A stretch of DNA of 64,000 nucleotides, taken from Patescibacteria group bacterium. GTDB lineage: Bacteria; Patescibacteriota; Patescibacteriia; UBA9934. The notes beneath the pieces were generated by a model. The model did not search any database and was not told the DNA's origin. It worked only from the letters and a program-made list of their open reading frames with translations. The translations under genes were made by a program, and so were the position numbers. Location: assembly GCA_041661425.1 (NCBI GenBank), contig JBAZUI010000003.1, forward strand, positions 10,446-74,445, given 5' to 3'. Positions 1 through 64,000 of this stretch are shown one piece after another (positions within the stretch are counted from its first letter, which is position 1; every line of letters begins with the position of its first letter).

Positions 1-27
1 CTCTTTAGGCAGTTAGCCGTTCGGATT

Positions 28-786
28 ATGTCCAAATACTATACCCCTCAACGAAAGACAAAAATGTACACGCCCGGGGCAAAGAAGCCCTTTGCGCTTT
101 CGCGTTCGAAAATTGATTTATTTTTGGAATGTCCTCGTTGTTTTTATCTGGATCGTCGCCTGGGCATTGGGCGTCCAAAAGGATTTCCATTTAATTTAAA
201 CAAAGCCGTTGACGTGCTCTTGAAAAAAGAATTTGATATTCATCGTGCGAAAGGCGAGGCGCATCCACTCATCAAAAAATACGGCGTTGACGCGATTCCC
301 GTCGCGCATGCGGAGCTTGATATTTGGCGTGAGAATTTCAAAGGGGTACGATTTTTGCATGAGGAAACGAATTTTGAATTAACGGGCGCGATCGATGACC
401 TGTGGCAGAACTCGAGTGGCGAATACATCGTGGTTGATTATAAAGCAACGTCCAAGGATCAGAAGATCGAAACACTCGGTGAAGATCGGCAAATTGGGTA
501 TAAGCGACAGATGGAATTTTATCAGTGGCTTTTACGTCGTCGTGGGCTCACGGTTTCCGACACCGGTTATTTTGTGTACTGCAATGGTCGAAAGGATGCA
601 AAAGCGTTTGATGGCAAGCTGGAATTTGATATTGCACTCATTGCCTATCGGGGCGATGATTCATGGGTGGAAAAGACGATCAAAAAAGCGCATACCTGTT
701 TGAATGGGAAAAAGATTCCCGTTGCCAGCAAGGATTGTGATTATTGTCGTTATATTGAGGCGGTGAATGGAAAGACGAATCGGTAG
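28..786 (+). CDS. PD-(D/E)XK nuclease, RecB/Cas4-like, with four-Cys cluster (orphan; no CRISPR nearby)
   Basis: N-terminal LECPRCFYLDRR motif (Cas4-like CPR-x-y-L) with CxxC. D...EYIVVDYK reads as nuclease motifs II/III. C-terminal DCDYCRY CxxC. Confidence 0.5.
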   Translation: MSKYYTPQRKTKMYTPGAKKPFALSRSKIDLFLECPRCFYLDRRLGIGRPKGFPFNLNKAVDVLLKKEFDIHRAKGEAHPLIKKYGVDAIPVAHAELDIWRENFKGVRFLHEETNFELTGAIDDLWQNSSGEYIVVDYKATSKDQKIETLGEDRQIGYKRQMEFYQWLLRRRGLTVSDTGYFVYCNGRKDAKAFDGKLEFDIALIAYRGDDSWVEKTIKKAHTCLNGKKIPVASKDCDYCRYIEAVNGKTNR

Positions 787-826
787 GGGCGACCGGCCGC
801 CTGCCTGCCGGTAGGCAAGGTCGCCC
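786..826. terminator. GC-rich palindrome GGGGCGACCGG...GGTCGCCC after the nuclease gene
   Basis: Perfect 8-bp outer stem seen in sequence. Same motif family recurs at 48.85 kb and 54.30 kb. Confidence 0.4.
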
Positions 827-905
827 TTGCGAGAATGAATTTTTCGTCCACAGTCGCATAGCGAATCGCTATGCGATTTTGATATAATGATTGTCATAAC
901 GGTTA

Positions 906-2630
906 GTGCTTGTGTTACATCAAAAAGGAAGGAATCAAGCGGTTGTGAGGACAATTTTTGGCGGGTTGAGCGTCAGTCTGCTGGCGGCTCCTGTTTTTGT
1001 TTTCGCACAAGACAGTTTAACGACCGTTGGCGAAACCGCCGGGATGGGTGGCGCGGATCTCATGACGATCATCGGGCGAATTATTGGCGTTTTTCTTGCC
1101 ATGCTCGGCGTGATCTTTTTGGGGCTCGTTCTCTACGCGGGGTTCTTGTGGATGACTTCAAAGGGAGAAGAGCAACAAATTCTCAAAGCAAAAAAAATGC
1201 TCATCAATGCCGTGATCGGACTCATGATTACGCTTGGCGCATACGGCATCACGAGTTTTGTTTTTGGAATGCTCACGGGTCATGGACTGTGGAACACCGG
1301 TGATGGGACTGGAACGGAAGATGACGGCGGAGTGTCAACGGAACGTCTTTCCGGGTCATTGGGCTCTGGCGGGATTGTTGATCACTACCCCGAACGTGGA
1401 GCGACCGATGTGGCGCGCAATACAAAAATTTTTGTGACGTTTCGCAATGCTATCAATACGGACGGTATCATGGATGCTGATGGAAAGCTCAACGATGGGA
1501 ACGTCGATATTTATCCAACTGCCGATGGGGAAGGGAGCGCTTTTGCCGGGGAAGAGGTGAGCGTTTCCGTGACCGAAGATTTGAAAACATTTATTTTTAC
1601 TCCTCCCACACTTGGATCGCCAACGGACGATGTTAAATATACCGTGGCTCTTTCCGATAATATCAAAGATGTTGATGGCGATAAGGTTTTGAACTCCGGT
1701 GGGTATGAATGGTTTTTTACCACAGGGACGGTGCTTGATTTGGATCCGCCAACCATCACGTCGGTTCAACCGAAGGCCGGGAAGAGCTATGCGCGAAATA
1801 TTGTTGTGGAAGTTAATTTTGATGAACCGATCGACCCAACGTCTTCCACGGGAACCTATCTTGCGTCTGACGCAACCAAACAATTTTCATCCATTCATGT
1901 TGCCGGCACAACCGGTGATTGGGTCGAGGGAGAATATGTCATGAGCAACGGCTATCAGACCATTACATTTATTACGAATGAAGTCTGTGGCACGAATTCC
2001 TGCGGCGATACGCTTTATTGTCTTCCGGGTGGAGAATTAATCGCAACAACCGTTGTGGCGGCCACCCCTGGGGCATCAGCTCCGCAGGTGGATGTCTACC
2101 CGGCAAATGGAATCGTTGATGTGGCGGGGAATGCGCTTGATGGAAATAATGATGGCACGGCCGGTGATAACTATGATTGGAGTTTTAATACCACGAATGA
2201 CATCGAACTCACGGCTCCAACCGTTTCTTCCATCTCTCCAACGATTCTTGGGGAGAATGTGGCGCTTGATCAACCGGTAACAGTCACGTTCTCCGATCTC
2301 ATGATGACTTCCACGCTCATTTCCGGAAATCTTGCGATCACGCCAAATCCCACGCATGAACTTTGGTATACGGTTCGAAGCACAGAAAAAAATGTGAGTG
2401 GGGAAGATGTCACTGAGTCCACCATGAGCCACGGAGTGTTTTTGACTTCAACCGATACAACAACCTATGTGTATCAAACAGATATTTCCAGTGTGAAGAA
2501 TCAATATCAAAATTGCTTCAATCCGGCAGATGGCCCGGGAAAAGTATCTGCCATGTGCGGAACGTCCGCGGCTTTGCCGTATTGTTGCAATGGGGTCGCC
2601 TCGGCCGCAATTTGTAATTTCTTTCAATAA
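906..2630 (+). CDS. Secreted/membrane surface protein with N-terminal VirB2/TrbC-like (CPR T4SS-pilin-like) two-helix module and Ig-like C-terminal region
   Basis: Signal peptide ends ...VFVFAQ. Two long hydrophobic helices are separated by a KGEEQQILKAKKMLINA loop, as in the next gene. Rest is beta-rich Thr/Asp-rich with a Cys-rich C-terminus. Confidence 0.6.
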   Translation: MLVLHQKGRNQAVVRTIFGGLSVSLLAAPVFVFAQDSLTTVGETAGMGGADLMTIIGRIIGVFLAMLGVIFLGLVLYAGFLWMTSKGEEQQILKAKKMLINAVIGLMITLGAYGITSFVFGMLTGHGLWNTGDGTGTEDDGGVSTERLSGSLGSGGIVDHYPERGATDVARNTKIFVTFRNAINTDGIMDADGKLNDGNVDIYPTADGEGSAFAGEEVSVSVTEDLKTFIFTPPTLGSPTDDVKYTVALSDNIKDVDGDKVLNSGGYEWFFTTGTVLDLDPPTITSVQPKAGKSYARNIVVEVNFDEPIDPTSSTGTYLASDATKQFSSIHVAGTTGDWVEGEYVMSNGYQTITFITNEVCGTNSCGDTLYCLPGGELIATTVVAATPGASAPQVDVYPANGIVDVAGNALDGNNDGTAGDNYDWSFNTTNDIELTAPTVSSISPTILGENVALDQPVTVTFSDLMMTSTLISGNLAITPNPTHELWYTVRSTEKNVSGEDVTESTMSHGVFLTSTDTTTYVYQTDISSVKNQYQNCFNPADGPGKVSAMCGTSAALPYCCNGVASAAICNFFQ

Positions 2631-2631
2631 C

Positions 2632-5600
2632 ATGCAACGCTTTTTTCTTTCATTGTTCATGGCATTCACCTTGCTCACGGGCGCAGGGGTCTTTCAGGTT
2701 TCTCATGTGTACGCCCAGACCGAGAGTCTCGAGACCGTTGGGGAAACCGCCGGGTTGAGTGCTGAGGATCCGAAAGTAATTATCGGGCGCATTATTCGAA
2801 CTGGACTCGGGGTGTTGGGGATCATTGCCACCTTAATTGTGCTCTACGGTGGCTGGCGATACATGACAGCGGGTGGGGATGCCGACAAAGTCGATAAAGC
2901 GAAAAAAATTCTCATCAACGGGGGAATCGGGCTTGTGATCATTCTCGCCTCGTATGCGATTACATCATTTGTTATTTCATCGCTTCTTAATGCGAGCGAC
3001 GGCGGAGGTGGGGGTGGCGGAGGTGGAGGTGATGGGGGAGGAGGACTTGGTGGAGGAAATGTTGCCACGTTTACCGTGACGAGTATTCGACCAAGCGGCG
3101 AAGTCTCGATTCGAAATATCAAAGTGACGGCAACACTGAGTCGAACGCTTTCCGCAACGCTTCCGGCCGATGCCATCCTTATTGCCAATGAGTCTGGTGA
3201 TCTTGTAGAGGGAACCATTGTCGCCGAAGGAAATTCTCTGACGTTTACTCCGATTGAATTTTGCCCAACGCCAAATGACGATCTCTTTTGTTTTGAAGAA
3301 AATACCACCTATACCGTGACCATCTCGAGTGATCTTGAAAGTTCAACTGGCACGAGTATCACTTGCGGCACGAATTGTTCGGGGACATTTACTTCCGGGA
3401 GTCTTGTGGATACGGAAGATCCTTTTGTGAGCATCACCTACCCCGATGATGGTGCGCGCATTCCGTATAGTCTTGGAGCCTCTATGATTCAGGCGGAAGC
3501 AACAGATGATTCGGAAATCTCAACAATTAGCTTTTACGAAAATGATTCTTTGTATGATGTTGTCCCGGCAAGCGGGCTCGACCTTTCCGACGTCCTTCTT
3601 TCAATGAATTGGGAGTGGTCATCGAGTCTTGCGGAAAATGCGACCGTGGCACTTAAAGCAATCGCGACCGATCTCGCGGGAAACACGGATAGTGATCGCA
3701 TTTCCGTACGCTTGAACCCGGCACATTGTTATAACGATGTACTCGACGCTGATTCAGGAGAAACATCTGTGGATTGCGGTGGCGATTGCGGGACTTGTGA
3801 CGGCGATGCGTGTACCGCGAATCTTGATTGCGCGAGCGGGGTTTGCATAGAAGGATTTTGCGTGGTTCCCCCGGTTATTACTTCTTTTACACCAACTGAT
3901 GCTGGTTTCGGGAGTTTTGTGACCATCACAGGAACTGGATTTGGACGGTCGGGAACGGTTTCATTTACGGGAGCAGATGGATCTCTTTTGACAGCGCAAA
4001 TCGCTTCATGCAGTGATGGGTGGAGCAGTGAGGAATTGGTTGTCGTGGTTCCGGAAGGAGTGAGTGACGGGCCTCTCACGCTGGTGGTTGGTGGTCTCAC
4101 CGAGAAAACGGATGATGAAAACGGTCCTCTTCTCGCGGATTTTACGATTGATTCAGAACCAACCGTGAGTCTGTGTCGGTTGAGTCCATCAAGCGGATAC
4201 GCGGGATCGACATTGACCATTACCGGACAAAATTTCGGAACACAAATTGATACATCGAGCGTTTTATTTGATGGTGTCACTCCGGCCACGATCAAGAGTT
4301 GGAAAGCGGATTCGATTCAGGTGACCGTTCCTTCTCTTGCGGGTAAGTCTTATGCGGTGACCGTGGTGAACGCGAATCTTTCCAATGCGCTTTCATTCGA
4401 TTTAAAAGCGGCATCGAGTTGGGAATCAACAGAAGCCATGCCAGTCATGAGCGCGATCACGCCAACGAGTGGTGGAAAAAATCAGTACCTCACGATTTCA
4501 GGATCAAATTTTGGATCATCGATTGGTGTGGTGTGGTTTGAAAATCCGACAAGTGGATACACGGCCATGGGAAGTGCAGATTTTCCGGAAGCCTGCAGTA
4601 CGACGTTCTGGAGCGATGATGAAATTACGATCATGGTGCCGGAGAGCTACATCAATGATGAATCGATTGCGATATCGGAACATACGGTCTTTGTGGCACG
4701 CCAAGATGGAAAAGAATCAAATAGCATTGATTTTACGATCACAACCGCCAATCCAACGCCGGGAATTTGTGGAATCGTGCCGGAAGAGGGAGCTCCGGGG
4801 ACGAGTGTGGTGATTTACGGGGATGGGTTTGGTGCGGGTGAAGGAGATATCCGTTTTTACAATGAAGCGCGAGCGAATTTTTCATCGTGGAACGATTCGG
4901 AAATCGTCACCGCAACTCCCGCGGCCGCTAAAAGTGGACCGGTGACGGTGATTGATGAAAATAGCGTAAAAAGTAATGGCGCGAACTTTTTGATTACCGG
5001 TTCCTCAGATCTTGACCCGGTTATTCCATTTATTCCAAAATACAGTTGGATTTTTTCCACTGGAAATATTCCTTTAGCACCGGAACCGATATTCGCTTGT
5101 TCGGAAACGCAAATCAGTGGCGTGCCGAATAAAGATTTCTCAAGCAATATTTGTCTCAACGCGAGTCTCTATGTGGAATTCACCATGCCGATGTCGACGA
5201 TCACGACCGATGGGTTTGTGGTTGAGGCATGTGAAACGAGTACGTGTAAAAATACCACTGTCGTTGAGGGAATGATCAATCAAGTCTCCTCAACGTCCGT
5301 TTATTTCTATCCGGATGAATTGTTACCCTCAACAACGTATCGCGTCACGCTCACAACGGATTCGCAATCAACAGATGGGGTGCCGCTCGGAAATGACGTG
5401 AGCTGGACGTTTACGACCGGAACTTCTGGAACGCAATGCCTTGTTGAAAAGATGTATGTGAGTCCGGAAACAATCACGGTGAATGCAATTGGCTCGACCG
5501 GTCAATTTAATGGGGTACCGGCAACGGCGGATTGTGTGCCGCTTGACTCACCATCTTATCTTTACACCTGGACCATTAATGAATCCTATGCTTCGAAAGG

Positions 5601-8600
5601 AAGCTGTAGCCCGAGCGCAAGTTCCTGTATGAAAGCAACAGCTTTGGCGGAAGGAACTGCGGCGGTGACGGTTAAGGAATCAGCGTCCGGTGTGAGTGGT
5701 GCTGGGAGTTTTGTCATTGATTTTACCGATCCGGAAGTGACAGCGTATTGGCCAAATTGTACCGAGGCGTGCGTGAACAGTGCCATTGGCGCCCGTTTTA
5801 ATACATCCATGGATAATTCTCTCGAGGACGCGGGAATGGTGACGCTCTCGAAATGTGAAAATGAACTTTGTGCCAATCTTGATGCCGGTGATTTGGTTTC
5901 GGCGGGTGTCGTTTGTGTGGCTGGAGCTGATGGAACGCCCTGTGTGGAAATGGCGCTCTCGCCTCTCACGACACTTGCCGCGAACACCTATTATAAAGTG
6001 ATGATTTCAGGGGAGATTGCGTCTTTGAGCGGGGTGACGCTTACCAAAACAAATGACGGCGAGGACTTCTCGTGGATTTTCGCAACCAAGAATGATGGAA
6101 CGCTTTGCTCGATTGATCGTGCGAGCGTGGAACCAGCAGAGGCACTTCTCAATGCGGTCGGTGAACGTCAATCCTTCTCGGTTTCGGCCTATGGAGAACC
6201 GGATGAATGTTCTGTGGCCGGTCAGGAATTGGTGGCAAGTGATTATGCGTGGGTGTGGGAAAATCCAATCATCAACGATCTTGATGTGGCGGCGTGGAAG
6301 ACGGTTGGCGGAGCGCTCTTTGATGCGGATGCGAGCTCAGTCTCGGGATGCACGAGTTCTTGCATGGCCTCAGGAAGTGATTCTTATGACGCGGTCTGCG
6401 CGAATGGTGCGCTTGAAGTTGGAGAAGAATGCGAGGATGGAAATCTCACGGAAGGGGATGGATGCTCGGCTCATTGTTTGCGTGAAGGAAAAGGCGGGGG
6501 AGGATCGTGTGGGGACGGGACGCTCAATCGCAGTGCAAGCGGTGCCGGGGAAGATTGTGATGACGGCAATACGAAGAGTGGCGATGGATGTTCCTCAACC
6601 TGTCTCAATGAAGGAGCAAATGCCGTTGCAGGAACGTGTGGAAATACAAGTATCGCTTATGCGGAAAATCAGGGAGGAGAGGATTGTGATGACGGAAATA
6701 AAAAGAGCGGTGATGGATGTTCGTCGAATTGTGTCAACGAAGGCTCACGAAGTTATGCGGAACTTTTTGCGGTTTGCGGCGATGGCGCGGTGACGGTTCC
6801 GTATGAATCCTGTGACGATGGAAATGGGCTAAACGAGGATGGATGTTCTTCTTCCTGCGTACGTGAAGGAACAATTGTTGGAATGACGTGTGGCAATGGA
6901 GCCGTTGAGAGACTCTCTTCAAATGCCGGGGAAGATTGTGATGACGGCAATACCGTCGATGGCGATGGCTGTTCCTCGCAGTGTACGTTTGAAGGTTCCT
7001 CCTCTTCTTATGTGACTCCTTCTGTTTGCGGCGATGGGCATGCGGGAATTGGTGAGGATTTCAATTGTGAGTTATTGGCTTCAGGTGATGGCAATATTGA
7101 TCCGATCCAGGATGCAGAAATCATGAACACCGCGGTCGACTTGGTTGATACGGAAACGCAACGTGCAACCGCCACGATTCGTGTGAAGGAACTAACTTCG
7201 AGCGTTGGAAGCGCATCAACTCTTTCGCTTTCCTGCGTGGCAGAAACAGCCGAGGATTGCCCCAGTGCTTCGCTTTATGGCGTTTCAGAAAATGGATGTT
7301 GTCTTCCGCGACCAACCGCGACGCTCATGCCAAACAGCAATGACGTTTGTTTGAACGCGTCGGTCTATGCCATTTTCTCGCAAGAAATGGATTTGGCCTC
7401 ATTTACCGATCGTGTCTATCTTCAACTCGATACCACGGTGATTGGAACCTGTCCAACCTCAAGCGGATACGAAGTTTACACTCCATCCACCACAACCGCT
7501 TCGAGCTTCATTCAAAAAGTTTTTTCTTTTGTTGTCTCGTCCATGTTTGCCCAATCAACCGGACCCTGTATTCTCCCGATTGTCTCTTCTTCGCAGGAAG
7601 CATTGACCGACGGCTCCTACAAAGTGACATTCAGAGTTGAGCATCCTCTCTATCCGGAGACCCAACATATGCTCGTCATTTTTGGGGATCAGACGAGTCG
7701 CGATCTGTCATTGCTTGTTGGTGGGTTGTCATTATCAGGTTCAACCGATTCGACAAGTGAGTGGTTGGGTGTTGTAGATAGTCATGGGATTGGGCTCTAT
7801 CTTACGACCGTTCAAACATTTACCACGACTGATTCCATGTGTCGGCTCGATGAAGTGATTATCACAGACTCTGCTGATGCGCCGGGCATGTTTACCTCTG
7901 CCAATGAATCGCATGATTTTTCAGCCGATGCCTATTCGTATCAAACCGGTTCGCGTCAAGAAATCGCTTCATTGCCCGGTGTTTACGCCTGGAAGTGGGA
8001 TCCTTGGCAGAGTTCGGATTCAACGATCGCTGTTATTGATTCTTCGAGCGAGGATACAGCCGTGATTTCTTCTTTGGAAACAAGCGGATCGTCAACGATT
8101 ATCGCTTCGGCGGCCGTGACCGAAGATGCGGTGGGAACCGATGAAACCGATGCGCTCACACGCTCGGATGATTATCAGGTTGAAGTGAGCATCTGCAATA
8201 TGCCATGGCCGGATTATGCCAACTATCCATTTATCGACGATGCCACCGGGACCGTTGATGGGACAAAGAAAGGCATTGCTTGGATGAATTTCTCTACGCA
8301 TTATTGTCGCGATGCAGGACTCCCCAGCGTGAGCGTGATTGCCCCGCCTGAGACAAAATCAGAAAATGTCATCAAAGAGTATCTTTTGAAAGTCGATGAT
8401 GGATCAGGGGATGCCATTGGTCTTCGTATTGCAAGTAATGAGGATTATCTTCCACCGGAGTTGTGGTATCGCGCTCAAGGATTTGCCGGCAGTCCAAGCA
8501 ATGAAAACGTGGATGGATTTGAAGCGGTTCGTGATGGGCGCACGGTTTATATTTCCGCGCCAAACTATGTTGCGGCGCTCAGTGCAGATAAAAGGAAATC

Positions 8601-11600
8601 GACTGTCAGCGCTCTTTATCCGAATATCTACATTCTTTCTTACAATGAAGGGGCGAGTGATGATACCATTGAAATTTTTAATCAAATCGTTGCCAATCTT
8701 TCGCTCATGACCAATGTTTCTTCCGCGGGTTTCTGTACCATTGTCAATAACAAATGGACCATTGGGGGCGCCTATACCACAACCACCTGTTCCTCGGATT
8801 TTGATTGTGGCGTTGGTGAGACTTGTGGGGATGTGCGTTCAAAAATTCAACGTGATGCCGCGCGCCTTACGGATCTTCGCACAATTGAAAATGCCTTAGC
8901 CGTCTACGGGGCAAGCAACGGCACTTGCTCGGCCACGACTTCACAACGTTGTACCAAATCAAGCGATTGCCCGACCGATGAATCATGTACGCCGTCGTAT
9001 CCGCAACTTGAGAGCGGAACGTACGTTCGGAGCCTTGTTGTGAGTTCATGGTCATCGTGGAATGAAGCGTTTGGAAAAACATTAGGTACCACTCTTCCGC
9101 TCGATCCAATCAATGAAGCTCCGGCTTGCGGAGTGGCGGATTCTTCTTTTGAGTCCTATGAAGCCGATACGTGCGTGAACACGACGACTGGTGCGTATCT
9201 TTGTCCTCTCAATTCCTATGCGTATCACTATCGTTCACTCGGCCCAAATGATTTTGATCTTACGGCTGAACTTGAATATCGTCTGGCGGATTGGGTCTAT
9301 GATATTGATACCTCCACGACGTATGATTTGATCGTTGGCGGGAATACCAGCACAAAAGTGGAAGGGTTTACCGGTGGAACGGCTTATTGCGATTCCTCAA
9401 CGGTCTATGGAAGCTCTTCGAGTTGCGGAGACGGTATTGTTGGCTCTGGAGAGACGTGTGAACTCGGTGAGGTGGGTCCATTGGTGAGCTGCACGGATAG
9501 TGCCGGGTTCTCGGGAACTTCGACACAAGTGTGTAACGCAACCTGCAAGGGGTGGACCTTGCCGACCGGTGCCACGTGTACGGCGTATTCCTGTGGAAAT
9601 GGACTTGTGGAATCGGGAGAAATTTGCGATGACGGTTCGCTCAATGGCACGTATGGTTTTTGCGGGTACGATTGCACGTATGGTTCTGGATTCTCTTGCG
9701 GTGATGGTTCGCTCGCAAGCGGAGAATTCTGTGATTGTGGATCCGCGACATCAAGCGGACGCACATACGGCGGGGGATTGTGTACCACGTACGGCGTTTT
9801 GAATGGGTCGTACCAAACAAATCCGGCGAATTCTTGTTCTTGGGATTGTACGGGCCCGGCGAGTTATTGCGGTGACGGTGCGGTTGACTCTGGTGAGGAA
9901 TGCGATGGGAATGTTGAAACCTATTCCGGACTTCTTTGTCGGCAAGGAATAACAAATATTGGAAGGACACAATCATCGAATGTCGGGAAAACATGTTTAC
10001 AAGATTCTGATTGTGGCACATTGGGTCGGTGTGGTGGAGTGGGGTCAGAACCGGTTTATGATGCTTGCCCAAACACAACGGTGTGTCTTTTGGGAGACGT
10101 AAATCTTCTTGGCTCGGCCTGTACCGTTGATAGCGATTGCGACAGCGTCGAAGGGGATGATGGCGTGTGTTCCGATGACGCGTTCCAAACAACACGAACC
10201 CGTACGTGTGCGGATGATGGCGCGAGCGGTGATGCGTGCACATGGGAAAGTCAATGGATGGATTTGGGGTGCAAGGCAGAAGTTCTTTGTGGAAATGGAG
10301 TGGTCGATAGTGGCGAAGCGTGCGACGATGGCAATGATTCCAATACTGATGACTGCACCGTGCAATGTACAAACAATTATTGCGGCGATGGCTATCTTTA
10401 CGAAAGTGTAGAGGAGTGTGATGAAGGATCATTGAACGGTGTTTCTTGTTCCTCAGCCTATGAAGCCGGGTGTTCCTATTGTTCGGAATCTTGTCTTTCG
10501 GTTGCGGAGAGCGGAACGTTCTGTGGTGATGGTGTCCGAAACGGAGGAGAGTATTGTGATGCCGGCGATATGCCTTACCTTTATGTGAACAACGATGGAT
10601 CGTTTAACGGAACGTGTGAATCAAGTGAGAAGGGCGAGAGCACGAGTGATGGTACGAGCACGTATTATTGTGCAAATGTTGGGGTCTGCGACGGAGGATC
10701 AGAGCAGGGAGATGTCTGCATCGCCTTTAGCACCGTCGCCATAGACTCGCTTTCCGTAGTGCTCTCAGATCTTTCTTCCTGCCCTGGTGGCACCTGTGTT
10801 TATCCATCATGTTCTCCAACGTGTGAGAGCAGCTGTCCGTTTACCAATGAATCAACGTCCATTCTCATGACCACGAATACGGATCGGACTAATCCGGTCG
10901 AGGAGATCTCGCTCGAGACCTACGGCATGCTCTCGGTTGATCGTGATGCGGGAACCATCATTCCAACCGCAGGAACACTTATGATGCCGGCATGCTCGAG
11001 CGCGAACAGTTTGCGCGCCAAGGTTTCATTTGAAGATTTTACTCGTCCACAAAATTATCTTGTTTTCGTTACGGATCTCTCTGCCTCCATGGCAACGACA
11101 TTCGAGAGCGGCGAGACTCGGCTCGAGGTGACAGAAGAGAGTATTCTTACTGCCGGAAAATCCCTCTTTAATGCATTAGGAGAAATGATTCGCGTGAGCA
11201 CGGTTGGGTATCAAGGTGGGAATGTTTATCTTCCCGGCGATGTTATTTCTGGCTATTCCGCGGGTGATGGGTTTATCAGCTCAGAAGCCTACGATGATCT
11301 CGCAACTGTTATTGCCTCTTATAGTCCCGGGGGCGGAACAAATACCTTCGGTGGTCTAGAGGCGGCAAAGAATCTTCTCGATGGAATCTCCGATGAAAAT
11401 ACACGAAAGATGGTCGTGCTCATGACAGATGGAGATTACACGGAAATTTACGGAGATCCCATGTATATGGCGTGTGTTCTTAAGGACGATGGGATTGAGT
11501 TATTTACAGCAACATTAGCGTCGGGGACACAGAGTACACTCAGCTCCGATGGGAATGAATGCGAAAAATATAAGAATAGCGATGGGACGTATATGAGCTA

Positions 11601-12069
11601 TGAGGATTATCTCAGCATTGCGGATACGCGTGTATCGATGTTTGCAACACTCAGCCTTCGCATTCATCATTTTTTCCATAGTTTTATCTCAACAGTTTTG
11701 GCACGAGGTATGGGAACGCTCGGCTGTGATTCATCGGTTATCCCGTTTGTTATCAATAAAATGGCTTGTTATTCGAGCGGAAATCCAAATCCAGATACGG
11801 GAATCGATTATGCCTATAACGGATCCACAAAAGAAGAATTACAGACGATGTATGAAGAGATTCTCCAATCAATTCTCGGAGTTTCTCTCGGGTTTGTGGT
11901 AAACGGATCAATGGTCACCGGAGCCATACAAGAAGGTACGAGCGTTGAGCTTCCGTGGCCAACGGGCTTTGCCTGTACTGGCGAGGAACAAGAACTCCCA
12001 ATTCGTCTCTTTTTTGAAGGGGAAGGCACGGTGGATATTAGTGATGTCTCACTCAATTATTGTGATTGA
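2632..12069 (+). CDS. Giant (~3145 aa) cell-surface protein: VirB2-like pilin module, poly-Gly linker, Ig-like and IPT/TIG repeats, Cys-rich CxxCDDGN repeats, C-terminal vWA domain
   Basis: In-frame ATG at 2632 lies right after the stop of the upstream paralog, giving MQRFF...signal. N-terminal module is ~50% identical to the 906 gene. ITGTGFG/ITGQNFG/ISGSNFG/IYGDGFG are IPT/TIG motifs. More than 15 CGDG..GE.CDDGN..GDGCS..C repeats (Myxococcus-type cysteine-rich repeat). vWA MIDAS DLSASM...TDGDY near the C-terminus. Confidence 0.7.
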   Translation: MQRFFLSLFMAFTLLTGAGVFQVSHVYAQTESLETVGETAGLSAEDPKVIIGRIIRTGLGVLGIIATLIVLYGGWRYMTAGGDADKVDKAKKILINGGIGLVIILASYAITSFVISSLLNASDGGGGGGGGGGDGGGGLGGGNVATFTVTSIRPSGEVSIRNIKVTATLSRTLSATLPADAILIANESGDLVEGTIVAEGNSLTFTPIEFCPTPNDDLFCFEENTTYTVTISSDLESSTGTSITCGTNCSGTFTSGSLVDTEDPFVSITYPDDGARIPYSLGASMIQAEATDDSEISTISFYENDSLYDVVPASGLDLSDVLLSMNWEWSSSLAENATVALKAIATDLAGNTDSDRISVRLNPAHCYNDVLDADSGETSVDCGGDCGTCDGDACTANLDCASGVCIEGFCVVPPVITSFTPTDAGFGSFVTITGTGFGRSGTVSFTGADGSLLTAQIASCSDGWSSEELVVVVPEGVSDGPLTLVVGGLTEKTDDENGPLLADFTIDSEPTVSLCRLSPSSGYAGSTLTITGQNFGTQIDTSSVLFDGVTPATIKSWKADSIQVTVPSLAGKSYAVTVVNANLSNALSFDLKAASSWESTEAMPVMSAITPTSGGKNQYLTISGSNFGSSIGVVWFENPTSGYTAMGSADFPEACSTTFWSDDEITIMVPESYINDESIAISEHTVFVARQDGKESNSIDFTITTANPTPGICGIVPEEGAPGTSVVIYGDGFGAGEGDIRFYNEARANFSSWNDSEIVTATPAAAKSGPVTVIDENSVKSNGANFLITGSSDLDPVIPFIPKYSWIFSTGNIPLAPEPIFACSETQISGVPNKDFSSNICLNASLYVEFTMPMSTITTDGFVVEACETSTCKNTTVVEGMINQVSSTSVYFYPDELLPSTTYRVTLTTDSQSTDGVPLGNDVSWTFTTGTSGTQCLVEKMYVSPETITVNAIGSTGQFNGVPATADCVPLDSPSYLYTWTINESYASKGSCSPSASSCMKATALAEGTAAVTVKESASGVSGAGSFVIDFTDPEVTAYWPNCTEACVNSAIGARFNTSMDNSLEDAGMVTLSKCENELCANLDAGDLVSAGVVCVAGADGTPCVEMALSPLTTLAANTYYKVMISGEIASLSGVTLTKTNDGEDFSWIFATKNDGTLCSIDRASVEPAEALLNAVGERQSFSVSAYGEPDECSVAGQELVASDYAWVWENPIINDLDVAAWKTVGGALFDADASSVSGCTSSCMASGSDSYDAVCANGALEVGEECEDGNLTEGDGCSAHCLREGKGGGGSCGDGTLNRSASGAGEDCDDGNTKSGDGCSSTCLNEGANAVAGTCGNTSIAYAENQGGEDCDDGNKKSGDGCSSNCVNEGSRSYAELFAVCGDGAVTVPYESCDDGNGLNEDGCSSSCVREGTIVGMTCGNGAVERLSSNAGEDCDDGNTVDGDGCSSQCTFEGSSSSYVTPSVCGDGHAGIGEDFNCELLASGDGNIDPIQDAEIMNTAVDLVDTETQRATATIRVKELTSSVGSASTLSLSCVAETAEDCPSASLYGVSENGCCLPRPTATLMPNSNDVCLNASVYAIFSQEMDLASFTDRVYLQLDTTVIGTCPTSSGYEVYTPSTTTASSFIQKVFSFVVSSMFAQSTGPCILPIVSSSQEALTDGSYKVTFRVEHPLYPETQHMLVIFGDQTSRDLSLLVGGLSLSGSTDSTSEWLGVVDSHGIGLYLTTVQTFTTTDSMCRLDEVIITDSADAPGMFTSANESHDFSADAYSYQTGSRQEIASLPGVYAWKWDPWQSSDSTIAVIDSSSEDTAVISSLETSGSSTIIASAAVTEDAVGTDETDALTRSDDYQVEVSICNMPWPDYANYPFIDDATGTVDGTKKGIAWMNFSTHYCRDAGLPSVSVIAPPETKSENVIKEYLLKVDDGSGDAIGLRIASNEDYLPPELWYRAQGFAGSPSNENVDGFEAVRDGRTVYISAPNYVAALSADKRKSTVSALYPNIYILSYNEGASDDTIEIFNQIVANLSLMTNVSSAGFCTIVNNKWTIGGAYTTTTCSSDFDCGVGETCGDVRSKIQRDAARLTDLRTIENALAVYGASNGTCSATTSQRCTKSSDCPTDESCTPSYPQLESGTYVRSLVVSSWSSWNEAFGKTLGTTLPLDPINEAPACGVADSSFESYEADTCVNTTTGAYLCPLNSYAYHYRSLGPNDFDLTAELEYRLADWVYDIDTSTTYDLIVGGNTSTKVEGFTGGTAYCDSSTVYGSSSSCGDGIVGSGETCELGEVGPLVSCTDSAGFSGTSTQVCNATCKGWTLPTGATCTAYSCGNGLVESGEICDDGSLNGTYGFCGYDCTYGSGFSCGDGSLASGEFCDCGSATSSGRTYGGGLCTTYGVLNGSYQTNPANSCSWDCTGPASYCGDGAVDSGEECDGNVETYSGLLCRQGITNIGRTQSSNVGKTCLQDSDCGTLGRCGGVGSEPVYDACPNTTVCLLGDVNLLGSACTVDSDCDSVEGDDGVCSDDAFQTTRTRTCADDGASGDACTWESQWMDLGCKAEVLCGNGVVDSGEACDDGNDSNTDDCTVQCTNNYCGDGYLYESVEECDEGSLNGVSCSSAYEAGCSYCSESCLSVAESGTFCGDGVRNGGEYCDAGDMPYLYVNNDGSFNGTCESSEKGESTSDGTSTYYCANVGVCDGGSEQGDVCIAFSTVAIDSLSVVLSDLSSCPGGTCVYPSCSPTCESSCPFTNESTSILMTTNTDRTNPVEEISLETYGMLSVDRDAGTIIPTAGTLMMPACSSANSLRAKVSFEDFTRPQNYLVFVTDLSASMATTFESGETRLEVTEESILTAGKSLFNALGEMIRVSTVGYQGGNVYLPGDVISGYSAGDGFISSEAYDDLATVIASYSPGGGTNTFGGLEAAKNLLDGISDENTRKMVVLMTDGDYTEIYGDPMYMACVLKDDGIELFTATLASGTQSTLSSDGNECEKYKNSDGTYMSYEDYLSIADTRVSMFATLSLRIHHFFHSFISTVLARGMGTLGCDSSVIPFVINKMACYSSGNPNPDTGIDYAYNGSTKEELQTMYEEILQSILGVSLGFVVNGSMVTGAIQEGTSVELPWPTGFACTGEEQELPIRLFFEGEGTVDISDVSLNYCD

Positions 12070-12070
12070 T

Positions 12071-12799
12071 ATGGATTGGCAAGCGCAACAATTTTATTCG
12101 CTCACTCCAGAGGGGACCCCGGTTCTCCCCGAGCAAGAATCTCCAAAAAAATCAGGAAAGAAAATTTTGATTTTGACTGGAGTTTTTTTGGGGGTTGTTG
12201 TTCTTGGGCTTGGCATTTGGGGAGTCATTGGTCTTTTTTCCGGTGAAGAAGTTGCCACGGAAGAAGCGGAGGTCTGTACGTTGGGTGAAGCAGGATGTTC
12301 AACGATCGCGGCTTTAGAAACAAGTGACATTGATTCTTGTGCCTCGCTTTCCGGAGATGAAAAAATTAATTGTGAAGACTTGGCGTATCTCTCGAAATCA
12401 CAGGATGAGGATGATGAATCGTGGTGCAAAAAAATCAAAAGCGAAATTCTAGCGACTTCTTGCGAGGATAATTTTGCCGCACAGGAGTCACTTCTCCGCA
12501 TTGAAGATGCGTCGCTCACGGGCAACCCGCTTGATTGTGAGGCGCTTGAGAATACGGACGATCAAGTGAATTGCCTTGACGTGATCGCTTCCATTGACGA
12601 AGATGAAGATGGCCTCACACGACAGGATGAATATGCGGCAGGAACGCTCGATACGGATTGGGATGCGGATAACGATGGATTGAACGATGGGGAAGAAGTG
12701 AGTATCCATGGGACTGATCCCCGGGAGATCGATACCGACGGTGATGGGTTCTCGGATTTTGTGGAGGTCCAGTCTGGTTATGACCCACTTGTCCCTTAA
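12071..12799 (+). CDS. Single-pass membrane protein with acidic ectodomain and thrombospondin-type-3-like Ca-binding repeats
   Basis: ATG at 12071 two nt after the giant gene stop. TM helix ILILTGVFLGVVVLGLGIWGVIGLF. DTDWDADNDGLNDGEE and DTDGDGFSDFVE are DxDxDG motifs. Confidence 0.55.
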   Translation: MDWQAQQFYSLTPEGTPVLPEQESPKKSGKKILILTGVFLGVVVLGLGIWGVIGLFSGEEVATEEAEVCTLGEAGCSTIAALETSDIDSCASLSGDEKINCEDLAYLSKSQDEDDESWCKKIKSEILATSCEDNFAAQESLLRIEDASLTGNPLDCEALENTDDQVNCLDVIASIDEDEDGLTRQDEYAAGTLDTDWDADNDGLNDGEEVSIHGTDPREIDTDGDGFSDFVEVQSGYDPLVP

Positions 12800-13482
12800 T
12801 GAGCTATAATAGAATTACTATGTTTGACAATCAACCAACCCCAAGCCCTGTTTCAGCCCCTCCGATTCCACAAAAACCCGTGGAAGATATTTTTAGCGCT
12901 TCCGAACCCATGCAGGCCACTGTGCCCGCACCTCAACCAGTTGTTAATCCTCTGGCGCAAAAAACAGCAATGCCGAATCCTCAAATTCCTTCCTCGGCGC
13001 CTCGAGTATCGCTCCCTCCGGTCCCAAAAAAAGGAGGAACAGGAAAAATTATTTTAGTTATTATTGGCATGATTCTCATTCTTGCCATTGCCGGTGGACT
13101 CGCCGTCTTTTTGATGTCAGGCTCATCTCTCGGCCTCTCTGATATTTTGTCAGGGACAGATGAATCGACCGATGAAACTACCCAGGATGGAAAGGGTGAT
13201 CTTATCCTCGATGAGGACGAGCCTGTGGTCGAAGAGGTGGCAGAAGAGCCGGTTGATAGCGATGGTGATGGATTGATGGACAGCGAAGAAATCAATGCCG
13301 GCACCGATCCATATAGCACAGATTCTGATCGTGATGGCTTGGGTGATCGTGAAGAGGTAAAAGTTTATGGAACCGATCCGCTTGATCCTGATAGTGATGG
13401 CGATACGTATCTTGATGGGAAAGAAGTTGAATCAGGATACAACCCCAATGGTGCGGGAAAGCTTTATGAAATCCCTGAGTAA
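12799..13482 (+). CDS. Paralogous single-pass membrane protein with TSP3-like DxDxDG repeats
   Basis: Pro-rich cytoplasmic N-terminus, TM IILVIIGMILILAIAGGLAVFLM, DSDGDGLMDSEE / DSDRDGLGDREE / DSDGDTYLDGKE. Confidence 0.55.
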   Translation: MSYNRITMFDNQPTPSPVSAPPIPQKPVEDIFSASEPMQATVPAPQPVVNPLAQKTAMPNPQIPSSAPRVSLPPVPKKGGTGKIILVIIGMILILAIAGGLAVFLMSGSSLGLSDILSGTDESTDETTQDGKGDLILDEDEPVVEEVAEEPVDSDGDGLMDSEEINAGTDPYSTDSDRDGLGDREEVKVYGTDPLDPDSDGDTYLDGKEVESGYNPNGAGKLYEIPE

Positions 13483-13484
13483 TT

Positions 13485-14435
13485 ATGGGGGATGATCGTC
13501 AAACGATTGAGGCTCCAACGCAGACGTCTCCCAAGGACGATGAGTTTGTGATTCACGTCATGCCAAAGGAATTCTTGGGAAAACCTGCGGCCGTTGTGCA
13601 ACCCATTGTTGCGCAAGCTCCTGTCAAAAAAGCGCTTCCTCCTTCGCCGGTCGTTGCTCCGTCAACCGCTCCGATGGCTCTACTTCCAAAGGGGACAGTG
13701 CCCATGCCGGCAAAAAAGCGTCACCTTCCTTGGGCGCTCATTGTTCTTCTTTTTGGGCTTCTTGTCGTTGTTGGAGGAGGAATTGTTTATTATTATTTTT
13801 TCCTTGTGACACCGGAGCCGGAGGTCGTCCCCGAGGAGGAAACACCGATTGTTGAAGAACCGGTCGCGATTCAGCCGGGGCACGATACGGATTCCGATGG
13901 GCTTACCGATACGGAGGAACTTCTTTATGGCACGGATTATCGTAATCCCGATACGGATGGCGATACATTCTTGGATGGGAATGAAGTTTTCCACCGGTAT
14001 GATCCGTTGGGATTCGCTCCATCAACCTTGCTCGACACGGGCTCGGTTCTCGAATTCACAACGTATGAATTGCCGCTTGGGGGTTTTCGAATTTATTATC
14101 CGGCTTCTTGGTCCATCGTAAACTCAAGCCAGACCACAATCACCTTTCACACGGAAAAAACAGAAGTGGTGACTTTGGAGCGGTTTCCAAAAACTGAGGA
14201 TTCATTCGGCTCCTGGTACGCGAATCGACCTGTTGAAGCGGCGCCCTTCTCGAGTCTTATGGCTTTTACCACAAAAGAAGGATTGGACGGGTATATGCAA
14301 GGCGATGAACGCTTGGCCTATATCGATCTTTCCGACGCGGTGTGGAAATTCTCTTATGATCTTGGCGATGAGGTGACCATTGATTATCTCCAGACGTTTC
14401 AGATGATGATTAATAGTTTTATTCTCGTCAAATGA
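13485..14435 (+). CDS. Paralogous single-pass membrane protein with TSP3-like repeats and C-terminal globular domain
   Basis: TM LIVLLFGLLVVVGGGIVYYYFFL, DTDSDGLTDTEE, DTDGDTFLDGNE. Confidence 0.55.
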   Translation: MGDDRQTIEAPTQTSPKDDEFVIHVMPKEFLGKPAAVVQPIVAQAPVKKALPPSPVVAPSTAPMALLPKGTVPMPAKKRHLPWALIVLLFGLLVVVGGGIVYYYFFLVTPEPEVVPEEETPIVEEPVAIQPGHDTDSDGLTDTEELLYGTDYRNPDTDGDTFLDGNEVFHRYDPLGFAPSTLLDTGSVLEFTTYELPLGGFRIYYPASWSIVNSSQTTITFHTEKTEVVTLERFPKTEDSFGSWYANRPVEAAPFSSLMAFTTKEGLDGYMQGDERLAYIDLSDAVWKFSYDLGDEVTIDYLQTFQMMINSFILVK

Positions 14436-14866
14436 TAAAACTTATTCTTCAGCAGACCCTTCTTCCGGTTGGTGAACAGTTTTCAAAAGATGATCTTTTA
14501 TTTATCGCAAAAACCATTGGGAGTCTTGTTGCTCAAAAAAAAGAGGGGGAAATTGCGATCGCCATGATCGATGATCAAGAAATTCAGCGATTGAATCGGA
14601 TGTATCGTGGAATCGATAAGGAAACCGATGTGCTTTCCTTCGGGTATGCGGACGCTTCTCATGCGAAGAATTCGCTTGGTGACGTTGTGATTTCTTATCC
14701 CCAGGCCGTGCGACAAGCGATCGGAAATACGCGCGGCGAGCTCCTCCGTTTGATGATTCACGGGATTCTTCATGTGCTTGGCTTTGATCACGAACGTCCG
14801 GAAGACGCTCGTCAAATGTTTCCTCTTGAAGATCAATTATTTTCTCAATTATCCTCTCTTGTATGA
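14432..14866 (+). CDS. ybeY: rRNA maturation endoribonuclease YbeY
   Basis: HGILHVLGFDHE H-x3-H-x5-H metal site, ~144 aa. Confidence 0.85.
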   Translation: MIKLILQQTLLPVGEQFSKDDLLFIAKTIGSLVAQKKEGEIAIAMIDDQEIQRLNRMYRGIDKETDVLSFGYADASHAKNSLGDVVISYPQAVRQAIGNTRGELLRLMIHGILHVLGFDHERPEDARQMFPLEDQLFSQLSSLV

Positions 14867-15243
14867 GTCAAATTTTCCAACGATTTTCTCGAAGTTTTCG
14901 TCACGCCTTTCATGGGATTGGCCTGATTTTGCGTCGAGAGCGAAGTTTTCAGGTACAGGTTTTCGCCGCGATCGTTGTTCTTACACTCGTTATTGCGCTC
15001 CCGCTCGATACATGGGAACGCGTTTTGCTCATTCTTTTGACCGCAGCCGTTCTGGTGCTCGAAATCCTCAATAGTATCTTCGAGCGAATTTCCGATGCGC
15101 TTCGCCCCCGTCTTGACCCGGTTGTGAAGGATGTGAAAGATATGATGGCTGGTGCTGTTCTTCTCACCTCTATGACGGCGGCCGTGATTGCGGTTCTTAT
15201 TCTTTGGGATTATTTCGTCAATTTTGTCGCCTCACGCTTTTAG
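14863..15243 (+). CDS. dgkA: Diacylglycerol/undecaprenol kinase family
   Basis: 126 aa, three TM, EILNSIFE motif (DgkA E-x-NSAIE). Confidence 0.75.
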   Translation: MSQIFQRFSRSFRHAFHGIGLILRRERSFQVQVFAAIVVLTLVIALPLDTWERVLLILLTAAVLVLEILNSIFERISDALRPRLDPVVKDVKDMMAGAVLLTSMTAAVIAVLILWDYFVNFVASRF

Positions 15244-15249
15244 GGTATA

Positions 15250-16509
15250 ATGGATGCTATCGTTATGGCGGAACGTACGATTACAGGGTTAGATATCGGC
15301 TCTTCGCGTATTCGCGTTGTGGTTTCGCAAGCATTACCCGGAGAAGATTCAAAACCTTGCCTTCATGTCCTTGGCGCTGTGGAAGTTCCATCTATTGGAA
15401 TTCATCGTGGAAGCATCTCGAGTATCGAGGATGCTGTTTCTTCTATTTCAAAGGCTCTTGAAAAATCAGAACGCATGACCGGGAAGCCGGTGAATCACGC
15501 CTGGGTTTCGATTGCCGGTCAACAAATGCTTGTGCAGGAGAGTCGGGGAGTGATTGGCGTTTCCCGTCCATCCGGGGAGATCCAGGAGGAAGATGTTGAA
15601 CGCGTTATCGAGGCGGCTCGTACCGTGGCAACCCCATCGAATTACGAGATTTTGCACGTCATTCCCAAGAGTTTTACCGTGGATGGCCAGCGGGGTATTA
15701 AAGATCCGGTTGGCATGCATGGCATTCGGTTGGAAGTGGACGCGGTCATTATCCAGACGATTTCATCTCACATAAAAAATGTTACCAAGAGTGTTTATCG
15801 TACCGGGCTTGATATTGATGATTTGGTTTTTTCGCCTCTAGCCACGGCCGAAGCAGTGCTCACCCCGCGACAGAAGGAATTGGGTGTTTGCGTTGCCGAT
15901 ATTGGGGCGACGAGTACCACATTAGTGGTCTACGAGGAAGGAGATATGCTCCATACCGCGGTTTTACCAATCGGGGGTGATCACATTACCCATGATTTGG
16001 CGATTGTTCTTCGAACATCTATTGAGATTGCGGAGCAAGTGAAGAGAGGAATTGGATGTGCGGTTCCTGATCAGGCATTGAAGGAACCATGCAATCTTCG
16101 GGATTTCGGTTCTGGCGAGGATGAAGTTCTGAAACCTCGACTTGTTTCCGAGATCATTGAAGCACGAGCAGAAGAAATTTTTGAGGCAATTGATGATGAA
16201 CTTCGAAAAATCGATCGTTCCGGCATGCTTCCGGTTGGGGTAGTTTTGACGGGTGGGGCCGTGAAACTTCCAGGGATGGCCGATGTGGCAAAACGCGTTT
16301 TGCGTCTCCCGGTTTCCATCGGTTTTCCCTCGGGTGTCAGCAGTGCGATCGACGAAGTGCGCGATCCGGCTTATGCGACGGCCGTCGGATTGGCAATGTG
16401 GGGTTTTGCCATTGAATCAACCTCACATGGAAAGTTTAAATTCGCCATAAAAGGCATCCAGGATATTTCTGATACGGTTCGGAAATGGCTAAAAACATTG
16501 ATCCCATAA
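15250..16509 (+). CDS. ftsA: Cell division protein FtsA
   Basis: GLDIGSSRIRVVV actin-like phosphate-1 motif, ~419 aa, directly upstream of ftsZ. Confidence 0.85.
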   Translation: MDAIVMAERTITGLDIGSSRIRVVVSQALPGEDSKPCLHVLGAVEVPSIGIHRGSISSIEDAVSSISKALEKSERMTGKPVNHAWVSIAGQQMLVQESRGVIGVSRPSGEIQEEDVERVIEAARTVATPSNYEILHVIPKSFTVDGQRGIKDPVGMHGIRLEVDAVIIQTISSHIKNVTKSVYRTGLDIDDLVFSPLATAEAVLTPRQKELGVCVADIGATSTTLVVYEEGDMLHTAVLPIGGDHITHDLAIVLRTSIEIAEQVKRGIGCAVPDQALKEPCNLRDFGSGEDEVLKPRLVSEIIEARAEEIFEAIDDELRKIDRSGMLPVGVVLTGGAVKLPGMADVAKRVLRLPVSIGFPSGVSSAIDEVRDPAYATAVGLAMWGFAIESTSHGKFKFAIKGIQDISDTVRKWLKTLIP

Positions 16510-16554
16510 TTTGACGAATAAAGTGAGTCAAAGTGTGGCTCATTTTTTTGTTGT

Positions 16555-16620
16555 CTGGGGGTCAGGTCGTTACTTGTAGCGTTATTTTTAAGAAGTGCGA
16601 CAAGTAACGACCTGACCCTC
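16555..16620. terminator. Perfect ~20-bp stem hairpin between ftsA and ftsZ
   Basis: GGGGTCAGGTCGTTACTTGT ... ACAAGTAACGACCTGACCC. Could be a terminator/attenuator or processing site. Confidence 0.5.
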
Positions 16621-16806
16621 CAGCGCTCGGGTGAAGGTTGCGATGATAATTGTCCGAAAAGTTATACCGAGGTTATGCACAAGACCGTATATCGATTCAG
16701 AACCAAGTATGATAACTTTATGAGTACAAATTTTATCGAAGCTTAGCCAAGTTGGATAAATTTAGTGTTCAACTGAATAAGCATCTGAATCAATCATGTC
16801 GTCAAT

Positions 16807-18066
16807 ATGGCAGAAGTGAAACCAGAAATCGAGGCCTTTGCGAAAATTAAGGTTTTCGGCGTTGGCGGAGGCGGGGGATCTGCCATTAATCGAATGATTA
16901 AGGAAAAAATGAAGGGCGTTGATTTTGTTGCCGTGAACACAGATGTTCAGGCGTTACAGGCAAATTTAGCTCAGCATAAAATTCCAATTGGAAAGACCGT
17001 GACGCGTGGGTTGGGGGCTGGTATGAATCCGGATATGGGACGTCGCGCGGCCGAGGAAGGAGCGAATGATATCCGAAGTGCGATCAGTGGATCGGATATG
17101 GTCTTTTTGACCGGTGGACTCGGCGGTGGCACGGGGTCTGGTGCTCTTCCGGAGATTGCAAAAATCGCTCGGGAATCTGGTGCGCTCACCGTGGCGGTTG
17201 TCACAAAGCCATTCTCATTTGAAGGGGCGCAACGCAAGCGTATCGGTGATGATGCTTATGCAGAACTTTCTCAACAGGTCGATACGATCATCACGATTCC
17301 AAACGATCGTGTGCTTCAGATCATCGATAAAAAAACAACCTTGCTTGAAGCCTTCCAAATCGTCGACGACGTCTTGCGCCAGGGCGTTCAAGGAATTTCG
17401 GAAATCATTACGCTCCCGGCTCTCATTAACGTCGACTTCGCCGATGTAAAAACCATCATGCAAAATGCCGGGTCGGCGCTTATGGGCATCGGAACAGCGT
17501 CCGGAGAAAATCGTGCGGTCGAGGCGGCAAAAATGGCAATCGCGAGTCCGCTTCTTGAGGTCTCCATCGATGGAGCAAAAGGGATCCTTTTTACGATTAC
17601 TGGAAGTCCGGATCTTGCCATGTACGAGGTGGCGGAAGCGGCAAAAGTGATTACCGGTTCAGCGGACGACGACGCAAAGGTCATCTTTGGCGCAAACATC
17701 GATGAGTCGCTAAAAGATGAGGTGCGTATCACCGTGGTTGCAACCGGTTTTGATGCGCGTGATCGTCGCATGGCTCCTGGTCTTGGTGGGGATGTTGAAA
17801 TCGCTCCGCGTGGTACCTGGACGCCAAGCGCTCGGCCAGATAATTATCGGAATCAGCCAATGGCGTCTCAACCACGAGAATCAATCGTACGTGAATCACC
17901 GTTTAAGGAACATCGCGTTCCATCGTTCGATGAAGAGCCAGTGCGTCAGGAACGTGAGCCGATCCTTCGCGATGAGCCATTCGCGCCTCCAGCCCCTCAA
18001 CAAAAGCAAGAGACGCCGGATGCGGACTTTGATATCCCTCCATTCATCCGCCGGAAGAGAATGTAG
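16807..18066 (+). CDS. ftsZ: Cell division GTPase FtsZ
   Basis: GVGGGGGSAINRM and GGLGGGTGSG tubulin signature. C-terminal DIPPFIRRKR peptide. Confidence 0.95.
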   Translation: MAEVKPEIEAFAKIKVFGVGGGGGSAINRMIKEKMKGVDFVAVNTDVQALQANLAQHKIPIGKTVTRGLGAGMNPDMGRRAAEEGANDIRSAISGSDMVFLTGGLGGGTGSGALPEIAKIARESGALTVAVVTKPFSFEGAQRKRIGDDAYAELSQQVDTIITIPNDRVLQIIDKKTTLLEAFQIVDDVLRQGVQGISEIITLPALINVDFADVKTIMQNAGSALMGIGTASGENRAVEAAKMAIASPLLEVSIDGAKGILFTITGSPDLAMYEVAEAAKVITGSADDDAKVIFGANIDESLKDEVRITVVATGFDARDRRMAPGLGGDVEIAPRGTWTPSARPDNYRNQPMASQPRESIVRESPFKEHRVPSFDEEPVRQEREPILRDEPFAPPAPQQKQETPDADFDIPPFIRRKRM

Positions 18067-18075
18067 AAAATTCAT

Positions 18076-18564
18076 GTGCGTTGCCCGGTTTGTAATTTTC
18101 GTTCTACGCGCGTCGTGGACTCCCGTCTTTCCAAAGACGGAATGAGTGTTCGCCGTCGTCGTGAATGTGAGCGTCCACGATGTGGCTTTCGGTTTACGAC
18201 CATGGAAGAAGGTCAGCTTCTGGATGTCTCGGTTGTGAAACGCCATGGCGGGCATGAACCTTATCTTCGCGATAAACTCCTTTCCGGATTGAAAAAAGCG
18301 CTTGAAAAACGTTCGTATACGGATGATGATTTCCGCGGACTCATTCTCAGAATTGAGCGTGATATCCAAAAACGCCGCAGCGCGGAAATCACGAGTCTCC
18401 AGCTTGGCGAGATTGTCATGCGTCACCTTCGGCGCTTCGATAAAGTCGCCTATATTCGCTTTGCCTCGGTCTATTATTCATTTGAAGATTTGAAGACCTT
18501 TGAAGAGGAACTACGAAAGCTTGGGAAGAAGCGCGGCAAATCGTCCACAAATTTCGGAAAATAA
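18076..18564 (+). CDS. nrdR: Transcriptional repressor NrdR
   Basis: MRCPVCNF...C..C zinc ribbon followed by an ATP-cone. Confidence 0.9.
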   Translation: MRCPVCNFRSTRVVDSRLSKDGMSVRRRRECERPRCGFRFTTMEEGQLLDVSVVKRHGGHEPYLRDKLLSGLKKALEKRSYTDDDFRGLILRIERDIQKRRSAEITSLQLGEIVMRHLRRFDKVAYIRFASVYYSFEDLKTFEEELRKLGKKRGKSSTNFGK

Positions 18565-18590
18565 TCGGGCGTTCATGCTATACTAATGGC

Positions 18591-20003
18591 ATGGTGAAGA
18601 AGGAACGACGGACAAAAATTATTGCGACCATCGGCCCGGCCTCTTCTTCGATTTCCGTTCTTATTCGAATGGTGCGTGCGGGCATGTCGATGGCACGTTT
18701 GAATTTTTCGCACGGCAAGCACGAAGAGCATGCGCATCTTATCCGAACCATTCGTGCCGCGAGTAAGAAGGCCGACATTCCTGTCGGCATTCTTGGCGAT
18801 CTGCAGGGCCCGCGGATTCGCATTGGCGAGCTTCCGGATCATGGGATTGAACTTCGCCCGCGTCAGAGCGTGATCCTGGACGTTTCGGTCAAAGAGTATG
18901 AACCGGGAGGATCGCTCCCAATTACCTATGCCTTGCAAAAAGATGTGAAGGCGGGCGATCGCATTTTTATCGATGACGGGTTGATTGAAGTTGAGGTGAA
19001 ACGTGTCCAAAAAACCGCGGTGCATTGTTTGGTAAAAATGGGAGGGATTCTCACATCGCATAAGGGAATGAATCTTCCCGATACCCATGTCACGGCCGTG
19101 GCATTTACAAAAAAAGATCGTGAAGATCTTCTCTTTGGTCTCGAGCATGGCATTGATTGGGTGGCTCTGTCTTTTGTTGCGACTCCAGAAAGCGTCGCAT
19201 CTGTTCGCGAGATTGCCGCGGGATATTGTCGAGATATCGGCCGTGTGCCTCCAAAGATTATTGCCAAGATCGAACGGAAAGAAGCGGTTGATCATTTTCA
19301 CGATATTCTCGAGGTTGTCGACGGAGTGATGTTGGCGCGTGGGGATTTGGGAATCGAGGTTCCTTTTGAGGAAGTCCCGCTCATTCAAAAAGAGTTCACA
19401 GAAATTTGTCGTCAAGCCGGGAAGCCGATTGTGATTGCCACGCACATGCTCGATTCGATGTCCGAGCACCCGCGTGCCACGCGCGCGGAAGTTTCCGATG
19501 TAGCGAACGCCGTCATTGATCATGCCGATGCGGTGATGCTTTCGGCGGAAACCGCTATGGGGAAATATCCCGACATTGCTGTTCAAACCATGGCCTCCGT
19601 GATTACCGAAGTGGAAGCCTCGCGGTTTGATGATATTTCTTTTTATCAAATTCATTGTATTCCCGATATTGCCACGGCTTTCGCACAAGTCATGCACACG
19701 CTTGCGGAGCACGGTCAAATTCAGGCCATCGCCACCTCAGCTTCGTTTGGGGATCTGGCGCAAAAAATCAATATCTTCCGTCCGAATGTTCCAATTATTA
19801 TCGCTTGCGAATCGCAAGAACAGGCAAAGCAGTATTTGTTACGAGCTGGCTTTCAACCGGTCGTTCTCGATGATGAACCCGCGACATTCATCCATCGGAT
19901 GGAACGGCTTATTCACGATCAAAGGATCATTGATAAAAAATCCCGCGTCGCGTATGTGATCGAAACCGCGCGGGGAGATGTCCAATTGATTATTCGTGGA
20001 TGA
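18591..20003 (+). CDS. pyk: Pyruvate kinase
   Basis: RRTKIIATIGPAS N-terminus, full-length PK barrel plus C-terminal domain. Confidence 0.9.
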   Translation: MVKKERRTKIIATIGPASSSISVLIRMVRAGMSMARLNFSHGKHEEHAHLIRTIRAASKKADIPVGILGDLQGPRIRIGELPDHGIELRPRQSVILDVSVKEYEPGGSLPITYALQKDVKAGDRIFIDDGLIEVEVKRVQKTAVHCLVKMGGILTSHKGMNLPDTHVTAVAFTKKDREDLLFGLEHGIDWVALSFVATPESVASVREIAAGYCRDIGRVPPKIIAKIERKEAVDHFHDILEVVDGVMLARGDLGIEVPFEEVPLIQKEFTEICRQAGKPIVIATHMLDSMSEHPRATRAEVSDVANAVIDHADAVMLSAETAMGKYPDIAVQTMASVITEVEASRFDDISFYQIHCIPDIATAFAQVMHTLAEHGQIQAIATSASFGDLAQKINIFRPNVPIIIACESQEQAKQYLLRAGFQPVVLDDEPATFIHRMERLIHDQRIIDKKSRVAYVIETARGDVQLIIRG

Positions 20004-20280
20004 TCGTCTCGATGGATTGCGAAATGGTATCGCCAATCCACATTTTAAAATTGAAAGACTCAAACGTATTTCGAAGAAGGAGAAAAGCAATTCCAGCGAC
20101 AATCGTTGTTCCAATAATGAAACCGAATCCTTCAAAAATACCATGAATCGTTGAAAGAAATAATTGGTGAATCATTGACTTTGGTTTCATTTTCACGACA
20201 ACGTCACGAATCTCTTCAACATTTTTTTCAATTTCAAACACTTCAAATTTGAGTGGCTCTTGGATTCTTTTTTCCTCCAT
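19990..20280 (-). CDS. Small hypothetical membrane protein
   Basis: ORF with one C-terminal TM (FIIGTTIVAGIAFLLL). Start at MEEKR is chosen arbitrarily. Confidence 0.3.
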   Translation of the reverse strand: MEEKRIQEPLKFEVFEIEKNVEEIRDVVVKMKPKSMIHQLFLSTIHGIFEGFGFIIGTTIVAGIAFLLLRNTFESFNFKMWIGDTISQSIETIIHE

Positions 20281-21031
20281 ACTTTTTTTGAGTATAACAT
20301 ACGGCGCGCGGTTTGCGGAGTCCTTTTGCAACAAGTCTTTCTTTTGTGCTCCATTGTTCCGTTGCCGTGGTCCAGGCGATGCTTGAGAAATCGTTCATGT
20401 GCGTTTCAATAAATTTTTTTGTTTTTTCCGGGTAGAGAGTCCCGCATTCACGCAAGGTCCAACCAACGGCTCGTTGAACGTAAAAATGTTCATCGCGAAT
20501 TCGTGGTTCCACGAGCGCGATGATTTTTTGATAGGGAAGATGATGCGTGCGTGATCGTGCATAACAAATCATCGAGACCAGTGAGAGCCGACGCTCCCAT
20601 GGATTTTTTGAGGTGTTCCATTTGACGAGTGTGGGGTAGATCTTGTGCGGAAATTGATCAAGAAGCATGGCGAAGAGACTGCTCAAAGAATCGGAGTGAG
20701 CCCAATTATCGATTTTTTTACTCCAGGTTTTCAGGATGGTCCAATCGGAAAGATCAAGATCTTTTTTTCGCGATTCGACGATCAAGAGGAGCACGTAGAG
20801 CACGGCAAAATTATTTGAGGATTTCCAGATGCGATCGAGTGTCGCCCGATATTCTTTCCAGGTCACTTGCTTTTGTTGGGCGTTGATTTTTTTGACGATC
20901 GCACGCATGGCGGGAATTGGGCATCCCATATGCTCAAGGCCGGACGGGATATACCACATTTCCGCTGCCTTTCGTTTGGCTTGCGCACACGGTTTGAGAA
21001 GCAAAAGAATCTGCTGTTCGGTGAGGCTCAT
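20243..21031 (-). CDS. DNA alkylation repair (AlkD/HEAT-like) family protein
   Basis: Start taken at MSLTEQQ. All-helical with WAHSDSL / RAVGWTLRE motifs typical of the DNA_alkylation family. Confidence 0.5.
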   Translation of the reverse strand: MSLTEQQILLLLKPCAQAKRKAAEMWYIPSGLEHMGCPIPAMRAIVKKINAQQKQVTWKEYRATLDRIWKSSNNFAVLYVLLLIVESRKKDLDLSDWTILKTWSKKIDNWAHSDSLSSLFAMLLDQFPHKIYPTLVKWNTSKNPWERRLSLVSMICYARSRTHHLPYQKIIALVEPRIRDEHFYVQRAVGWTLRECGTLYPEKTKKFIETHMNDFSSIAWTTATEQWSTKERLVAKGLRKPRAVCYTQKKYGGKKNPRATQI

Positions 21032-21064
21032 ATATCCACATTCATACCTCAAAAATAGGCAAAC

Positions 21065-24000
21065 GTGAAGTATAATAAGGATCGTGTGATTTTGACATAT
21101 CAACGGAGATGTTCACGTGCTCTCACGTTCCTATTGTTTTGTTGTTTTTGGTTTTCTTGGTTTCCGATGTCTCCTGTTTTTGCAGCAACAAGCGTCACGT
21201 ATTCATCGCAGGCGGAATTGGAGAGCGCGATTTCTCAGACCGGTTCTGATTCAACGACCACCCCGGGAGCATTGACGCTTACTGCACTTGCAACCGATGC
21301 CAATCCAGTGGCGGAAACTCGTGATGTCGCTTTACTTGTCTCTGATGATGGCGTGGTGGATGCGGATATTGATTTTTATCTGAGTGCGTATTTTCCGAAT
21401 TTTGATTCTGATGGGGATGAAGCCGTTGATGATGTCTTGGAGTTTGCCGATGTTGATGAATTGAGTGATCTCTCAGGATATGAGATTGTCGTCACCGACA
21501 CTGAAACAACCACGCAAGCGGCAACGGTCCCGCAAGATGTCCTCGATGCGTTTGCAACGGCAGGCGGACTCGTTATTGAAAATATCATTGAATATAGCGT
21601 TCAACGTCAGGCCGATACGTATGAATCGGAAGTGAGTTTTGATTATACAACCGCGGCTATTCGCGATCTGGCTTCCGATGGAACGTATCTTTGGACGCTC
21701 GATGATACATCCCCTGAGCGAATTTTAAAAATTGATCCGGCCGATGGCTCAACAATTGCCACGTATTGCGCTCCAGATACAACGCCTCGCGGAATCGAAT
21801 ATGTCAATAATACGTTGTATATTGCCGATTCATTCGCAGATAAACTGTATGAACTTGATCCCGCAAGTTTGACGGTTTTTGATAGCGTTTGCGCCGCGCC
21901 CTATGAGGGTAATCATTATCATTTTTCCGATTTGAGTCCTGTGTCCGGAAGTCCGTGGGGACTTGCCTCAGATGGAGTGAATTTTTATCTTGTCGATTCA
22001 ACAACAGTGCGTCTTCATGCGTTTACCATTTCCGGCTCCTCTCTTGTTCAATCAAACTCTTGGCTTCTCACAAGCCTTACTCCACGCCCTGCCACTCTCC
22101 CTCGAGGGTTGGCGTATAACGGAGGGTATCTTTGGTACGCTGATTCCACGACCGGGCTCATTTATAAATTATCGCCGTCCGATCCGTCGGTCACGGTAAC
22201 GGCATACGATGCCTGGGATCAGTGGGGAAGCGATGAAGACCCGACGGGTCTTGCTTTCATTGATGGCGATCTTTGGGTGACTGATGACGATCCCACGGTC
22301 AAGAAACTTTATAATCATTCGAGTTTTTATCTCGATAAAGACAGCTACGAATATTTCAATAAAGGGAATACCTCATTTGAAACTCCGAGCGTTCAACCGA
22401 AAGGATTGGCATACGATGGAACGTATTTTTGGCTCGCGGATGATTATACAAATACCATTTATAAATTAAACGCTTCCACGGGCGCGGTTGTTTCTTCCTG
22501 TATTGCTCCGTATTCTCGACCAAGTGGGGTTGCCTATTATTCAGGGACACTCTGGGTTTCGGATTGGGGATCAGATCTGGTGTATCTTGTGAATCCAACA
22601 ACGTGTGCGGTCTCGAGTTCGTGGGCCGCGCCTAGCACGGGATCACATGGGATTGCGCATGATGGAACAAATCTCTGGCTGGCGGATTCCGATTCGGATT
22701 TGATTTATAAATTGAATCCAACAACCGGGGCTGTCACGTCTTCTTTTGCCGCACCCGGGCCGGCTTCGAGAGGTCTTGCCTATGAAGATGGTTCGTTGTG
22801 GGTCGCGGATGAAACCGATGAAACCTATTATAAACTCAATCCAACCGACGGGAGCACGCAACTCACAAGAACAGTTGTCGAACTCACAGTTGAGGGAATT
22901 GCCTTTGTTGACGGACGGCTCTGGTCTGTTGATGAAACGCAAGATCGTATCTATAACGTTGATAGCAATAATCTTGCCATGGGGCAATACGATGCCCCGG
23001 CAACCAATCCGCGCGGGTTTACCACAGACGGCACGAATATTTGGGCCGTGGATTCCACTTCCGATAAGCTGTATAAACTCGATGACGAAACATGGGCCGT
23101 GAGTGCGACCTATGATGCCCCGGCGCTCGATCCCATGGACATTACCTATGGAGGAGGATATCTCTGGATCACAACCGATGCTGATAATAAAATTTATAAA
23201 GTTGATCCCGCAACCGGTGGATCGGTTTCTTCATTTGCAACTCCGGATTCCGATCCGTACGGGTTGGTGTATGTGGATTCCTATCTCTATCTCACGGATA
23301 CCATCGAAAATTTATTTTATAAAATCGATCCGACTGATGGATCGAACGATCAAGAATGGGATGCGCCTGGGAGCTCGCCAGGGCCTCTTGCCTATGACGG
23401 AACTTCCATTTGGAACTTCGATACGGATGAGCGTATTTTGTTTGAATTGGAATTGGATGATGATGTGGGAGGGACGATTTCCGCTACGCAAGAGGTTACG
23501 ACCTCCGGGATTCAAGGAATCGAATTTATCGGAGGAGTCCTCTATACCGTTGATACGTATTTCGACATGTTCTTTGATGCCGATACGATTTCGGTCGAGC
23601 CGACCGCGATCATCGAAGTCGCAGACGATTATACGAGCCCGTATTCCGTGGATGACTCCTTTTACTACACAACGCGAAGCACAAGCGAAGGATTCTTTTT
23701 GCATCGCCGGTTAGGTGGGGTACCCGAGACAGCGAGCCGGCAAATTCTCGCTTCCTCAAGTCGAGGAGGCGCTGTTTATGTTCATGAAGATGTGGGTGCG
23801 GGAGATATTTTCGCTCTCGATCTTGTTCTCCTGGGAGATAATTACGAAGTGTCTCGTCAAACCGTTCCGGCCGTCACGCTCTTCTTCGATGCGCTGGGAA
23901 TAAAAATTCACAGTGAAGGCACGCAGGAAAATACGAAACCGACCTATGCTTCACCTTCCACGGATCTGAGTAATCTTATGACAAGTTGTAGTGCGGCATT

Positions 24001-26563
24001 CGTACGGACAACGATCGGCACTTCCAGCAATGGTCAGCCGATCTACGCCTATTCGTACGGAACCGATGGAAAACCGGTTGCCATCTATTTGTCGGGTGTT
24101 CACGGAAATGAAGAGCATGCCTACATTCCTGAGGTGCGCTGGATGCAAAATCTCTGCACGGATTATTTGGCAGGAACAGATCGTGCGCTGAATTTGTTCC
24201 AAAATTTTGAGGTTATTTTTGTTCCGCTTCTCAATCCATACGGGATCGCGAACGGCACTCGTTACAACGCGAATTATGTCGATCTTAACCGTAACTTTGA
24301 CTGGAATTGGTCAGCGTATGCGTCATCCTATAAAGGGGCTTCGGTTTTTTCCGAAGTGGAATCACAGGCATTCCGGGATTTGGTATTGGCGCATGAAGAC
24401 GATCTTGTCTTCTTCAACGATGCGCACGCCGCCATGGCCATCGCTCCGGGGATGACGTGGGCGTATCCCACCGGAGCGGTTGCACCGGCTATCATCGAAA
24501 ATGTTTACGATATCTTCAGAACGAAAAACGCCAATCGATGGTTTGAAGAAAAAGCAGGTCTTGGGCGATGGCTGACGTATGATCGTTATACGTTCCAATC
24601 CGATGTTCCGTATATTGAAAACTGGGTCGGATCGTTGGGAATTCCCACGAGCACGAATGAAGTGATGGGGAAAAAAGATGTGGGCACCGGGCGCATGATT
24701 CACACAAGCGATTGGTATTTCAAACATTACGACGCCTCATTCGACGCCCTCTCCTCTCAATACGGTCGTTCGGTTTACCGCATTGATGGAACGGTTGATT
24801 CTGTTTTTTCGGCCGCGGTTACTTCAAATGCCACAACCCCGGCGGGAACGAGCATTTTGTTCCGCTATGGTTCGAATGCAACAACCGCCGAACCGACCAC
24901 CTGGTACGACACCTATTCGAGCGTTCCGGCCGGACGATATCTTTTTGCGGAAGTGATTCTTCAACGTGACGCCTACGATGATTCCACGCCAACGCTTGCG
25001 GATTTTACCGTTTCCTATACAACGGCGAATACGGCTCCGACGGTCACAACACCAACGGCTGTCGTGGCCATGGATGGGAGTGGTGAGGTGACGGTTGCGA
25101 CGACGCTCGATGACGCCGATGACGATGATACACTCCAAGCGCTTGTTGAATACTCCCTAAACGGTGGTTCGAGTTATGCGAAAGCAACTATTTCCGAATT
25201 GCCGGCTGATATCACGGCAACCTATGGCACCCCGGACGTGGAAAATGACAATACGTATCAAATCGGGAATGCTGGCGGGTACATCACAAGTTCTTCTGGC
25301 GCGAATGCTTTGACGTTCGTTTGGGATGCCCATACCGATGCCCCAACCGCGGATATTTCAAACGCAAAAATTCGTGTGACTCCTTTTGATGGAACCGATA
25401 TCGGCACACCGGTCGCCTCATCAAATATCACGATCGATAATGCCCATCCTTCCGGTCTCGCGACGCTATCGCGAGGCGCGGTGACGTGGAATTCTCTCAC
25501 GCCAACCTGGGACATCGCCTCTGATTCGCATTTTGATCATTACGAAATCTGGTATGGATTCGTGCAAGCCGATGTGGATAATCGGACGGGGACCGCACAT
25601 GAATGGGATGATTCGGATGATGCCGATCTTCTCTTGGCGGCCACGAGTGCAACGACGATTCCCGGTCTTTCTCCTCTTACAAATTATTATGTGAAACTTT
25701 TTGCTGTCGATACGTACGGCAATGAATCGACCATCGCCTCTGTTGGTATGGGAACCATTAAGAAATCAGAGAGTACGGTGACGGCGAATGTTGGTGGCGG
25801 AGGATCAGGAGGTGGGGGATCGTCAAATCAGATTACATTTTTTGACATTATCCAACAACGTCTCCCAAGTATCGCGACGATCCAAAAAAATACCGCTTCA
25901 CAATTTTTATGGACGACGTCCGGAACGATTTCTTTTGTGAATATCTCTTATTCGCTCGATCAAGGAGCAACGTATGAAAAAATTATTGGTCCAACGCCCA
26001 ATACCGGTTCCTATGATTGGACAACCCCAAAGATTCTTTCGGGATCATCGGTCATGTTTAAAATCGAAGCAACGGATCTTGCTTTGATTATCGATTCAGA
26101 AATTTGCGAAAAAAATATCGCGTCAGGGCGACCGCTTTGGGCTCGTTCGCCCGTGACGGGTGAACTCGAAGAAGTCACCGAAGTTTTTCCCGGCGATTAT
26201 ATCAAGAGTCCATATTTTTCAACGGTCTATTACGTGACCGACGATTACGGGCGCCGACCGTTTATCGATGAAGAGACGTATTTTACCTGGCAAGAATCGT
26301 TTGCAACATTGAAATCAGTGACTGACGCAACGCTCACAACCTTAACGATCGCCGGTCCCATGTTGCCGAAACCCGGAGTCAAGTTGGTTAAAATCGAGAG
26401 TGACCCGCGTGTGTATGAAGTCTTGGAAAATGAAAAAGACCCGTACCGTCCATCGCTCCGCTGGATTTCTTCTGAAGCGGAAGCAACGGAACGATTCGGG
26501 TCGTGGTGGAAGTGGAATATCGTGGATGTACCGGTAACGACGTTTGCGCGATTTGATTTCTAG
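21065..26563 (+). CDS. Giant secreted protein: ~12 beta-propeller-type repeats + M14 zinc carboxypeptidase-like domain + FN3/Ig-like C-terminal region
   Basis: GTG start followed by a signal peptide ending ...SPVFA. Repeats of the form YLW.aD....IYKl.p.tG. M14 motifs GVHGNEEH (HxxE), NPYG, DLNRNF at ~24.0-24.4 kb. Confidence 0.7.
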   Translation: MKYNKDRVILTYQRRCSRALTFLLFCCFWFSWFPMSPVFAATSVTYSSQAELESAISQTGSDSTTTPGALTLTALATDANPVAETRDVALLVSDDGVVDADIDFYLSAYFPNFDSDGDEAVDDVLEFADVDELSDLSGYEIVVTDTETTTQAATVPQDVLDAFATAGGLVIENIIEYSVQRQADTYESEVSFDYTTAAIRDLASDGTYLWTLDDTSPERILKIDPADGSTIATYCAPDTTPRGIEYVNNTLYIADSFADKLYELDPASLTVFDSVCAAPYEGNHYHFSDLSPVSGSPWGLASDGVNFYLVDSTTVRLHAFTISGSSLVQSNSWLLTSLTPRPATLPRGLAYNGGYLWYADSTTGLIYKLSPSDPSVTVTAYDAWDQWGSDEDPTGLAFIDGDLWVTDDDPTVKKLYNHSSFYLDKDSYEYFNKGNTSFETPSVQPKGLAYDGTYFWLADDYTNTIYKLNASTGAVVSSCIAPYSRPSGVAYYSGTLWVSDWGSDLVYLVNPTTCAVSSSWAAPSTGSHGIAHDGTNLWLADSDSDLIYKLNPTTGAVTSSFAAPGPASRGLAYEDGSLWVADETDETYYKLNPTDGSTQLTRTVVELTVEGIAFVDGRLWSVDETQDRIYNVDSNNLAMGQYDAPATNPRGFTTDGTNIWAVDSTSDKLYKLDDETWAVSATYDAPALDPMDITYGGGYLWITTDADNKIYKVDPATGGSVSSFATPDSDPYGLVYVDSYLYLTDTIENLFYKIDPTDGSNDQEWDAPGSSPGPLAYDGTSIWNFDTDERILFELELDDDVGGTISATQEVTTSGIQGIEFIGGVLYTVDTYFDMFFDADTISVEPTAIIEVADDYTSPYSVDDSFYYTTRSTSEGFFLHRRLGGVPETASRQILASSSRGGAVYVHEDVGAGDIFALDLVLLGDNYEVSRQTVPAVTLFFDALGIKIHSEGTQENTKPTYASPSTDLSNLMTSCSAAFVRTTIGTSSNGQPIYAYSYGTDGKPVAIYLSGVHGNEEHAYIPEVRWMQNLCTDYLAGTDRALNLFQNFEVIFVPLLNPYGIANGTRYNANYVDLNRNFDWNWSAYASSYKGASVFSEVESQAFRDLVLAHEDDLVFFNDAHAAMAIAPGMTWAYPTGAVAPAIIENVYDIFRTKNANRWFEEKAGLGRWLTYDRYTFQSDVPYIENWVGSLGIPTSTNEVMGKKDVGTGRMIHTSDWYFKHYDASFDALSSQYGRSVYRIDGTVDSVFSAAVTSNATTPAGTSILFRYGSNATTAEPTTWYDTYSSVPAGRYLFAEVILQRDAYDDSTPTLADFTVSYTTANTAPTVTTPTAVVAMDGSGEVTVATTLDDADDDDTLQALVEYSLNGGSSYAKATISELPADITATYGTPDVENDNTYQIGNAGGYITSSSGANALTFVWDAHTDAPTADISNAKIRVTPFDGTDIGTPVASSNITIDNAHPSGLATLSRGAVTWNSLTPTWDIASDSHFDHYEIWYGFVQADVDNRTGTAHEWDDSDDADLLLAATSATTIPGLSPLTNYYVKLFAVDTYGNESTIASVGMGTIKKSESTVTANVGGGGSGGGGSSNQITFFDIIQQRLPSIATIQKNTASQFLWTTSGTISFVNISYSLDQGATYEKIIGPTPNTGSYDWTTPKILSGSSVMFKIEATDLALIIDSEICEKNIASGRPLWARSPVTGELEEVTEVFPGDYIKSPYFSTVYYVTDDYGRRPFIDEETYFTWQESFATLKSVTDATLTTLTIAGPMLPKPGVKLVKIESDPRVYEVLENEKDPYRPSLRWISSEAEATERFGSWWKWNIVDVPVTTFARFDF

Positions 26564-27027
26564 TTGAGGATTGTTACCGCATACGTCAAGAACGTGGCAA
26601 AACAGACCCAGAGAACATACGGGAAAAGGAGGGCACTGGCGAGTTTTGATGTTTTCCAAAGTGAGAGCGAAAGAAAGAGGACAGAGAGTCCAAGAAGAAG
26701 AGCTTCGATGATCGCAAGAGTAAAGGCATGGATCCCAAAGAAGAGGAGGCTCCAAAGGACGTTTAATGTTGCTTGAAGAAAAAAGAAAAACCAGATCCAT
26801 CTACTTGTCGGTGCCTCGATTTTTTTCTGCATGGCAAGAAGAAGGGAAACAATGGTCAGTACAAAAAGGACCGTCCAAACCGTGCCAATCACGGATCCGT
26901 CGGGCGTCCAAGGGGGAAGAATGAGCGTCTCGTACCAAACCATTCCCTGCGAGGTGATAAAACTCCCAACAACAGCGGTTGCAATGACGGTTAAAATAAT
27001 GACGAGAGACGATTGATAGTTTTTCAT
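26560..27027 (-). CDS. tspO: TspO/MBR tryptophan-rich sensory protein family
   Basis: 155 aa, 5 TM, WYETLILPPWTPDGSVIGTVWTVLF matches the TspO signature. Confidence 0.75.
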   Translation of the reverse strand: MKNYQSSLVIILTVIATAVVGSFITSQGMVWYETLILPPWTPDGSVIGTVWTVLFVLTIVSLLLAMQKKIEAPTSRWIWFFFFLQATLNVLWSLLFFGIHAFTLAIIEALLLGLSVLFLSLSLWKTSKLASALLFPYVLWVCFATFLTYAVTILN

Positions 27028-27821
27028 AGCATGGTTAATGATTCGTGAATAGTTTCTTCAAGCGCGCTTTGTCCGGAAAGAGCGGCAATTCCGACAATCA
27101 TCATCACGCCAAGGAGGGCGGCAAGAAGATAGCGCAGATATTTTTTTTCTTCTCGAGAAACGCGAATGGATCGCGGGACAAGATCCATAAAAATCATATA
27201 CAAGAAAAGACCGGCGGCAATACCCAAAAGCGGAGTCAGGAACGAGACCGCCTGGGAAAGAATAATACCAAGCCCAGCCCCAATGAAGACCGTGGTATTG
27301 GCAAGGCAATTTCTCCACAAGGCTTGCGAGGTTGAGTATCCCGATTCCTTCAGGACGAAGAATTCCGAAATTCCTTGCACGAATTCGTGAATAAAGATGC
27401 TCGCGGCAGTAAAAATTCCAAGACGAAAATCAAGAAAGAAGGCCGGCGCAAGCAAAAATCCATCCGCGATATTGTGAAGCGCATCTCCCAAAAGCACTCG
27501 GTAGGCAGTGGCGTGCGAATGATGCTCATGACATTCATCATGGTGGTGATAGCAATCCGGCACAAAGGATTCAATCGCATAGGCGATGAGTACCCCAAAA
27601 AGAACCGAGCCAATTCCCAGGAGAATTGAGCCATCGGAAAATGTTTCAAGTGCGATGTTTATGGCGATAATAAAAAAAACACCCGCAGAAAAACTCACCA
27701 AGTAATTCATGGAGCGGTGCATCCAGGCCATGAGATGTTTCTGCATGAACAAGATTCCGCCGAGCGAAGCGCCAAGAATGCAAAGACAGGAAAGGATGAT
27801 GGCAAGAATGGGAAGCGTCAT
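27024..27821 (-). CDS. ZIP family metal (zinc) transporter
   Basis: HNIADGF and HEFVQGISEF motifs. His-rich loop DCYHHHDECHEHHSH. Confidence 0.8.
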   Translation of the reverse strand: MTLPILAIILSCLCILGASLGGILFMQKHLMAWMHRSMNYLVSFSAGVFFIIAINIALETFSDGSILLGIGSVLFGVLIAYAIESFVPDCYHHHDECHEHHSHATAYRVLLGDALHNIADGFLLAPAFFLDFRLGIFTAASIFIHEFVQGISEFFVLKESGYSTSQALWRNCLANTTVFIGAGLGIILSQAVSFLTPLLGIAAGLFLYMIFMDLVPRSIRVSREEKKYLRYLLAALLGVMMIVGIAALSGQSALEETIHESLTML

Positions 27822-27883
27822 ATGTGTATGAGAATCTTGGAATATTTCTTAGCCTAGGATACAATAACATTAATCATTTTGCT

Positions 27884-28252
27884 ATGCCAACACCTAAAAA
27901 AATACTTGTTGTGGAGGATGAAAAATCCATGGCGAAAGCCTTGGAGCTCAAACTCACAAAAGAAGGTTTTGTCGTGGAGATTGCGGTGGATGGGGAAGGT
28001 GCTTTGGCAAAACTTCGGAAAGAAAAATACCAACTCGTTCTTTTGGATCTTGTCTTGCCAAAGCTTGATGGATTTGGAGTTCTTGAAGCAATGAAAAAAG
28101 AGGGCATCAAAACTCCCGCGATCGTTTCGACCAACTTGAGTCAGGAAGAAGATGAGGCTCGAACGCGGGCTCTCGGCGCGAAAGATTTTTTCGTCAAATC
28201 CGATACGTCTATTACTGATGTTGTGAAACACATTAAACAATTAATCGGCTAG
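27884..28252 (+). CDS. Stand-alone CheY-like response regulator receiver (PilH/PilG-like) heading the pilus locus
   Basis: KILVVEDE...LVLLDLVLPKLDG...K REC motifs, no output domain. Confidence 0.8.
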   Translation: MPTPKKILVVEDEKSMAKALELKLTKEGFVVEIAVDGEGALAKLRKEKYQLVLLDLVLPKLDGFGVLEAMKKEGIKTPAIVSTNLSQEEDEARTRALGAKDFFVKSDTSITDVVKHIKQLIG

Positions 28253-28257
28253 GAGGT

Positions 28258-29940
28258 ATGGCATTGGAGGAGAAGCAAATTCTTGATTTGCTTCTATCAC
28301 AACAGTACGTTTCAAGCGCTGATCTTGCGCGCGTGGAAAAACTCTCTAAACAAGGGGCGGGAACCCCACTTGATCTTTTGCTTTCCGGTGGATTTCTGTC
28401 GAAAGATCTTCTTGGGCAGGCGCTCGCGGAATTTTATAAAGTTCCGTATGCGGACTTGAATACAAAAATGCCGTCACGCGAACAGATTCTTCTTATTCCG
28501 GAAGGAGTTGCCAAGCAATTCCGTGCGGTTCTTTTTACGGATGCGCCAAAGAAGTTTGTGATTGCCACGGATTTGCCGCAGACGAGCGGACTTTCCACGG
28601 CAGTTAAGGAATCGGCAAAAGGGCGGACAGTAAGTGTGGTGTATGCTCTTTCCGAAGATATCGATCGGGCGCTTCAGACGTATTGGAAACCGCTCGAGAC
28701 CGAGCTTTCGGAAATTCTTTCAAATACAAAACGAGCCGCGCCAGAACTCGTCGAGGAGATTTTGCATCAAGCCATTGGTCTTCGCGCTTCGGATATCCAT
28801 TTCGAGCCGCAGGAGAAAGAAGTGGTGATTCGTTTTCGTATTGATGGAGTGATGCAGAGAGTCGCGTCACTCAAAAGAGAAACGTATGAGAATGTTTTGA
28901 ATCGGTTGAAAGTGATGTCGCATCTGCGTACGGATCAGCATGATAAAGCGCTTGATGGCTCCATCCGGTATCGATACGAAGGAGACGCGGTGGATATCCG
29001 TGTGTCCATCGTTCCGATTTTTGACGGAGAAAAAGTCGTCCTGCGTTTATTATCCTCGTATACGCGTGGGCTTTCCCTCGAGAGTTTGGGGCTCTCCAGT
29101 CCTGATCAAGAAAAACTCATTACCGCTTCCAATAAGCCGTTTGGGATGATTCTTGTGGCAGGGCCAACCGGATCAGGGAAAACAACAACGCTCTACGGCG
29201 TTATGAAAATTTTGAACACGGTTGAGGTAAATATTGCCACCATTGAGGATCCGGTGGAATATAAAATTCCGAATGTGAATCACATGCAAGTCAATTCCGA
29301 AACAGGATTGACGTTTGCGCGTGGACTGCGTTCTATTGTTCGTCAGGATCCGGATATTATCCTTGTGGGAGAAATTCGTGACGAAGAAACCGCGGATATT
29401 GCGACGAATGCGGCACTTACCGGCCATCTTTTGCTCTCGACATTTCATGCAAACGATGCCGCGACCGCCATTCCGCGTTTGCTTGATATGGGAGTGGAAC
29501 CGTTTCTTCTCGCTTCGACCTTGGAGCTGGTGATTGCCCAGCGACTTGTTCGGAAGATTTGCGATCAGTGTCGATACAGTCTCATAAAAACCGAAAAACA
29601 AATCAAAAAGGAGGCGCCTGATCTTTATTATTTCTCGCCAAAAAAATCCTATACTCTCTATGCAGGAAAAGGATGTCATGCTTGCGCGGGAACGGGTTTT
29701 TCCGGACGGACAGCTATTCTTGAAATTATCGAAATAAGTTCCGCCCTTCAGTCTCTTATTATGACGCGTCCGTCCACACAAGATATTTGGAAATTGGCGC
29801 GTGCGGAAGGGGCGACATCCATGTTTGAGGATGGGCTTCAAAAAGTTCTTCAAGGATTAACCACGCTCGAAGAATTACATCGCATTGCTTCGCCGTCGCG
29901 TGAAGATTTGGTTGCCATGCAAAAACGTGGGTTTGTATGA
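28258..29940 (+). CDS. pilB: Type IV pilus assembly ATPase PilB/GspE
   Basis: Walker A GPTGSGKTT, GspE N-domain, C-terminal tetracysteine CDQC...CHAC. Confidence 0.9.
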   Translation: MALEEKQILDLLLSQQYVSSADLARVEKLSKQGAGTPLDLLLSGGFLSKDLLGQALAEFYKVPYADLNTKMPSREQILLIPEGVAKQFRAVLFTDAPKKFVIATDLPQTSGLSTAVKESAKGRTVSVVYALSEDIDRALQTYWKPLETELSEILSNTKRAAPELVEEILHQAIGLRASDIHFEPQEKEVVIRFRIDGVMQRVASLKRETYENVLNRLKVMSHLRTDQHDKALDGSIRYRYEGDAVDIRVSIVPIFDGEKVVLRLLSSYTRGLSLESLGLSSPDQEKLITASNKPFGMILVAGPTGSGKTTTLYGVMKILNTVEVNIATIEDPVEYKIPNVNHMQVNSETGLTFARGLRSIVRQDPDIILVGEIRDEETADIATNAALTGHLLLSTFHANDAATAIPRLLDMGVEPFLLASTLELVIAQRLVRKICDQCRYSLIKTEKQIKKEAPDLYYFSPKKSYTLYAGKGCHACAGTGFSGRTAILEIIEISSALQSLIMTRPSTQDIWKLARAEGATSMFEDGLQKVLQGLTTLEELHRIASPSREDLVAMQKRGFV

Positions 29941-31628
29941 AAACAACCCCAAAAAAACAAACAGAGATTCTTGCGGAGAGCAGGGAAGAAACACAGCTAA
30001 AAGCGCGTGAGAAGACCCTTGCGAAAAAATCATCGAAGAAATTGAACACAAAAAAAACGAAGATCGAAAAATCTCCCGTCGCTTCTGCGGTGGTTCCATT
30101 AAAGAAATCACAGTGGAATCCGTTTCTTGCGCTTGTGCGTCTGGTGCGCAATAGTCTCAAGCGTCTTGATCGGATGACCATCGGAGGGAAGAAAGAGAAA
30201 GCATATTTTTTGGAATATCTTGCCGTGCTTATCACTTCGGGAATGGATCCCGCGAGCGCCATGCAATCGATTGGGAAGGATCTGCGCACGCGCTGGATTC
30301 GACAGCTTGTGGTTGAGGCGGAGGAGCGGATTCAGAGTGGAAGCAGTGTTTGGCAAACGCTCCAAGAAGCACATTTTTTGCCGAGTCATGTTATTTCACT
30401 TCTTCGCATCGGAGAAGAGTCAGGTCGTCTTTCGGACAATCTCAAAGCGGTCGTCCTCCAACAGCAAAAGGATGCGGAATTCAAATCAAAAGTTCAATCC
30501 GCCATGATGTATCCGGTATTTGTGATGTCCATCACCTTGATTGTCGGAACAGGGATTGCGTGGTTCATTTTGCCGCAACTCGCCTTGGTTTTTTCTTCGC
30601 TCGAAATGGACCTTCCATTCATCACGCGTCTCCTGATTATCGTTGGCGATTACTTGCGTTTGCATGGCACGGTTGCGGTTCCCGTATTCTTTGCGGTTTT
30701 TTTAACGTTGATTTACGTCATTTTTGGGATGCCGAAGACGAAAGTTATTGGACAGTGGTTCCTCCTCCATCTTCCGGGAGTGAAAATGGTGGTGCAACAA
30801 GTGGAGCTTTCGCGCACGGGGTTTATTCTTGGCACGTTATTGCAAGCTGGGCTCCCCATTATTGAAGCGGTTGAATCACTGCGTCAGGCAACGGTCATGT
30901 ATCACTATCGCCGATTTTATCGCGTATTGGGTGTCGCGCTCGAAGGAGGAGATTCATTTGCGCAAGTATTTTCATCATTTCGGCGCATGGGACGATTGAT
31001 TCCGAACCCGATTCAACAAATGATTGAAACCGCTGAGCGAAGTGGAACCCTTCCGGAAACGCTTATGCAAATCGGCACCATCTACGGCGAGAAGACGGAT
31101 AATTCAACAAAAAATCTTTCAGTTATTCTGGAACCGATTCTTCTTTTGATTGTTTGGCTTGGTGTGGTGGGAGTGGCCCTTGCCGTGATTCTCCCAATTT
31201 ACAGCTTGATCGGCAATCTCACCACAGCGACATCGGGCGGAGGAGCGACAACGGAGACAGAGACGTCTTCCCCGTTGAATACAGCACTCCAAGGGGATCA
31301 GGCTGTAGAGGGATTTGTTGGAAAAGTAACCGGAGGCATTCAAGACATCGTGCAATCCGCCGGAGAATATCTGGGAATCTATTCGGTGGAGAAACCCATG
31401 GCCGAAGAAGGATTGGTCGTGCATCGTCTTCGCATTTTATCGCCAATCGGCTATGTGAATGTTCGATCATCTCCATCAACCGCCGCAATGCTTCTTACGC
31501 AAGCGCTTGATGCCTCGGATTATGAATGGACCGTTCATGAAAATGGTTGGTATCAGATTATTCTATCCGATGGCAGTTTTGGCTGGATTGCGGATACGTA
31601 TGCGGAGGAAATAATCCCCGTGCCATGA
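29937..31628 (+). CDS. pilC: Type IV pilus platform protein PilC/GspF with Lys-rich N-terminal extension and C-terminal SH3b-like domain
   Basis: Two GspF repeats and 3 TM blocks. First ~100 aa are K/T-rich. Last ~90 aa (YVNVRSSPS...WYQIILSDGSFGWIADTY) read as SH3b. Confidence 0.8.
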   Translation: MKTTPKKQTEILAESREETQLKAREKTLAKKSSKKLNTKKTKIEKSPVASAVVPLKKSQWNPFLALVRLVRNSLKRLDRMTIGGKKEKAYFLEYLAVLITSGMDPASAMQSIGKDLRTRWIRQLVVEAEERIQSGSSVWQTLQEAHFLPSHVISLLRIGEESGRLSDNLKAVVLQQQKDAEFKSKVQSAMMYPVFVMSITLIVGTGIAWFILPQLALVFSSLEMDLPFITRLLIIVGDYLRLHGTVAVPVFFAVFLTLIYVIFGMPKTKVIGQWFLLHLPGVKMVVQQVELSRTGFILGTLLQAGLPIIEAVESLRQATVMYHYRRFYRVLGVALEGGDSFAQVFSSFRRMGRLIPNPIQQMIETAERSGTLPETLMQIGTIYGEKTDNSTKNLSVILEPILLLIVWLGVVGVALAVILPIYSLIGNLTTATSGGGATTETETSSPLNTALQGDQAVEGFVGKVTGGIQDIVQSAGEYLGIYSVEKPMAEEGLVVHRLRILSPIGYVNVRSSPSTAAMLLTQALDASDYEWTVHENGWYQIILSDGSFGWIADTYAEEIIPVP

Positions 31629-32083
31629 ATTGGATCGCCACACGGGTTCATCTCCCCGGCTTTTCGATGCTCGAAATGCTTCTTGTGGTGGCAACCATTG
31701 GGATTCTTGCCACCATTTCTATCCCGATCTATCGCTCAATCCTCACGGGGAATGAAATGCAAGTCGCGCGTGAAATTCTTGTGCGTGGCCTTCGTGTTGC
31801 AGAGCTTCGCACCCAATCAGGAGCTGAGGATGCATCTTGGGGAGTATTTGCACAAAGCGGTTCCGTGACGATTTTTTCCGGAGCGAACTATGTTGAGCGC
31901 GATCCAACCCTTGATGATATTTATGTCGTCTCCCAAGAACTCAATTTTTCCGGAGATACGGAAGTGACGTTCACCGCCCCGTTCGGTCAGCTTCTCACGG
32001 AAAAAACACTCATCCTCTCTCAAACTGGACATGACTCCATTTCAATTACCATTAATCTTGAAGGAGCAATCGCCTATGAATAG
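31625..32083 (+). CDS. Pseudopilin (GspH/FimT-like) with prepilin cleavage motif
   Basis: ATGA overlap with pilC. PGFSMLEMLLVVATIGILA matches G|F..LE at +5. Confidence 0.7.
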   Translation: MNWIATRVHLPGFSMLEMLLVVATIGILATISIPIYRSILTGNEMQVAREILVRGLRVAELRTQSGAEDASWGVFAQSGSVTIFSGANYVERDPTLDDIYVVSQELNFSGDTEVTFTAPFGQLLTEKTLILSQTGHDSISITINLEGAIAYE

Positions 32084-35000
32084 GCGAGGGTTCGTTGAAG
32101 CGGAAGTGCTATTGGCCGTGACAATTTTTGCGCTTCTTGTCACCACGGTCGGTGGAGTGCTTTATTCGTTACGTCAAAGTGAATATCTTTCTGGGATGAT
32201 GTCGCGTGCAACCTTTCTTGCCGAGGGGGGATTGGAAGCGGTACGAAGTCTTCGTGATCGTGCCATCAATGAAATGATTTACAATCAGAGTGCCGTGGAG
32301 ATAACAGGAAATGCCTGGAGTTTTGTTGGCGAAGGAACAGAAGAAGCGCTCGGTGATTTTACGAGGACGATTACTCTTGAGCCGGTATGTCGAAACGCAG
32401 CTGAGGAAATCACGACGTGCCCTGGAAACCGGACGGACATCTCCATGAAAAAAGTCACGTCAACGATTGATTGGACAACCATTCTTGGAGTTCATCAGTC
32501 TCTTTCCCTCACAAATTTATTATCAAATTGGGGGTCAATGAATTGGATTCAGACAGATTGGTCTGGTGGTTCGGGTCAGACTCTTTGGTCTGATGCAACA
32601 AAATATGCGACCGACGATGGCAATATCGATCCGACGATTTCCGGGGAGGTGAAGCTCGCCATGTCAACGGGAGGTGTTTCCTGTTCATCGAAAGTTTGGG
32701 ATTTTTCCACATCAAGTGAGTATACATTTGACCCGGCGCTTATTGAGGTGACGGGTGGAATGGCGCAACTTAAAAATATCGGTGGCATCTCCATGACAAC
32801 ACTCACGTCTGTTGATTCGTATGCAACTGGCGTCAATGCTTCGCATCCAAATATGGTACACGTTTCTGGAAATGTCTATGCCTATGCCTTTAGCGGTTCG
32901 GGAAATGATGGGTTTATTTCAACGGTGACGATTTCTCCAACAGGAGCCATCACAAAAAGTATTATTGATACATTTGAATACGATACTGTTGATGGGTACG
33001 ACCCTGATCTCATGTATATCTCCGGAAACATCTATGCGGTTGCCTATCGTGGGTCCGGAAATGATGGCTGGGTTGCAACGGTGACGATTTCAACCGCCGG
33101 GGTGATTACAAAAACGGTGATCGATACTTTGGAATGGGATACGGCCAATGGATACGAACCTGATATTTTTCTTGTGTCCGGAAATGTGTATGGGGTTGCG
33201 TATCGGGGAACGGGAAGTGCGGGAATTGTAAAAACGTTTACCATCGATACAGCTGGAAATATCGGAGCAGCGGTGATTGATACTCTCACGTTTGACGCCA
33301 CAGGAAATACACCGTTTGTTCTATCGGTCGGTGCAGGTTATTGGGCAATTGTTTACTCGGGGCCGGGAAATGATGGCTGGATGGCGACCGTCAATATTAC
33401 TTCCGCGGGGATTATTCCCGCAACCATTACGGATAGCTACGAATTTGATCCCTCCAATGGTCAGTATCCATCAATTGGGAGTCTTGGAGGAGATAAATAC
33501 CTGGTGGCCTATACCGGTGCAGCGGGCGACGGGTGGCTTGCAACCTTTGCGGTGAGTTCCACAGGTGTCATTACAAAATCACTTATTGATACCTTGGAAT
33601 TTGACGCAAGTGATGGAACTTATCCTGTCCTTAAAAAGGTCACAGGAACGTTTTGGACGGTTTCTTATACCGGATCTGGGAATGACGGTTTTGTTGTGTT
33701 GGTGAATGCGGCGGCGGATGGAATATTACCCGCGGCAGTCACAGCAAGTCTTGAATATGATCCCACGTATAGTCTTTCGCCATCTGTCGTCTATTTGAGC
33801 GATTATTACTTTGGCATTGCGTATATCGGGAGCGCAAATAATGTGAAGCTCGCAACTTTTTCTGTAACGGGTTCAGCAACGACCTTGTACTCAACAACGA
33901 ATCCCTCGATTTTTCCGACGAGTTCGCAAACCGCGACCAGTTTTGATGAGTGGACATCATTTACCGAAGTCGCCACAAAAGGGACAGGTGAAATTTATTA
34001 TCAACTTTCCGATGATAATGGTGTGACGTGGTATTGGTGGAATGGCACGACCTGGGCCGTGGCAGGAACTGGAAATTATAATTCTGCGACCGTGGTGAAT
34101 TCAAAGATTTATGCTTTTCCGGTTGCCTCTGGGCAAATTAAATTCCGTGCATTTCTTTCGAGCAGCGGAACACAGCAAGTCCAATTAGATTCTGTCACGA
34201 TTGGGTGTAGCGCCATGCAATTCGAAATTGGATCGATCAACGCAAATAATACGTGGCAGACCGTCACAATGCTTCAAAATTATAGTGATCCCATTGTGGT
34301 GGGATCGTATCAAGAAATTGCAAATACCGCGGATATTTCTGTGCGGATTCGAAATGTCACCACCACCACTTTCGACGTCCGTCTCGAGAGTGCAAGCGGA
34401 GCGAGCATCTCAGCTGATCCCGTGACGTATTTTGTGATGGAGCGTGGCGTCTGGACCATTGGGGGATTTAATTTTGAGGCGCAAAAACAAACAGTCGCGA
34501 CCGTTGCCACGGCCTCGAGTTGGGTGGCCGATCAAGTGACATTTCACCGAGGATTTGGGATAGCACCGTTTGTCATGCATCAAGTGATGTCGCAAAGTGA
34601 CTCAAAATGGATCACCACTTGGGTGAGCCAATACGGGACTCGAACAAATCCACCCATTTCAACAGGATTTGGATTGGGGCTCAATGCGGCTGAAGTTGCG
34701 GCAAGTGCAACGCATGGCGCGGAAACCGTGGGTTGGATTGCAACCGACGCAAATGTCGGTGGAACCCTTGGCGGTGTCTTATTCGAAACTCATCTTACCG
34801 GATCAACCGTGCAAGGTCACGATAACGGGTGTTATACAACCCCGTATTCCTATACCTATACCGCAGCTCCAAAGGTGTTGGGTTTTCAACAAACCATGAA
34901 TGATCCCAACGGTGGATGGGCGGTGGTTTGTAGCAATAGTACGGCACAACCAGGATTTCATATCGAGGAAGATTCGGTTCTTGATGCGGAACGGAGTCAC

Positions 35001-35402
35001 GGAACGGAACAAATTGGATTCCTTGCATTTTCAACAGGCACGCGGTATTCCTCCGTTGGCGGTAGTTTGTACCCTCTGTACGGAGAATTGACATCATCAG
35101 CTTTCAATCTAACCGATGTGTCACCGGTGCAAATATTGGAGTGGGATGAAGAGACGACGTCTTGCACGCCGGCATGTACAATAAAAATTCAGGTTCGCAC
35201 CGCACCTGATGTTGCGGGCGCTCCAGGGATTTTTACCTCGTGGTATGGAGCAGGTGGGGTTGGAACGTATTTTACAGATCCTGCCGGATCACTTATTCCA
35301 AAGGATTTGAATTGGAATCAGTGGGTTGAATATCGGGTGGAATTGGCAGGAGATGGAATACAAACCCCGGTTCTCCAAGAAGTTCGTCTCAATTATCGAT
35401 GA
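32076..35402 (+). CDS. Pseudopilin-fused giant repeat protein (1108 aa), candidate pilus-tip adhesin
   Basis: N-terminus MNRRGFVEAEVLLAVTIFALL is a prepilin leader with G-F-x-x-x-E. Then about eight ~45-aa repeats G.vYavaY.G.GNDGw.aTv.I...G.It...IDtlefD. Sits in the minor-pilin gene block. Confidence 0.6.
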   Translation: MNRRGFVEAEVLLAVTIFALLVTTVGGVLYSLRQSEYLSGMMSRATFLAEGGLEAVRSLRDRAINEMIYNQSAVEITGNAWSFVGEGTEEALGDFTRTITLEPVCRNAAEEITTCPGNRTDISMKKVTSTIDWTTILGVHQSLSLTNLLSNWGSMNWIQTDWSGGSGQTLWSDATKYATDDGNIDPTISGEVKLAMSTGGVSCSSKVWDFSTSSEYTFDPALIEVTGGMAQLKNIGGISMTTLTSVDSYATGVNASHPNMVHVSGNVYAYAFSGSGNDGFISTVTISPTGAITKSIIDTFEYDTVDGYDPDLMYISGNIYAVAYRGSGNDGWVATVTISTAGVITKTVIDTLEWDTANGYEPDIFLVSGNVYGVAYRGTGSAGIVKTFTIDTAGNIGAAVIDTLTFDATGNTPFVLSVGAGYWAIVYSGPGNDGWMATVNITSAGIIPATITDSYEFDPSNGQYPSIGSLGGDKYLVAYTGAAGDGWLATFAVSSTGVITKSLIDTLEFDASDGTYPVLKKVTGTFWTVSYTGSGNDGFVVLVNAAADGILPAAVTASLEYDPTYSLSPSVVYLSDYYFGIAYIGSANNVKLATFSVTGSATTLYSTTNPSIFPTSSQTATSFDEWTSFTEVATKGTGEIYYQLSDDNGVTWYWWNGTTWAVAGTGNYNSATVVNSKIYAFPVASGQIKFRAFLSSSGTQQVQLDSVTIGCSAMQFEIGSINANNTWQTVTMLQNYSDPIVVGSYQEIANTADISVRIRNVTTTTFDVRLESASGASISADPVTYFVMERGVWTIGGFNFEAQKQTVATVATASSWVADQVTFHRGFGIAPFVMHQVMSQSDSKWITTWVSQYGTRTNPPISTGFGLGLNAAEVAASATHGAETVGWIATDANVGGTLGGVLFETHLTGSTVQGHDNGCYTTPYSYTYTAAPKVLGFQQTMNDPNGGWAVVCSNSTAQPGFHIEEDSVLDAERSHGTEQIGFLAFSTGTRYSSVGGSLYPLYGELTSSAFNLTDVSPVQILEWDEETTSCTPACTIKIQVRTAPDVAGAPGIFTSWYGAGGVGTYFTDPAGSLIPKDLNWNQWVEYRVELAGDGIQTPVLQEVRLNYR

Positions 35403-35403
35403 T

Positions 35404-35904
35404 ATGGAATATCGTGCAAAAGGATTTACTCTCATTGAACTCCTCCTCTATATTGCCTGTGCATCAGTCATTCTTTTACTGGGAGGATCATTTTTGCACA
35501 TGGTGCTCGAAACGCGTGTGCGTCAGGAAGTGATGTCAACGGTCGAAGAAGAAGGACGATTTGCCATGAATACAATCATTGCAGAGATTCGCACAGCGTC
35601 ACATGTCGCCGCTCCTCTGCCTGCAATAACAAGCACGTCACTTCTATTGGATATGCCAGGGGGAACACAGGAGACGTTTGTTTTATCCGGAACCGTACTT
35701 GTATTTACGCGTGGCGTTAATCCATCTCTATCTCTCACATCAAATCTTGTTGAAATAAGCAATCTTCAATTTCAAAATGTGAGTGCGGAAAATGCGGGGG
35801 ATAGTATCAAAATCACCTTCACACTTTCACATGTCAACTCTTCGAATAAATCCGAGTATACCTATGTCCAAACGTTCACAAGCGCGACAACAATCCGGCC
35901 ATAA
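35404..35904 (+). CDS. Minor pseudopilin (PilW/GspJ-like)
   Basis: AKGFTLIELLLYIA prepilin motif. Confidence 0.65.
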   Translation: MEYRAKGFTLIELLLYIACASVILLLGGSFLHMVLETRVRQEVMSTVEEEGRFAMNTIIAEIRTASHVAAPLPAITSTSLLLDMPGGTQETFVLSGTVLVFTRGVNPSLSLTSNLVEISNLQFQNVSAENAGDSIKITFTLSHVNSSNKSEYTYVQTFTSATTIRP

Positions 35905-36286
35905 GGGATTTATCACCCTCACGGGTATTTTGATTATTGCCGCGGTCTCGGTGACAATCGTCATTGCATTTTTTGGATTAGCCGTTGGTGGCATGAATGT
36001 GGCAACAGTTTTTAAACACGGGGAGCAGGCGCGTGCCCTTGCGGAAAGTTGTGCAGAGGAGGCATTAGGACAACTGCGACTTTCCGATGCGTATGCGGCT
36101 GGGAAAATCATTACATTTACTCATGGCTCTTGTCAGATCGTTGCCATCGCCGGTTCGGGAAATACGAATCGCACTCTTCAGGTCATTGGAGTTGTTGAGG
36201 GAACGACGCGACGCTTAGAAATAGAAATCGCACAAATTTCCCCTATCATACAAATTATTTCGTGGACGGAGGTCGCCATATTTTAA
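35864..36286 (+). CDS. Minor pilin-like protein lacking Glu5 (PilX/GspK-like)
   Basis: HKGFITLTGILIIAAVSV hydrophobic N-terminus. Overlaps the upstream gene by 41 nt. Confidence 0.45.
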   Translation: MSKRSQARQQSGHKGFITLTGILIIAAVSVTIVIAFFGLAVGGMNVATVFKHGEQARALAESCAEEALGQLRLSDAYAAGKIITFTHGSCQIVAIAGSGNTNRTLQVIGVVEGTTRRLEIEIAQISPIIQIISWTEVAIF

Positions 36287-36324
36287 ACAATCAAGTATAA
36301 TCAAATAAACATTTAACAATAGAT

Positions 36325-36786
36325 ATGAAATACTCATTTCAAAAAGGATTTACTTTATTGGAAATCCTCCTCGTGGTTGCGGCGATTGCGATCTTGGCTG
36401 GGATCGTGATTATCGCTATCAACCCTGCAAAACAATTGGCCGAAGTCCGCAATGCGCAACGAGCTATTGATGTGAATACGATTCTCAATGGCGTCTATCA
36501 ATATTCCATCGATAATAACGGAGATCTGCCCGCTTCTGTTAATGGCGGAACGAGCTGTGGAACTGTTGAGGAAGATGAAATTTGTACAACCGGTGGAACT
36601 TGTACGGATCTTACTGATTTGGGCGTGATTACAGCGGATCAAACGTATCTCGTCAGTATGCCGGAAGATCCGCAAGATGCAACCGCAAATGGAACAGGGT
36701 ATTTTATTATTCAAAGTACGAACGGCCGTGTGACCGTTTGCGCTCCCGGAGCAGAATTAGATGCAACGATTACCGTTACTCGATAA
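36325..36786 (+). CDS. pilA: Type IV major pilin (PilA-like) copy 1
   Basis: QKGFTLLEILLVVAAIAILAGIVI prepilin leader, 153 aa, C-terminal Cys pair. Confidence 0.8.
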   Translation: MKYSFQKGFTLLEILLVVAAIAILAGIVIIAINPAKQLAEVRNAQRAIDVNTILNGVYQYSIDNNGDLPASVNGGTSCGTVEEDEICTTGGTCTDLTDLGVITADQTYLVSMPEDPQDATANGTGYFIIQSTNGRVTVCAPGAELDATITVTR

Positions 36787-36787
36787 T

Positions 36788-37234
36788 ATGAAAAAGGGGT
36801 TTACGCTTATAGAAATTCTTCTCGTGGTGGCGGCTATTGCGATTCTTGCCGGGATTGTGATCATTGCCATTAACCCCGCCAAACAATTAGCCGAAGTTCG
36901 AAACGCACAGCGTTGGGAAAATGTGAATACGATTTTGAATGGCGTCTATCAGTATTCCATCGATCACAATGGTGATCTCCCAACCACGATCAATGAAAAT
37001 TCAAGTTGTGCGGGGTATGCCGTGAATGAAATTTGTTATGGGTCTTCGTGTGCAAGTTATACGAATTTAAGTGCACTCACAACAGAAGAAGTCTATTTAG
37101 TTGGTATGCCACGCGATCCCTCAATTTCTTCAGGAAGTGGGTCTGGATATTTTATTCACAAAACCGAATATGATCGTGTTGAGGTCTGCGCTCCCGAAGC
37201 TGAACTAGAAGAGACGATTAGTGTAAAACGATAA
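36788..37234 (+). CDS. pilA: Type IV major pilin (PilA-like) copy 2
   Basis: MKKGFTLIEILLVVAAIAILAGIVIIAINPAKQLAEVRNAQR is near-identical to copy 1 over the first ~45 aa. C-terminal half diverges. Confidence 0.8.
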   Translation: MKKGFTLIEILLVVAAIAILAGIVIIAINPAKQLAEVRNAQRWENVNTILNGVYQYSIDHNGDLPTTINENSSCAGYAVNEICYGSSCASYTNLSALTTEEVYLVGMPRDPSISSGSGSGYFIHKTEYDRVEVCAPEAELEETISVKR

Positions 37235-37283
37235 GGGGATGTCGAGGCAGGTCTGTGACCTGCCTTTGTGATTTTCGTTATTT

Positions 37284-38039
37284 ATGGTCATCGAGATCGT
37301 GATTGGAGGTATTTTTGGAAGCATCATCGCGAGTGCGATTGGATGTGCAGCCATGCGAGCGGGTGATGGTCGATCATTTTTTTATGGTCGATCGCTTTGT
37401 GATGGATGTCAAAAAATATTGCATCCTCTTGCTCTGATTCCAATTTTAAGTTTTTGTTTTCAAAAAGGACGTGCGCGATGTTGCGGGGTGCGACTTTCGC
37501 GAATTTATTTGCTTCTTGAAATGGTTGGGGCCATCCTTGGAGGATATATAGGATACGAGATTTGGCAGGGGGTGAGTACATGGGGAGTGATTCGATGGAT
37601 TTTGGTGATTGGATTTATTCTTTGGACTATCGCAACCGATGGACATAAGATGCTAGTTTCTCTTCCGGTCACTTTAGGATTTTCTGTCATCATGATGATT
37701 CTTCCTTTTGAATACGGGACTATCTTTAATCGTTTATTCATGGCCGGATGTTTTGTCATATTTTTTGGTGTGCAGTATTTATTCACAAAAGGAAAGGGGA
37801 TTGGGACAGGTGATTTTGCACTCGGGATTGCTCTTGGAACGAGTTTGGGATTTCCGTTAGCAATTATCGCTGCAATGGTTGGCTATGTGATTGGCGCCTT
37901 TCACGCGATGTATTTGCTGATGATAAAAAAAGCGGATCGAAGAACTCCCTTGCCATTGGGGGTGTATTTAATGTTGGGTCTCGCGATTACTTTTATGGGA
38001 TCTTCTTTTATTTTTTCTTGGTTAGGGATTGTACAATAA
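37284..38039 (+). CDS. pilD: Prepilin peptidase PilD (A24 family)
   Basis: 8 TM, N-terminal Cys pairs CDGC / CCG, catalytic Asp-containing loops. Confidence 0.8.
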
Positions 38040-38086
38040 TAGGGATCTTGCAGAAAAATAAAAGATTTGGTACGATTTTGCCGCTC

Positions 38087-38163
38087 GGGTCGGTAGTTCA
38101 ATTGGTTAGAGCACCGCCCTGTCACGGCGGAAGTTGCGGGTTCGAGCCCCGTCCGACCCGCCA
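38087..38163 (+). tRNA. tRNA-Asp (GTC)
   Basis: GGGTCGG acceptor stem, anticodon loop CTGTCAC, TTCGAGC T-loop, encoded CCA. Confidence 0.9.
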
Positions 38164-38164
38164 A

Positions 38165-38197
38165 AAGATCTCCAGTTCATCTGGAGATCTTTTATTT
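38165..38197 (+). terminator. Rho-independent terminator after tRNA-Asp
   Basis: AGATCTCCAG-ttcat-CTGGAGATCT hairpin followed by TTTTATTT. Confidence 0.75.
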
Positions 38198-38214
38198 CGA
38201 AGAACCACCCCTTA

Positions 38215-38270
38215 CCCCTCCTTTGAAAGGAGGGGTAATTACGTAGGGACAGGTCGCGACCTGTCCCTAC
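38215..38270. repeat. Two palindromic units: CCCCTCCTTTGAAAGGAGGGG and GTAGGGACAGGTCGCGACCTGTCCCTAC
   Basis: Both belong to families that recur elsewhere in the window (48.77 kb, 54.38 kb; 37.25, 42.03, 49.05, 52.3 kb). Confidence 0.7.
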
Positions 38271-38429
38271 AGAATGATGCAGGTGGATAAAATTTCAATA
38301 GGTAGAATGACAGATAGAACGAAGAAAGCCGAGACAGGGGTTAGGGGCTGGAACCCCCTTAAAAACAATTCGAGTCCCGTTTCGCGAGACGAGTAGTCTC
38401 AAGCGATACGGGACTCAGAGAGGTGTGCG

Positions 38430-40082
38430 CTAGTAGTTGGACTTCGTGACCCGCACGGCCGGACATCCACCCGAAGGTGTGTGGCCGGGTCGGGGCACGC
38501 AGTCCTCGAGGAGGGGCGAGCCGTCGACGAGGATCGTGCGATCGCTCACCGTGGCGCCAGCCACCTCGATACGGTAGCGCACTCCATCGATTTTTCCGCA
38601 CCCCACCACCACGCCGGAGTCGTTCCGGTAGGCAATGTAGGTGTGGAAGATCTCCGGCGCCGGAGTTTCTGCCGCGCTGACCTCGGCCACGGTCGTGATG
38701 GCTGGCTCTGATTTCCACTCGGGGAGCTTGGGCCAGCCAACCTCGGGGATCGCGACATCCGGCATGCTCGGACGCCAGGTAGGCATGGCCGGCAGGCTGA
38801 TGGTCGGCGCCTTCGGCCAGGTGATGGCCGGAGCCTTGGGCAGATTCGGGATGGAGATGCGGGGCATCTCCACCTTGGGCCAAGTCCAGGGCTCATTGGG
38901 CGGCGGAGATTCTTCCTCCTCGAGTGCGGTGAGGAGCGCGGGGTCGGGCTTTGCCTCGACCATCACGAGCTTCTCCTGGGGCGCATCAACGAGGATCAAC
39001 CCGTCGAGCTGACCCACGAGCACGAGGACGAGAACGGTGAGTGTGACACCCACTATGAACTCGAACCCCATCGCGACCGCTCCCCACGTCGCGATGCGTT
39101 TGACGAGCGAAGGCTGTCTTGGCCTTGCTTCGCGTGGAGTTGCCGGTGGCGGAGCATAGCGACGCTCCTGTGCCGGGGTCGTACTCCAGGCGAGTAGTTC
39201 CTCGTCTTCCCAGACGTCCCCGTCGGACGCGTTCCTCTCAGGCGCAGGCCTCACGGTCACAACATCATTGGGGTCGATGTCGATCACGATCGGCCGTGGA
39301 ACCCGTGGGGCGTGCTGGGGAGCTGGCGTCCGTTGCTCGGCGAGGACCGGGAGCTGATCCTCCTCCCACTCGACCATCACAGGCCTTGGGCCTGGGGCGC
39401 GGTAGAATTGCCCGAGGTCCGGCATCATCTTCTTGGTCGATCCGATGACTGCTGGGAGCAGCCGCGCATCGCCCGTATCTTCGTCCAGTATGAAGATCGG
39501 GGCTTCTTCGTCGATTTCGATCACCGCCCCATCGGTCGGGTCGGCGTCGGGATCGATGAACTCGAGGTTGCTGAAGTCATCGAGAACAGTTTCCGCCCGG
39601 GACCAGGTACCCTTGGGAGCTGTCCAGATCCCCAGCTCATCCGCGAGAGCCTGGATGTGCCTCTCGAACTCCCTCGAGATCTTCAAGAGGGAGGTCGCGA
39701 TCACTGCGACAGCCTCGGGAATCGGGAAGTCGGAGAGAACATCAGTCTGTTCTTTTTTCATCTTCTCGATGTCGCCCATGGTCGGACGACGGGGAAGGCT
39801 CGCAATGAGCATCCTGTGGTGTGCGAGCATGGTTTCCACGCTCTGCACACCTTCGAGAACTTCGTCGGCACCCACTGCCTTCTTGCAGAATGCAGCGAGT
39901 TCGACTCGAAGGGGCTCGAAGAAGTCGCTGACATCCTTTGGCGGGATTTCCACCTCAATCAGCAGGGATGTCGCGAGCTCCTTGAACACGATGCCTACCG
40001 AGAAGAACGGTGCATCGTCTTTCTGAATGTTCTCGAGACAGGCAACAGCATAACGGACAGAAGCCTTGAAAGTGTCGAGCAT
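38430..40082 (-). CDS. Hypothetical membrane protein of high-GC island 1 (cytoplasmic N-domain, TM, Pro-rich ectodomain with WPK repeats and Cys-containing C-terminal module)
   Basis: GC3 near 90%, unlike host genes. Opposite-strand ORFs are low-complexity mirrors. Confidence 0.5.
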   Translation of the reverse strand: MLDTFKASVRYAVACLENIQKDDAPFFSVGIVFKELATSLLIEVEIPPKDVSDFFEPLRVELAAFCKKAVGADEVLEGVQSVETMLAHHRMLIASLPRRPTMGDIEKMKKEQTDVLSDFPIPEAVAVIATSLLKISREFERHIQALADELGIWTAPKGTWSRAETVLDDFSNLEFIDPDADPTDGAVIEIDEEAPIFILDEDTGDARLLPAVIGSTKKMMPDLGQFYRAPGPRPVMVEWEEDQLPVLAEQRTPAPQHAPRVPRPIVIDIDPNDVVTVRPAPERNASDGDVWEDEELLAWSTTPAQERRYAPPPATPREARPRQPSLVKRIATWGAVAMGFEFIVGVTLTVLVLVLVGQLDGLILVDAPQEKLVMVEAKPDPALLTALEEEESPPPNEPWTWPKVEMPRISIPNLPKAPAITWPKAPTISLPAMPTWRPSMPDVAIPEVGWPKLPEWKSEPAITTVAEVSAAETPAPEIFHTYIAYRNDSGVVVGCGKIDGVRYRIEVAGATVSDRTILVDGSPLLEDCVPRPGHTPSGGCPAVRVTKSNY

Positions 40083-40255
40083 TCTCCCCTCCCGGGGTTT
40101 GCGGTTTTTGTGGTTGGATAACAGAAAGTTTGAAAAGAACAGAGGGGAACATTAACAAAAAAAATGCGTCTTGTCAACGCATGATCTTAAACGAAAATGC
40201 CCCCCGACCGAAGTTAGACTTCAATCGGGGAGCAGGGGCCTGACAGACGGGAGCG

Positions 40256-41782
40256 CTAGTTGATGCGCTCGACCGTTGGGCAGGCCCGGCTGGCGGGGGT
40301 CGTCTCGCCAGGATTGCCGGTGAGGCAATCCCAGGCCACGGGCTTGCCGCGGTAGCGGCAGGCACCGTCCTCGGCGGGCTTCACATTGAGCCCGTTGAGG
40401 AAGTACTGCCCGCCCGTGGTGGGGCGGACCACGACCGCGCCGTGTCCGGCGACCTGGCGGCCACACGGCACGAAAGCCGTGGGCACCGGCGGGGCCGCGG
40501 GCTGCTCGAGGGCGCTGAGGCGCGCCTCGAGGTCGGCCAGGGCCTCGTCCGTGTCGGACGAGGCGACTGGGACGGGGGTGACCACCACCGGGATCGTCTC
40601 GACGACGGCCGGGGTGCTCACCCACCACCAGCCGCCGATTCCGGTGGTCCCCACGAGGCCGGCGCACAGGGCGCAGGCCAGGAGGAGGGCGAGCAGGGCA
40701 ACGAGGCCCAGACACCCGCCCTTCCACCATCCCCACCAGCCGTTGCCCTTGGCGGGCGGGTCGGCGGGGGGATCGGCCACCGCCACCTTCTTGGTGGGCG
40801 GCTCGTCCGGCGGGCCACCGGCCATGGCCGCGAGGCCGATGACCGGGACCACGGGGATGAACGGTGGCGGGGCCACGGCGCGGGGCGCCGGGGCCGGGTC
40901 GGTGTCGGCCGCCGCCTTGTCCACGGCCGCGCTGAGCGCGGCGTCGTGGTTGGGGCCGGCGGGCGGGTCGGCCACGGTCGCCTTGGGGGCGATCTTGGCC
41001 GTGGCATCCCCGGGGTCGGGCACCACGGCCGCGAGGACCGTGGGGACCGGGCGCGGCGGGAGGCTCGGGCCCTTGGGGGGCTCGGGCTCGGCCGGGGCCG
41101 GGGTGGCGGCGGGCGGGTCGGTGGGCGAGGAGGCGATCACCTCCTCATCCTCATCCTCGTCCTCGTCGTCCGCGTCGGTGTCGGTCGGGTCGGGCTCGAC
41201 CGGGGCAGCCTCGGTAGCCGCCTTGGCCGCCTCGACGGCCTGCTCGGCCCGGTGGGCCGCGGCGCGGGCCGCCTCGGCCGTGGCCTCGGCGGTATCGGCC
41301 TCGGCCTTGCGGCCGTCGGCGATCGCCTCGGCCGAGCCGGCCTTGTCGGCGGCCTCGTCCGCCTTTCGGCCGAGGTCGTCGTCGTCGGGGCTGGCCTCGG
41401 CCACGGCGTCGGCCTTCTTGGCGATCTTCCGGAGCCGTTCGGCCTCGATCACGGCGGCCTCGGCCAGCGACTTTTTGCCGCCGGCGATGGCCGCAAGCAC
41501 CATGAGCTCGTCGGCCTTGAGCCGCTCCCAGAAGGCCACGACCTCGGGGTCGATTGACGACTCGTCGGTTTTGGCGAAGGCGTCGAGCGCCTCGGTCGCG
41601 GCGACGATCTGCTCGCGCAGCTCGCCGAGCTCGAGGTTGAGCTCTTCGGCCTCATCGGTCTTGGCCTCGGCCTCGAGCTTGGCCTTGGTGGCCAGGAACT
41701 CGGCGACCGACTCCGCCATGAGCTGGCGGAGGGCCGCGAGGGTCGCGGCGGAGGCGGGGGTGACGGCGGGGGTCTGGGTCAT
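40256..41782 (-). CDS. Hypothetical membrane protein of high-GC island 1 (Ala/Glu-rich coiled-coil N-terminus, poly-acidic tract, TM, Trp cluster, Cys-containing C-terminal module)
   Basis: Same architecture as the 38430 gene, so probably a paralog. Very high GC3. Confidence 0.5.
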   Translation of the reverse strand: MTQTPAVTPASAATLAALRQLMAESVAEFLATKAKLEAEAKTDEAEELNLELGELREQIVAATEALDAFAKTDESSIDPEVVAFWERLKADELMVLAAIAGGKKSLAEAAVIEAERLRKIAKKADAVAEASPDDDDLGRKADEAADKAGSAEAIADGRKAEADTAEATAEAARAAAHRAEQAVEAAKAATEAAPVEPDPTDTDADDEDEDEDEEVIASSPTDPPAATPAPAEPEPPKGPSLPPRPVPTVLAAVVPDPGDATAKIAPKATVADPPAGPNHDAALSAAVDKAAADTDPAPAPRAVAPPPFIPVVPVIGLAAMAGGPPDEPPTKKVAVADPPADPPAKGNGWWGWWKGGCLGLVALLALLLACALCAGLVGTTGIGGWWWVSTPAVVETIPVVVTPVPVASSDTDEALADLEARLSALEQPAAPPVPTAFVPCGRQVAGHGAVVVRPTTGGQYFLNGLNVKPAEDGACRYRGKPVAWDCLTGNPGETTPASRACPTVERIN

Positions 41783-42070
41783 CGGAAACTCCTTGCCCTC
41801 TTGGAGGGCAATGGGGGTGGTGGATATTTGCCAGGGGGTCAGCTTCTCGGTCGACCCCTGGCGGGTTCTTCAGATGTAAATGAAGGAGATCGCCCCTTTT
41901 TGAGGTTTTAAGGCCTCTTAAAGGGACGATTCCAGGCTTGAACTGGACCGGGTATTATAGCAGAAAAACAGCGATTTGTCAATGATTCAAATGAAAAAAT
42001 CGCCTTATCTTGGCGAAATTCATGGGCAGGTCACAGACCTGCCCGTACGCAAATCAATCAAAACAAAAAG

Positions 42071-42098
42071 GGCGGCCACCTGGGGCCGCCCCTACCGA
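42071..42098 (-). terminator. Rho-independent terminator of rplT
   Basis: GGCGGCC-acctgg-GGCCGCC followed by a T-run on the minus strand. Confidence 0.7.
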
Positions 42099-42104
42099 TA
42101 TCAA

Positions 42105-42452
42105 TTATTTCTGTACCTCGGCAATAATCTTCTTAAAAATCTCTGGGTATTTTTCTGCCATGGTTGCGAGGATCTTACGATCCAATCGGCTTCCTGCCAA
42201 TTTCAATCCATTGATCAACTTGGAATAGGTGGTGCCATTGGCGCGTGCGCCGGCATTGATCTTTACCGTCCAAAGTGAACGGAAATCACGCTTACGGGCT
42301 CGGCGATCGCGGAAGGCATAACGCCCGGCCTTAAGCATGGCCGTGCGGGCCAAGCGGATTTTGCTCTCACGTCCCCATCCATAGCCTTTAACGGCCTTCA
42401 TGAGATTGGCGCGACGTTTTGTATGTTGGACTCCTCGTTTAACGCGTGGCAT
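42105..42452 (-). CDS. rplT: 50S ribosomal protein L20
   Basis: MPRVKRGVQHTKRR... Confidence 0.95.
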   Translation of the reverse strand: MPRVKRGVQHTKRRANLMKAVKGYGWGRESKIRLARTAMLKAGRYAFRDRRARKRDFRSLWTVKINAGARANGTTYSKLINGLKLAGSRLDRKILATMAEKYPEIFKKIIAEVQK

Positions 42453-42455
42453 AAC

Positions 42456-42656
42456 TTATTCGTGATTCGATAAAAGCGAAAGAATCGTTTTTTTCAACGT
42501 ATTCGGCATGGTGATATCGCGTCGCTTATTGCGGCGGGTATTGCCTGTTTCGCGGGAATTAAAATGATCCTGTCCGCATTTACGCTTGAGGATTTTTCCG
42601 TTTTTGGTGATTTTCACTCGCTTAGCAAGTGCTTTGTAAGTCTTGAGCGCTGGCAT
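42456..42656 (-). CDS. rpmI: 50S ribosomal protein L35
   Basis: 66 aa basic protein between infC and rplT. Confidence 0.9.
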   Translation of the reverse strand: MPALKTYKALAKRVKITKNGKILKRKCGQDHFNSRETGNTRRNKRRDITMPNTLKKTILSLLSNHE

Positions 42657-42697
42657 AATGTGGCAGTATAGTAGGAGAAACTTTAATTTTCGTCAAG

Positions 42698-42808
42698 TTT
42701 TTTGGATCAAGGATAAACTCGATGAGATGTTGGCGCGTGGGGAAGCAAGCCTCCGAGACGTACACATTGTACGAAGAGGAGGTTGCGGGGCCCCACAAAC
42801 CAACAGAT
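42698..42808 (-). ncRNA. Copy A of a ~106-nt structured intergenic element (infC-rpmI spacer)
   Basis: Reverse complement aligns with copies at 53364 and 62466. Ends are conserved and internal helices carry compensatory changes. Confidence 0.55.
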
Positions 42809-42827
42809 CGCGAGTTTATCATTGATC

Positions 42828-43379
42828 TTATGAATTTTTAGCAACGATCATATTCATACGCCCTTCCATCTTCGAAATCGGCGATTCAATGCGAACGTCC
42901 ATTTCTTCACGGATGGAATCAAGGAAGGTGTGCATAATATCCTCGGCACGTTCGGCATAGGCCTTTTCACGGCCTCGTAAAATTAACTCAATACGAATTT
43001 TATCACCTTGCTCCAAGAATTTGACTGCTTGATTTTTGCGAATTTCCAAATCACCCTGACCAATGCGTAGCGAAAGCCGAATCCCTTTCACATCAACTTC
43101 CTTACTCTGGGCGCGCTGTTTGCGCATTTCTTTTTCCTTTTGATATTTAAACGCGCCATAATCCATCAATCGGCAAACTGGTGGCACGGCTTTTGGCGAG
43201 ACTTCAATCAAATCAAGTCCAGCTTCCTCGGCGCGAGCCAAAGCCGCAGGGACGGTAAGAACTTCATTTGCTCCGGCATCATCAATTAATCGTATTTCCG
43301 GTGCAATAATTTTTTCATTCACCCGATACTGGGGAATGTTGAACTTTGGTTTAAAATGGCGGTGTCTGTGAATGCGCAT
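42828..43379 (-). CDS. infC: Translation initiation factor IF-3
   Basis: Classic IF3 N- and C-domains. Probable non-ATG start as usual for infC. Confidence 0.9.
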   Translation of the reverse strand: MRIHRHRHFKPKFNIPQYRVNEKIIAPEIRLIDDAGANEVLTVPAALARAEEAGLDLIEVSPKAVPPVCRLMDYGAFKYQKEKEMRKQRAQSKEVDVKGIRLSLRIGQGDLEIRKNQAVKFLEQGDKIRIELILRGREKAYAERAEDIMHTFLDSIREEMDVRIESPISKMEGRMNMIVAKNS

Positions 43380-43637
43380 GGGTGATGGATATTTGTTTCA
43401 AAATTTGTGGCAAATTTTCGTCATTCTGAGGCCAACCTGTCCTTCGAAGCCCAAAGGGCGAAGGAGGAAGGCCGAATGAATCTCTTGAGCGATTATTAAG
43501 AGATCCTTCGCTTTGCTCAGGATGACGGCGGGGGACTGAGTCCTCCTACGCTCCTCGGCATCGCTTCGGAGCTTCGGAGGACAACCTTCGCTTCAGCTGG
43601 CAGGGTGGCCTGCCAACCGTAGCTTCAGCGAAGCTGA
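43380..43637 (-). promoter_or_regulatory. Highly structured leader upstream of infC-rpmI-rplT (candidate L20-type autoregulatory leader and/or repeat-derived)
   Basis: CGTCATTCTGAGG pairs with CTCAGGATGACGG ~130 nt away with a G-U. Several nested hairpins. Shares the CGTCATTGCGAG motif family. Confidence 0.35.
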
Positions 43638-44039
43638 AGCGAAGGTTGGTGGACCTGGGGAGAATTGAACTCCCGTCTGGTCAGTAAATCCTTCACAATT
43701 GTTTTACAAGTTTTGCTCTACTTAATTTGCGTCCAGGGGATCGAAGCAGAGCGAAAATCCCAAGGAACGTTCTGATGGGCCATAGAATGCTTTTCGTCCA
43801 TCAGGAAGCGAAGGCATCCACCTTTGGTTATGACACTCGATCTGATTCTTAAGGTTCAAATCAGGGAGCGGGCGGTCACCTAATTAGGCGACGGCCATGG
43901 CAAGGGAAGGCATGCGGAACATGTCTTTCACCTTTGTGACAACATTGGCATGTGTCGATTGCGCATAGCTATGACGGGAGATGCGCCTCCCGACTTGATT
44001 GGGAAGGGTTAAACTCTGCCATCGATTCCTGGCAGGCCC
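43638..44039 (-). ncRNA. ssrA: tmRNA (ssrA)
   Basis: Minus-strand 5' end GGGCCUGCCAGGAAUCGAUGGCAG matches tmRNA 5' consensus GGGGCUGAUUCUGGAUUCGACGGG. 3' end GGACGGGAGUUCAAUUCUCCCCAGGUCCACCA is a tRNA-Ala-like T-arm/acceptor/CCA. G3:U70 pair. Just downstream of smpB. Confidence 0.75.
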
Positions 44040-44060
44040 ACGTTAGGACTTCCGCCTTTA

Positions 44061-44175
44061 GCGCATAGCTTTGTCAAAAACCTCCGCACTTCGTCACCGT
44101 ACGCATTGGTACGGCTCCTCGTTGCTCGGTTTTTTCCTCGCTCTGCATCTAAAGGCGAAAGTCCTAAAAGTTCTC
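44061..44175 (+). repeat. Copy 1 of a ~115-bp conserved intergenic element (second copy at 46938-47043)
   Basis: Shared ends GCGCATARCTTTGTCRAAA ... CTCGYTCTGCATCYAAA..CTAAAAGTTCT. Internal hairpin covaries (CCGTAC/GTACGG vs CGGAC/GTCCG). Confidence 0.5.
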
Positions 44176-44178
44176 ATT

Positions 44179-44658
44179 TTATTTAAAGCGCGTTTTTTTG
44201 AGCTCCTCGCGCATCTGCTTTTCAATTGAGCGTTTCTTGAGGCTTTCGCGTTTTTCGTACTTCTTTTTTCCACGTCCAACGCCAAACTCAAGTTTCACTA
44301 AATCGCCCTTAGTATAGACAGAAATTGGGAGAATCGTCAACCCATCAGCCTGTTTTTTTCCAATGAGGGTATTGATTTCATTGCGGTGCACCAGCACCTT
44401 GCGATCGTGCGTGGGATCATAATCTTTTTGCTCACCCGCTGGCGCGTATTTTCCAATGTGCATGTTCTTGAGAAAGAGCTGATTATTTTGGATCGTTAAA
44501 AATGCTCCTTTCAGATTGATGCTCCCGCGTTTTGCCGCTTTTACTTCCGCACCACTCAAAACCAGTCCGCCCTCGTATTTTGAGAGGATGTCATAATCGA
44601 ATCTGGCACGTTTGTTGACAGCGAGTGTTGGCACAAGAATTTTATGATACAATAACAT
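44179..44658 (-). CDS. smpB: SsrA-binding protein SmpB
   Basis: RARFDYDILSKYEGGLVLSGAEVK... Confidence 0.9.
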   Translation of the reverse strand: MLLYHKILVPTLAVNKRARFDYDILSKYEGGLVLSGAEVKAAKRGSINLKGAFLTIQNNQLFLKNMHIGKYAPAGEQKDYDPTHDRKVLVHRNEINTLIGKKQADGLTILPISVYTKGDLVKLEFGVGRGKKKYEKRESLKKRSIEKQMREELKKTRFK

Positions 44659-44663
44659 AAACT

Positions 44664-45746
44664 ATGACCGTTAAAAAGGAGGACGCGTCCGTGAAGCGCG
44701 CAATAAGCGTTTCCATTACCCCGGGAACGATTCTGACGATTTTTGCGATTGGGTGTTTGGCAGCGCTTGTCTTTTATTTGCGGAATTTGATTCCGGTTTT
44801 TTTGGCAGCGCTTTATATTGCCGCGCTTGTGAACCCGTATGCAAATTGGGGCGCGCGTCTTCATTTACCAAAAGGAGTTTCGGTTGGGATTCTCTACATT
44901 GTGGGACTGCTTTTTATTTGCGGAGTCCTGATTCTTATTCTTCCAACGCTTGTGGGGCAGGTTCAAGAAGCATTTACAAATTACCCCGGGATCATTACGG
45001 GTTTCTTTGGGAATGATCCATTGGTACGCGCCATGATCAATGGCACATGGTTCGATCTCAATCTTGAACAAATGATTATCTCCGTCCAACATTCCGGCGT
45101 GCAAGAAAGCCTGCCACAGATTGTGACCGCGATCACCAATGCATTTTCGGGAATTGTGACGGGGTTGCTTGTTTTGATTCTTGCGTTTTATCTTGTGGTC
45201 GATGGATCGTCCATTCGCGGAAGTCTCCATCTTATTATGCCGTCGTCTGCAAAACGTTTTGTGCTCGAAGTGCTTCCGATTGTCAAAACGAAAATCAGTT
45301 TGTGGTTGCGCGGTCAGCTGATCATCATGATCACGATGTTTACGATTACCTATATTTCTCTTTCGATTCTTGGGGTGCCGTATGCCTTACTCCTCGCTCT
45401 TCTCACCGGGCTTTTGGAAATCATTCCATTTCTTGGACCGATTATTGCGGCGGTTCCATCCATTATTCTCGCTTTTACGGTCTCGCCTGTCATGGCAGTG
45501 CTCGTGGCTATTCTCTATTTTGTGATGGAACAACTTGAAGGTGATTTACTCACACCAAAGATCATGCAACAGACGATCGGCTTGCATCCGATTGTCACGA
45601 TTGGCTCTTTGCTTGTAGGGTATGAAATAGGGGGTGTTGTGGGAGCGCTCTTGGCCGTGCCAACCGCAATGGTCGTGAGTGTTTCCTTGCACGAGTGGCA
45701 TCACTTAACATCAAAAAAGAAAACGTATGCACGAACAACATCTTAG
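44664..45746 (+). CDS. AI-2E family transporter (PerM/YhhT-like)
   Basis: 8 TM, LLTGLLEIIPFLGPIIAAVP signature. Confidence 0.75.
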   Translation: MTVKKEDASVKRAISVSITPGTILTIFAIGCLAALVFYLRNLIPVFLAALYIAALVNPYANWGARLHLPKGVSVGILYIVGLLFICGVLILILPTLVGQVQEAFTNYPGIITGFFGNDPLVRAMINGTWFDLNLEQMIISVQHSGVQESLPQIVTAITNAFSGIVTGLLVLILAFYLVVDGSSIRGSLHLIMPSSAKRFVLEVLPIVKTKISLWLRGQLIIMITMFTITYISLSILGVPYALLLALLTGLLEIIPFLGPIIAAVPSIILAFTVSPVMAVLVAILYFVMEQLEGDLLTPKIMQQTIGLHPIVTIGSLLVGYEIGGVVGALLAVPTAMVVSVSLHEWHHLTSKKKTYARTTS

Positions 45747-46113
45747 AGTCTGGCTGCCGTTTTTGGGCATTGGATTGATTCTGGGCGCCACGGTTATTGT
45801 CGCCAGTTGGATGATGCTTGCGGAAGGCGGAAAAGCACAAGATTCGCCGATCGCGCAAGTGGAAACTAGCGAAGCGCCATCGCCCGAAGTTTACGAGAAG
45901 CAAATACATGACATGATCGGCATGGTTGATGTTTGGAGTGCGAATGAGATGTATGGAATTTTATTGAGTATGCGCGTGCCGTCAGATTATCGCGAGTTCC
46001 ACTTCGCGCTCGTGCAAGCGCTTGAAGATTTACGCGACGGGAAAGTCGAAGAAGGGAAGTCGGCGATCGAAGCGTTAAAAGTCGTCTATCCTTGGCTTGC
46101 GAATCTTCCGTAA
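45727..46113 (+). CDS. Hypothetical membrane-anchored protein
   Basis: ORF with N-terminal TM, in operon position. Confidence 0.4.
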   Translation: MHEQHLRVWLPFLGIGLILGATVIVASWMMLAEGGKAQDSPIAQVETSEAPSPEVYEKQIHDMIGMVDVWSANEMYGILLSMRVPSDYREFHFALVQALEDLRDGKVEEGKSAIEALKVVYPWLANLP

Positions 46114-46916
46114 TGTCACTTCCCATGATTTTACTTCACCGTATCACGTCATTCTTCGTTTCGGCTCTGGCGGCCGGGGGATATTATTTTTTGATTTTTC
46201 ATCCGTTCGTCGAGGGATCCTCTATCGATCGCGTGACCGCATTGATCGCCATGGGAAGTGTCGCACTTCTTTCAGCTTTGCTCCTTTCGCGATTGCTCAA
46301 ATGGGAAGTCACCTCATTTTCTTTTTGGATTTTTTTGAGCGTTCCCATGTTTGTGATCATTTCGTCATTTTGCCTTTATCTTTTTCTTGAGATTCTTGCA
46401 CTGAAGATTATTCTTGCGCTCATGGTGAGTCTAGCGCTCTGGCTGTATACGGAAAATCTTTTTGCGTTTTATCATCTGCCCGCCGCCTATCAAGCCTATG
46501 CCTTGGAATATCTTTCCGTGATTCTTTATTTGCTTTCTTGTTTTTTCTTTGCGAGCAGTGCGTATGGCGCGCAAATGTTTTTGCAATATCCCATTTGGAT
46601 GCTCTCCATTGCGATGTTCTGGGTGGTTATTCTTGCGACGGCGGGAGTCTTTTGGGTGAGCAAAGTCGATTCCGAAACGAGTATGCTCTATGCCATTGTT
46701 GGTGCCATTATGCTCACGGAAGGGTATGTCGTCATCGGGTTGCTTCCAACAAGTTTTCTTACGAACGGAGCGGCGTTTACGGTGCTTCTGTATTTATTCT
46801 TCGGACTTTCGCGTGCGCATGTGCTCGAAAAGCTCACGCGTCCGGTGGCCTCACGCTATCTTGGGATCGCCGGAGCGTTTATGGTATTGGTTTTTTTAAC
46901 CGCAAGATGGTTTTAA
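46092..46916 (+). CDS. Hypothetical polytopic membrane protein (8 TM)
   Basis: Continuous hydrophobic ORF. Confidence 0.45.
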   Translation: MACESSVMSLPMILLHRITSFFVSALAAGGYYFLIFHPFVEGSSIDRVTALIAMGSVALLSALLLSRLLKWEVTSFSFWIFLSVPMFVIISSFCLYLFLEILALKIILALMVSLALWLYTENLFAFYHLPAAYQAYALEYLSVILYLLSCFFFASSAYGAQMFLQYPIWMLSIAMFWVVILATAGVFWVSKVDSETSMLYAIVGAIMLTEGYVVIGLLPTSFLTNGAAFTVLLYLFFGLSRAHVLEKLTRPVASRYLGIAGAFMVLVFLTARWF

Positions 46917-46937
46917 TATGCAGGACTTTTGTCTTTG

Positions 46938-47043
46938 GCGCATAACTTTGTCGAAACCTTCGTTTTTCGTTCAACGGACATCTGGGTCCGTCTCACGAAA
47001 AGCCTTTGTTTCTCCTCGTTCTGCATCCAAATCTAAAAGTTCT
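46938..47043 (+). repeat. Copy 2 of the ~115-bp conserved intergenic element
   Basis: See copy 1 at 44061-44175. Confidence 0.5.
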
Positions 47044-47059
47044 TTTTCACATAAGTATG

Positions 47060-48157
47060 TTTGAACATCGAAAAAAAGAATTCTTCTGGCAAGTTGCTTT
47101 CACGGCTTTTATTTTTTCCGTGATTGCCGGAGCGGCCTCGGGATTGATTGCCGCGGTGCTCGCAAATCAATCTCTTGATCATTATTATCAAACCTTGCTC
47201 GAGGAACAAGAATTCGCCGCCATCTCACAGGTGCGACCCGAAGCCATCCCGGGAACCTATGAAGAGGCACTCTCTGTGGTACATACAAATCTCTCCAAAA
47301 CAATTGGATTCGTTCATGCAAAATCAACGGATGCTTCGACTGTTTCCGGTTTGCAAATTGCCGATGGATATACCGGAGCCTGTGCGATTATTACAAACGA
47401 TGGATGGATGGCCTGCTACGAAGATGTTTTTGAGAATTTTTATACACCGATTTCTCAAGCGGAAATGTGGATTGAGGGAAGTCGTTATGCCATCACGTCT
47501 ATGGTTGCGGATTCGCTTTCCGATTTGGTGATGGTGAAAATCGAGGCAACCAATCTTTCCTCGGTCGCATTTGGTGATGCCGCGGGAACGAACGAGGGGA
47601 CCATGCTTTTTGCCGCCACGCAACCGGAGGAGATTTTTGTAACAAGTTTTTCCGGGAACCCCATGATCGCATCCAAGGTTGCTCTGCCTGATGTTCAATT
47701 TGTAAATGGCTGGTCGCTTTCCACCGGGCTTCCTGCAAGCGCACCGCTTTTTAATTCCTCTGGCAAACTCGTGGCATTGGGAAGTGGCAGTGAAGCCATT
47801 TCCTTAACCGTGGCTTGGTCGGCCATCGAATCAACCATTGCCAAAGGTGAGATTTCACATGCGTCCATGGGGGTGACTGTCATTTCTATCCCGGATATGC
47901 TCAATGCTTCTGCAACGGCATTTCCGGAACAGGGAGCGTTGATTACCGCGATTGCCGTGGATTCTCCGGCTGAGCTTTCCGGATTTTTGGTGGGGGACGT
48001 GATTCTTTCCATTGGAGGAACATCAATTGAAAAAACAAATCTTGCCGAGGTTCTTGCGGGTTATGAAGTGGGAGATGTCGCGAATGTTGAATTCTCCCGC
48101 GAGGGGGAGATTCAAAAAGTGGATGTGGCATTCGGTTCCTCTGAAATGATTTTCTAG
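47060..48157 (+). CDS. HtrA-like trypsin-fold protein with C-terminal PDZ domain, probable pseudoprotease
   Basis: Trypsin-fold layout with DLVMVKIE. Expected GNSGGPL is replaced by LPASAPL (Ser to Ala) and the His region is altered. PDZ GALITAIAVDSPAE...GDVILSIGG. Confidence 0.5.
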   Translation, partial: FEHRKKEFFWQVAFTAFIFSVIAGAASGLIAAVLANQSLDHYYQTLLEEQEFAAISQVRPEAIPGTYEEALSVVHTNLSKTIGFVHAKSTDASTVSGLQIADGYTGACAIITNDGWMACYEDVFENFYTPISQAEMWIEGSRYAITSMVADSLSDLVMVKIEATNLSSVAFGDAAGTNEGTMLFAATQPEEIFVTSFSGNPMIASKVALPDVQFVNGWSLSTGLPASAPLFNSSGKLVALGSGSEAISLTVAWSAIESTIAKGEISHASMGVTVISIPDMLNASATAFPEQGALITAIAVDSPAELSGFLVGDVILSIGGTSIEKTNLAEVLAGYEVGDVANVEFSREGEIQKVDVAFGSSEMIF

Positions 48158-48158
48158 T

Positions 48159-48755
48159 ATGCCGAATTGGGGGAAGATCATCCGTTCATGGCCGAGCGAA
48201 CGGATGCTTGTTTTTACAACAGTGATTGGCGCGCTTTTTTGCCTCGGTCTTTTTTTCTTGCATGACCATGAATCTGCCTCGAAACTCACCATCCGTTTCT
48301 CGAGAGATGTGGGAAGTGAAGATGTATTTGGAAATCGATTGGATTTTTTATCCATGATCAATGAGATGGATGGGGTGATAGGGAACGAAGATTTTTTTGA
48401 TGAGATGGTGAGGCAGTATCCGGATATCGATGAGAATTATTTTTTAACGCAGGATTGGGAGCGGACAATCGTCTGGCGTATCTCTCCAGGGAAGAATGAT
48501 TTACATCTCACGATTTATCACGAGGATCAAACACAAGGTGCGTTGATAGCGAATGCGGTTGCGATGTTAGTAAAAGATCAGATGGATGAAGGATGGATCG
48601 TGACTGTTTCCGAGGAAGTTGAAACAAGCATCATGAGTGCGCGACCGAATGTATTGGTTTTTGTTTTTTGTGGGGCGATGTATGGATTTTTATTTGGGGT
48701 GAGTTTTGTGGTGATTGAGAAAGGAACAAAAAAACGCCGACATGAGATTACGTGA
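48159..48755 (+). CDS. Hypothetical bitopic protein (TM at both ends; Wzz/PCP-like topology)
   Basis: ORF overlaps the previous stop. Topology only. Confidence 0.35.
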   Translation: MPNWGKIIRSWPSERMLVFTTVIGALFCLGLFFLHDHESASKLTIRFSRDVGSEDVFGNRLDFLSMINEMDGVIGNEDFFDEMVRQYPDIDENYFLTQDWERTIVWRISPGKNDLHLTIYHEDQTQGALIANAVAMLVKDQMDEGWIVTVSEEVETSIMSARPNVLVFVFCGAMYGFLFGVSFVVIEKGTKKRRHEIT

Positions 48756-48759
48756 CGAA

Positions 48760-49140
48760 TCGCGACCACCCCTCACCCCTCCTTTGAAAGGAGGGGTCTC
48801 CTTCTGGAGCCTCCCCCTTAAGCAAGGGGGAGTAAAGAGGGGGTTATGAAAACCGTGGGGCGACCGGCCGGTCGCCCATAGTAAGCGAAGTGTATGGGGG
48901 TGTAAATTCGATTTTCTTGACACCGGTTTTCTCCTCTGTTAGGTTTGAACCATGAAGCCCCTTGGAAGGGCTCGGTGGAACGGTCGTGACGCCTCCTCCT
49001 CGTCGCGATTCGTCCCCGCCGAGCCTTTCGAGGGGGTTTTTGTTTTTGGGCAGGTCGCAGACCCGCCCGTACGGCGTGATGTAGGGGCATGGCATGCCAT
49101 GCCCATACGCCAAAGCGCGTTTTTTTGCTCATTTTACCCA
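48760..49140. repeat. BIME-like cluster of GC-rich palindromic units
   Basis: CCCCTCCTTTGAAAGGAGGGG, CTCCCCCTTAAGCAAGGGGGAG, GGGCGACCGGCCGGTCGCCC, GGGCAGGTCGCAGACCCGCCC, GGCATGGCATGCCATGCC in series. Confidence 0.6.
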
Positions 49141-49415
49141 TAAAACCCACCAAACCCCTTGACAATCAGCTGGTTTTTTGATATTGTTACGGGTCCGTAA
49201 AAACGGGCGTGACCTTTAAAAAGGCTGGTTTCTGGCCTTCTCTGATTCGGTGTCCGACAACCTACCCTCCTAGGATGTTGTTGACGCCGGGTCATAGAAG
49301 GCTCAGAAGTCAGAAAATGAGCCCCCGCACCCCCGTGCGGGGGGCATAAGCCACAAAACCCCGCCCGTCCTCCCCAGAAAGGAGGCTCCGGGCAAAAACC
49401 AAAAGGAGGGTCACC

Positions 49416-50396
49416 ATGACCCTGTCCCTCGCTCTGTCCCTCGCCCTGTCCCTCGCCACCCCGGCCCTGGCCCAGGACCTCCCGTCCTGCCCGGCTGGCC
49501 ACCACCTCAAGCCCGCCGACGCCGAGTGTGTCGACGATGTGGTGGCGGCCCTGCCGCCGACGGCCGAGTCGGCACAGGCCGCGGCCGATGAGGCCAAGGC
49601 CCTGATCGCGGACCTGCAGCAGCAGGTCCGCGCCTACCGCATCACCCAGGCCACGGCCAACGCCCAGGCCAAGGCCGACCTCGAGCTCGTGATTGCGGGA
49701 CTCAAGTCCCGCATCGAAGAGCTTCAGGCCTTGGTGGCCCGGGGCAAGGCCGACCAGGCCGTGGTCGACGCCCGTCAGGATGACGTCACGGCCCAGGCCC
49801 AGGTCACGGCCAACGAGGCCAAGGCCGACGCGGCCAAGGCCAACAAGGCCGTGGGCGACGCCCGGTACGACATCGCCCAGCTCGGCATCCAGGCCGAGCT
49901 GCAGGAGGTGCGCCTCGGCCACGAAGAGGACGAGGAGGGCAGGATCGGCGCCCACGCGGGCGTCTGGGTCCAGTCCCACGGCGCAATCCCCGGGGTCGGC
50001 GACGAGCTGTCCGCGGGCGTGGTGGGAGGTCTCTCCTGGCGCGAGCGGACCTCTGCCGGCGAGACCTACGCCGACATCGGAGCCGTGCTCGGCTCCGACA
50101 ACATCCTCGGCGGTGCCGTGGAGCTTGGGCGGGTGTGGAACCTGCCCGTGGTCCCGATCGCCATCGGCATCGTGGCCGGGGCCGACGTCGTGGGCTACGA
50201 AGCCTACGATAGCAAGACCTCGTCCTCGTCACTGGGGATCGACGGCCTGGCCGGACCCGCCGTCACCGTCGATCTGGGCGGGGCGGAAGTCGATGTAGTA
50301 CCGGCGTTTTACGTCGGTACCATCCACAACCGGTTTGCCGTCCCGGACAACACGCTCCGGTCCGGCTTCGTCGGCTCGGTGAAGGTGCGGTTCTAG
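49416..50396 (+). CDS. High-GC island 2 secreted protein: signal peptide, Ala-rich coiled coil, beta-rich C-terminus ending in Phe (OMP-like)
   Basis: MTLSLALSLALSLATPALAQ signal. GC3 >85%. Terminal ...VKVRF. Confidence 0.55.
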   Translation: MTLSLALSLALSLATPALAQDLPSCPAGHHLKPADAECVDDVVAALPPTAESAQAAADEAKALIADLQQQVRAYRITQATANAQAKADLELVIAGLKSRIEELQALVARGKADQAVVDARQDDVTAQAQVTANEAKADAAKANKAVGDARYDIAQLGIQAELQEVRLGHEEDEEGRIGAHAGVWVQSHGAIPGVGDELSAGVVGGLSWRERTSAGETYADIGAVLGSDNILGGAVELGRVWNLPVVPIAIGIVAGADVVGYEAYDSKTSSSSLGIDGLAGPAVTVDLGGAEVDVVPAFYVGTIHNRFAVPDNTLRSGFVGSVKVRF

Positions 50397-50810
50397 AGCG
50401 CAACGCTCGAACCGCCGCCCTCACCAACTACGTGTTCGCGGGGATTAATCAAGTGCACTGCACAAGATTCTTCCCCGCGGATGCAACTTATCAAGAATTG
50501 TTACGGATGCTCTTCTAGTGTGAAGAACAGCCATAAGACTTCTTGAAAATTGAGGAAGTCAAGAACATTCAAATCGAAAATACAACGAACATCTGCGATG
50601 GTGCCGTCCACATGAGTGCTGATTAGCACTGAAGGATTGCCGACTAGACTAAATGGTTCCAAAGAAATTTTTGGCACTCATGAGTCGTCGCCATGGCAGA
50701 TGTTCGAAAGCTGCCTCCGCCCGCCCTTGGGGCGGCGGCAAAGTTTCCGCTCGCGACCCATCCCGGGTCTACGAGCAAGTGTCTAAACCTAGAAGTCCTT
50801 GGAGGACACC

Positions 50811-52016
50811 ATGATCCGATTCGCCCTGCTCCTCGCCGCCCTCGCCCTCTCCGCCTGCACCGGGGACCTTTTTGTCCCCGACAAGGCCGACGACGACGGC
50901 GACACCGACACCCCCACCGACGTCGACACCGACGGCGACGGGTACGACACCGACGTCGACTGCAACGACCACTCGGCCAGCGTCCACCCGGGCGCCACCG
51001 AGCTCTGCAACAACGTCGACGATGACTGCGACGGGTACGTCGACGAGGGCCTGGACTGCAACGACGCCGTCGACGCCGCCGGCGATGGCTATGCCTACGC
51101 CGACGACTGCGACGACTCCGACGTTTCCGTCCACCCCGGCGCCACCGAGACCTGCAACGGCATCGACGACGACTGCGACGACGACGTCGACGAAGGCATC
51201 GATTGCGATGCCGACGACGATGACGACGGCTACAGCGCCGCCGACGACTGCGACGACACCGACGCCTCCGTCCACCCCGGCGCGACCGAGACCTGCAACG
51301 AGGTCGACGACGACTGCGACAACGAGGTCGACGAGGACGTGACCGATACCTACTACCTCGACGACGACGGCGACGAGTACGGCGACCCCGACCACTCGGT
51401 CGAGGCCTGCGACGCGCCCGCCGGCTACGTCGACAACGACGACGACTGCGACGATGACGACGACGACGTCTACCCCGCCGCCGACGAGGACTGCAACGAC
51501 GGCGTCGACAACGACTGCGACGGCGACGAGGACGACGACGATGATGACTGCGATAGCGGCATCGTCTGCGATCCGGACGACAGCGACGACGTGGCCGACG
51601 GCTGCGTCGAAGTCTGCTGGTACCCCGACCCGGGGTCCGGCGCTGGCAACGACGTCGACGCCACGGTCTACGACCTGTGGTTCGGCGTCGAGACCATCGC
51701 CTCCGACGACACCATCGACCTCGTCGTGGTCGACTCCGGTTCGGCGTCGGGCATCTGCGTCGGCCTCTATGAGGACGACCTGGACGAGCTCCGCGTGAAC
51801 GTGGGGTTCGAGTTCGACGACGACGACTGGTCGGTCGACGGGGCATGGGACTCCGATTCCGATGATTTGGACGAGTGGTGGGCCTGCTCCACCTACTCGA
51901 CCGAAAACGGCGGGTTCTGGGGCCAGTTCACGGTCGACGGCGACACTGCCGACGACGTGGACGCCATCGACAACCCGGAGGAATCCGGGTACGACTGCCA
52001 GCTGAACAGCTGGTAG
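50811..52016 (+). CDS. High-GC island 2 lipoprotein with tandem MopE-type putative metal-binding repeats
   Basis: RBS GGAGGA precedes the ATG. Lipobox LALSAC. Four or more repeats DCDD.D.SVHPGATE.CNG.DDDCDG.VDEG. Asp-rich. Confidence 0.65.
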   Translation: MIRFALLLAALALSACTGDLFVPDKADDDGDTDTPTDVDTDGDGYDTDVDCNDHSASVHPGATELCNNVDDDCDGYVDEGLDCNDAVDAAGDGYAYADDCDDSDVSVHPGATETCNGIDDDCDDDVDEGIDCDADDDDDGYSAADDCDDTDASVHPGATETCNEVDDDCDNEVDEDVTDTYYLDDDGDEYGDPDHSVEACDAPAGYVDNDDDCDDDDDDVYPAADEDCNDGVDNDCDGDEDDDDDDCDSGIVCDPDDSDDVADGCVEVCWYPDPGSGAGNDVDATVYDLWFGVETIASDDTIDLVVVDSGSASGICVGLYEDDLDELRVNVGFEFDDDDWSVDGAWDSDSDDLDEWWACSTYSTENGGFWGQFTVDGDTADDVDAIDNPEESGYDCQLNSW

Positions 52017-52191
52017 AGTCCCACCCTCCGCCCTCTCTCTCAACTCCCGGCCGAGAACTACATGCGTCTGCGTGTGGTGCTCGTGTCCGGGGGTTTTTCG
52101 TTTTCACGTCATTGCAGGAGGCCTCATGGCCGACGCCTGCCCGTCCGAAGCTCCGATTATCCATCGTAGCTTTAGCGAAGACGGAAGGAGC

Positions 52192-52287
52192 GAAGGCGGG
52201 AAGCAATCTATCCGAACAGTTTGCTTCGTCCTCCCCTTGGTCGTCCTTCCGCCTTCGTCTTCTTCGGCGGACAGGCGCAATGACGGC
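52192..52287. repeat. Left arm of ~100-bp inverted repeat flanking rpsB-tsf
   Basis: Reverse complement matches 54104-54229 apart from a 33-bp insertion in the right arm. Contains GAAGCAATCT...AGATTGCTTC hairpin and GCGCAATGACGGC end. Confidence 0.7.
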
Positions 52288-52292
52288 AGAAG

Positions 52293-52354
52293 GGCGGGTC
52301 ACAGACCCGCCCGTACGTAAATCAATTCTGTAGGGGCAGGTCTGTGACCTGCCC
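52293..52354. repeat. Two head-to-head REP-like palindromes GGGC(G/A)GGTCACAGACC(C/T)GCCC
   Basis: Separated by GTACGTAAATCAATTCTGTA. Same family at 37246, 38243, 42024, 49048, 54261. Confidence 0.7.
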
Positions 52355-52510
52355 TTTTGGCGAATCCTTGACGAATCCCCATGTTTCCCCTACAATTCCC
52401 ACCAATCGCAACTGTCCTTCTAATCAATCAGGTTTGGGCGATATCCACTGGTTTCCTCCCAATTTATTGGGTCCAATGGATTCAAACCGCAGTCTAAAAG
52501 GAAAATTTCT

Positions 52511-53350
52511 ATGACCCACATCCCATCCATGCTCGATATGCTCAAGGCCGGCGTCCACTTTGGACATCGCACCAGCCGTTGGCATCCTAAAATGAAGTCC
52601 TATATTTTCGGCGCTCGCGGAGGCGTTCACGTCATTGACATCGAACAGACCCGCGCTCGTTTGGAAAAAATTCTGACGGATATTGAAAAGATGATTGCCG
52701 ACGGTGGCGTGATCATGTTCATTGGCACCAAAAAGCAAGTGCAGGATTTGGTCGCAAAGTACGCCAATGAATGCAATATGCCTTATGTCAACACGCGTTG
52801 GCTTGGAGGAACATTCACGAATTTTCCGGAAATCCATAAGCTTATTAAAAAGTATTTGGACCTCAAGGATAAACGTGTAAAAGGGGAACTCAAAAAATAT
52901 ACCAAGCTCGAACAATTGCAGTTTGATCGCAAAATTGAAGATCTTGATGGCCAAATCGGCGGAATCTCCATTCTCAAAGATTTACCAGATGCGGTATTCG
53001 TGCTTGATATGCGTCACGATAAAACAGCAGTGACCGAAGCGCGTTTGCGTGGCATCAAGGTGATTGGAATCTGCGACACCAATGTCAATCCGGAAATGGC
53101 CGATGAAGTTATTCCAGCCAATGATGATTCTGTTGCTTCTGTCACGATGATCACAAAATTGATTACCGAAGCCGTTCACGGCGGAAAGAGCAATGCCAAA
53201 AAAGCGATTGAACGTCGCGAGGCAGAACGCAAGGCCCGTGAAGAAGAATTGGCCGTGACCGCGGCTTCAAAAGCAACGGTCGAAGTGCTCGATGATGAAA
53301 TCAAAGAGAAACTCGCAAACGAAAAAATCGCTCAATTAAAAACGAAATAA
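52511..53350 (+). CDS. rpsB: 30S ribosomal protein S2
   Basis: LKAGVHFGHRTSRWHPKM... Confidence 0.95.
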   Translation: MTHIPSMLDMLKAGVHFGHRTSRWHPKMKSYIFGARGGVHVIDIEQTRARLEKILTDIEKMIADGGVIMFIGTKKQVQDLVAKYANECNMPYVNTRWLGGTFTNFPEIHKLIKKYLDLKDKRVKGELKKYTKLEQLQFDRKIEDLDGQIGGISILKDLPDAVFVLDMRHDKTAVTEARLRGIKVIGICDTNVNPEMADEVIPANDDSVASVTMITKLITEAVHGGKSNAKKAIERREAERKAREEELAVTAASKATVEVLDDEIKEKLANEKIAQLKTK

Positions 53351-53363
53351 TTAGAGACCTTGC

Positions 53364-53469
53364 AAAACTCGCGATCTGTTGGCTTGCGGGGCCCTGCCAT
53401 CTCCTCAACGTACACTCTGGTACGTCTCGGAGACTGGCTGTCCCGCGCACCAACATCTCATCGAGTTTT
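53364..53469 (+). ncRNA. Copy B of the ~106-nt structured intergenic element (rpsB-tsf spacer)
   Basis: AAACTCGCGATCTGTTGG...CCAACATCTCATCGAGTTT outer helix plus three inner helices. Confidence 0.55.
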
Positions 53470-53499
53470 GCGAAGGTCCAAGTATAATTCTATTTTTCT

Positions 53500-54099
53500 A
53501 TGGACATAAAAGCAGGGGATGTCCTTCAATTGCGACAAAAAACCGGCGTCGGCATGATGGAGGCAAAAAAAGCTCTTACCGAGGCCGAGGGTAATATCGA
53601 AAAAGCCATTGAATGTCTCAGAAAATCCGGAGCCGCAAAAGCTCAAAAACGTGCAGAACGCACAACCGCGCAAGGACGTGTGGAATGTTATTCCCATGCC
53701 GGCGGAAAAATTGGTGTGCTCGTGGAAGTGCAATGCGAAACGGATTTTGTGGCACTCAATGATCAATTCATTGAATTTTGTCATGATCTTGCTTTGCACG
53801 TTGCCGCTTCCAGTCCACTTTATGTAAACCGTGAAGATGTGCCGGAAGAGATGATCGCAAAGGAAAAGGAAATCATTCGTGAGCAAATTGCTGCTGAGGG
53901 TGGCAATAAGCCGGCAGAAATTGTTGAAAAGATTGTGGAAGGAAAGATCGCCAAGTATTTGCAAGATATTGTGTTGATGGACCAGACATTTATCAAAGAT
54001 GAGGATGTGACCATTCGAGCCTTGCTCGAATCGAAGATTCTCTCCATCGGGGAAAATATTCGCATCGCCCGCATTGCGCGATTACAAATTGGGGAATAG
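53500..54099 (+). CDS. tsf: Elongation factor Ts
   Basis: LRQKTGVGMMEAKKALTEAEGNIEKAIE UBA-like N-terminus. Confidence 0.9.
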   Translation: MDIKAGDVLQLRQKTGVGMMEAKKALTEAEGNIEKAIECLRKSGAAKAQKRAERTTAQGRVECYSHAGGKIGVLVEVQCETDFVALNDQFIEFCHDLALHVAASSPLYVNREDVPEEMIAKEKEIIREQIAAEGGNKPAEIVEKIVEGKIAKYLQDIVLMDQTFIKDEDVTIRALLESKILSIGENIRIARIARLQIGE

Positions 54100-54103
54100 C
54101 GGC

Positions 54104-54229
54104 GCCGTCATTGCGCCTGTCCGCCGAAGAAGACGAAGGCGGAAGGACGACCAACCTATTTTCCCTGCCGTCATTGCGAGGACGACCAAAGGGAGGACGA
54201 AGCAATCTGTTCGAATAGATTGCTTCGTC
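54104..54229. repeat. Right arm of inverted repeat flanking rpsB-tsf
   Basis: See 52192-52287. Carries two CGTCATTGCG(C/A) units. Confidence 0.7.
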
Positions 54230-54289
54230 GGCCATGAGGCCTTCTCGCAATGACGTGAGAGGGCGGGTCAAAAGACCTGCTCTTTTCGA

Positions 54290-54410
54290 TTTGTCATAGG
54301 GGCGACCGTTTGTTCATGCTATTCATAACCCCCTCTTTACTCCCCCTTGTTTAAGGGGGAGGCTCATAGAGTTCCCCCTCCTTTCAAAGGAGGGGGAAGG
54401 GGTGGTTCCC
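54290..54410. repeat. BIME-like palindrome cluster, inverted relative to 48760-49140
   Basis: CTCCCCCTTGTTTAAGGGGGAG and CCCCCTCCTTTCAAAGGAGGGGG. Confidence 0.6.
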
Positions 54411-54451
54411 GAATGCGATATGATATAATCATCTATATCGTTCGGAGGAAT

Positions 54452-55453
54452 ATGGTACGTATTGCCATCAATGGGTTTGGCCGGATTGGACGCCAGGCGT
54501 TCAAGGCGGGTTTTGGGCGTGAAGACGTCCAATTTGTCGCGATCAATGATTTGGGTGCGCCGGAAATCCTCGCCCATCTTTTGAAATACGATACGCAGTA
54601 CGGCGTTTGGGATGTGCCCATTGAGGCCAAGAAAAATCTCCTCAAGGTTGATGGAAAAAAGATTCAAGTCTTTTCGGAAAAAGATCCGGCAAATCTCCCG
54701 TGGAAAAAATTGAACGTCGATATTGTGATTGAATCAACCGGCGTTTTTCTCACAGAAGATGATTGTTTGCCGCATCTTGTGGCCGGCGCAAAACGTGTGA
54801 TCATCTCTGCGCCAGCCAAGGGCGGGCATGTGCCGACTTATCTCGTTGGCGTCAATACCGAAAAGCTCGAAAATGATTTTTCACGCATCATTAATTGCGC
54901 CTCGTGCACCACGAATTGTGTGGCCCCGATGCTTGCCGTTCTCGATGAAGCGTTTGGGATTAAGAAAGCCATGATGACCACTATCCACAGCTATACCTCA
55001 AATCAAAATCTCGTGGACGGTCCGCACAAGGATCCTCGCCGGGCTCGTGCCGCTGCCATGAATATGATTCCAACGAGCACGGGAGCGTCGGAAGCGACCG
55101 CGGATATTTTTCCAAATCTTACGGATCGTTTTGACGGTCTTTCCATTCGTATTCCGCTTCCGGTTGTTTCGTTAACGGATCTTACGGTTGTTCTTAAGAA
55201 ACGAACGACTGTCGAGAAGGTCAATACCGTTTTTAAAAAAGCCTCTCGTACTCATCGTTGGGAGGGAATTCTCGGCGCAACCGAGGAACCTTTGGTTTCC
55301 TCGGATTATATCGGCGATGCGCATTCGGCTGTGGTCGATTTGCCGCTCACGCGTTTGGTGGATGGTGATCTTCTCAAGGTGACGGCGTGGTACGATAATG
55401 AATGGGGATATGCAAATCGTCTGATTGACTTGGCGGTTCTTGCTTCCAACTAG
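54452..55453 (+). CDS. gap: Glyceraldehyde-3-phosphate dehydrogenase
   Basis: RBS GGAGG then ATG at 54452. INGFGRIGR, ASCTTNCVAP active-site Cys. Confidence 0.9.
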   Translation: MVRIAINGFGRIGRQAFKAGFGREDVQFVAINDLGAPEILAHLLKYDTQYGVWDVPIEAKKNLLKVDGKKIQVFSEKDPANLPWKKLNVDIVIESTGVFLTEDDCLPHLVAGAKRVIISAPAKGGHVPTYLVGVNTEKLENDFSRIINCASCTTNCVAPMLAVLDEAFGIKKAMMTTIHSYTSNQNLVDGPHKDPRRARAAAMNMIPTSTGASEATADIFPNLTDRFDGLSIRIPLPVVSLTDLTVVLKKRTTVEKVNTVFKKASRTHRWEGILGATEEPLVSSDYIGDAHSAVVDLPLTRLVDGDLLKVTAWYDNEWGYANRLIDLAVLASN

Positions 55454-55456
55454 CGC

Positions 55457-56617
55457 ATGAATCTATCGCACCTCCCACTTTCTTCCATTAAAAAAGGCAC
55501 CCGCATTTTAATGCGGGTTGATTTTAATGTCCCGCTCAAAAATGGGAAAGTCCCGGAAGCTTCTCTTCCTCGATTGCGCGCCGTCGCCCCGGAGATTGTT
55601 GAATATACAAAGCGTGGCGCTCGCGTGATTCTTGCAACGCATCTTGGTCGACCTGATGGCCATCGCAAAACATCACTTTCAACGCATGCGCTTGTACGGC
55701 CACTCGGCACGTGTGTGGGGCAGGGGATCGAAACCGCAAGTGATATTGCGGGATCGTCCGCAAGAAAGATGGTTGAGCATTTACAGCCAGGCCGGATTGT
55801 GATGCTTGAGAATTTGCGTTTTGATGAACGCGAGGAAAAAAATAAACGCTCCTTTGCAAAAGAACTGGCGCAACTTGGGGATGTGTACGTCAACGATGCC
55901 TTTAGTGTGAGCCATCGGCCTCATGCATCTGTTTCGGCAATCACAAAGTATCTTCCGAGCTTTGCCGGGGATTTACTCACAAAGGAAGTGACGGAACTTT
56001 CAAAACCCCTCAAAGAACCGTTTGTGCTTGTGCTCGGTGGCGTGAAACTTGAAACAAAATTAGGACTCTTACTCGCTCTCGGGTCAAAGGCCGATGCGAT
56101 TCTCATGGGTGGGGGAGCTGCGGTTGTTCTTGAATCCATTCGATCAGATCGTCCGTCGCTTGCCACACATCTTTCGCCATCTTCGCATGAGATTCGCATT
56201 GGAAAGAAGATTCTTCGACGATTTCAAGATCGGTTGATACTCCCAAGCGATGCGATTCTCAAATCAACAGGAAAAAGCGAGTCTATTCACCAATTAGGGA
56301 TTGATGATTTGATGATTGATATTGGACCCAAAACGCAAAAGGCATTTGAGAAGATTATGGAAGATGCAAAAACAATCGTGTGGAATGGACCCATGGGGAT
56401 GATTGAAGATTCGCGCGCTTGTGGAGGAACAACCGCGGTATTGCGCTCCATGGTGCATTCGGAAGCACGAACCATTGCCGGCGGTGGAGATACACTCGGA
56501 TTTCTGGATGGAACAACCCTCACAAAAAAACTCTCTTTTGTTTCAACCGGCGGAGGAGCGATGCTTGCTTTTTTGGCAGGCGAACCCATGCCGGGTCTTA
56601 AACCGTTATTTGTATGA
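55457..56617 (+). CDS. pgk: Phosphoglycerate kinase
   Basis: RVDFNVPLKNGKV N-terminal motif. Confidence 0.9.
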   Translation: MNLSHLPLSSIKKGTRILMRVDFNVPLKNGKVPEASLPRLRAVAPEIVEYTKRGARVILATHLGRPDGHRKTSLSTHALVRPLGTCVGQGIETASDIAGSSARKMVEHLQPGRIVMLENLRFDEREEKNKRSFAKELAQLGDVYVNDAFSVSHRPHASVSAITKYLPSFAGDLLTKEVTELSKPLKEPFVLVLGGVKLETKLGLLLALGSKADAILMGGGAAVVLESIRSDRPSLATHLSPSSHEIRIGKKILRRFQDRLILPSDAILKSTGKSESIHQLGIDDLMIDIGPKTQKAFEKIMEDAKTIVWNGPMGMIEDSRACGGTTAVLRSMVHSEARTIAGGGDTLGFLDGTTLTKKLSFVSTGGGAMLAFLAGEPMPGLKPLFV

Positions 56618-57882
56618 AAGATCGAATCGCAAGCATTCATGCGCAAGAAATTTTGGACTCGCGTGGAAATCCAACGGTTTATGTGACCGTGGAATTGCGT
56701 GGAGGCGTGCATGGCCATGCATCGGTTCCCTCTGGTGCTTCGACTGGAATTCATGAAGCACTTGAGCTTCGCGATGGCGACTCAAAGCGCTATCGGGGTA
56801 AAGGCGTACAAAAAGCTGTCCATCACGTGAATACGAAAATCGCGAAAGCGCTTGAGGGGAAAATCATTTTTGATCTCCCGGGCATTGATACGACAATGCG
56901 TTTACTCGATGGCACTGCTAATAAACATATCCTTGGCGCCAATGCCATTCTTGGCGTTTCCATGGCTTGCGCTCATGCGGGGGCCCGGCGCGCAAAACGT
57001 CCGCTTTATGCGTATCTTCGGGCCATCTATGGCATTGGATATAAAAAGTACACGCTCCCAACTCCGTTCTTGAATGTGTTTAATGGCGGAGCACATGCGG
57101 ATACTAATCTCGACATGCAGGAATTTATTATTATCCCGCATGCCATGAAAACATTTTCGAAAAAGTTGCAAGCCGGATCGGAGATCTATCATGCGCTTGG
57201 CGATATCCTAAAAAAAGATCATCTTGATACAGATAAGGGCGATGAAGGAGGGTATGCGCCTCATGTGGGAAAAACAGAATCTGCGCTTGAATATCTATCG
57301 AAAGCAACAAAGAAAGCTGGATATCGACTCGGAAAAGATATTGGATTTGGCATTGATATTGCGGCCAGTGAGTTTTTTGATCACAAGACTGAAAAATATA
57401 TTCTCAAAACCGATCATCGACGTTTGAGCGCCAAGGATATGATGGAATTGCTTGCAAGTTGGCAGAAGAAGTATCCATTGATGTCGATTGAAGATCCGCT
57501 CGATCAGGATGCCTGGGAAGATTGGGCTATCATCACAAAACAATTAGGAAAGAAGATGCTGATTGTGGGAGATGATTTTTTTGTGACAAATCCAGAACGC
57601 ATTCAAGAAGGAATTACAAAAAAATGCGCCAATGCGGTACTTGTGAAAATGAATCAAATCGGAACGCTCTCGGAAACAATGGAAGCGATTGATTTAGCGC
57701 AAAAACATGGATACAAAGTTGTGATCTCGCATCGATCTGGAGAAACATCAGATACCACGATTGCGGATTTGGCCGTTGCTGTGAATGCTGAATATCTTAA
57801 ATCCGGCGCCCCTTCACGATCAGAGCGTTTGGCAAAATACAATCGAGTTCTCGAAATCGAAGAAGAGTTACTTGGCCTCTAG
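56614..57882 (+). CDS. eno: Enolase
   Basis: IHAQEILDSRGNPTV... Overlaps the pgk stop. Confidence 0.95.
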   Translation: MKDRIASIHAQEILDSRGNPTVYVTVELRGGVHGHASVPSGASTGIHEALELRDGDSKRYRGKGVQKAVHHVNTKIAKALEGKIIFDLPGIDTTMRLLDGTANKHILGANAILGVSMACAHAGARRAKRPLYAYLRAIYGIGYKKYTLPTPFLNVFNGGAHADTNLDMQEFIIIPHAMKTFSKKLQAGSEIYHALGDILKKDHLDTDKGDEGGYAPHVGKTESALEYLSKATKKAGYRLGKDIGFGIDIAASEFFDHKTEKYILKTDHRRLSAKDMMELLASWQKKYPLMSIEDPLDQDAWEDWAIITKQLGKKMLIVGDDFFVTNPERIQEGITKKCANAVLVKMNQIGTLSETMEAIDLAQKHGYKVVISHRSGETSDTTIADLAVAVNAEYLKSGAPSRSERLAKYNRVLEIEEELLGL

Positions 57883-59145
57883 AAGTTCGTGATCATAATG
57901 CCAACCGCTCACGCGCTCGGCCATAAAGGTACCGAGGGCATTGGCGCGTTGCCAAATATGTCCGCCATAACGCTCTTGTAGACGATCGAGGGCTTGAATG
58001 GTTGCCAGTATTTTTTGGTCTTTCTTGAAAAGGGAAGTGGGGATTGGGATGTGCTCAAGTCCGGAAATTGAAACACCAAGAAGACGCACGGAACAATGTG
58101 GATCACGAATATCCTCAAGAATTTGCCAAGCGCATTTATAGATATCAAGGCCATTCCAGAGTGGGATATGAAGACGACGAATCGTCGAAACGCCGGTAAA
58201 ATCCGCATAACGCGCAAAAACAGCAATGGTCCCGCCAACGGCTTTGGCACGCCGAAGACGCCAGGAAACCTTATCGCAAAGGGCGAGAAGATTGGTTTGT
58301 AATTCAATTTCCGTGTCAAGATTTTCCGGGAAGGTATAGGAGTGACCAATTGATTTTTCCGGTTGCGGTTCTGCAAGAATCGCATTCGATCCTTTGCCTC
58401 GTGCGGCATCGTAGAGGAAATTTCCATACGATTTGAAATGCATGAGAAGGATCGGTTTTGGTGTGGCGCGCAAATCCGCAATAGATTCAATACTCAGATT
58501 TTTAAGGCGTTTTGCAATGCGATGACCAATGCCGCAAATATCCTCGAGTTTCCTTGTGAGGACGAAATCCTCGACTTCGTGTGGCTGAACAACAGTGAGT
58601 CCATTTGGTTTTACCGATTCGCCTGCGAGTTTTGCAATGAGTTTATTGGGCCCGATCCCAATCGAAGCCGTGCAATATTCCCCGCAGATTTTTTTGATAT
58701 CGTCACGGATCACTTGAGCGAGCATAATCGCTCCAAAATAATCTTTTGCTGAGACGGTGATATCAGCAAAAGCTTCATCGGCACTAAATTGTTCTACCGC
58801 ATCGGTATGCTCGCGAAGAATGGCGAGAAAACGTTTTGTGATTTCCGCGTATTTGCGAGGATCGCCTGGAATAATTTGAAGATCGGGAACTATTTGTTTT
58901 GCCTCAAATGTTGACATGGCGGTTTTGACGCCAAGTTTTTTTGCTTCGCGTGAGGCCGTGGTGATGACGGATCGTTCAAACCGAAATTGCGAAACATCAT
59001 GAGCGCGACCGTCCATGGAAGCACGACCTTTGCCCGCGATGCCAATCGCCTTGCCACGCAAAAATGGATTCGCTTGTTGTTCAACAGAGGCAAAGAAAGA
59101 ATTGAAATCAACGTGAAGAATAATTGGCATATTTTCTGACGTCAT
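57868..59145 (-). CDS. dinB: Y-family DNA polymerase IV
   Basis: ILHVDFNSFFASVEQ catalytic motif. Confidence 0.85.
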   Translation of the reverse strand: MTSENMPIILHVDFNSFFASVEQQANPFLRGKAIGIAGKGRASMDGRAHDVSQFRFERSVITTASREAKKLGVKTAMSTFEAKQIVPDLQIIPGDPRKYAEITKRFLAILREHTDAVEQFSADEAFADITVSAKDYFGAIMLAQVIRDDIKKICGEYCTASIGIGPNKLIAKLAGESVKPNGLTVVQPHEVEDFVLTRKLEDICGIGHRIAKRLKNLSIESIADLRATPKPILLMHFKSYGNFLYDAARGKGSNAILAEPQPEKSIGHSYTFPENLDTEIELQTNLLALCDKVSWRLRRAKAVGGTIAVFARYADFTGVSTIRRLHIPLWNGLDIYKCAWQILEDIRDPHCSVRLLGVSISGLEHIPIPTSLFKKDQKILATIQALDRLQERYGGHIWQRANALGTFMAERVSGWHYDHELLEAK

Positions 59146-59172
59146 TGCGAGCCTAAAAGGCGAAGCAATCTA

Positions 59173-60063
59173 TTGATGAATTATTTTTATTCACAAGGGA
59201 CTCTTGGAATCGATGCTAAATTGTGTAATATGAGTTCATACACTCCCCATAATTTTTTTATGCTTACCAAAAATGATATAAAATTATTTCGTGGGGTGAT
59301 TCGCGAAGAGTTTCAAGCTGATACATTCAAGGATGGTGTGCGTGAGGTTCTTCATGATGAAATCCGTGGAGAATTTCAGGGTGATGCGTTTAAAGATGGC
59401 GTGCGAGAGATTCTCCATAACGAGATTGGCGAGGAATTTCAGGGTGAAACATTTAAGGACAGTATCCGTGAGGTTGTGAATCATGAAATTTGCGAAGAAT
59501 TTCAAGGTGAGACGTTCAAAAATAGCATCCGGGACGTCATCGACCATGAGATTCGTGGAGAGCTTCAGGGCGAAGCATTCAAGAACAGTATGCGGGAGGT
59601 TGTGAATAACGAGCTCCGTGGAGAACTCGGAGGTGAGACCTTTAAGGATAGTATTCGTGAGGCTGTGAATCATGAGATTCGTGGAGAGCTTCAGGGCGAA
59701 GCATTCAAGAACAGTATGCGGGGGGTTGTGAATAACGAGATTCACGAGGAGCTTCAGGCTGATTCGTTTAAGAATAGTGTGCGCGAAATTGTTAACGATG
59801 AGGTTGGTGAAGTTCTTGAGAATATCGTTGTCCCACAATTTGATGGCATCTATCGTGAAATGGACGAAATAAAGAGCAAAATAAGTGTTTTAGAGGACAC
59901 GGTGGTCACAAAAGACTATTTGGATGAAAGACTTATAAATTTTAAGGAAGAATTGAACCTCCCGGCGGTATGGGTCGCGAAGCAAGTCGAGCGACTTTCA
60001 CATATGCTCTATAAAGGAGGAATTTTAACTGCTGAACAGGTCGTAGAGATCAGGACGGAATAA
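59173..60063 (+). CDS. Hypothetical protein made of ten tandem 20-residue repeats (consensus IRGELQGEAFKNSMREVVNHE)
   Basis: 60-bp DNA periodicity from 59290 to 59830. Two 68-bp stretches are near-identical. Start codon choice is uncertain. Confidence 0.5.
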   Translation: MMNYFYSQGTLGIDAKLCNMSSYTPHNFFMLTKNDIKLFRGVIREEFQADTFKDGVREVLHDEIRGEFQGDAFKDGVREILHNEIGEEFQGETFKDSIREVVNHEICEEFQGETFKNSIRDVIDHEIRGELQGEAFKNSMREVVNNELRGELGGETFKDSIREAVNHEIRGELQGEAFKNSMRGVVNNEIHEELQADSFKNSVREIVNDEVGEVLENIVVPQFDGIYREMDEIKSKISVLEDTVVTKDYLDERLINFKEELNLPAVWVAKQVERLSHMLYKGGILTAEQVVEIRTE

Positions 60064-60509
60064 GGATCTCTCTTTTTGCACAAATCAATCGCTATACAAC
60101 TCGACCAGACGCCATTCAAGAGTCTCGGAATCCAGTCGGAGTTTCATGAAATTGGTGTTATCGGAGACAGAAAAATAGAAAATTCTCTTTTGACCTTCGC
60201 GTGTGCTGTGAACGAGATTGAGCTGTTGGAGTGCATAGGTGTGCTGGCCCCAACGGACATGCGTTGGGCGCACGCGATTTTGTGCAAATTGAACGAGGAC
60301 GTCCACAGGGTCATTGAGAATTTCATGCATATTAAGAAAGGTGAAGGGTGTGGAGCAGGCGATGAATTTGTTGCTTAAAACGACGACGACTCACACGAAC
60401 CCGAAGGTGTTTTTGCCAATTGCGAAGAGTACGATCTTCGGCAAGTGTGTAGCCGAGTGTAATTTTGTAGTATCGAAGTGCTGTTTCTGACATAAAAAAA
60501 TTATTTAGG

Positions 60510-60550
60510 AATAAAAAGCGACGCTGGAGGAGGAGACCAGCGTCGCGTTA
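60510..60550 (-). terminator. Rho-independent terminator downstream of lexA
   Basis: GCGACGCTGG-n-CCAGCGTCGC 10-bp stem followed by a T-run on the minus strand. Confidence 0.6.
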
Positions 60551-60672
60551 TGTTCTAGATATAATCCAGAACACTGACTATGGAGGCCGGATCCCTTCGG
60601 CTTCCTCGCCAGAGCAAATGCTAGGATCGTATGCATTTTGCTCTAACGAAGAGTGATTTGGGATCCGGACAA

Positions 60673-61299
60673 TTATGAATGAAATTTTCTAATCACGGCT
60701 CGAACGACTCCTTGGATATTGATGTCGCCTTTGATGATAATCGGTTGCATGGTGCTATTGGCCGGTTGTAAACGAATGTGTTTTCCTTCTCGATAGAAGC
60801 GTTTGAGTGTGGCATAGGCATTGTCGAGCAGGGCCACGACGATATCACCATTTTTTGGTGAAGGATTTCTTTCGATGACCACATAGTCTCCATCAAAGAT
60901 GCCATCTTCGATCATGGACCGACCCTTTACGCGAAGCACATAGGAGTTTCCTGGATTCACGACGAAATCCGTTGGGACGGCGATGGCTTCATTTTCTTCA
61001 ACGGCTTCGATTGGTTCGCCAGCTGTGATGAGTCCGGCAAGTGGAAGAATGATACTCATGGACGAAAGTTCTGTAACCTCGGTGAGTTCAATGGATCGTG
61101 CCGCGCCATCTTCGCCTGTATTGATGACGCCCTTTTCGCAAAGCGCTTGAACATGTTCGTGCACGGTCGACGGAGAGGCGAGCCCCATGGATTTTGCGAT
61201 CTCGCGATAAGAGGGGGTATAGCCATGTTCGCGAATGAATTGCTCGATGCAATTCAGAACTTCGCGTTGCTTTTTTGTAAGAGGCGGGAGTGATGTCAT
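60673..61299 (-). CDS. lexA: LexA repressor (S24 peptidase)
   Basis: Start at MTSLPPLTKKQREVL. wHTH. Cleavage/catalytic motifs GRSM and KRF. Confidence 0.85.
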   Translation of the reverse strand: MTSLPPLTKKQREVLNCIEQFIREHGYTPSYREIAKSMGLASPSTVHEHVQALCEKGVINTGEDGAARSIELTEVTELSSMSIILPLAGLITAGEPIEAVEENEAIAVPTDFVVNPGNSYVLRVKGRSMIEDGIFDGDYVVIERNPSPKNGDIVVALLDNAYATLKRFYREGKHIRLQPANSTMQPIIIKGDINIQGVVRAVIRKFHS

Positions 61300-61301
61300 A
61301 T

Positions 61302-61345
61302 CGTTCGCTTTCTGTTCCCATTTTGACCCGAACAGAAAACGAACG
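61302..61345. promoter_or_regulatory. Candidate LexA operator: inverted pair of GTTC-N7-GTTC / GAAC-N7-GAAC boxes between lexA and the divergent gene
   Basis: CGTTCGCTTTCTGTTC-12 bp-GAACAGAAAACGAACG. 16-bp arms are reverse complements except one base. Confidence 0.5.
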
Positions 61346-61419
61346 CAAGAGCGGGTGTGGATATCTTTTCTTTTTTGCGTGAATGTCATTATTATGTTAA
61401 TTTGTGTCCTCGATCGCCT

Positions 61420-62457
61420 ATGAAAAAAACCGTTGAAATTCCACTGCCAGGGCATCCCGATAAGGTCTGCGATCTTATTGTTGATTCGATTTTGGATGAA
61501 TATCTTCGCCGTGATGCAAAAAGTCTTGTTGATATCCAGGCTTTGGGGTCGCATGGCATGCTCATGATTGGCGGCACGGTTGAATCTCAAGCGGATTTTG
61601 ATTGCGGAGAATTGGCAAAATCAGTGTATGCGCGCCTTGGGTATGAGGATCAAATTGAACCATTCGTGAACATCAAAAGCACAGGACATCCGGAAGAAAA
61701 AAACGATGCTCACAGCGTAAGTCACGGCACCTCGATTGTGCATGGGTATGCCAGCCGTGAGACGCGTGAAATGCTTCCGCGCGTATTGGTTTACGCAAAT
61801 GCTTTAGCGCAACGCATTGATGATTTACGTCGAACCTCAGAACATTTCCATTGGATGAATCCGGACGGCAAAGTCCAGCTCACGATGGACGGTCATAAAT
61901 TTACGAGTGTGGTCGCCCATGTCCAGCATAAAAAAGAAATGGATGTCGCCCGCGTTCAGCAAGCCCTTCTGGAGCAGGTGATTATTCCCGTCTTGGGAAC
62001 GGACGAAGGAGTAAAAATTTTTGTGAATACGGCCGGGAAATTTTTCGTGGGTGGATTTGAAGGGAGCTCCGGCGCTTCGGGACGCCGATTACTTTCCGAT
62101 ACCTATGGAAGCCTTCTTCCAAGTGGCGGCGCTTATATGGCGGGTCGTGATCCGAGCCATCCCAGCCGTGCCGGAGCCTATATGGCTCGATATGTTGCAA
62201 AGAATTTGGTTCACGAAGGAGTGGCGGGAAATATTTTTCTCACGGTTGCTTACACCATTGGACAGGCAGAACCGATTTACATTGAGGCGCGATCTGGCGA
62301 TGGCAAAGATCTTTCCGAGATAGTGAAAAAACGATTTGATTTTCGTCCGGATGCGATTGTCGAGCGCTTGCATTTGCGTGAACCGTTGTATGCGCGCGTG
62401 GTGGCGTTTGGCCAGTTTGGGCGAGTTGGAATGCCGTGGGAAGCACTTGAGGAATAG
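61420..62457 (+). CDS. metK: S-adenosylmethionine synthetase-like protein (divergent MetK)
   Basis: GHPDKVCD N-terminal motif is conserved. The GGGAFSGKD loop is degenerate (GGAYMAGRD). Confidence 0.5.
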   Translation: MKKTVEIPLPGHPDKVCDLIVDSILDEYLRRDAKSLVDIQALGSHGMLMIGGTVESQADFDCGELAKSVYARLGYEDQIEPFVNIKSTGHPEEKNDAHSVSHGTSIVHGYASRETREMLPRVLVYANALAQRIDDLRRTSEHFHWMNPDGKVQLTMDGHKFTSVVAHVQHKKEMDVARVQQALLEQVIIPVLGTDEGVKIFVNTAGKFFVGGFEGSSGASGRRLLSDTYGSLLPSGGAYMAGRDPSHPSRAGAYMARYVAKNLVHEGVAGNIFLTVAYTIGQAEPIYIEARSGDGKDLSEIVKKRFDFRPDAIVERLHLREPLYARVVAFGQFGRVGMPWEALEE

Positions 62458-62465
62458 ACTGCTCC

Positions 62466-62583
62466 AAAACTCGCGATCTGTTGGCTTGCGGGGCCCTGCC
62501 ATCTCCTCATCGTACCTATCCGGTACGTCTCGGAGACTGGCTGTCCCGCGCACCAACATCTCATCGAGTTTTGAAGCAGTCCA
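62466..62583 (+). ncRNA. Copy C of the ~106-nt structured intergenic element
   Basis: Identical to copy B except the apical hairpin (CGTACC-tatcc-GGTACG vs ACGTAC-actctg-GTACGT). Confidence 0.55.
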
Positions 62584-62619
62584 AAGCGAGGCTGTCCTGA
62601 ATCCTGCTATAATAATCCC

Positions 62620-63366
62620 ATGCACGTACGATTTTTCTTTGCCGGAGCGTTTTTGATGATTGCCGGATTGTCGGGGTATCTTTTGATTCATCCTCAACCG
62701 GAATTTTTTGCATTTGCGGATGAGCGTAGATTTGCAACTCTCGAGGGTTCTCGGGGAGTGACGCAAACGGTCTTGCTCGAGGAGCAAGAACCGGCTGGCG
62801 GTTCCATTTTATTGGGTCCGGTGTATGCTTTTACGTCTTCGGAAATAAATGCTCGTCATCCTTTTGTTCTTTCTTTTGATTTAGGAGTTGCTCCATTCAC
62901 CATCCCAGAAGGAAAGAATCTTACGCTCTTTCACTATCTCGACGGTGCCATGATGTGGGAAGCAGTTGCATCATCGGAAGATCCTTTTACAAAGATTTTG
63001 TCAGCGGAAATCACCGAGAGCGGATATTATTCTCTCGGACTTCTTTTGGACATCTTCGCTCCAACCTATATTGATACACTCAATTCATTGCGCGCTTTAT
63101 CGCCGGAAGGGACCGTGGGATATCGCGTGAGCCAAGGTTATTCTTTGGATGGTGGGCCAATGATCACGTTTGGGGACCCCATGATCGGGGGATGTGACGG
63201 CACCTTTGATGTGGGATCGCGTTTGGAACGTTCCATGCGCTCCATCGAAACAGAAATTCTTCTCAATGACCTTTGGCAATCCGCGGAACTCTCCTATGTT
63301 GCCGAATGGTTTTTGGACGATAAATCCTGTCCCACAGAGTCCCTCGCCGAGATAAAAAGCCCGTGA
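62620..63366 (+). CDS. Hypothetical secreted/membrane-anchored protein
   Basis: N-terminal signal anchor, 248 aa. Confidence 0.45.
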   Translation: MHVRFFFAGAFLMIAGLSGYLLIHPQPEFFAFADERRFATLEGSRGVTQTVLLEEQEPAGGSILLGPVYAFTSSEINARHPFVLSFDLGVAPFTIPEGKNLTLFHYLDGAMMWEAVASSEDPFTKILSAEITESGYYSLGLLLDIFAPTYIDTLNSLRALSPEGTVGYRVSQGYSLDGGPMITFGDPMIGGCDGTFDVGSRLERSMRSIETEILLNDLWQSAELSYVAEWFLDDKSCPTESLAEIKSP

Positions 63367-63399
63367 TATACTTTTTTTGTTAATTTTAACGGAGGAGAT

Positions 63400-63687
63400 A
63401 TGCCTAAGCGTTCGGTTAAAAAAGCTCCAAAGGGGAGTGCGACCTGTTGCAAGCCCTTAAAAGAAGATATTCATCACTATTCCGTGAAGGACATGGAGCG
63501 GGTGATGGAATCAACGGTTCCTTGCCAGCACTGTGCTCATTTTCCCATTGGAGCCACGGATCTTTTGCACCTTCTTTTAGTCTTAATCTTTACGCTCTCA
63601 GCTGTTCTCATGACCTCGGTCTATGCGCTCAATTTAGAGCAGGCAAAGGTCATTGATTTGCAAGCGGAGATCCAGGAATCTCTATGA
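63400..63687 (+). CDS. Hypothetical small membrane protein
   Basis: C-terminal TM. ORF only. Confidence 0.35.
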   Translation: MPKRSVKKAPKGSATCCKPLKEDIHHYSVKDMERVMESTVPCQHCAHFPIGATDLLHLLLVLIFTLSAVLMTSVYALNLEQAKVIDLQAEIQESL

Positions 63688-64000
63688 TAAATCGGTATTT
63701 TGTGGGGGGACTTTGTTTCTGTGCATTGATTTTGGGAGGGGCAGGTTGCCAAGGAGAAGAAGCATCTCTCCAAGGCATTGAAACCACGGGTGATACCGTG
63801 GCGACAGTGGAAACCGAAACTTCCGTTTTTACTTATTCAGGGATTCTTGATTCAAATCAACTTATGGATAAACAAGTTCGCATTGCAACCGCCAAAGGAG
63901 ATATTGTGATTCAGCTTTTCCCTGATACGGCGCCAAAAGCGGTCTCGAATTTCATCTCACTCACGCAAAATGGTTTTTATAATAATTTAACCTTCCATCG
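63684..64000 (+). CDS. Cyclophilin-type peptidyl-prolyl isomerase lipoprotein (5' partial in window)
   Basis: ATGA overlap. Lipobox LGGAGC. NFISLTQNGFYNNLTFH cyclophilin motif. Confidence 0.7.
   Translation, partial: MINRYFVGGLCFCALILGGAGCQGEEASLQGIETTGDTVATVETETSVFTYSGILDSNQLMDKQVRIATAKGDIVIQLFPDTAPKAVSNFISLTQNGFYNNLTFH

Follow-up and report, generated by a model that had tools for sequence, protein, structure and literature searches.

The ERIC/IRU elements of Enterobacteria and Yersinia are imperfect palindromes of ~127 bp that lie in transcribed intergenic regions in either orientation and whose presence varies among related species. The ERIC RNA hairpin influences mRNA decay depending on its orientation, and compensatory changes have been reported; to our knowledge, ERIC copies do not adjoin tRNA or rRNA termini. 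REP/REPIN-RAYT elements and the IS200/IS605-derived PATEs are strand-specific imperfect hairpins that are read in single-stranded form, occur without target duplication and include inverted pairs; REPs measure 20–40 nt, have a conserved 5' tetranucleotide and flank a RAYT gene. In Correia elements, the terminal inverted repeats are a defined 26 bp and the target duplication is TA. For the RPEs, we know of no report of a fixed polarity to gene ends or of a preference for stable-RNA termini. R. bellii contains 526 RPEs, one of them within the tmRNA gene (PMC1458961). The Correia repeat-enclosed elements of Neisseria are reported to be small, with inverted ends; transcribed together with adjacent genes, they can create promoters, bind IHF and, as RNA hairpins, be cut or protected by RNase III (PMC2649163). 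TIGR units contain two unpaired 8–12-nt spacers and form tandem arrays adjacent to a Tas gene (PMC12045711).

Here we describe an apparently undescribed family of hairpin repeats from Patescibacteria, for which a literature search found no publication, and which we file as the same kind as RPE and ERIC in functional class and not as a homologous member of either. As in repeats of that kind, each unit is an imperfect palindrome that forms a single long hairpin of 122–140 nt (up to ~165 nt in two copies with nested insertions), and copies are intergenic, in DNA predicted to be transcribed, in either orientation, with one copy in an RNA gene. The likeness to RPEs lies in dispersed palindromic hairpin repeats of ~100–150 bp in a reduced genome with no known transposase; in addition, the RPE inside the R. 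bellii tmRNA gene has a counterpart in a copy situated inside a tmRNA gene here (L039:3331-3469). RPEs, however, are often in frame within protein genes, and in-frame insertion into protein-coding genes was seen for 0 of our 34 copies. The ERIC/IRU elements differ in belonging to another phylum, with no evident sequence similarity.

Five copies of a single long hairpin

A preliminary description of the 64-kb stretch analysed here (the window) had noted three look-alike copies of a multi-helix element within translation-related operons. The three loci are real: an 18-mer, AAACTCGCGATCTGTTGG, and a 19-mer, CCAACATCTCATCGAGTTT, occur exactly three times each in the window, compared to 0.03–0.07 matches expected from shuffled sequence, and the compensatory differences listed between the copies are present in the sequence. 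The branched fold did not hold, as each copy is a single long imperfect hairpin with internal loops, 123–125 nt in length. Of the extents, that given for the copy at infC and rpmI (42698-42808) loses the 5' helix; the full hairpins are those listed below. The number of copies rises from three to five, since a covariance model recovered two more diverged ones, D and E. Throughout, the R strand denotes the strand opposite to that used in the preliminary description.

Copy A, 42705..42827, R strand on plus: subfamily 1, 123-nt hairpin, covariance-model score 113 bits; neighbours infC (42828-43379, minus) and rpmI (42456-42656, minus), with the R 3' end touching the infC stop codon; 18-mer at 42800-42817 and 19-mer at 42715-42733, both minus
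Copy B, 53356..53478, R strand on minus: subfamily 1, 123-nt hairpin, covariance-model score 113 bits; neighbours rpsB (52511-53350, plus) and tsf (53500-54099, plus), with the R 3' end 5 nt from the rpsB stop codon; 18-mer at 53365-53382 and 19-mer at 53450-53468
Copy C, 62457..62581, R strand on minus: subfamily 1, 125-nt hairpin; neighbours metK (61357-62457, plus) and an ORF (62620-63366, plus), with the G of the metK TAG stop codon as the first paired base; 18-mer at 62467-62484 and 19-mer at 62553-62571
Copy D, 44043..44167, R strand on minus: subfamily 2, covariance-model score 50.6 bits (E = 3e-10); neighbours smpB (44179-44658, minus) and tmRNA (43647-44039, minus), both in the same sense as its R strand, with the R 3' end 3 nt from the 5' end of tmRNA
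Copy E, 46922..47043, R strand on minus: subfamily 2, covariance-model score 32.6 bits; neighbours an ORF (46092-46916, plus) and a PDZ-protein gene (47057-48157, plus)

Read on the strand of the preliminary description, copies A to C have free energies of -64 to -71 kcal/mol (z = -8.4 to -10.3), and their stems extend 8–10 bp further outwards in copy-specific sequence. Copy D, whose subfamily 2 core reads GAUGCAGAGCGAGG ... GACAAAGCUAUGCGC, folds with -68.8 kcal/mol on the R strand and -50.6 kcal/mol on the other. B and C, ~9 kb apart, are 93% identical, with the differences confined to the apical loop and the basal stem; because of this identity, covariation within the window rests on the comparison of A with B and C.

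A structurally constrained family in Patescibacteria

With its relatives beyond the window the family numbers 34 distinct copies; the Patescibacteria assemblies or metagenome contigs that hold them are at least 15, which is a small sample. Thirteen true relatives were recovered on scanning 185,579 species genomes, and a further ten, corresponding to seven distinct sequences, from metagenomes; 11 more copies were recovered from the same loci with the covariance model. All true relatives come from Patescibacteria, or from unclassified or probably mis-binned contigs, and one such locus (L006) carries a 5S gene 83–85% identical to Patescibacteria 5S. In a 23-sequence alignment, pairing is found in 92.7% of cells compared to 37–42% with slid partners, and 27 of the 40 pairs show double changes, observed values that were reached by none of 500 shuffles. 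Thus, the strong covariation over 23–34 copies from many genomes supports selection on structure, as had been proposed from the first three. Folding z-scores range from -8 to -12 across the copies examined. Two loci, L001 and L044, have the basal stem in common but different interiors, which indicates that copies are mosaics.

The hairpin is made of four parts, a basal stem, an A-tract/U-tract, a core and the inner helices. The basal stem is the fast-evolving part, the outermost 8–12 bp being the most variable of the element, and the core is bordered on both strands by A-tracts and U-tracts. The core (13 + 12 nt, identical in distant genomes) is nearly invariant; its halves pair in the order G-C, bulged A, U·G, two Watson-Crick pairs, tandem G·A/A·G and 6–7 further pairs. 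The inner helices covary and end in a second tandem G·A beneath a GUAC...GUAC apical stem. In copy B the core halves are as follows.

53371..53382, plus: core 5' half, GCGATCTGTTGG; on the R strand the 3' half, CCAACAGAUCGC
53450..53462, plus: core 3' half, CCAACATCTCATC; on the R strand the 5' half, GAUGAGAUGUUGG

The core is unchanged across genomes in which the inner helices have diverged completely. Most relatives were recovered with an exact-core pattern and the invariance of TGTTGG/CCAACA thus comes partly from the search design, but GAUG and its partner CG-C are also retained in copies recovered by the covariance model alone, without the search pattern.

Selection acts on the fold of one strand

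In all but one of the 34 copies (33) it is the R strand that gives the more stable fold, with a mean advantage of 11 kcal/mol. Its mismatches are strongly biased, G·A outnumbering C·T by 260 to 15 and G·T (G·U in RNA) outnumbering A·C by 121 to 55, and the outer copy-specific 16 bp show the same bias (36 versus 11). The non-R strand bears the corresponding C·A and pyrimidine-pyrimidine mismatches and is the poorer fold. The bias is equally strong in the 18 copies in which the non-R strand lies in the predicted host transcript (67 versus 25 and 130 versus 8). Selection is therefore on the fold of the R strand, regardless of which strand is transcribed by the neighbouring gene, and not on the sense of infC/rpmI, rpsB/tsf and metK, as had been supposed; this independence of the host transcript, with G·A at 260 versus 15, also sets the family apart from ERIC. 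Copies A to C, oriented as in the preliminary description, do run in the sense of their flanking genes, but this is not shared by the family at large, which includes both orientations relative to neighbouring genes.

Polar placement at gene ends

In 26 of 30 copies the gene closest to the element lies beyond its R 3' end (p = 6e-5), protein-gene neighbours in the fetched loci being plain ORF calls, and the median distance to a gene end is 6 nt from the R 3' end and 102 nt from the R 5' end. Nineteen of the 34 copies are within, or at most 14 nt from, a tRNA, tmRNA, 5S or 23S gene, and in the 11 R-sense copies 3–14 nt separate the hairpin from a tRNA, tmRNA or 5S gene. At two loci (L044 and L052) an inverted pair of copies encloses a tRNA. 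A copy occupies the 23S-5S spacer of three or more lineages, with 5S genes that are 83–91% identical. These data support a non-random placement; random locations had been named as one finding that would speak against a function. The element adjoins tRNA, tmRNA, 5S, 23S, metK and PDZ-protein genes, and the suggested module of ribosomal-protein operons is too narrow a description.

Whole hairpins come and go between sister species

A locus from a sister species (L068) is syntenic with the window, its S2 protein being 88% identical, and lacks copies at four of the five window sites (A, B, D and E). Its infC|rpmI spacer (site of A) is an empty 46 nt and its rpsB|tsf spacer (site of B) an empty 21 nt; the spacer at the site of E measures 9 nt, and that at the site of D 39 nt, where a 32-nt hairpin alone is present. 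Reciprocally, the sister bears a subfamily 2 copy immediately 5' of rpsB, a position unoccupied in the window. A 20-kb syntenic locus from Uhrbacteria contains no copies. Copies are thus gained or lost as whole hairpins between sister species. The preliminary description had played down mobile spread; the four empty sites, the reciprocal copy and the near-identity of B and C speak for it.

Four filled/empty comparisons (infC|rpmI, rpsB|tsf, upstream of rpsB, and ORF|PDZ) showed no target-site duplication, another of the findings named beforehand as adverse, and no target consensus, although the junction flanks are short and AT-rich and a 1–2-nt duplication could escape detection. The 64-kb window contains no gene for a transposase, a reverse transcriptase or an HUH enzyme.

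Relation to mobile and structured elements

The units share with MITEs that they are small, non-coding, dispersed (5 in the window, 34 overall) and variable between related genomes. They are not classical DDE-transposase MITEs: conserved terminal inverted repeats are absent, conservation being internal, the window holds no transposase, and direct repeats are absent at the junctions of the four comparisons, within the limit of 1–2 nt given above. Correia elements are a model for the transcript-boundary role proposed below, but in our family conservation is lowest at the termini and the filled/empty comparisons show no duplication. With REPs and PATEs the units have in common the strand-specific hairpin, inverted pairs and no visible target duplication; they differ in being a single ~125-nt hairpin, with inverted pairs that enclose a tRNA and do not form a REPIN, and no RAYT gene was seen in the window. 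Membership in REP/REPIN-RAYT was rejected on this unit length and on the absence of a Y1 transposase domain among the window proteins.

Searched with Rfam 15, the window gave scores at the gathering level for tmRNA and tRNA only, and no family covers the element. Covariance models including the ribosomal-protein leaders, a check that had been suggested, gave no match near the gathering score, and copy B searched at E up to 10 returned nothing but noise-level microRNA models.

Weighing the explanations

On balance we favor, by somewhat better than even odds, a family of non-coding palindromic repeats, interspersed and non-autonomous, of the RPE/ERIC/Correia kind, whose single-stranded R form is under selection and which serve, or are tolerated, as transcript-boundary hairpins. 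Each copy would be gained or lost as a complete hairpin, the element would be recognised and propagated through its R strand, in the form of either RNA or single-stranded DNA, and the invariant core would be a putative protein-binding site. Mobility is the presumed cause of the turnover, which could in principle also arise by repeated precise loss in place of insertion.

A different possibility, doubtful though likelier than those that follow, is that the R strand is itself the product, a small-RNA gene or leader-derived sRNA with its own promoter on the 5' side and released by RNase P from tRNA, tmRNA or 5S precursors, acting in cis or trans via a dedicated core-reading protein; copies by protein genes would then be sRNA genes that converge on the upstream gene and have a bidirectional hairpin in common with it. 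This accounts jointly for the R bias on any host strand, for a spacer that always precedes the R 5' end and for an R 3' end that lies flush, and it fits a core that stays invariant despite complete divergence of the inner helices. The 3–14 nt left by the 11 R-sense copies give no promoter room before the tRNA, tmRNA or 5S gene, and R RNA would therefore be made whenever those genes are expressed. In most of the 11, -10-like boxes lie 2–25 nt upstream of the hairpin base, but at no fixed distance and in flanks that are AT-rich in any case, and promoter-like sites by the window copies are not commoner than in shuffled sequence. In the 23S-5S spacers, moreover, the R transcript would start against rRNA transcription, and the four sites empty in the sister, with none filled in the Uhrbacteria locus, argue against an essential RNA there. 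Movement as a single-stranded DNA palindrome by a tyrosine HUH transposase, as for the IS200/IS605-derived PATEs or REP/REPIN with RAYT, with the enzyme reading the bulged, mismatched hairpin on one DNA strand, is unlikely. It would explain the strand-specific imperfections, the missing target-site duplication, the inverted pairs and a core that resembles a protein-recognition site, but the known systems use 20–40-nt hairpins at or near the element ends and not a 125-nt hairpin spanning the whole element, and the window encodes no such enzyme. Nor is a replication-strand rule obeyed: both orientations occur at one tRNA locus, and one of the five window copies is inverted although GC skew keeps one sign over the whole window.

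Quite improbable, in our estimate, is the reading offered in the preliminary description, that of a host cis-regulatory, processing or stability RNA of translation-related operons, functional in the sense of the flanking genes and kept at its sites by selection. The covariation is real, and the copies at infC|rpmI, rpsB|tsf and smpB|tmRNA and the relatives by tRNA and rRNA genes are broadly translation-related; the copies in the 23S-5S spacer of several lineages could also reflect a conserved host function in place of repeated insertion. Against this, the sense strand folds less well and bears the C·A and pyrimidine-pyrimidine mismatches, the sites are unoccupied in the sister species, copies are also found behind metK and behind a gene of unknown function, and the ribosomal-protein leader families are unmatched. 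We regard ordinary, possibly bidirectional, intrinsic terminators with a chance likeness as very improbable. A- and U-tracts do surround the core on both strands, and copies directly follow stop codons and are followed by promoters, but the canonical terminators of this genome are short GC-rich stems with long U-tails, such as that at 42093-42068, which the consensus terminator scan called without calling the elements, and the run of four U's is paired inside the stem and does not trail it, an intrinsic terminator being defined by at least 5–8 U's directly behind its stem. A 13 + 12 nt core shared by distant genomes and copies upstream of tRNAs would likewise be unexpected for convergent terminators. 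Finally, it is scarcely credible that the copies are guide RNAs of an RNA-guided system of the TIGR-Tas or another box C/D-like type, as known from CPR bacteria: hairpin units in CPR bacteria, tandem G·A pairs and the GAUG and CAGA motifs, reminiscent of box C and box D, recall such systems, but the unit is paired throughout, its copies are scattered, the window has neither a Tas-type nor a Nop-domain gene, and covariation of columns 23 and 121 fixes a register incompatible with a K-turn. The anatomy of the element effectively refutes this identity.

Within the favored explanation, that of a palindromic interspersed repeat, a purely selfish element alone explains neither the strict polarity nor the flush junctions with mature RNA ends. 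An inserted element would be co-transcribed with its neighbours and may serve as a transcript-boundary hairpin or be tolerated in that position. Copies in the non-R sense directly abut the 3' ends of protein, tRNA, tmRNA and 23S genes, and could there be a barrier to 3' exonucleases or cause partial termination. Those in the R sense abut the 5' ends of tRNA, tmRNA and 5S genes and would form a leader hairpin, to be removed by RNase P or another processing enzyme.

Five hairpin repeats in intergenic spacers of the window

The window harbors five copies (A–E) of a hairpin repeat of ~125 nt, of which A, B and C form subfamily 1 and D and E belong to subfamily 2.

Copies of the hairpin repeat in the window (position, copy, spacer, means of location)
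42705-42827: copy A, IF3|L35 spacer, folding
53356-53478: copy B, S2|EF-Ts spacer, folding
62457-62581: copy C, SAM synthetase|unknown ORF spacer, folding
44043-44167: copy D, smpB|tmRNA spacer, covariance model
46922-47043: copy E, ORF|PDZ spacer, covariance model

A preliminary description had reported A, B and C as three multi-helix elements of ~106 nt in translation operons and had suggested for them a processing, stability or regulatory role in ribosomal-protein operons, or a new small-RNA family. These three copies are real: both conserved arms occur three times each in the 64-kb window, where 0.03–0.07 occurrences are expected, A, B and C align across ~105 nt with the compensatory differences listed at the time, and the flanking genes were named correctly (IF3|L35 for A, S2|EF-Ts for B, SAM synthetase|unknown ORF for C). 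Their location also holds; their limits do not, as the stem reaches 8–10 bp farther out into a copy-specific segment. The branched multi-helix fold has to be abandoned, because folding gives one long imperfect hairpin per copy.

Copies B and C are 93% identical, with differences confined to the apical loop and basal stem, and A and B are 79% identical. Following A, B and C (42656-42700, 53479-53502 and 62582-62622) are the promoter-like boxes TATACT, TATAAT and TATAAT, respectively, each 5–10 nt before the ATG of rpmI, tsf or the ORF at 62620, and no Shine-Dalgarno sequence is present between these boxes and the three ATGs. Judged from sequence, the mRNAs of rpmI, tsf and ORF 62620 would be leaderless or nearly so. 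None of the genes within the 64 kb encodes a transposase, a reverse transcriptase or a nuclease partner. The gene content of the window is otherwise ordinary for CPR bacteria and includes genes for type IV pili, lower glycolysis, FtsA/FtsZ and translation.

The family outside the window

With one genome taken per species, a pattern scan retrieved 51 loci, of which 13 are true relatives; a metagenome scan gave ten true matches comprising seven distinct sequences. A viral origin was rejected, with no true match in viral contigs for either subfamily. Of the 13 relatives, some reside in Patescibacteria MAGs, with six in a single MAG and several in Uhrbacteria, and the others are in bins that carry a Gammaproteobacteria label. 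In one of the latter bins the label is probably a binning error, because the 5S gene adjoining the element is 83–85% identical to Patescibacteria 5S. The window organism is itself a Patescibacteria MAG, and its S2 protein shares 62–64% identity with S2 of named Uhrbacteria. A covariance-model search had been proposed in the preliminary description; a model of 23 copies recovered the two diverged window copies and eleven further copies in the fetched loci (given L numbers here), leading to 34 distinct copies overall. The relatives were found by an exact-core pattern and come from only ~15 source assemblies; the fetched loci span 8–20 kb each and include no complete genome, and protein neighbors outside the window are ORF calls.

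The second subfamily consists of D, E and a sister-species copy and differs from subfamily 1 in its core, a near-invariant internal motif; both subfamilies share the basal GAUG...CG-C and apical GAG-(N)CGUAC...GUACG(N)-UGAG motifs. Two copies (L039:3062-3227 and L044:7132-7295) carry nested GC-rich insertions of 30–40 nt in the 3' half, which are small hairpins of the CCCACC...GGTGGG type. No Rfam 15 family matches the element, at gathering score or at E up to 10; this holds also for the ribosomal-protein leaders, to which the preliminary description had pointed. In the searchable literature we found no description of these hairpins.

Fold, covariation and strand asymmetry

We describe the element on the strand opposite to that used previously, termed R, which reads 5'-...AAAAnnnGAUGAGAUGUUGG...CCAACAGAUCGCnnnUUUU...-3'. 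In the 23-sequence alignment the consensus hairpin contains 40 pairs. Standard pairs occupy 92.7% of cells, compared to 36.5–41.9% when the partners are slid by 1–3 columns, both-side changes are present in 27 of the 40 pairs, and none of 500 column shuffles reached the observed value of any pairing or covariation measure. The search pattern itself fixed the columns TGTTGG/CCAACA; among copies that only the model recovered, these positions vary and covary (GCGAC/GTCGC, GCTGG/CCAGC, TTTGT/ACGAA), and GAUGAGAU and its partner are nearly constant.

Anatomy of the R strand, from base to tip
1: basal stem of ~10–14 bp, sequence free
2: four or five A·U pairs
3: two or three free pairs
4: G-C pair, bulged A, U·G, G-C and A-U pairs, tandem G·A/A·G, 6–7 more pairs
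5: purine-rich internal loops and covarying helices
6: second tandem G·A
7: apical stem of 6–7 bp around GUAC, loop of 5–8 nt

Reading the core as a K-turn or box C/D motif was rejected, as the perfectly covarying pair 23/121 sets the register, with a single bulged A.

The R fold is the more stable one in 33 of the 34 copies, by a mean of 11 kcal/mol. When each copy is aligned to its own reverse complement, the non-Watson-Crick oppositions on R include 260 G·A compared to 15 C·T and 121 G·T compared to 55 A·C (p = 7e-7), and the copy-specific outer 16 positions show the same bias (36 to 11 and 27 to 4). A palindrome in duplex DNA gives no reason for such a bias, which indicates selection on one strand in single-stranded form. 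The bias is equally strong in the 18 copies with a predicted non-R host transcript (G·T to A·C, 67 to 25; G·A to C·T, 130 to 8), and the 11 copies lying in R sense to a stable RNA show a similar one (34 to 20 and 98 to 5). Since the bias holds whatever the host strand, the selected form is a property of the element and not of the host mRNA. The host mRNA at A, B, C and E would, by its sequence, carry the poorer, pyrimidine-mismatched version.

Placement and polarity

The R 3' end faces gene ends, and often those of stable RNAs.

Features beyond the R 3' end
Same-strand tRNA 5' end: L001, L008, L044, L050, L052, L053, L062
Same-strand tRNA pseudogene: L043
Same-strand 5S 5' end: L006
Same-strand tmRNA 5' end: window copy D
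Opposite-strand tRNA 3' end: L044, L052, L057
Opposite-strand tmRNA 3' end: L039
Opposite-strand 23S 3' end: L006, L009, L029, L047
Opposite-strand protein-gene stop codon: window A, B, C and E; L039

With distances scored to the nearest annotated feature (ARAGORN, Rfam, ORFs of at least 100 aa), this feature lies on the R 3' side in 26 of 30 copies (p = 6e-5), at a median distance of 6 nt compared to 102 nt on the R 5' side. Moreover, 19 of the 34 copies lie inside a tRNA, tmRNA, 5S or 23S gene or no more than 14 nt from one; as a general figure, ~5% of the gene ends in genomes of comparable size belong to such genes. Relative to the host transcript, non-R sense is seen where a copy follows a gene or lies in an mRNA context, and R sense is limited to positions directly upstream of, or inside, stable RNAs, with L015 as the exception. 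In L044 and L052 a tRNA has an R-sense copy on its upstream side and a non-R-sense copy on its downstream side; these flanking copies belong to different subfamilies and have no mutual complementarity, which excludes a long processing stem formed between them.

The tmRNA gene at L039:3225-3697 (-; 160 bits) contains a 141-nt insertion at a helix tip in its 3' domain, which is a complete R-sense element (3331-3469), and a second copy adjoins the 3' end of this gene. The 23S genes at L009:1182-7243 and L047:3722-8000 are interrupted by several insertions including group I introns (RF00028, 60–72 bits); insertion-broken 23S rRNA genes are known for CPR bacteria. An element directly follows the 23S 3' end at both loci, and another L009 copy is located 94 nt upstream of the 23S gene. 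At L043, a truncated tRNA-Arg duplicate (3544-3640) lies between the hairpin element and the intact tRNA-Arg (3689-3765). It consists of the 5' part as far as the T loop, has a GC-rich palindrome of 42 nt within the D loop, and looks like a rearrangement scar at a tRNA gene.

Several functional assignments were rejected. A terminator scan made no call on the elements, in which four U's are paired inside the stem; canonical terminators are present in the genome, for example after rplT (42093-42068). A promoter carried by the element is contradicted by the inserted segment, which extends only 7–9 nt past the hairpin on the R 5' side, and by -10-like boxes at no fixed distance. The element is not a TIGR-type guide unit either: in those units the spacers stay unpaired and form arrays beside a Tas gene (PMC12045711). 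Replication-linked orientation fails because A is inverted relative to B–E and tRNAs carry inverted pairs; nor is there an origin at the 44.6-kb gene-strand switch, since GC skew is positive across the whole window.

Turnover between sister genomes

The closest database relative, with an S2 protein 88% identical to that of the window, has a contig (L068) that is syntenic with ~42–54 kb of the window. All empty sites described here come from this one sister genome.

Spacer lengths, sister species vs window
infC|rpmI: 46 nt vs 171
rpsB|tsf: 21 nt vs 149
ORF|PDZ: 9 nt vs 140
smpB|tmRNA: 39 nt, with only a 32-nt hairpin inside, vs 139

In the reciprocal case, the sister carries a subfamily-2 copy directly upstream of rpsB, where the window reads ...AAAAGGAAAATTTCTATG without an element. 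The indel in every sister comparison is the entire hairpin including the basal stem, plus 7–9 nt on the R 5' side, and we saw neither a target-site duplication nor a target consensus in these filled and empty sites. A 20-kb syntenic locus of a more distant Uhrbacteria genome contains zero copies, and the rpsB|tsf spacer of the more distant L071 and L072 has unrelated hairpins or none. Together with the mosaic copies, the nested insertions and the insertion into a tmRNA gene, this points to an interspersed repeat that comes and goes, and not to a fixed regulatory site.

The copies are also mosaic: B and C have a common interior and different basal stems, and L001 and L044, from one MAG, have a common basal stem and different interiors. 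The pattern is as expected if dispersed copies recombine with one another across the invariant core. Two other sources of the basal stem were considered. Insertion into pre-existing terminator hairpins is contradicted by the sister's empty sites, which contain no such palindrome, by the indel being the whole hairpin, and by similar basal stems beside different tRNAs (L001/L044, L008/L062). Copying from the target, as an inverted target duplication, is contradicted by basal stems that are clearly inherited within subfamilies (D/E/L068); the few short resemblances between basal stem and target, for example CTTGA beside copy A and GCAGTCC/GCTGTCC beside copy C, were for this reason given no weight.

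Other repeats and features

A second repeat family is the 21-nt GC-rich perfect palindrome GGGCAGGTCTGTGACCTGCCC, which resembles REP elements or short terminators. It occupies five intergenic window sites, where none is expected by chance, and two of its copies make a 60-nt hairpin upstream of rpsB.

Sites of the GGGCAGGTCTGTGACCTGCCC palindrome
37245-37265, 42024-42044, 49048-49068, 52292-52312, 52334-52354: window
38247-38268: variant, window
~9665: L068

A 33-nt direct repeat containing the hairpin CCCCTCCTTTGAAAGGAGGGG is present at window 38204-38236 and 48765-48797 (97% identical, 10.5 kb apart), with one copy directly after tRNA-Asp. In the sister's tmRNA-infC space (L068:1040-1290, -) the unit CCATCCTAGCCACCTCTCAGGATTGGCGAAGGGTGCCCACCGTAGCTCTGTTTCACAGAGCGAAGGAGGGCGCGA occurs twice, ~160 nt start to start. 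Two GC islands (60–64% compared to ~48% for the genome) cover window 38000-42000 and 48000-52000; a tandem-repeat protein rich in Asp and Cys is encoded on the + strand of the island at 50.8-52.0 kb, and its sister homologue has a MopE copper-binding domain, and the ORFs at 38430-40082 (-), 40256-41782 (-) and 49416-50396 have no Pfam match. The largest window ORF (2530-12069, +) encodes 3179 aa.

Discussion

On balance we favor, with modest confidence, the view that the element is a non-autonomous palindromic interspersed repeat, as are RPE, ERIC and Correia elements, that its single-stranded R form is recognized and propagated, and that its copies serve, or are tolerated, as boundary or leader hairpins. 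Recognition and propagation of this form, through the invariant core, would explain the R bias of every copy regardless of host context. An inserted copy would be co-transcribed with its neighbors and persist where the RNA hairpin is harmless or useful. In non-R sense it may serve as a 3' boundary hairpin, flush with the upstream gene end and before the promoter of the next gene; in R sense it may be a leader hairpin 3–14 nt before a tRNA, tmRNA or 5S gene, removed by 5' processing. The sequence comparisons establish the anatomy, covariation, strand asymmetry, turnover and polarity; that mobility causes the turnover, that a protein partner exists, that the copies are transcribed and that they have either RNA role is inferred. 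RPE also occur inside a tmRNA gene, like the L039 copy (PMC1458961), and Correia elements are RNA hairpins cut or protected by RNase III (PMC2649163).

The main rival holds that the R strand is itself the product, as a leader-derived or independently transcribed small RNA. It covers the asymmetry, the polarity and the flush ends by one idea; the elements are, however, without a positioned promoter, and the copies in rRNA spacers conflict with it, so that we regard it as quite unlikely. A variant of the mobility step, in which the element propagates as single-stranded DNA by a HUH-type route, appears improbable. We would also give only a small chance to a categorically new kind of element, be it a mobile hairpin carried as RNA or a processing signal able to transpose. 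The R hairpin would here be a discrete, Patescibacteria-specific RNA of ~130 nt, an abundant 5' leader of tRNA, tmRNA and 5S precursors, a proposal we hold to be unlikely in the same degree. RNase P would set its 3' end and a putative dedicated protein would read the core (bulged A, U·G, tandem G·A). The RNA could then be the propagating form, a mobile hairpin riding stable-RNA promoters, or a domesticated transposable processing or transcript-boundary signal at stable RNAs and translation genes; either option, if true, would represent an element kind not described in bacteria.

Palindromic intergenic repeats that fold as RNA are a well-known kind. Four features of the present element go beyond what we found described for it: its occurrence in Patescibacteria; conservation at an internal core and not at the termini; a very strong purine-mismatch strand bias that is independent of host transcription; and a polarity fixed towards gene ends, with about half of the copies on stable-RNA termini. 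CPR (Patescibacteria) genomes, which represent a large share of bacterial diversity, are ~1 Mb in size, densely packed and thought to be repeat-poor, and to our knowledge almost nothing is known of RNA organization and processing in these bacteria. These repeats break short-read assemblies, and a Logan contig from the same sample appears to start at about copy C; spurious ORFs can arise from them as well, with 42622-42822 and 53379-53594 as examples. A repeat of ~125 nt that fills much of several spacers must affect transcript start, end or maturation. Finally, the host-independent asymmetry provides a testable handle on the form and the enzyme by which palindromic repeats of the RPE/ERIC type move.

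Follow-up and report, generated by a model that had tools for sequence, protein, structure and literature searches.

A family of palindromic, possibly mobile elements with two copies beside ssrA and an HtrA-like gene and a core conserved across bacterial phyla

The window, that is the whole stretch of 64,000 nucleotides analysed here, carries on its minus strand the tmRNA gene ssrA (43647-44039; Rfam RF00023, 80.4 bits) and smpB (44179-44658; Pfam SmpB, E 5.5e-46), which are given as context only; further on come ORF 46092-46916 and a gene for a PDZ-domain, HtrA-like protein. The first-pass annotation had reported two related elements of about 115 nt, upstream of ssrA and of the HtrA-like gene, and had proposed a small RNA, a 5'-UTR element or a promoter module. 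Copy A (44043-44167, plus strand) scored 104.1 bits (E 1e-24) with R1, a covariance model built from relatives; it lies between the smpB stop codon (44179-44181) and the 5' end of the tmRNA (44039) and is antisense to both. Copy B (46922-47044, plus strand; 107.3 bits, E 1.6e-25) is in sense orientation, 6 nt past the TAA stop of ORF 46092-46916 and 13 nt ahead of the ATG (47057) of the HtrA-like gene.

The two copies are 67% identical by global alignment, close to the 65% first reported, whereas shuffled controls reached 50 ± 2% (maximum 56%). The motifs said to be shared are indeed found exactly twice each in the window: GCGCATARCTTTGTCRAAA on the left at 44061 and 46938 (chance expectation 0.07) and CCTCGYTCTGCATCYAAA on the right at 44136 and 47014 (chance expectation 0.20). 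On the plus strand of copy A the left core motif GCGCATAGCTTTGTC occupies 44061-44075 and the right core motif CCTCGCTCTGCATC 44136-44149, both located by motif search and conserved among copies, and sequence and fold place the apical hairpin CCGTAC-GCATTG-GTACGG at 44097-44114. Its stem CCGTAC/GTACGG is replaced in copy B by ACGGAC/GTCCGT (46974-46991), confirming the compensatory change that had been claimed.

Both copies are real, but the bounds first given to them were too narrow, the true unit being one long hairpin that takes in the whole of 44043-44167 or 46922-47044. About 55 pairs make up the single imperfect hairpin into which each copy folds, and an outer stem of 17-19 bp closes it (TTAGGACTTCCGCCTTTAG / CTAAAGGCGAAAGTCCTAA in copy A); fold z-scores are -6 to -10. 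The predicted RNA fold of copy A, whose inverted-repeat arms (44043-44061 and 44149-44167) are 95% complementary, has -47.1 kcal/mol on the plus strand (z -7.5) and -62.7 kcal/mol on the minus strand (z -10.1); the z-score of copy B is -6.0. Folded singly, the left and right arms of copy A gave -2.3 and -3.0 kcal/mol (z +0.6 and 0.0), indicating that only the whole element folds. The sequence CTAAAAGTTCT, which had been taken for a common end, is the 3' arm of the outer stem in copy B and in copy A (44164-44174) lies mostly beyond the hairpin, so that the two occurrences are not homologous.

A search of the window with R1 recovered five members, about one copy per 13 kb: copies A and B, which are thus not alone, and three diverged (type-2) elements at 29-33.5 bits. 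The type-2 element at 42699-42833 (minus strand; 33.5 bits, E 1.6e-6; fold -64.2 kcal/mol, z -9.9) begins directly past the infC stop codon (TAA, 42828-42830), 42 nt upstream of rpmI, in a neighbourhood where Pfam identified IF3, L35 and L20. Another, at 53349-53485 (plus strand; 30 bits; fold -69 kcal/mol, z -8.4), separates rpsB (stop TAG, 53348-53350) from tsf (ATG 53500), genes also identified by Pfam, and the third, at 62451-62587 (plus strand; 29 bits; fold -71.3 kcal/mol, z -8.8), lies directly past the stop codon of metK (TAG, 62455-62457; Pfam), upstream of ORF 62620-63366.

A search for further copies, which the first-pass annotation had suggested, gave more than 100 loci: a two-block pattern scan of one reference genome per species found at least 111. 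Among the matches listed, about 100 have a common architecture, and these also share features that the pattern did not require, namely an apical GTAC hairpin and a TTCGCG/TCCTCG loop; the apical GTA...TAC is at least 90% conserved in 105 copies although it is absent from the search pattern. Carriers among the matches listed include Patescibacteria, uncultured Clostridia, delta-proteobacterial and Syntrophorhabdales MAGs and others; a single genome often holds many copies. R1 found 117 matches in 731 kb of carrier loci. Truncated and tandem fragments of the element exist as well. The distribution is patchy, since 483 kb of smpB loci from other Patescibacteria contained only 3 weak matches, and plasmid and phage collections contained none. 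Rfam 15 gave no match to A or B at E<=10 (positions 43950-47150), and at gathering thresholds Rfam returned only the tmRNA and one tRNA in the whole window and only tRNAs and a c-di-GMP-I riboswitch in 18 carrier loci from six or more lineages. No paper describing the element was found in the literature searched.

The element is about 120-137 nt long and forms one imperfect hairpin built of four parts. Its outer stem, about 15-18 bp, is variable and often opens with a stop triplet. Next comes an asymmetric junction that is conserved, with GCG(C)AT..CTTTGTY in one arm facing YTCGC..TCT(G)CATC in the other; a C bulge opposite AU and a pyrimidine-pyrimidine mismatch are fixed in it. The middle stem is again variable and leads to the apical module CTCAnCGTAC-loop-GTACGnCTC, which is conserved. 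The outer stem varies in sequence from copy to copy and from lineage to lineage, and the stems follow host GC content (0.36-0.67), while the internal core is conserved and its internal loops are kept across phyla. The view of the repeat as structured and covarying was borne out, with 91.7% of cells paired against 33-46% in slid controls, a covariation score of 0.623 against 0.10-0.15, and 37 pairs predicted by RNAalifold, 30 of them with compensatory changes. The variable eighth base of the left motif forms a Watson-Crick pair with a base of the right motif (AU in 52 sequences, GC in 36, CG in 16). Covariation in the stems is almost purely Watson-Crick, G.T wobble making up 2.5% and A.C mismatch 2.3% of pairs in the family alignment. 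Wobble was in no excess on the transcribed strand, with GU and AC counts of 16 and 35 for sense copies and of 14 and 16 for antisense ones (Fisher p 0.23, with small counts), so the G.U tolerance restricted to that strand which is expected of a constrained RNA was not seen. In 98% of copies the sense strand, whose loops are pyrimidine-rich, is the less stable of the two strands when folded, by about 8.5 kcal/mol.

The family typically lies directly 3' of a stop codon, often within operons, and is not the conserved 5' UTR of any one gene, contrary to one of the first proposals. A stop codon was found no more than 5 nt from the stem in 38 of 60 sense copies and at the stem in 4 of 38 antisense copies. 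Between co-directional genes sense copies outnumber antisense ones about 2:1 (39 against 19; copy A is among the 19 of 58). The plus strand of the element is the G-rich strand at 71 of 97 loci (p 5e-6), and still at 47 of 67 with the coding-strand effect balanced out (p 0.001), p-values which are optimistic since copies in the same genome are not independent. Orientation tracks GC skew even where the flanking genes run on the opposite strand. The flanking genes are mutually unrelated housekeeping genes across the approximately 100 matches listed, and copies occur at operon junctions of highly expressed genes (infC|rpmI, rpsB|tsf) and also past gap, tuf and ftsX.

No transposase or other recurrent gene adjoins any copy, and no integrase gene recurs near the copies. 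A phmmer search with an IS608 TnpA probe, whose identity was confirmed against PDB 2a6m, found no Y1 transposase at E<=10 in six-frame ORFs of 195 sequences (1.35 Mb). The flanks of 75 copies showed no consistent direct repeat or conserved sequence, positions -8 to -1 being unconserved; only some Uhrbacteria copies allow a TA...TA arrangement. A promoter and terminator scan of 43400-47400 gave no promoter-like or terminator-like site and no sigma-70-like hexamer pair on or beside the elements, which argues against the small-RNA gene or promoter module first proposed. The sequences past the stems have no T-runs, except TTTT after copy B, and with no intrinsic-terminator tail transcriptional read-through is expected. 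An intrinsic (Rho-independent) terminator, which would be a short GC-rich hairpin with a run of T behind it, was rejected on the same two grounds, the lack of a scan hit at the elements in 43400-47400 and of a T-run at stems other than that of copy B.

The contig of a syntenic relative, which carries loci L114 and L061, is collinear with the window from 42.1 to 54.1 kb, at 67-82% nucleotide identity in the main syntenic blocks and up to 91% in short local matches. Four of the window sites are empty in this relative (infC-rpmI, ssrA-smpB, the membrane-protein/PDZ junction and rpsB-tsf). The ssrA-smpB spacer measures 39 nt there against 140 nt in the window, the membrane-protein/PDZ junction 9 against 139 nt and the rpsB-tsf spacer 21 against 149 nt, and in general the window elements occupy spacers that are otherwise 9-46 nt long. 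The rpsB-tsf spacer of the relative resembles a collapsed hairpin. Reciprocally, a type-1 copy sharing 85% identity with B separates the Shine-Dalgarno sequence of rpsB from its ATG in the relative (L061), where the window site is empty, and another locus of the relative, with neither smpB nor ssrA nearby, holds a copy 87% identical to A. In the best-resolved filled/empty pair, this rpsB 5' site in L061 and in the window, at most 1-2 ambiguous A are duplicated. In a Uhrbacteria MAG, copies at four different loci (L016, L039, L052 and L057) are nearly identical, including their outer stems. Filled and empty orthologous sites and similar copies at non-orthologous loci, the two marks of a mobile repeat, are thus both present, and copies have been gained and lost between related genomes. 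The empty sites in the relative could alternatively reflect loss of an unstable palindrome rather than insertion in the window. Since the flanking genes are unrelated and the smpB-ssrA and PDZ-protease sites are empty in the relative, neither ssrA nor the HtrA-like gene has in the element a regulator of its own.

We favour, with a probability of about 55%, the interpretation that copies A and B are members of a large family of non-autonomous, interspersed palindromic mobile elements that none of the libraries searched describes. Such elements would spread as DNA, probably in the form of a single-stranded, strand-specific hairpin where the lagging-strand template or transcribed DNA exposes it, with the conserved bulges and mismatches read by a host or trans-acting enzyme, and would insert without target-site duplication. 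Once inserted, the element would be transcribed within the mRNA, and copy A within the pre-tmRNA leader. Very short intercistronic spacers may tolerate it because a tight hairpin, looping out, would keep the stop codon, Shine-Dalgarno sequence and start codon close together. As a secondary matter the hairpin may plausibly also influence how the mRNA is processed or how stable it is, for instance through RNase III cleavage or as a barrier to 3' exonucleases.

The elements might instead be a cis-acting RNA module for the 3' end of cistrons, a stop-codon hairpin bound by a conserved RNA-binding protein or nuclease, which might serve RNase III-type processing between cistrons, stabilise mRNA 3' ends or set expression ratios within operons; the copy number would then reflect recruitment of a useful module. 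The sense preference between co-directional genes (39 against 19), the contact of stop codon and stem base in 38/60 sense against 4/38 antisense copies, the placement at classical junctions of highly expressed operons, the internal loops conserved across phyla amid variable stems, and the expected read-through all agree with this. We nevertheless consider it rather unlikely, because 19 of the 58 co-directional copies, copy A included, are antisense to the local genes, the transcribed-strand stems show no G.U tolerance, the pyrimidine-rich sense strand is the less stable one, the sites are not conserved between syntenic relatives, and orientation follows GC skew even against the flanking genes. 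The greater stability of the complementary strand (mean difference 8.6 kcal/mol, seen in 98% of copies), its purine-rich loops, which by our reading of the folds are typical of structured RNAs, and the strong covariation would suit independent small-RNA genes, multi-copy trans-acting or protein-sequestering and possibly expressed from that strand. This is very improbable, as the window copies have no promoter-like or terminator-like sites, no flank is conserved, the copies are crammed into spacers otherwise 9-46 nt long, and wobble pairs are no commoner than A.C mismatches.

Equally little weight is given to the idea, taken from the first-pass annotation, of a promoter module or 5'-UTR regulator of ssrA and the HtrA-like gene. 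Copy B does end 13 nt before ATG 47057, copy A ends 6 nt before the tmRNA 5' end and the relative has its copy between the Shine-Dalgarno sequence and the ATG of rpsB, but the downstream genes are unrelated across the approximately 100 matches listed, the sites upstream of the orthologous ssrA and PDZ protease genes are empty in the syntenic relative, no sigma-70-like hexamer pair was found and the element faces the downstream gene in no fixed orientation. Also improbable, if slightly less so, is a non-transposing DNA site whose structure a conserved host protein recognises. Such a site might recombine as a folded single strand, as integron attC and the CTX phage attP do, or might serve chromosome organisation through cruciform binding. 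Bulge and mismatch features confer strand selectivity in attC sites and IS608 ends, and the conserved bulge and mismatch, the covariation by Watson-Crick pairs only, the orientation bias with GC skew and the position directly past stop codons, like attC past cassette ORFs, would all be in keeping with such a site. Against it, the stem base is variable, with no RYYYAAC/GTTRRRY box, and the internal A-N-C/G-N'-T triplet covaries freely; copies are scattered in essential operons and form no arrays, smpB and other genes would be lost if direct copies recombined, and no integrase gene recurs nearby.

A purely selfish model alone does not explain the conservation of the core across phyla while the stems track host GC content, which argues for strong functional constraint, and the orientation-dependent contact with stop codons (38/60 against 4/38) suggests selection or targeting at the level of RNA or translation. 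We entertain, tentatively, the idea that the asymmetric junction and the apical module are the working parts of a new class of nucleic-acid element present in at least four bacterial phyla. They could be the recognition and cleavage site of a new strand-specific single-stranded-DNA mobilisation system, which would perhaps place hairpins directly past stop codons by using the strand exposed where translation and transcription uncouple. They could also belong to an RNA with its own activity, self-cleaving or protein-binding, at cistron ends.

The repeats known as REP, ERIC and Correia are each limited to a narrow group, mostly of cultured Proteobacteria and Firmicutes, whereas the core described here is conserved from the tiny genomes of Patescibacteria to Clostridia and delta-proteobacterial MAGs. 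As a mobile element, if it is one, it is unusually widespread and long-lived. The family also shows a streamlined genome absorbing 125-nt insertions in spacers of 9-46 nt, even between a Shine-Dalgarno sequence and a start codon. If RNA is the level at which the core is read, cistron ends would have in it a new general signal. In practice, a family model would improve the annotation of MAGs and flag sites prone to misassembly.

Among known systems, integron attC sites are imperfect palindromes of 57-141 nt, active as folded single strands, in which structure, bulged bases and mismatches are conserved while sequence varies, and which start directly past, or overlap, the stop codon of the preceding ORF. 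The element resembles them as an imperfect palindrome with a conserved bulge and mismatch that starts at a stop codon; unlike it, attC sites carry R''/R' boxes that are conserved at the stem base, and they lie beside intI in arrays of one orientation. An attC identity was rejected because the R'' (RYYYAAC) and R' (GTTRRRY) boxes are absent from the variable stem base, the A-N-C/G-N'-T triplet covaries as AU, GC and CG, so that AAC/GTT is not conserved, and the copies are dispersed in both orientations among infC, rpsB, smpB, metK, gap and tuf operons. IS200/IS605 elements transpose strand-specifically as single-stranded DNA without target duplication and are recognized through imperfect hairpins with extrahelical bases; their orientation is tied to the lagging-strand template, which fits the GC-skew bias of the element. 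Their ends, and PATEs, which lack a transposase gene, show a pair of separate subterminal hairpins, with a target of four or five fixed nucleotides at the left flank, and were rejected since the element is a single whole-length hairpin with positions -8 to -1 unconserved. The RNase III processing sites R1-R5 in the early region of phage T7 are, like the element, repeated, non-terminating hairpins between cistrons with conserved internal loops. The T7 sites are shorter and all sense in one transcript, while 19/58 copies of the element between co-directional genes are antisense.

REPs and REPINs are mobilised by RAYT (TnpA-REP) tyrosine transposases, encoded by a single-copy Y1 gene that has the repeats on its flanks. 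REPs are palindromes outside genes that mostly lie downstream of coding regions, where neighbouring genes are unidirectional or convergent, and are plausibly transcribed; a defining unpaired tag, GTAG or CGTC, stands at one of their ends (PMC3733652). Their placement resembles that of the element, and REPINs are likewise hairpins of about 100 nt with compensatory evolution; REPs and REPINs also lack target duplication and feature single-strand, structure-dependent recognition. A REP, however, is a palindrome of 20-40 nt and a REPIN two inverted units, and membership of this RAYT-associated group was rejected because single arms of copy A do not fold (z about 0) and the termini of the element vary, TAG or TGACG, where present, being paired with CTA or CGTCA. 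REP sequences are also lineage-specific, whereas the core of the element spans phyla.

The MITE-like repeats compared were Correia/NEMIS of Neisseria, ERIC/IRU and YPAL of enterobacteria and Yersinia, RUP/BOX of pneumococcus and RPE of Rickettsia. Like the element, these repeats are non-coding, multi-copy sequences of 100-170 nt forming a long stem-loop from end to end; they are intergenic, often downstream of genes and inside operons, are co-transcribed and occur in both orientations, with filled and empty sites among related genomes. Their transcripts may be cleaved by RNase III or alter mRNA stability (PMC2229807). A MITE of a DDE transposon was rejected as the identity of the element, since there are no terminal inverted repeats common to all copies, no parent element or recurrent neighbouring ORF and no consistent target-site duplication across 75 copies. 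Most MITE-like repeats have conserved TA-ended terminal inverted repeats and target duplications, and some have a matching IS, while the element has variable termini with no duplication or parent IS found. They are confined to a genus or family, and classical MITEs and REPs to a species or genus; in the element, by contrast, the conserved part is an internal asymmetric junction with an apical hairpin, kept across phyla.

Copies A (44043-44167) and B (46922-47044), both on the plus strand, each form one long imperfect hairpin. The first-pass annotation had described them as a pair of ~115-nt elements; the repeat itself is real, but the extent given to it was too small. The two motifs that defined the pair occur twice each in the 64-kb window, at the sites claimed (0.07 and 0.20 occurrences expected by chance), and A and B are 67% identical over their full length, compared with 50 ± 2% for shuffled sequences. 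The internal stem-loop proposed to be compensatory does differ between A and B by compensatory changes. On the other hand, in B the supposedly shared CTAAAAGTTCT end makes up the 3' stem arm, but in A it falls largely outside the hairpin. In both copies the hairpin is closed by an outer stem of 17-19 bp. RNA folding energies were -47.1 kcal/mol (plus strand) and -62.7 kcal/mol (minus strand) for A, and -39.5 and -42.2 kcal/mol for B, with z-scores of -6 to -10 for the two copies, and the fold was unchanged when DNA energy parameters replaced the RNA parameters.

The coordinates of the tmRNA gene (ssrA, 43647-44039, minus strand, identified with Rfam) and of smpB (44179-44658, minus strand) put copy A in the spacer that separates these two genes, from the stop codon of smpB to the 5' end of the tmRNA, in antisense orientation to both; the base of its hairpin is only 6 nt away from that 5' end. 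Copy B follows the stop codon of ORF 46092-46916 by 6 nt and precedes the ATG of a PDZ-domain (HtrA-like) gene by 13 nt. The functions suggested for the pair (small RNA, 5'-UTR element or promoter module) were only partly supported; a scan for promoter-like and terminator-like sites found none on or adjoining A or B. The tmRNA gene was missed by ARAGORN and scored 80 bits with Rfam, the tmRNA of a syntenic relative scoring 85 bits. At the 3' end of ssrA in the window (43569-43652) is a perfect 17-bp inverted repeat, CAACCTTCGCTTCAGCT/AGCTGAAGCGAAGGTTG; a non-syntenic locus of the relative (L046, 7427-7511) matches this stretch at 74%, so it may be another small repeat. At 43960 the plus strand has the sequence TGCGCATAGCTATGAC, which differs at two positions from the left motif of the element (the conserved core block on its left arm) and is 85 nt from copy A.

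Two of the checks proposed with the pair, a genome-wide search for further copies and a covariance analysis, gave positive results. Scanning one genome per species with the pattern GCGCATANCTTTGTC-N(55-80)-CTGCATC returned at least 111 loci, about eight of those listed being chance matches. The remaining loci share features not required by the pattern: an apical CGTAC-loop-GTACG hairpin (at least 90% conserved), a TTCGCG/TCCTCG loop, and outer and middle stems that are variable yet complementary. RNAalifold folded 105 copies into one common hairpin, in which 30 of the 37 pairs have compensatory changes. Under this structure 91.7% of cells were paired, against 33-46% with slid partners, and the covariation score was 0.623, against 0.10-0.15; none of 500 shuffles attained the observed values. 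The sole variable base of the left motif covaries with a base of the right motif in strict Watson-Crick fashion (AU 52, GC 36, CG 16). Conservation also extends to three asymmetries: just above the outer stem a C bulges out opposite AU, a T is mismatched with a C, and the hairpin has two internal loops.

Among Patescibacteria, carriers are labelled Uhrbacteria, Vogelbacteria, Campbellbacteria and Saccharibacteria. Other labels are uncultured gut Clostridia, Mogibacterium, Dethiobacter, 'delta proteobacterium', and Syntrophorhabdales and Syntrophaceae MAGs; some carrier MAGs bear a Gammaproteobacteria label (label only), and Undibacterium carries a shorter variant. A single MAG contributes 9-10 of the loci listed in some cases. 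The GC content of the element (0.36-0.67) follows that of the host.

A search of the window without filters, using a covariance model built from relatives (R1), gave A a score of 104 bits and B one of 107 bits and brought the family members in the 64 kb to five. The additional three, at 42699-42833 (minus strand), 53349-53485 (plus) and 62451-62587 (plus), are diverged, type-2 members (29-33.5 bits, E 1e-5 to 1e-6) with ~82% mean alignment-column identity to one another and fold z-scores of -8 to -10. Their junction is that of type 1, the class of A and B, minus one base pair (GCG-AT.../...TCT-CATC), and the apical module is kept; variants intermediate between the types were seen at other loci.

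No recurrent partner gene was found by all-against-all blastp of the ORFs of ~100 loci, which returned housekeeping families only (ABC/FtsE, FtsX, EF-Tu and GAPDH). Neighbours confirmed by Pfam were IF3, L35, L20, S2, EF-Ts, MetK, SmpB, EF-Tu, GAPDH, FtsX and ABC ATPases, while L7/L12, S10, S7, EF-G, FtsZ, MreB and GyrB were identified by eye from translations only. Between co-directional genes, 39 copies were sense and 19 antisense. The upstream stop codon overlapped the stem base or was at most 5 nt away from it in 38 of 60 sense copies, compared with 4 of 38 antisense copies, and copy B and all three type-2 copies follow this sense rule. Stop triplets are about equally frequent at the two termini (51/75 and 46/75), indicating that the ends by themselves do not account for the asymmetry.

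Gain and loss were seen in a syntenic relative, a metagenome contig found through its smpB (SmpB 75% identity) and collinear with window 42.1-54.1 kb; its main syntenic blocks have 67-82% nucleotide identity, with short local matches up to 91%. The relative lacks the element at four sites filled in the window: infC-rpmI (spacer of ~46 nt, against 42 nt plus a 135-nt element directly 3' of TAA in the window), ssrA-smpB (39 against 140 nt), membrane protein-PDZ gene (9 against 139 nt) and rpsB-tsf (21 against 149 nt). Reciprocally, the window is uninterrupted at one site where the relative carries a type-1 copy (85% identity to B): ahead of rpsB, between the ATG and AAAGGAAA, which we read as the Shine-Dalgarno sequence. 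In the MAG of the relative, two unrelated ORFs also flank a copy with 87% identity to A, at a locus without similarity to smpB/ssrA, and one Uhrbacteria MAG has four near-identical copies, outer stems included, at four different loci. The smpB loci of other Patescibacteria (483 kb) gave three weak matches only, none of them between smpB and ssrA. Filled and empty sites, near-identical copies elsewhere and this patchiness indicate that the elements are dynamic, patchily distributed and not bound to particular genes. The idea that the outer stem is copied from the target flank was refuted by the four copies of one MAG, which have the same outer stem at different loci, and the filled/empty pair likewise has no flank-derived arm.

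Truncated and tandem fragments also exist. Runs of truncated copies stand beside complete elements at three loci (L060 3290-3960, L054 4150-4250 and L089 1250-1330), the units being mostly the half from the apical hairpin to the 3' end, which suggests rearrangement or repeated partial copying there. The 'empty' rpsB-tsf spacer of the relative (L061 928-948) reads GACCCGTTAACTCGAAGTCAT; compared with window 53351-53485, it looks like the left arm of the type-2 hairpin joined to the final 6 nt of its right arm (GACCTTGCAAAACTCG...AAGGTC), which could be a deletion footprint or chance.

The window has further repeats. Two high-GC islands (38200-42020 and 48800-52300; 58-69% GC per 1-kb window against a background of ~47%) carry Asp/Cys-rich repeat ORFs. 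Their border repeats are common to both: ACCACCCCTYACCCCTCCTTTGAAAGGAGGGGT is found at 38204 and again at 48765, GGGCRGGTCACAGACCYGCCCGTACG at 42024 and again at 52292. Since the relative (L061/L114) also has parts of the second island, that island is not an artefact of this window alone. In a low-GC patch within it, a long hairpin at 50586-50706 (21-nt arms 79 nt apart, fold z-score -5.9) has no motif in common with the family and reached only 7.5 bits with R1. Short REP-like palindromes of a second family, GGGCAGGTC-n-GACCTGCCC often followed by GTAC or GTAG, were found at 16559-16618, 38238-38275, 42024-42058, 49048-49082 and 52284-52362, and are unrelated to the long-hairpin element. In-frame tandem repeats at 59299-59802 and 6397-6995 lie within long ORFs; one has a 63-nt unit in six copies, and the other consists of Cys-, Asp- and Gly-rich repeats of ~126 nt.

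Several searches for a known counterpart were negative. No Rfam 15 family matched the elements, whether at E<=10 in the region of the window that holds A and B or at gathering score in the whole window and 18 carrier loci, and blastn against plasmid and phage collections gave no match either; in viral contigs the type-1 pattern matched twice and the type-2 pattern not at all. No description of the element was found in the literature by motif string or by description, and a metagenome scan with the AI-2E transporter gave no relatives. No transposase or integrase recurs near the copies, and a validated IS608 TnpA probe detected no Y1 transposase in the 1.35 Mb of sequence searched. A small conserved ORF on the complementary strand was suggested by an ATG in GATGCAG in frame with a TGA in TGACAAAG in two copies; against it, lengths of 88-93 nt vary by non-multiples of 3 and the variation is, by inspection, compensatory and not codon-like. 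Sigma-70 (TTGACA..TATGCG) and sigma-54 readings were set aside for wrong spacing by inspection and an empty scan. The layout of two internal loops with N-GUC was suggestive of a hairpin ribozyme, but the opposite loop has no AGAA and there is no Rfam match. The sequence GCGCATAA resembles the XerC arm of dif; neither a second arm nor a spacer is present.

Our preferred reading, with a probability of roughly 0.55, is a new family of palindromic elements that are mobile but non-autonomous. The main rival, in which the module acts chiefly as an RNA signal at the ends of cistrons, is suggested by the stop-codon rule and by the conservation of its loops across phyla, but seems to us unlikely, since antisense copies exist, positions are not conserved and wobble tolerance is absent. 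In the variable stems G.T wobbles (2.5%) are as rare as A.C (2.3%), and no wobble excess was seen on the transcribed strand (sense 16 GU and 35 AC, antisense 14 and 16; p 0.23, small counts). The complement of the common orientation folds better by 8.6 kcal/mol, in 98% of copies, because a conserved C.A mismatch becomes U.G on that strand. The plus strand of the element lies on the G-rich strand at 71 of 97 loci (p 5e-6), and at 47 of 67 with the coding-strand effect cancelled (p 0.001), same-genome copies not being independent in either test; the latter count includes 9 of the 13 copies that have their neighbouring genes on the opposite strand. Neither a conserved flank nor a consistent target duplication was seen across copies or in the filled/empty pair. 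Taken together, and with small counts in mind, these results speak for constraint and spread acting on the DNA, strand-specific and linked to replication.

As a mobile element, the hairpin would have its asymmetric conserved core read in folded single-stranded DNA by a trans-acting activity. After insertion it would be co-transcribed, both at operon junctions and in the case of copy A, which is probably located in the pre-tmRNA leader, as judged by our own reading of a TAAAAT hexamer at the smpB stop codon and the short distance from the hairpin to the mature 5' end. The tight hairpin may loop out, leaving stop codon, Shine-Dalgarno sequence and start codon near each other, which would account for the tolerance of 125-nt insertions in spacers of 9-46 nt, even between Shine-Dalgarno sequence and ATG. 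On this analysis mobility and an RNA signal are compatible, not mutually exclusive; Correia and ERIC, MITE-like repeats, are mobile and also active at the RNA level (PMC2229807).

The closest known kind is the interspersed palindromic repeats, MITE-like or REP-like. The arms folded alone gave no structure, so the element is not a doublet of REP units, and its termini, being variable and base-paired, are not the GTAG/CGTC tags of REPs (PMC3733652). It fails the defining tests of REP/REPIN, classical MITEs, attC, IS200/IS605 ends, intrinsic terminators and every Rfam family, and differs from all of these in two features of its own: a core conserved internally across phyla and an orientation-dependent position relative to the stop codon.

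Follow-up and report, generated by a model that had tools for sequence, protein, structure and literature searches.

Interleaved palindromic repeat families, some in inverted copies, fill gene-free spacers around rpsB-tsf in a Patescibacteria genome

Introduction

GTAG-tagged REPs, REPINs and BIMEs are known in Proteobacteria (Nunvar 2010, PMC2817692; Bertels & Rainey 2011, PMC3116915; Di Nocera 2013, PMC3733652). Bacterial MITEs that form long hairpins include Correia/NEMIS, RPE and ERIC (reviewed in PMC3184786 and PMC10969869). Selfish genes have also recruited the Vsr/DUF559 nuclease fold, as in the Vsr-like homing endonucleases of the I-Bth0305I family (PMC3239194), and Vsr, DUF559 and the I-Bth0305I-type homing endonuclease form one PD-(D/E)XK clade (PMC3424549).

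Here, we describe hairpin clusters in a 64-kb stretch of DNA (the window) from a small Patescibacteria (CPR) genome of 47% GC. The clusters, first flagged in a sequence-only reading, are real: they are stacks of several small palindromic repeat families in a few gene-free gaps, in which at least five families are interleaved, namely GTAG-tagged REPs, a tagged C/G hairpin (units A and B) and the elements D, E and F. With good confidence, we regard them as small palindromic repeats, non-coding and non-autonomous, that have piled up in the few permissive spacers of a gene-dense chromosome. The 64 kb is the part of the genome that was visible, and copy counts are within-window.

Results

A double-hairpin element and its inverted copy

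Of the 30 perfect hairpins whose stems reach 9 bp or more, 18 fall in intergenic DNA, which makes up ~12% of the window; the repeat hairpins are stable on folding (z -2.3 to -9.4). Two copies of a double-hairpin element, A-B, and one solo unit A were located.

48765..48850, + strand: A-B element, copy 1, 10 nt past the stop of the upstream membrane-protein gene
54322..54406, - strand: A-B element, copy 2, inverted, in the tsf-gap spacer, ending 45 nt before the gap start codon (54452)
38204..38235, + strand: solo unit A (tag ACCACCCC, TTA, hairpin), just past tRNA-Asp and its terminator

The element consists of the tag ACCACCCC, hairpin A (CCCCTCC-TTTGAAA-GGAGGGG), a 14-nt spacer, hairpin B (CTCCCCCTT-AAGC-AAGGGGGAG) and a degenerate reverse tag, GGGGGTT. 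As single-stranded DNA, copy 1 adopts the shape of a closed three-way junction (-27.8 kcal/mol, z -4.8), and copy 2 folds at -27.2 kcal/mol (z -5.2). Window-versus-self blastn aligned 48765-48850 with 54406-54322 at 88% identity over 86 nt (E 2.5e-16). Both 86-nt copies adjoin a REP, and a MAFFT alignment extends the inverted similarity through half of that REP, to 48881 and 54296. The two clusters thus share colinear, multi-unit inverted similarity rather than short palindromes alone, as the sequence-only reading had proposed. Its further statement that the 54.3-kb cluster is the 48.8-kb cluster reversed holds for the first ~120 nt; the rest of 48.76-49.14 kb is without a 54.3-kb counterpart and includes a conserved, non-repeated promoter and hairpin-RNA gene (48917-49047).

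The individual units named in that reading were all found in place, with CCCCTCCTTTGAAAGGAGGGG at 38215, 48776 and 54375 (0-1 mismatch; shuffles expect 0), CTCCCCCTTnnnnAAGGGGGAG at 48811 and 54340, GGGCGACCGGCCGGTCGCCC at 48858-48877 and GGGCATGGCATGCCATGCCC at 49085-49104. The unit it placed at 38.2 kb is the solo unit A, 97% identical to 54408-54375. The mirror-like appearance of the two clusters would arise because a single block, made up of A-B and the REP next to it, was duplicated into another spacer with its orientation reversed.

GTAG-tagged REPs and their arrangement

Around and beyond these elements lie REPs in several configurations.

38243..38270, unstranded: REP, perfect 28-nt palindrome GTAG-GGACAGGTC-GC-GACCTGTCC-CTAC, 7 nt past the solo unit A
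48855..48881, + strand: REP GT-GGGGCGACCGGCCGGTCGCCC-ATAG, adjoining the A-B element
54296..54308, + strand: half REP ATAG-GGGCGACCG, equivalent of 48868-48881, other arm lost
54261..54280, + strand: degenerate REP GGGCGGGTC-AAAA-GACCTGC, after the D element; direct repeat D17 with 52276-52310
49048..49108, unstranded: REP doublet with facing tags, GGGCAGGTCGCAGACCCGCCC-GTAC / 8 nt / GTAG-GGGCATGGCATGCCATGCCC-ATAC
52292..52354, unstranded: REPIN-like REP doublet, GGGCGGGTCACAGACCCGCCC-GTAC / 13 nt / GTAG-GGGCAGGTCTGTGACCTGCCC, just 5' of the rpsB promoter; inverted repeat I5
42024..42095 (42024-42048, 42070-42095), - strand: tandemly oriented pair of REPs, at the right-hand border of the first high-GC block, ahead of rplT
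37245..37265, unstranded: REP-like hairpin AGGCAGGTCTGTGACCTGCCT, between two pilus genes
783..828, + strand: long-loop REP variant GTAG-GGGCGACCGGCCG...GGTCGCCC

Like their proteobacterial counterparts, these palindromes are extragenic, GC-rich and 21-28 nt long, and one end carries an unpaired GTAG (or the degenerate forms GTAC/ATAG). They occur as singletons, as inverted doublets with 8-13 nt between facing tags and as a tandem pair, and are grouped with other repeats into mosaics. The GTAG/GTAC tags and the doublet geometry fit the definitions in PMC3733652. The doublet at 52292-52354, like a REPIN, forms one long hairpin (-24.2 kcal/mol, z -7.9). The sequences that match the REPs at 49048-49108 are 52292-52316 and 42024-42048, rather than anything in the 54.3-kb cluster. 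A unit said to recur at 786-826 is the long-loop variant, which shares GTAGGGGCGACCGGCCG and the closing GGTCGCCC and nothing else.

The host differs, since here it is a member of the Patescibacteria, a phylum not named in the abstract and consulted sections of the 2013 survey (PMC3733652), and, unlike RAYT-linked REPs, these are accompanied by no RAYT gene seen within the 64 kb. Describing the clusters as a BIME-like mosaic of GC-rich hairpins is fair as regards the GTAG-tagged REPs and their two inverted doublets; however, the window clusters mix unrelated families, whereas E. coli BIMEs are regular alternations of REP types with conserved linkers, and no regular alternating REP arrays occur here.

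Long-hairpin elements around rpsB-tsf

A second class of repeats resembles bacterial MITEs.

52105..52287, + strand: D element, composite long hairpin of the GTCATTGCG...CGCAATGAC type, between a MopE-like gene and the rpsB promoter; inverted repeats I2, I4 and I12
54104..54258, - strand: D element, inverted copy, starting 5 nt past the tsf stop
53363..53470, + strand: E element, 108-nt MITE-like long hairpin in the rpsB-tsf spacer, TIRs CAAAACTCG/CGAGTTTTG
62465..62573, + strand: E element, further copy, 95% (blastn)
42715..42817, - strand: E element, further copy, 85% (blastn)

The inverted-repeat arms reported at 52.2 and 54.1 kb are these two D copies, and are larger than claimed: the alignment of 52105-52287 with 54258-54104 includes a 51-nt stretch at 100% identity and a 48-nt stretch at 94%, with two indels that correspond to a 65-nt insertion in the first copy and a 35-nt insertion in the second. 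The pair flanks rpsB-tsf. Both the 91-nt core hairpin of the 54104-54258 copy (-30.9 kcal/mol, z -8.4) and the E element at 53363-53470 (-30.4 kcal/mol, z -8.5) fold stably. D, E and F are 90-180 nt long and, like bacterial MITEs, carry terminal inverted repeats, fold over their whole length, occur in several copies, contain no ORF and are absent at orthologous sites in relatives; as with such MITEs, one element sits within an operon spacer (rpsB-tsf). They differ in that neither a target-site duplication nor a parent IS was found for D, E or F, and in that copies are nested in one another, with internal indels.

Gene order in relatives

We compared the window with three relative genomes, L003, L004 and L005, of which L003, a sister species, is the closest (RpsB 88% identical). 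The order rplT / infC / tmRNA / ... / high-GC genes / rpsB / tsf is colinear with L003, whose contig ends before the tsf-gap junction, and rpsB-tsf-gap-pgk is colinear with L004 and L005. High-GC blocks are found in all three relatives and the order high-GC gene-rpsB-tsf-gap recurs in L005; L004 has rpsB-tsf-gap, but with rplT directly upstream of rpsB.

The repeats behave differently. The A-B plus REP block is absent from the orthologous L003 spacer, where the upstream gene's stop leads straight to the conserved promoter; D upstream of rpsB is absent in L003 and L005; and E is absent from the L003 rpsB-tsf spacer (~20 nt). The tsf-gap spacer of the window measures 352 nt, 303 nt of them repeats, compared with ~100 nt in L004, which comprises a terminator and a promoter and no repeats. 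Judged by these absences, the repeats are lineage-specific insertions; the gene arrangement in the window is the ancestral, colinear one. Two D copies would have landed either side of rpsB-tsf, and the DNA between the arms would be ancestral chromosome, not cargo.

These comparisons bear on the proposal that 48.7-54.4 kb as a whole forms a composite mobile element, or a genomic island, with inverted repeats at its ends. The inverted-repeat frame and a block of 65% GC, against 47% for the genome, invite that reading, and a chromosomal segment between inverted repeats recalls Tn10-type composite transposons and Hin/Gin/fimS-type switches. Here, however, the arms are 86-180 nt long and contain no ORF, IS or transposase, no recombinase lies nearby, and what they frame is conserved housekeeping sequence that has kept its ancestral position. 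Among the 50 window ORFs scanned against Pfam (of 57 greedy ORF calls, ~50 were scanned), none was recognised as a transposase, a recombinase or a DUF559 gene. The cargo would include the essential rpsB-tsf along with the high-GC secreted-protein genes, L003 and L005 share the gene order and high-GC genes without these arms, and other places in the window also hold copies of the arms' repeat families. The synteny largely refutes a composite element, which we consider extremely improbable.

It is also quite unlikely that the inverted arms recombine in part of the population, with D flipping rpsB-tsf and A-B the whole 5.5-kb segment. The arms are long and similar enough (D, 51 nt at 100% within ~155 nt; A-B, 86 nt at 88%), and L003 frames the same segment with different, 100%-identical inverted pairs. 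Yet the window orientation is colinear with the three relatives, so no inversion has been fixed; a flip would have no obvious regulatory effect, because the rpsB promoter and leader fall within the arms; and a highly expressed operon would then run counter to the gene orientation and GC skew that prevail there. The perfect 51-nt D arms and the different perfect inverted pair of L003 could nonetheless reflect more than random accumulation.

Metagenome assemblies can mis-join at repeats, and GC jumps at 49.1 and 52.05 kb might suggest that sequences were chimerically joined or that repeats collapsed. Nevertheless, three Logan contigs from run SRR18595301, which the window may share, were assembled separately and match 48981-51176 (99.9%), 52258-53392 (100%) and 54104-59574 (100%), crossing from the REPs into the high-GC gene and through D-REP-A-B-gap. 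One of them (L166) carries the inverted A-B copy at 100% identity and the D copy at 54104-54258. The contigs stop at repeat copies, as expected for multi-copy DNA. Equal GC jumps and the gene order recur in the three other genomes, and an assembly artefact is hardly credible.

Placement of the repeats and possible roles

Some hairpins might instead be RNA or DNA signals selected in place, such as 3'-end stabilisers or terminators, operon insulators or SD/anti-SD decoys. Copies do occupy operon boundaries, following tRNA-Asp, the membrane-protein gene and tsf and preceding the rpsB promoter, and unit A has one arm that resembles an anti-SD sequence (CCTCCTTT) and one that resembles an SD sequence (AAAGGAGG). 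Additionally, two REPs are retained at orthologous L003 positions: the first REP of the 49048-49108 doublet (6372-6392) and a REP of the same family as the 52292-52354 doublet (9663-9683). On the other hand, none of the repeat hairpins is followed by a T-run or scored as an intrinsic terminator, copies occur in both orientations relative to transcription, and the relatives manage without these repeats at the same junctions. We consider selection in place, as opposed to selfish spread, unlikely, and such signals would be compatible with a selfish origin; the repeats may incidentally serve as transcript-end hairpins or insulators.

For the preferred pile-up of non-autonomous repeats, mobility is suggested by presence/absence and copy number, since no target-site duplications were recognisable at the repeat copies and no enzyme was identified. 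Copying would depend on enzymes that act in trans and recognise hairpins, with their genes elsewhere in the genome: a RAYT-type enzyme in the case of the REPs and possibly a DUF559 nuclease in that of A-B. Local gene conversion could be an alternative route.

Unit A-type hairpins elsewhere

At least 120 metagenome stretches, from contigs ranging over 33-67% GC, contain the unit A core, usually in the form of a tag ACC[A/T]CCCC, a variable hairpin and CCCCTCC..GGAGGGG. The conserved tag lies unpaired beside the hairpin, and the stem varies in sequence while pairing is kept. In other organisms, across several bacterial phyla, such structures bracket small DUF559 (Vsr-like endonuclease) ORFs, in 10 of the 10 examined, five of which were picked without regard to repeats. 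This bracketing resembles the arrangement of RAYT genes with their cognate REPs/REPINs, although the bracketed gene is DUF559, a putative nuclease with a Vsr-like PD-(D/E)XK fold, rather than an HUH Y1 transposase, and the tag is ACC[A/T]CCCC rather than GTAG. We found no description of the DUF559-hairpin arrangement in the searchable literature. The DUF559 mini-ORFs are free-standing (~115-135 aa) with hairpins on their flanks, and differ from the I-Bth0305I family, whose members are larger, have NUMOD/HTH DNA-binding domains and lie in introns or inteins of phage genes. Gene-less copies, the only kind present in the window, far outnumber gene-bracketing ones elsewhere, and are dispersed, often as inverted dimers.

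Inverted repeat clusters frame the rpsB-tsf region

About 88% of the window is coding, with housekeeping and type IV pilus genes (ftsA/Z, pyk, pilB/C, rplT, infC, smpB, tmRNA, rpsB and tsf, together with gap, pgk, eno, dinB and metK). Its backbone of ~47% GC is interrupted by two blocks of 60–69% GC, at 38.3–41.9 kb and 49.1–52.05 kb. The closest species-representative genome is a MAG named 'Patescibacteria group bacterium' (L003, RpsB 88% identical), and the remoter relatives are other Patescibacteria/Parcubacteria-type MAGs.

A sequence-only reading had described mosaic clusters of GC-rich hairpins in opposite orientation at 48.76–49.14 and 54.29–54.41 kb, and all the units that it quoted are present, far above chance. 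Comparison of the window with itself by blastn, used as a dot-plot, yields an inverted colinear multi-unit match between 48765–48850 and 54406–54322 (86 nt, 88%, E 2.5e-16), corresponding to the two copies of the A-B double hairpin. Alignment carries this match into the adjoining REP, to 48881 and 54296, and the same blastn comparison shows the unit at 38.2 kb to be 97% identical over 33–34 nt to both A-B copies. Mirroring of the 48.76–49.14 kb cluster at 54.3 kb holds for its first ~120 nt and not for the remainder, which is a conserved promoter and hairpin-RNA unit followed by a REP doublet with relatives at 42.0 and 52.3 kb. The inverted repeat around rpsB-tsf is also real and, at ~155–180 nt, larger than its 51-nt and 48-nt cores; the two arms represent a single composite element, D, in inverted orientation, and are told apart by indels of 65 nt and 35 nt. 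Logan contigs, which are separate assemblies from run SRR18595301, match 48981–51176, 52258–53392 and 54104–59574 at 99.9–100%, starting or ending in repeat copies. Since these separately assembled contigs reproduce the sequence, the structure is not an artefact of one assembly.

Palindromic repeats of the window (window coordinates)
38204: tagged unit A, tag-hairpin spacer TTA
48765–48850 (+): A-B element, unit A spacer TCA
54322–54406 (-): A-B element, unit A at 54406 (-), spacer TTC
52105–52287 and 54104–54258: D, inverted copies flanking rpsB-tsf
44044–44160 and 46930–47045: F, long-hairpin family (in L003, 9869–9991)
783, 37245, 38243, 42024, 42070, 48855, 49048, 49081, 52292, 52330: REPs
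54296: half REP copy
54261: degenerate REP
783, 38243, 49081, 52330: GTAG tags; 42092, 38267: the same as CTAC
42045, 49069, 52313: GTAC tags
48855/48878: GTGG/ATAG tags, also at 54296

The A-B element consists of ACCACCCC, TCA, a first hairpin (CCCCTCC TTTGAAA GGAGGGG), 14 nt, a second hairpin (CTCCCCCTT AAGC AAGGGGGAG), TAAAGA and GGGGGTT, and folds as a closed three-way junction (z about -5). The window copies follow the general layout of the tagged C/G hairpins, in which the tag ACC[A/T]CCCC stands 2–7 nt (or one variable hairpin) ahead of CCCCTCC-loop-GGAGGGG; their own spacers are the 3-nt ones listed above. A role of the GC hairpins as intrinsic terminators was rejected, as none scores as one.

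REPs and long-hairpin elements

The window REPs are GC-rich palindromes of 21–28 nt, one end of which carries GTAG or a degenerate form of it (GTAC/ATAG). Their stems of 9–14 bp and loops of 0–6 nt (REPs 37245, 38243, 42024, 42070, 48858, 49048, 49085, 52292 and 52334) agree with the dimensions of REPs (palindromes of 20–40 bp, GC-rich stems of 6–13 bp, short loops), as does the unpaired GTAG or degenerate GYAG/GTRG tag at one end. Allowing one mismatch, GTAGGGGCRNNY is matched 17 times in the window against 6.8 expected. All REP copies in the window are intergenic. Two inverted doublets, arranged tail-tail with tags facing (49048–49108 and 52292–52354), show the extragenic inverted dimers (head-head or tail-tail, spacers of 1–100 bp) that REPs often form, and the second folds into one long hairpin (z -7.9); the pair at 42024–42095 is head-tail. 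REPs typically number more than 100 copies genome-wide, and ~11 are seen within these 64 kb. Y1_Tnp, the domain of RAYT enzymes, is absent among the 50 window ORFs scanned. Across 166 fetched loci, the REP subfamily GGGCRGGTCnnnGACCYGCCC is confined to this lineage and L003, where its copies sit at orthologous positions. These features agree with how GTAG REPs, and dimers of them, are defined in the literature (PMC3733652).

The label BIME-like fits as far as REPs and inverted doublets are concerned and fails on regular REP alternation. Strict E. coli-type BIMEs have two REP types alternating regularly in opposite orientation with conserved linkers, whereas the window clusters are heterogeneous mosaics: A-B with a REP, a REP doublet, D with a REP doublet, and D with a degenerate REP, a half REP and A-B.

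The long-hairpin repeats D, E and F have the properties of MITEs, being shorter than 500 bp, free of ORFs, bounded by terminal inverted repeats and present in multiple copies. D occurs twice, has the ends CGTCATTGCG/CGCAATGACG and forms a long GTCATTGCG...CGCAATGAC-type hairpin (z -8.4). E, a hairpin of 108 nt bounded by CAAAACTCG/CGAGTTTTG, is present three times, and one copy occupies the rpsB-tsf spacer. Like MITEs, they vary in presence at orthologous sites: the spacers of L003 and of two further relatives, L004 and L005, are without the window's elements, and L003 carries others in their place. The sequences on either side of the A-B, D and E copies showed no consistent target-site duplication.

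The F copy of L003 separates the rpsB leader from the rpsB start codon. Another long hairpin, GTCATTCTGAGG...CTCAGGATGAC, D-like in style, separates infC from the tmRNA gene (window 43420–43526).

The framed segment is ordinary chromosome

The segment at 48.7–54.4 kb, with its high-GC genes and rpsB-tsf enclosed by inverted repeats, had been thought to look like a composite element or a recombination hotspot. The first of these proposals is rejected: L003 is colinear, high-GC genes precede rpsB in L005 too, the 50 ORFs scanned include no mobility gene and the arms are ORF-free. The shared order in L003 runs rplT-rpmI, infC, tmRNA, smpB ... membrane protein, promoter/hairpin RNA, high-GC genes, rpsB, tsf. 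Immediately upstream of rpsB, L005 carries high-GC genes of the MopE-like kind, and in L004 a high-GC block separates tRNA-Asp from rplT, as the first block of the window does. Because high-GC genes occupy the same loci in these three genomes, they are long-standing residents of the clade and no recent cargo. A Pfam scan of 50 window ORFs found no transposase, integrase, invertase or recombinase; the flanking and internal ORFs gave S2, EF-Ts, GAPDH, a PDZ protease, MopE-like repeats or no match.

The repeats themselves are what differs between the genomes. In L003, the upstream stop codon leads directly to the conserved promoter, with A-B and its REP absent; D is absent before rpsB, and rpsB and tsf are only ~20 nt apart. 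Ahead of rpsB, L005 shows a terminator, a promoter and nothing more. The tsf-gap spacer of L004, at ~100 nt, holds a terminator and promoter, and that of the window is 352 nt, of which repeats make up 303 nt. The simplest reading is the accumulation of non-autonomous repeats in a few tolerant spacers: several such families would pile up where insertion is tolerated and, in two cases, would have been copied in inverted orientation. The window feature is an ordinary though dense REP/MITE accumulation in an unusual host, and the framed 'island', being ordinary chromosome with repeat-colonised spacers, does not belong in a tally of mobile elements.

As for the hotspot, recombination between the inverted arms would be physically plausible from their sequence, because the D arms include 51 nt that are 100% identical and the A-B arms agree at 88% over 86 nt. 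The arrangement in the window is the ancestral one. Exact-protein look-ups gave a single Logan contig, ending at or in the repeats, for each of three proteins (RpsB, GAPDH and the 326-aa protein), and no record for Tsf, the MopE-like protein or the membrane protein upstream. The metagenome matches listed for unit A included no contigs of the same species, the unit itself being the sole similarity.

L003 behaves likewise with repeat families other than those of the window, and brackets the same segment with an unrelated inverted pair of its own, 100% identical (6494–6538/11600–11556 and 6667–6713/11550–11504), the left copy of which (6494–6713) is split by a nested 128-nt hairpin element; the L003 contig end also falls in repeats of this kind. 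We regard this pair as the result of few permissive sites and local copying, and it could mean more. In L005, 110 N at 11289–11398 lie exactly over the tsf-gap spacer; they could mark a masked stretch or a scaffold gap left where repeats were not resolved.

The high-GC blocks (60–72% GC; window 38300–41900 and 49416–52016) encode secreted proteins or lipoproteins, one with MopE-type Cys/Asp-rich 'putative metal-binding' repeats (PF11617, E 3e-31). Blocks at the same loci in relatives (L003 7000–9500, L004 7000–9000, L005 7000–10000) stand in backbones of 42–52% GC, and the contrast is maintained across species at only 61–88% RpsB identity.

Unit A is widespread and at some loci adjoins DUF559 genes

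An exact search with CCCCTCCTTTSAAAGGAGGGG matched at least 120 metagenome stretches and had no match in the IMG/VR viral contigs. Among the matches listed, the contigs span 33–67% GC and many different metagenome datasets, are otherwise unlike the window, and carry ACC[A/T]CCCC within 45 nt of the hairpin in 85 of 126 occurrences. The gap between tag and hairpin is either 2–7 nt, as in the window, or an intervening segment of 12–50 nt. These segments vary in sequence between contigs yet nearly always fold: folded one by one, 45 of 57 distinct spacers had z < -1 (mean z -2.6). Since the variable hairpin cannot be aligned, RNAalifold on the tagged units gave no structure beyond the invariant core. 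Many metagenome units are inverted dimers with tags outward, resembling A-B. In 20 metagenome loci carrying unit A, Rfam identified tRNAs only and left the motif uncovered.

Among the 123 ORFs nearest to metagenome units, the commonest Pfam family is DUF559 (PF04480, Vsr-like PD-(D/E)XK), with five ORFs, and tblastn raises the count to 7 of 120 loci among the matches listed.

Loci with DUF559
Metagenome loci: L079, L086, L105, L115, L117, L144, L152
Genome loci: L156, L159, L163, L164, L165

All five metagenome-locus DUF559 ORFs that were read have C/G-rich hairpins within 150 nt, usually with GGGG[A/T]GGT upstream and with ACC[A/T]CCCC and a hairpin at or just past the stop. Reciprocally, five of 1175 DUF559 homologues were picked regardless of repeats, from Doudnabacteria and Kerfeldbacteria (Patescibacteria), Nostoc, Chloroflexi and Thermodesulfovibrionales. 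Hairpins adjoin the ORF in 5/5, on both sides in four and upstream only in Thermodesulfovibrionales, and at four of the five loci they are the only C/G hairpins within 2–3.4 kb. Overall, hairpins like those of unit A adjoin 10/10 DUF559 ORFs read (L086 and L152 left out), from lineages that include two Patescibacteria, Nostoc, Chloroflexi, Nitrospinae and Thermodesulfovibrionales. The ORFs are ~115–135 aa long in the layout hairpin..GGGG[A/T]GGT - ORF - ACC[A/T]CCCC..hairpin, and many of the proteins terminate in ...HHP, ...NHP, ...HLP or ...TPP, the translated tag.

Tags point outward in gene-less dimers and inward around DUF559 ORFs. These opposite directions place the ORF between elements, not within a deletion-derived MITE. 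A RAYT gene is likewise placed between REPINs. The Vsr/DUF559 clade includes a homing endonuclease family (PMC3424549). In the searchable literature, neither the tagged hairpin nor an association of DUF559 with repeats was found described.

We tentatively suggest, as a possible if somewhat doubtful reading, that units A and B are widespread undescribed repeats (the tag ACC[A/T]CCCC, an optional variable hairpin and a near-invariant CCCCTCC..GGAGGGG) made or spread by the DUF559 nucleases that they bracket. If so, this would be a second RAYT-REP-like partnership, a non-HUH one, and would account for the role of many orphan 'DUF559 / endonuclease domain-containing' mini-genes and for how proline/glycine-rich pseudo-ORFs across environmental genomes arose. 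A causal link would give a large orphan protein family a testable function, and REP-like elements a new enzyme class. The DUF559 link, which ties one repeat family to mini-genes of five lineages or more, is the one lead worth following.

Five DUF559 proteins compared by tblastn with the window and L003–L035 gave nothing significant. The A and A-B copies of the window are orphan and gene-less, since the window is without a DUF559 gene. As regards the window, these findings chiefly clarify what the framed 'island' is. Beyond that, a Patescibacteria genome that is reduced and gene-dense carries at least five palindromic repeat families, GTAG-type REPs included, and such repeats interrupt assemblies of these genomes and create spurious ORFs.

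Conserved non-coding units and coding repeats

At gathering thresholds, Rfam identified only tRNA-Asp and tmRNA in the whole window; permissive E-values at 48.6–49.5 kb added only implausible sub-threshold matches, mostly to eukaryotic microRNA and sno/snRNA families. Within the 48.76–49.14 kb cluster, a non-coding stretch (48917–49047; L003 6240–6371) is 85% conserved, above its neighbouring genes, and comprises TTGACA-17 nt-TAGGTT, an extended hairpin of ~85 nt (34 pairs, -54 kcal/mol, two-sequence consensus) and a U-run. It had no match in Rfam and could be a small RNA gene. The first high-GC gene is preceded by a promoter that is also conserved (TTGACA-17 nt-TATTGT) and by a leader of ~230 nt (49159–49415; L003 6772–7020). 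The leader, with 76% identity over 49131–49309 and only sub-threshold Rfam matches, is a possible cis-regulatory RNA.

Direct repeats also occur in coding regions: three tandem units of ~65 nt (59438–59739) in the ORF at 59173–60063, a 44-nt repeat common to two adjoining prepilin-type genes (36470–36964), and repeats of 30–41 nt (6543–6953) in a 3179-aa ORF.
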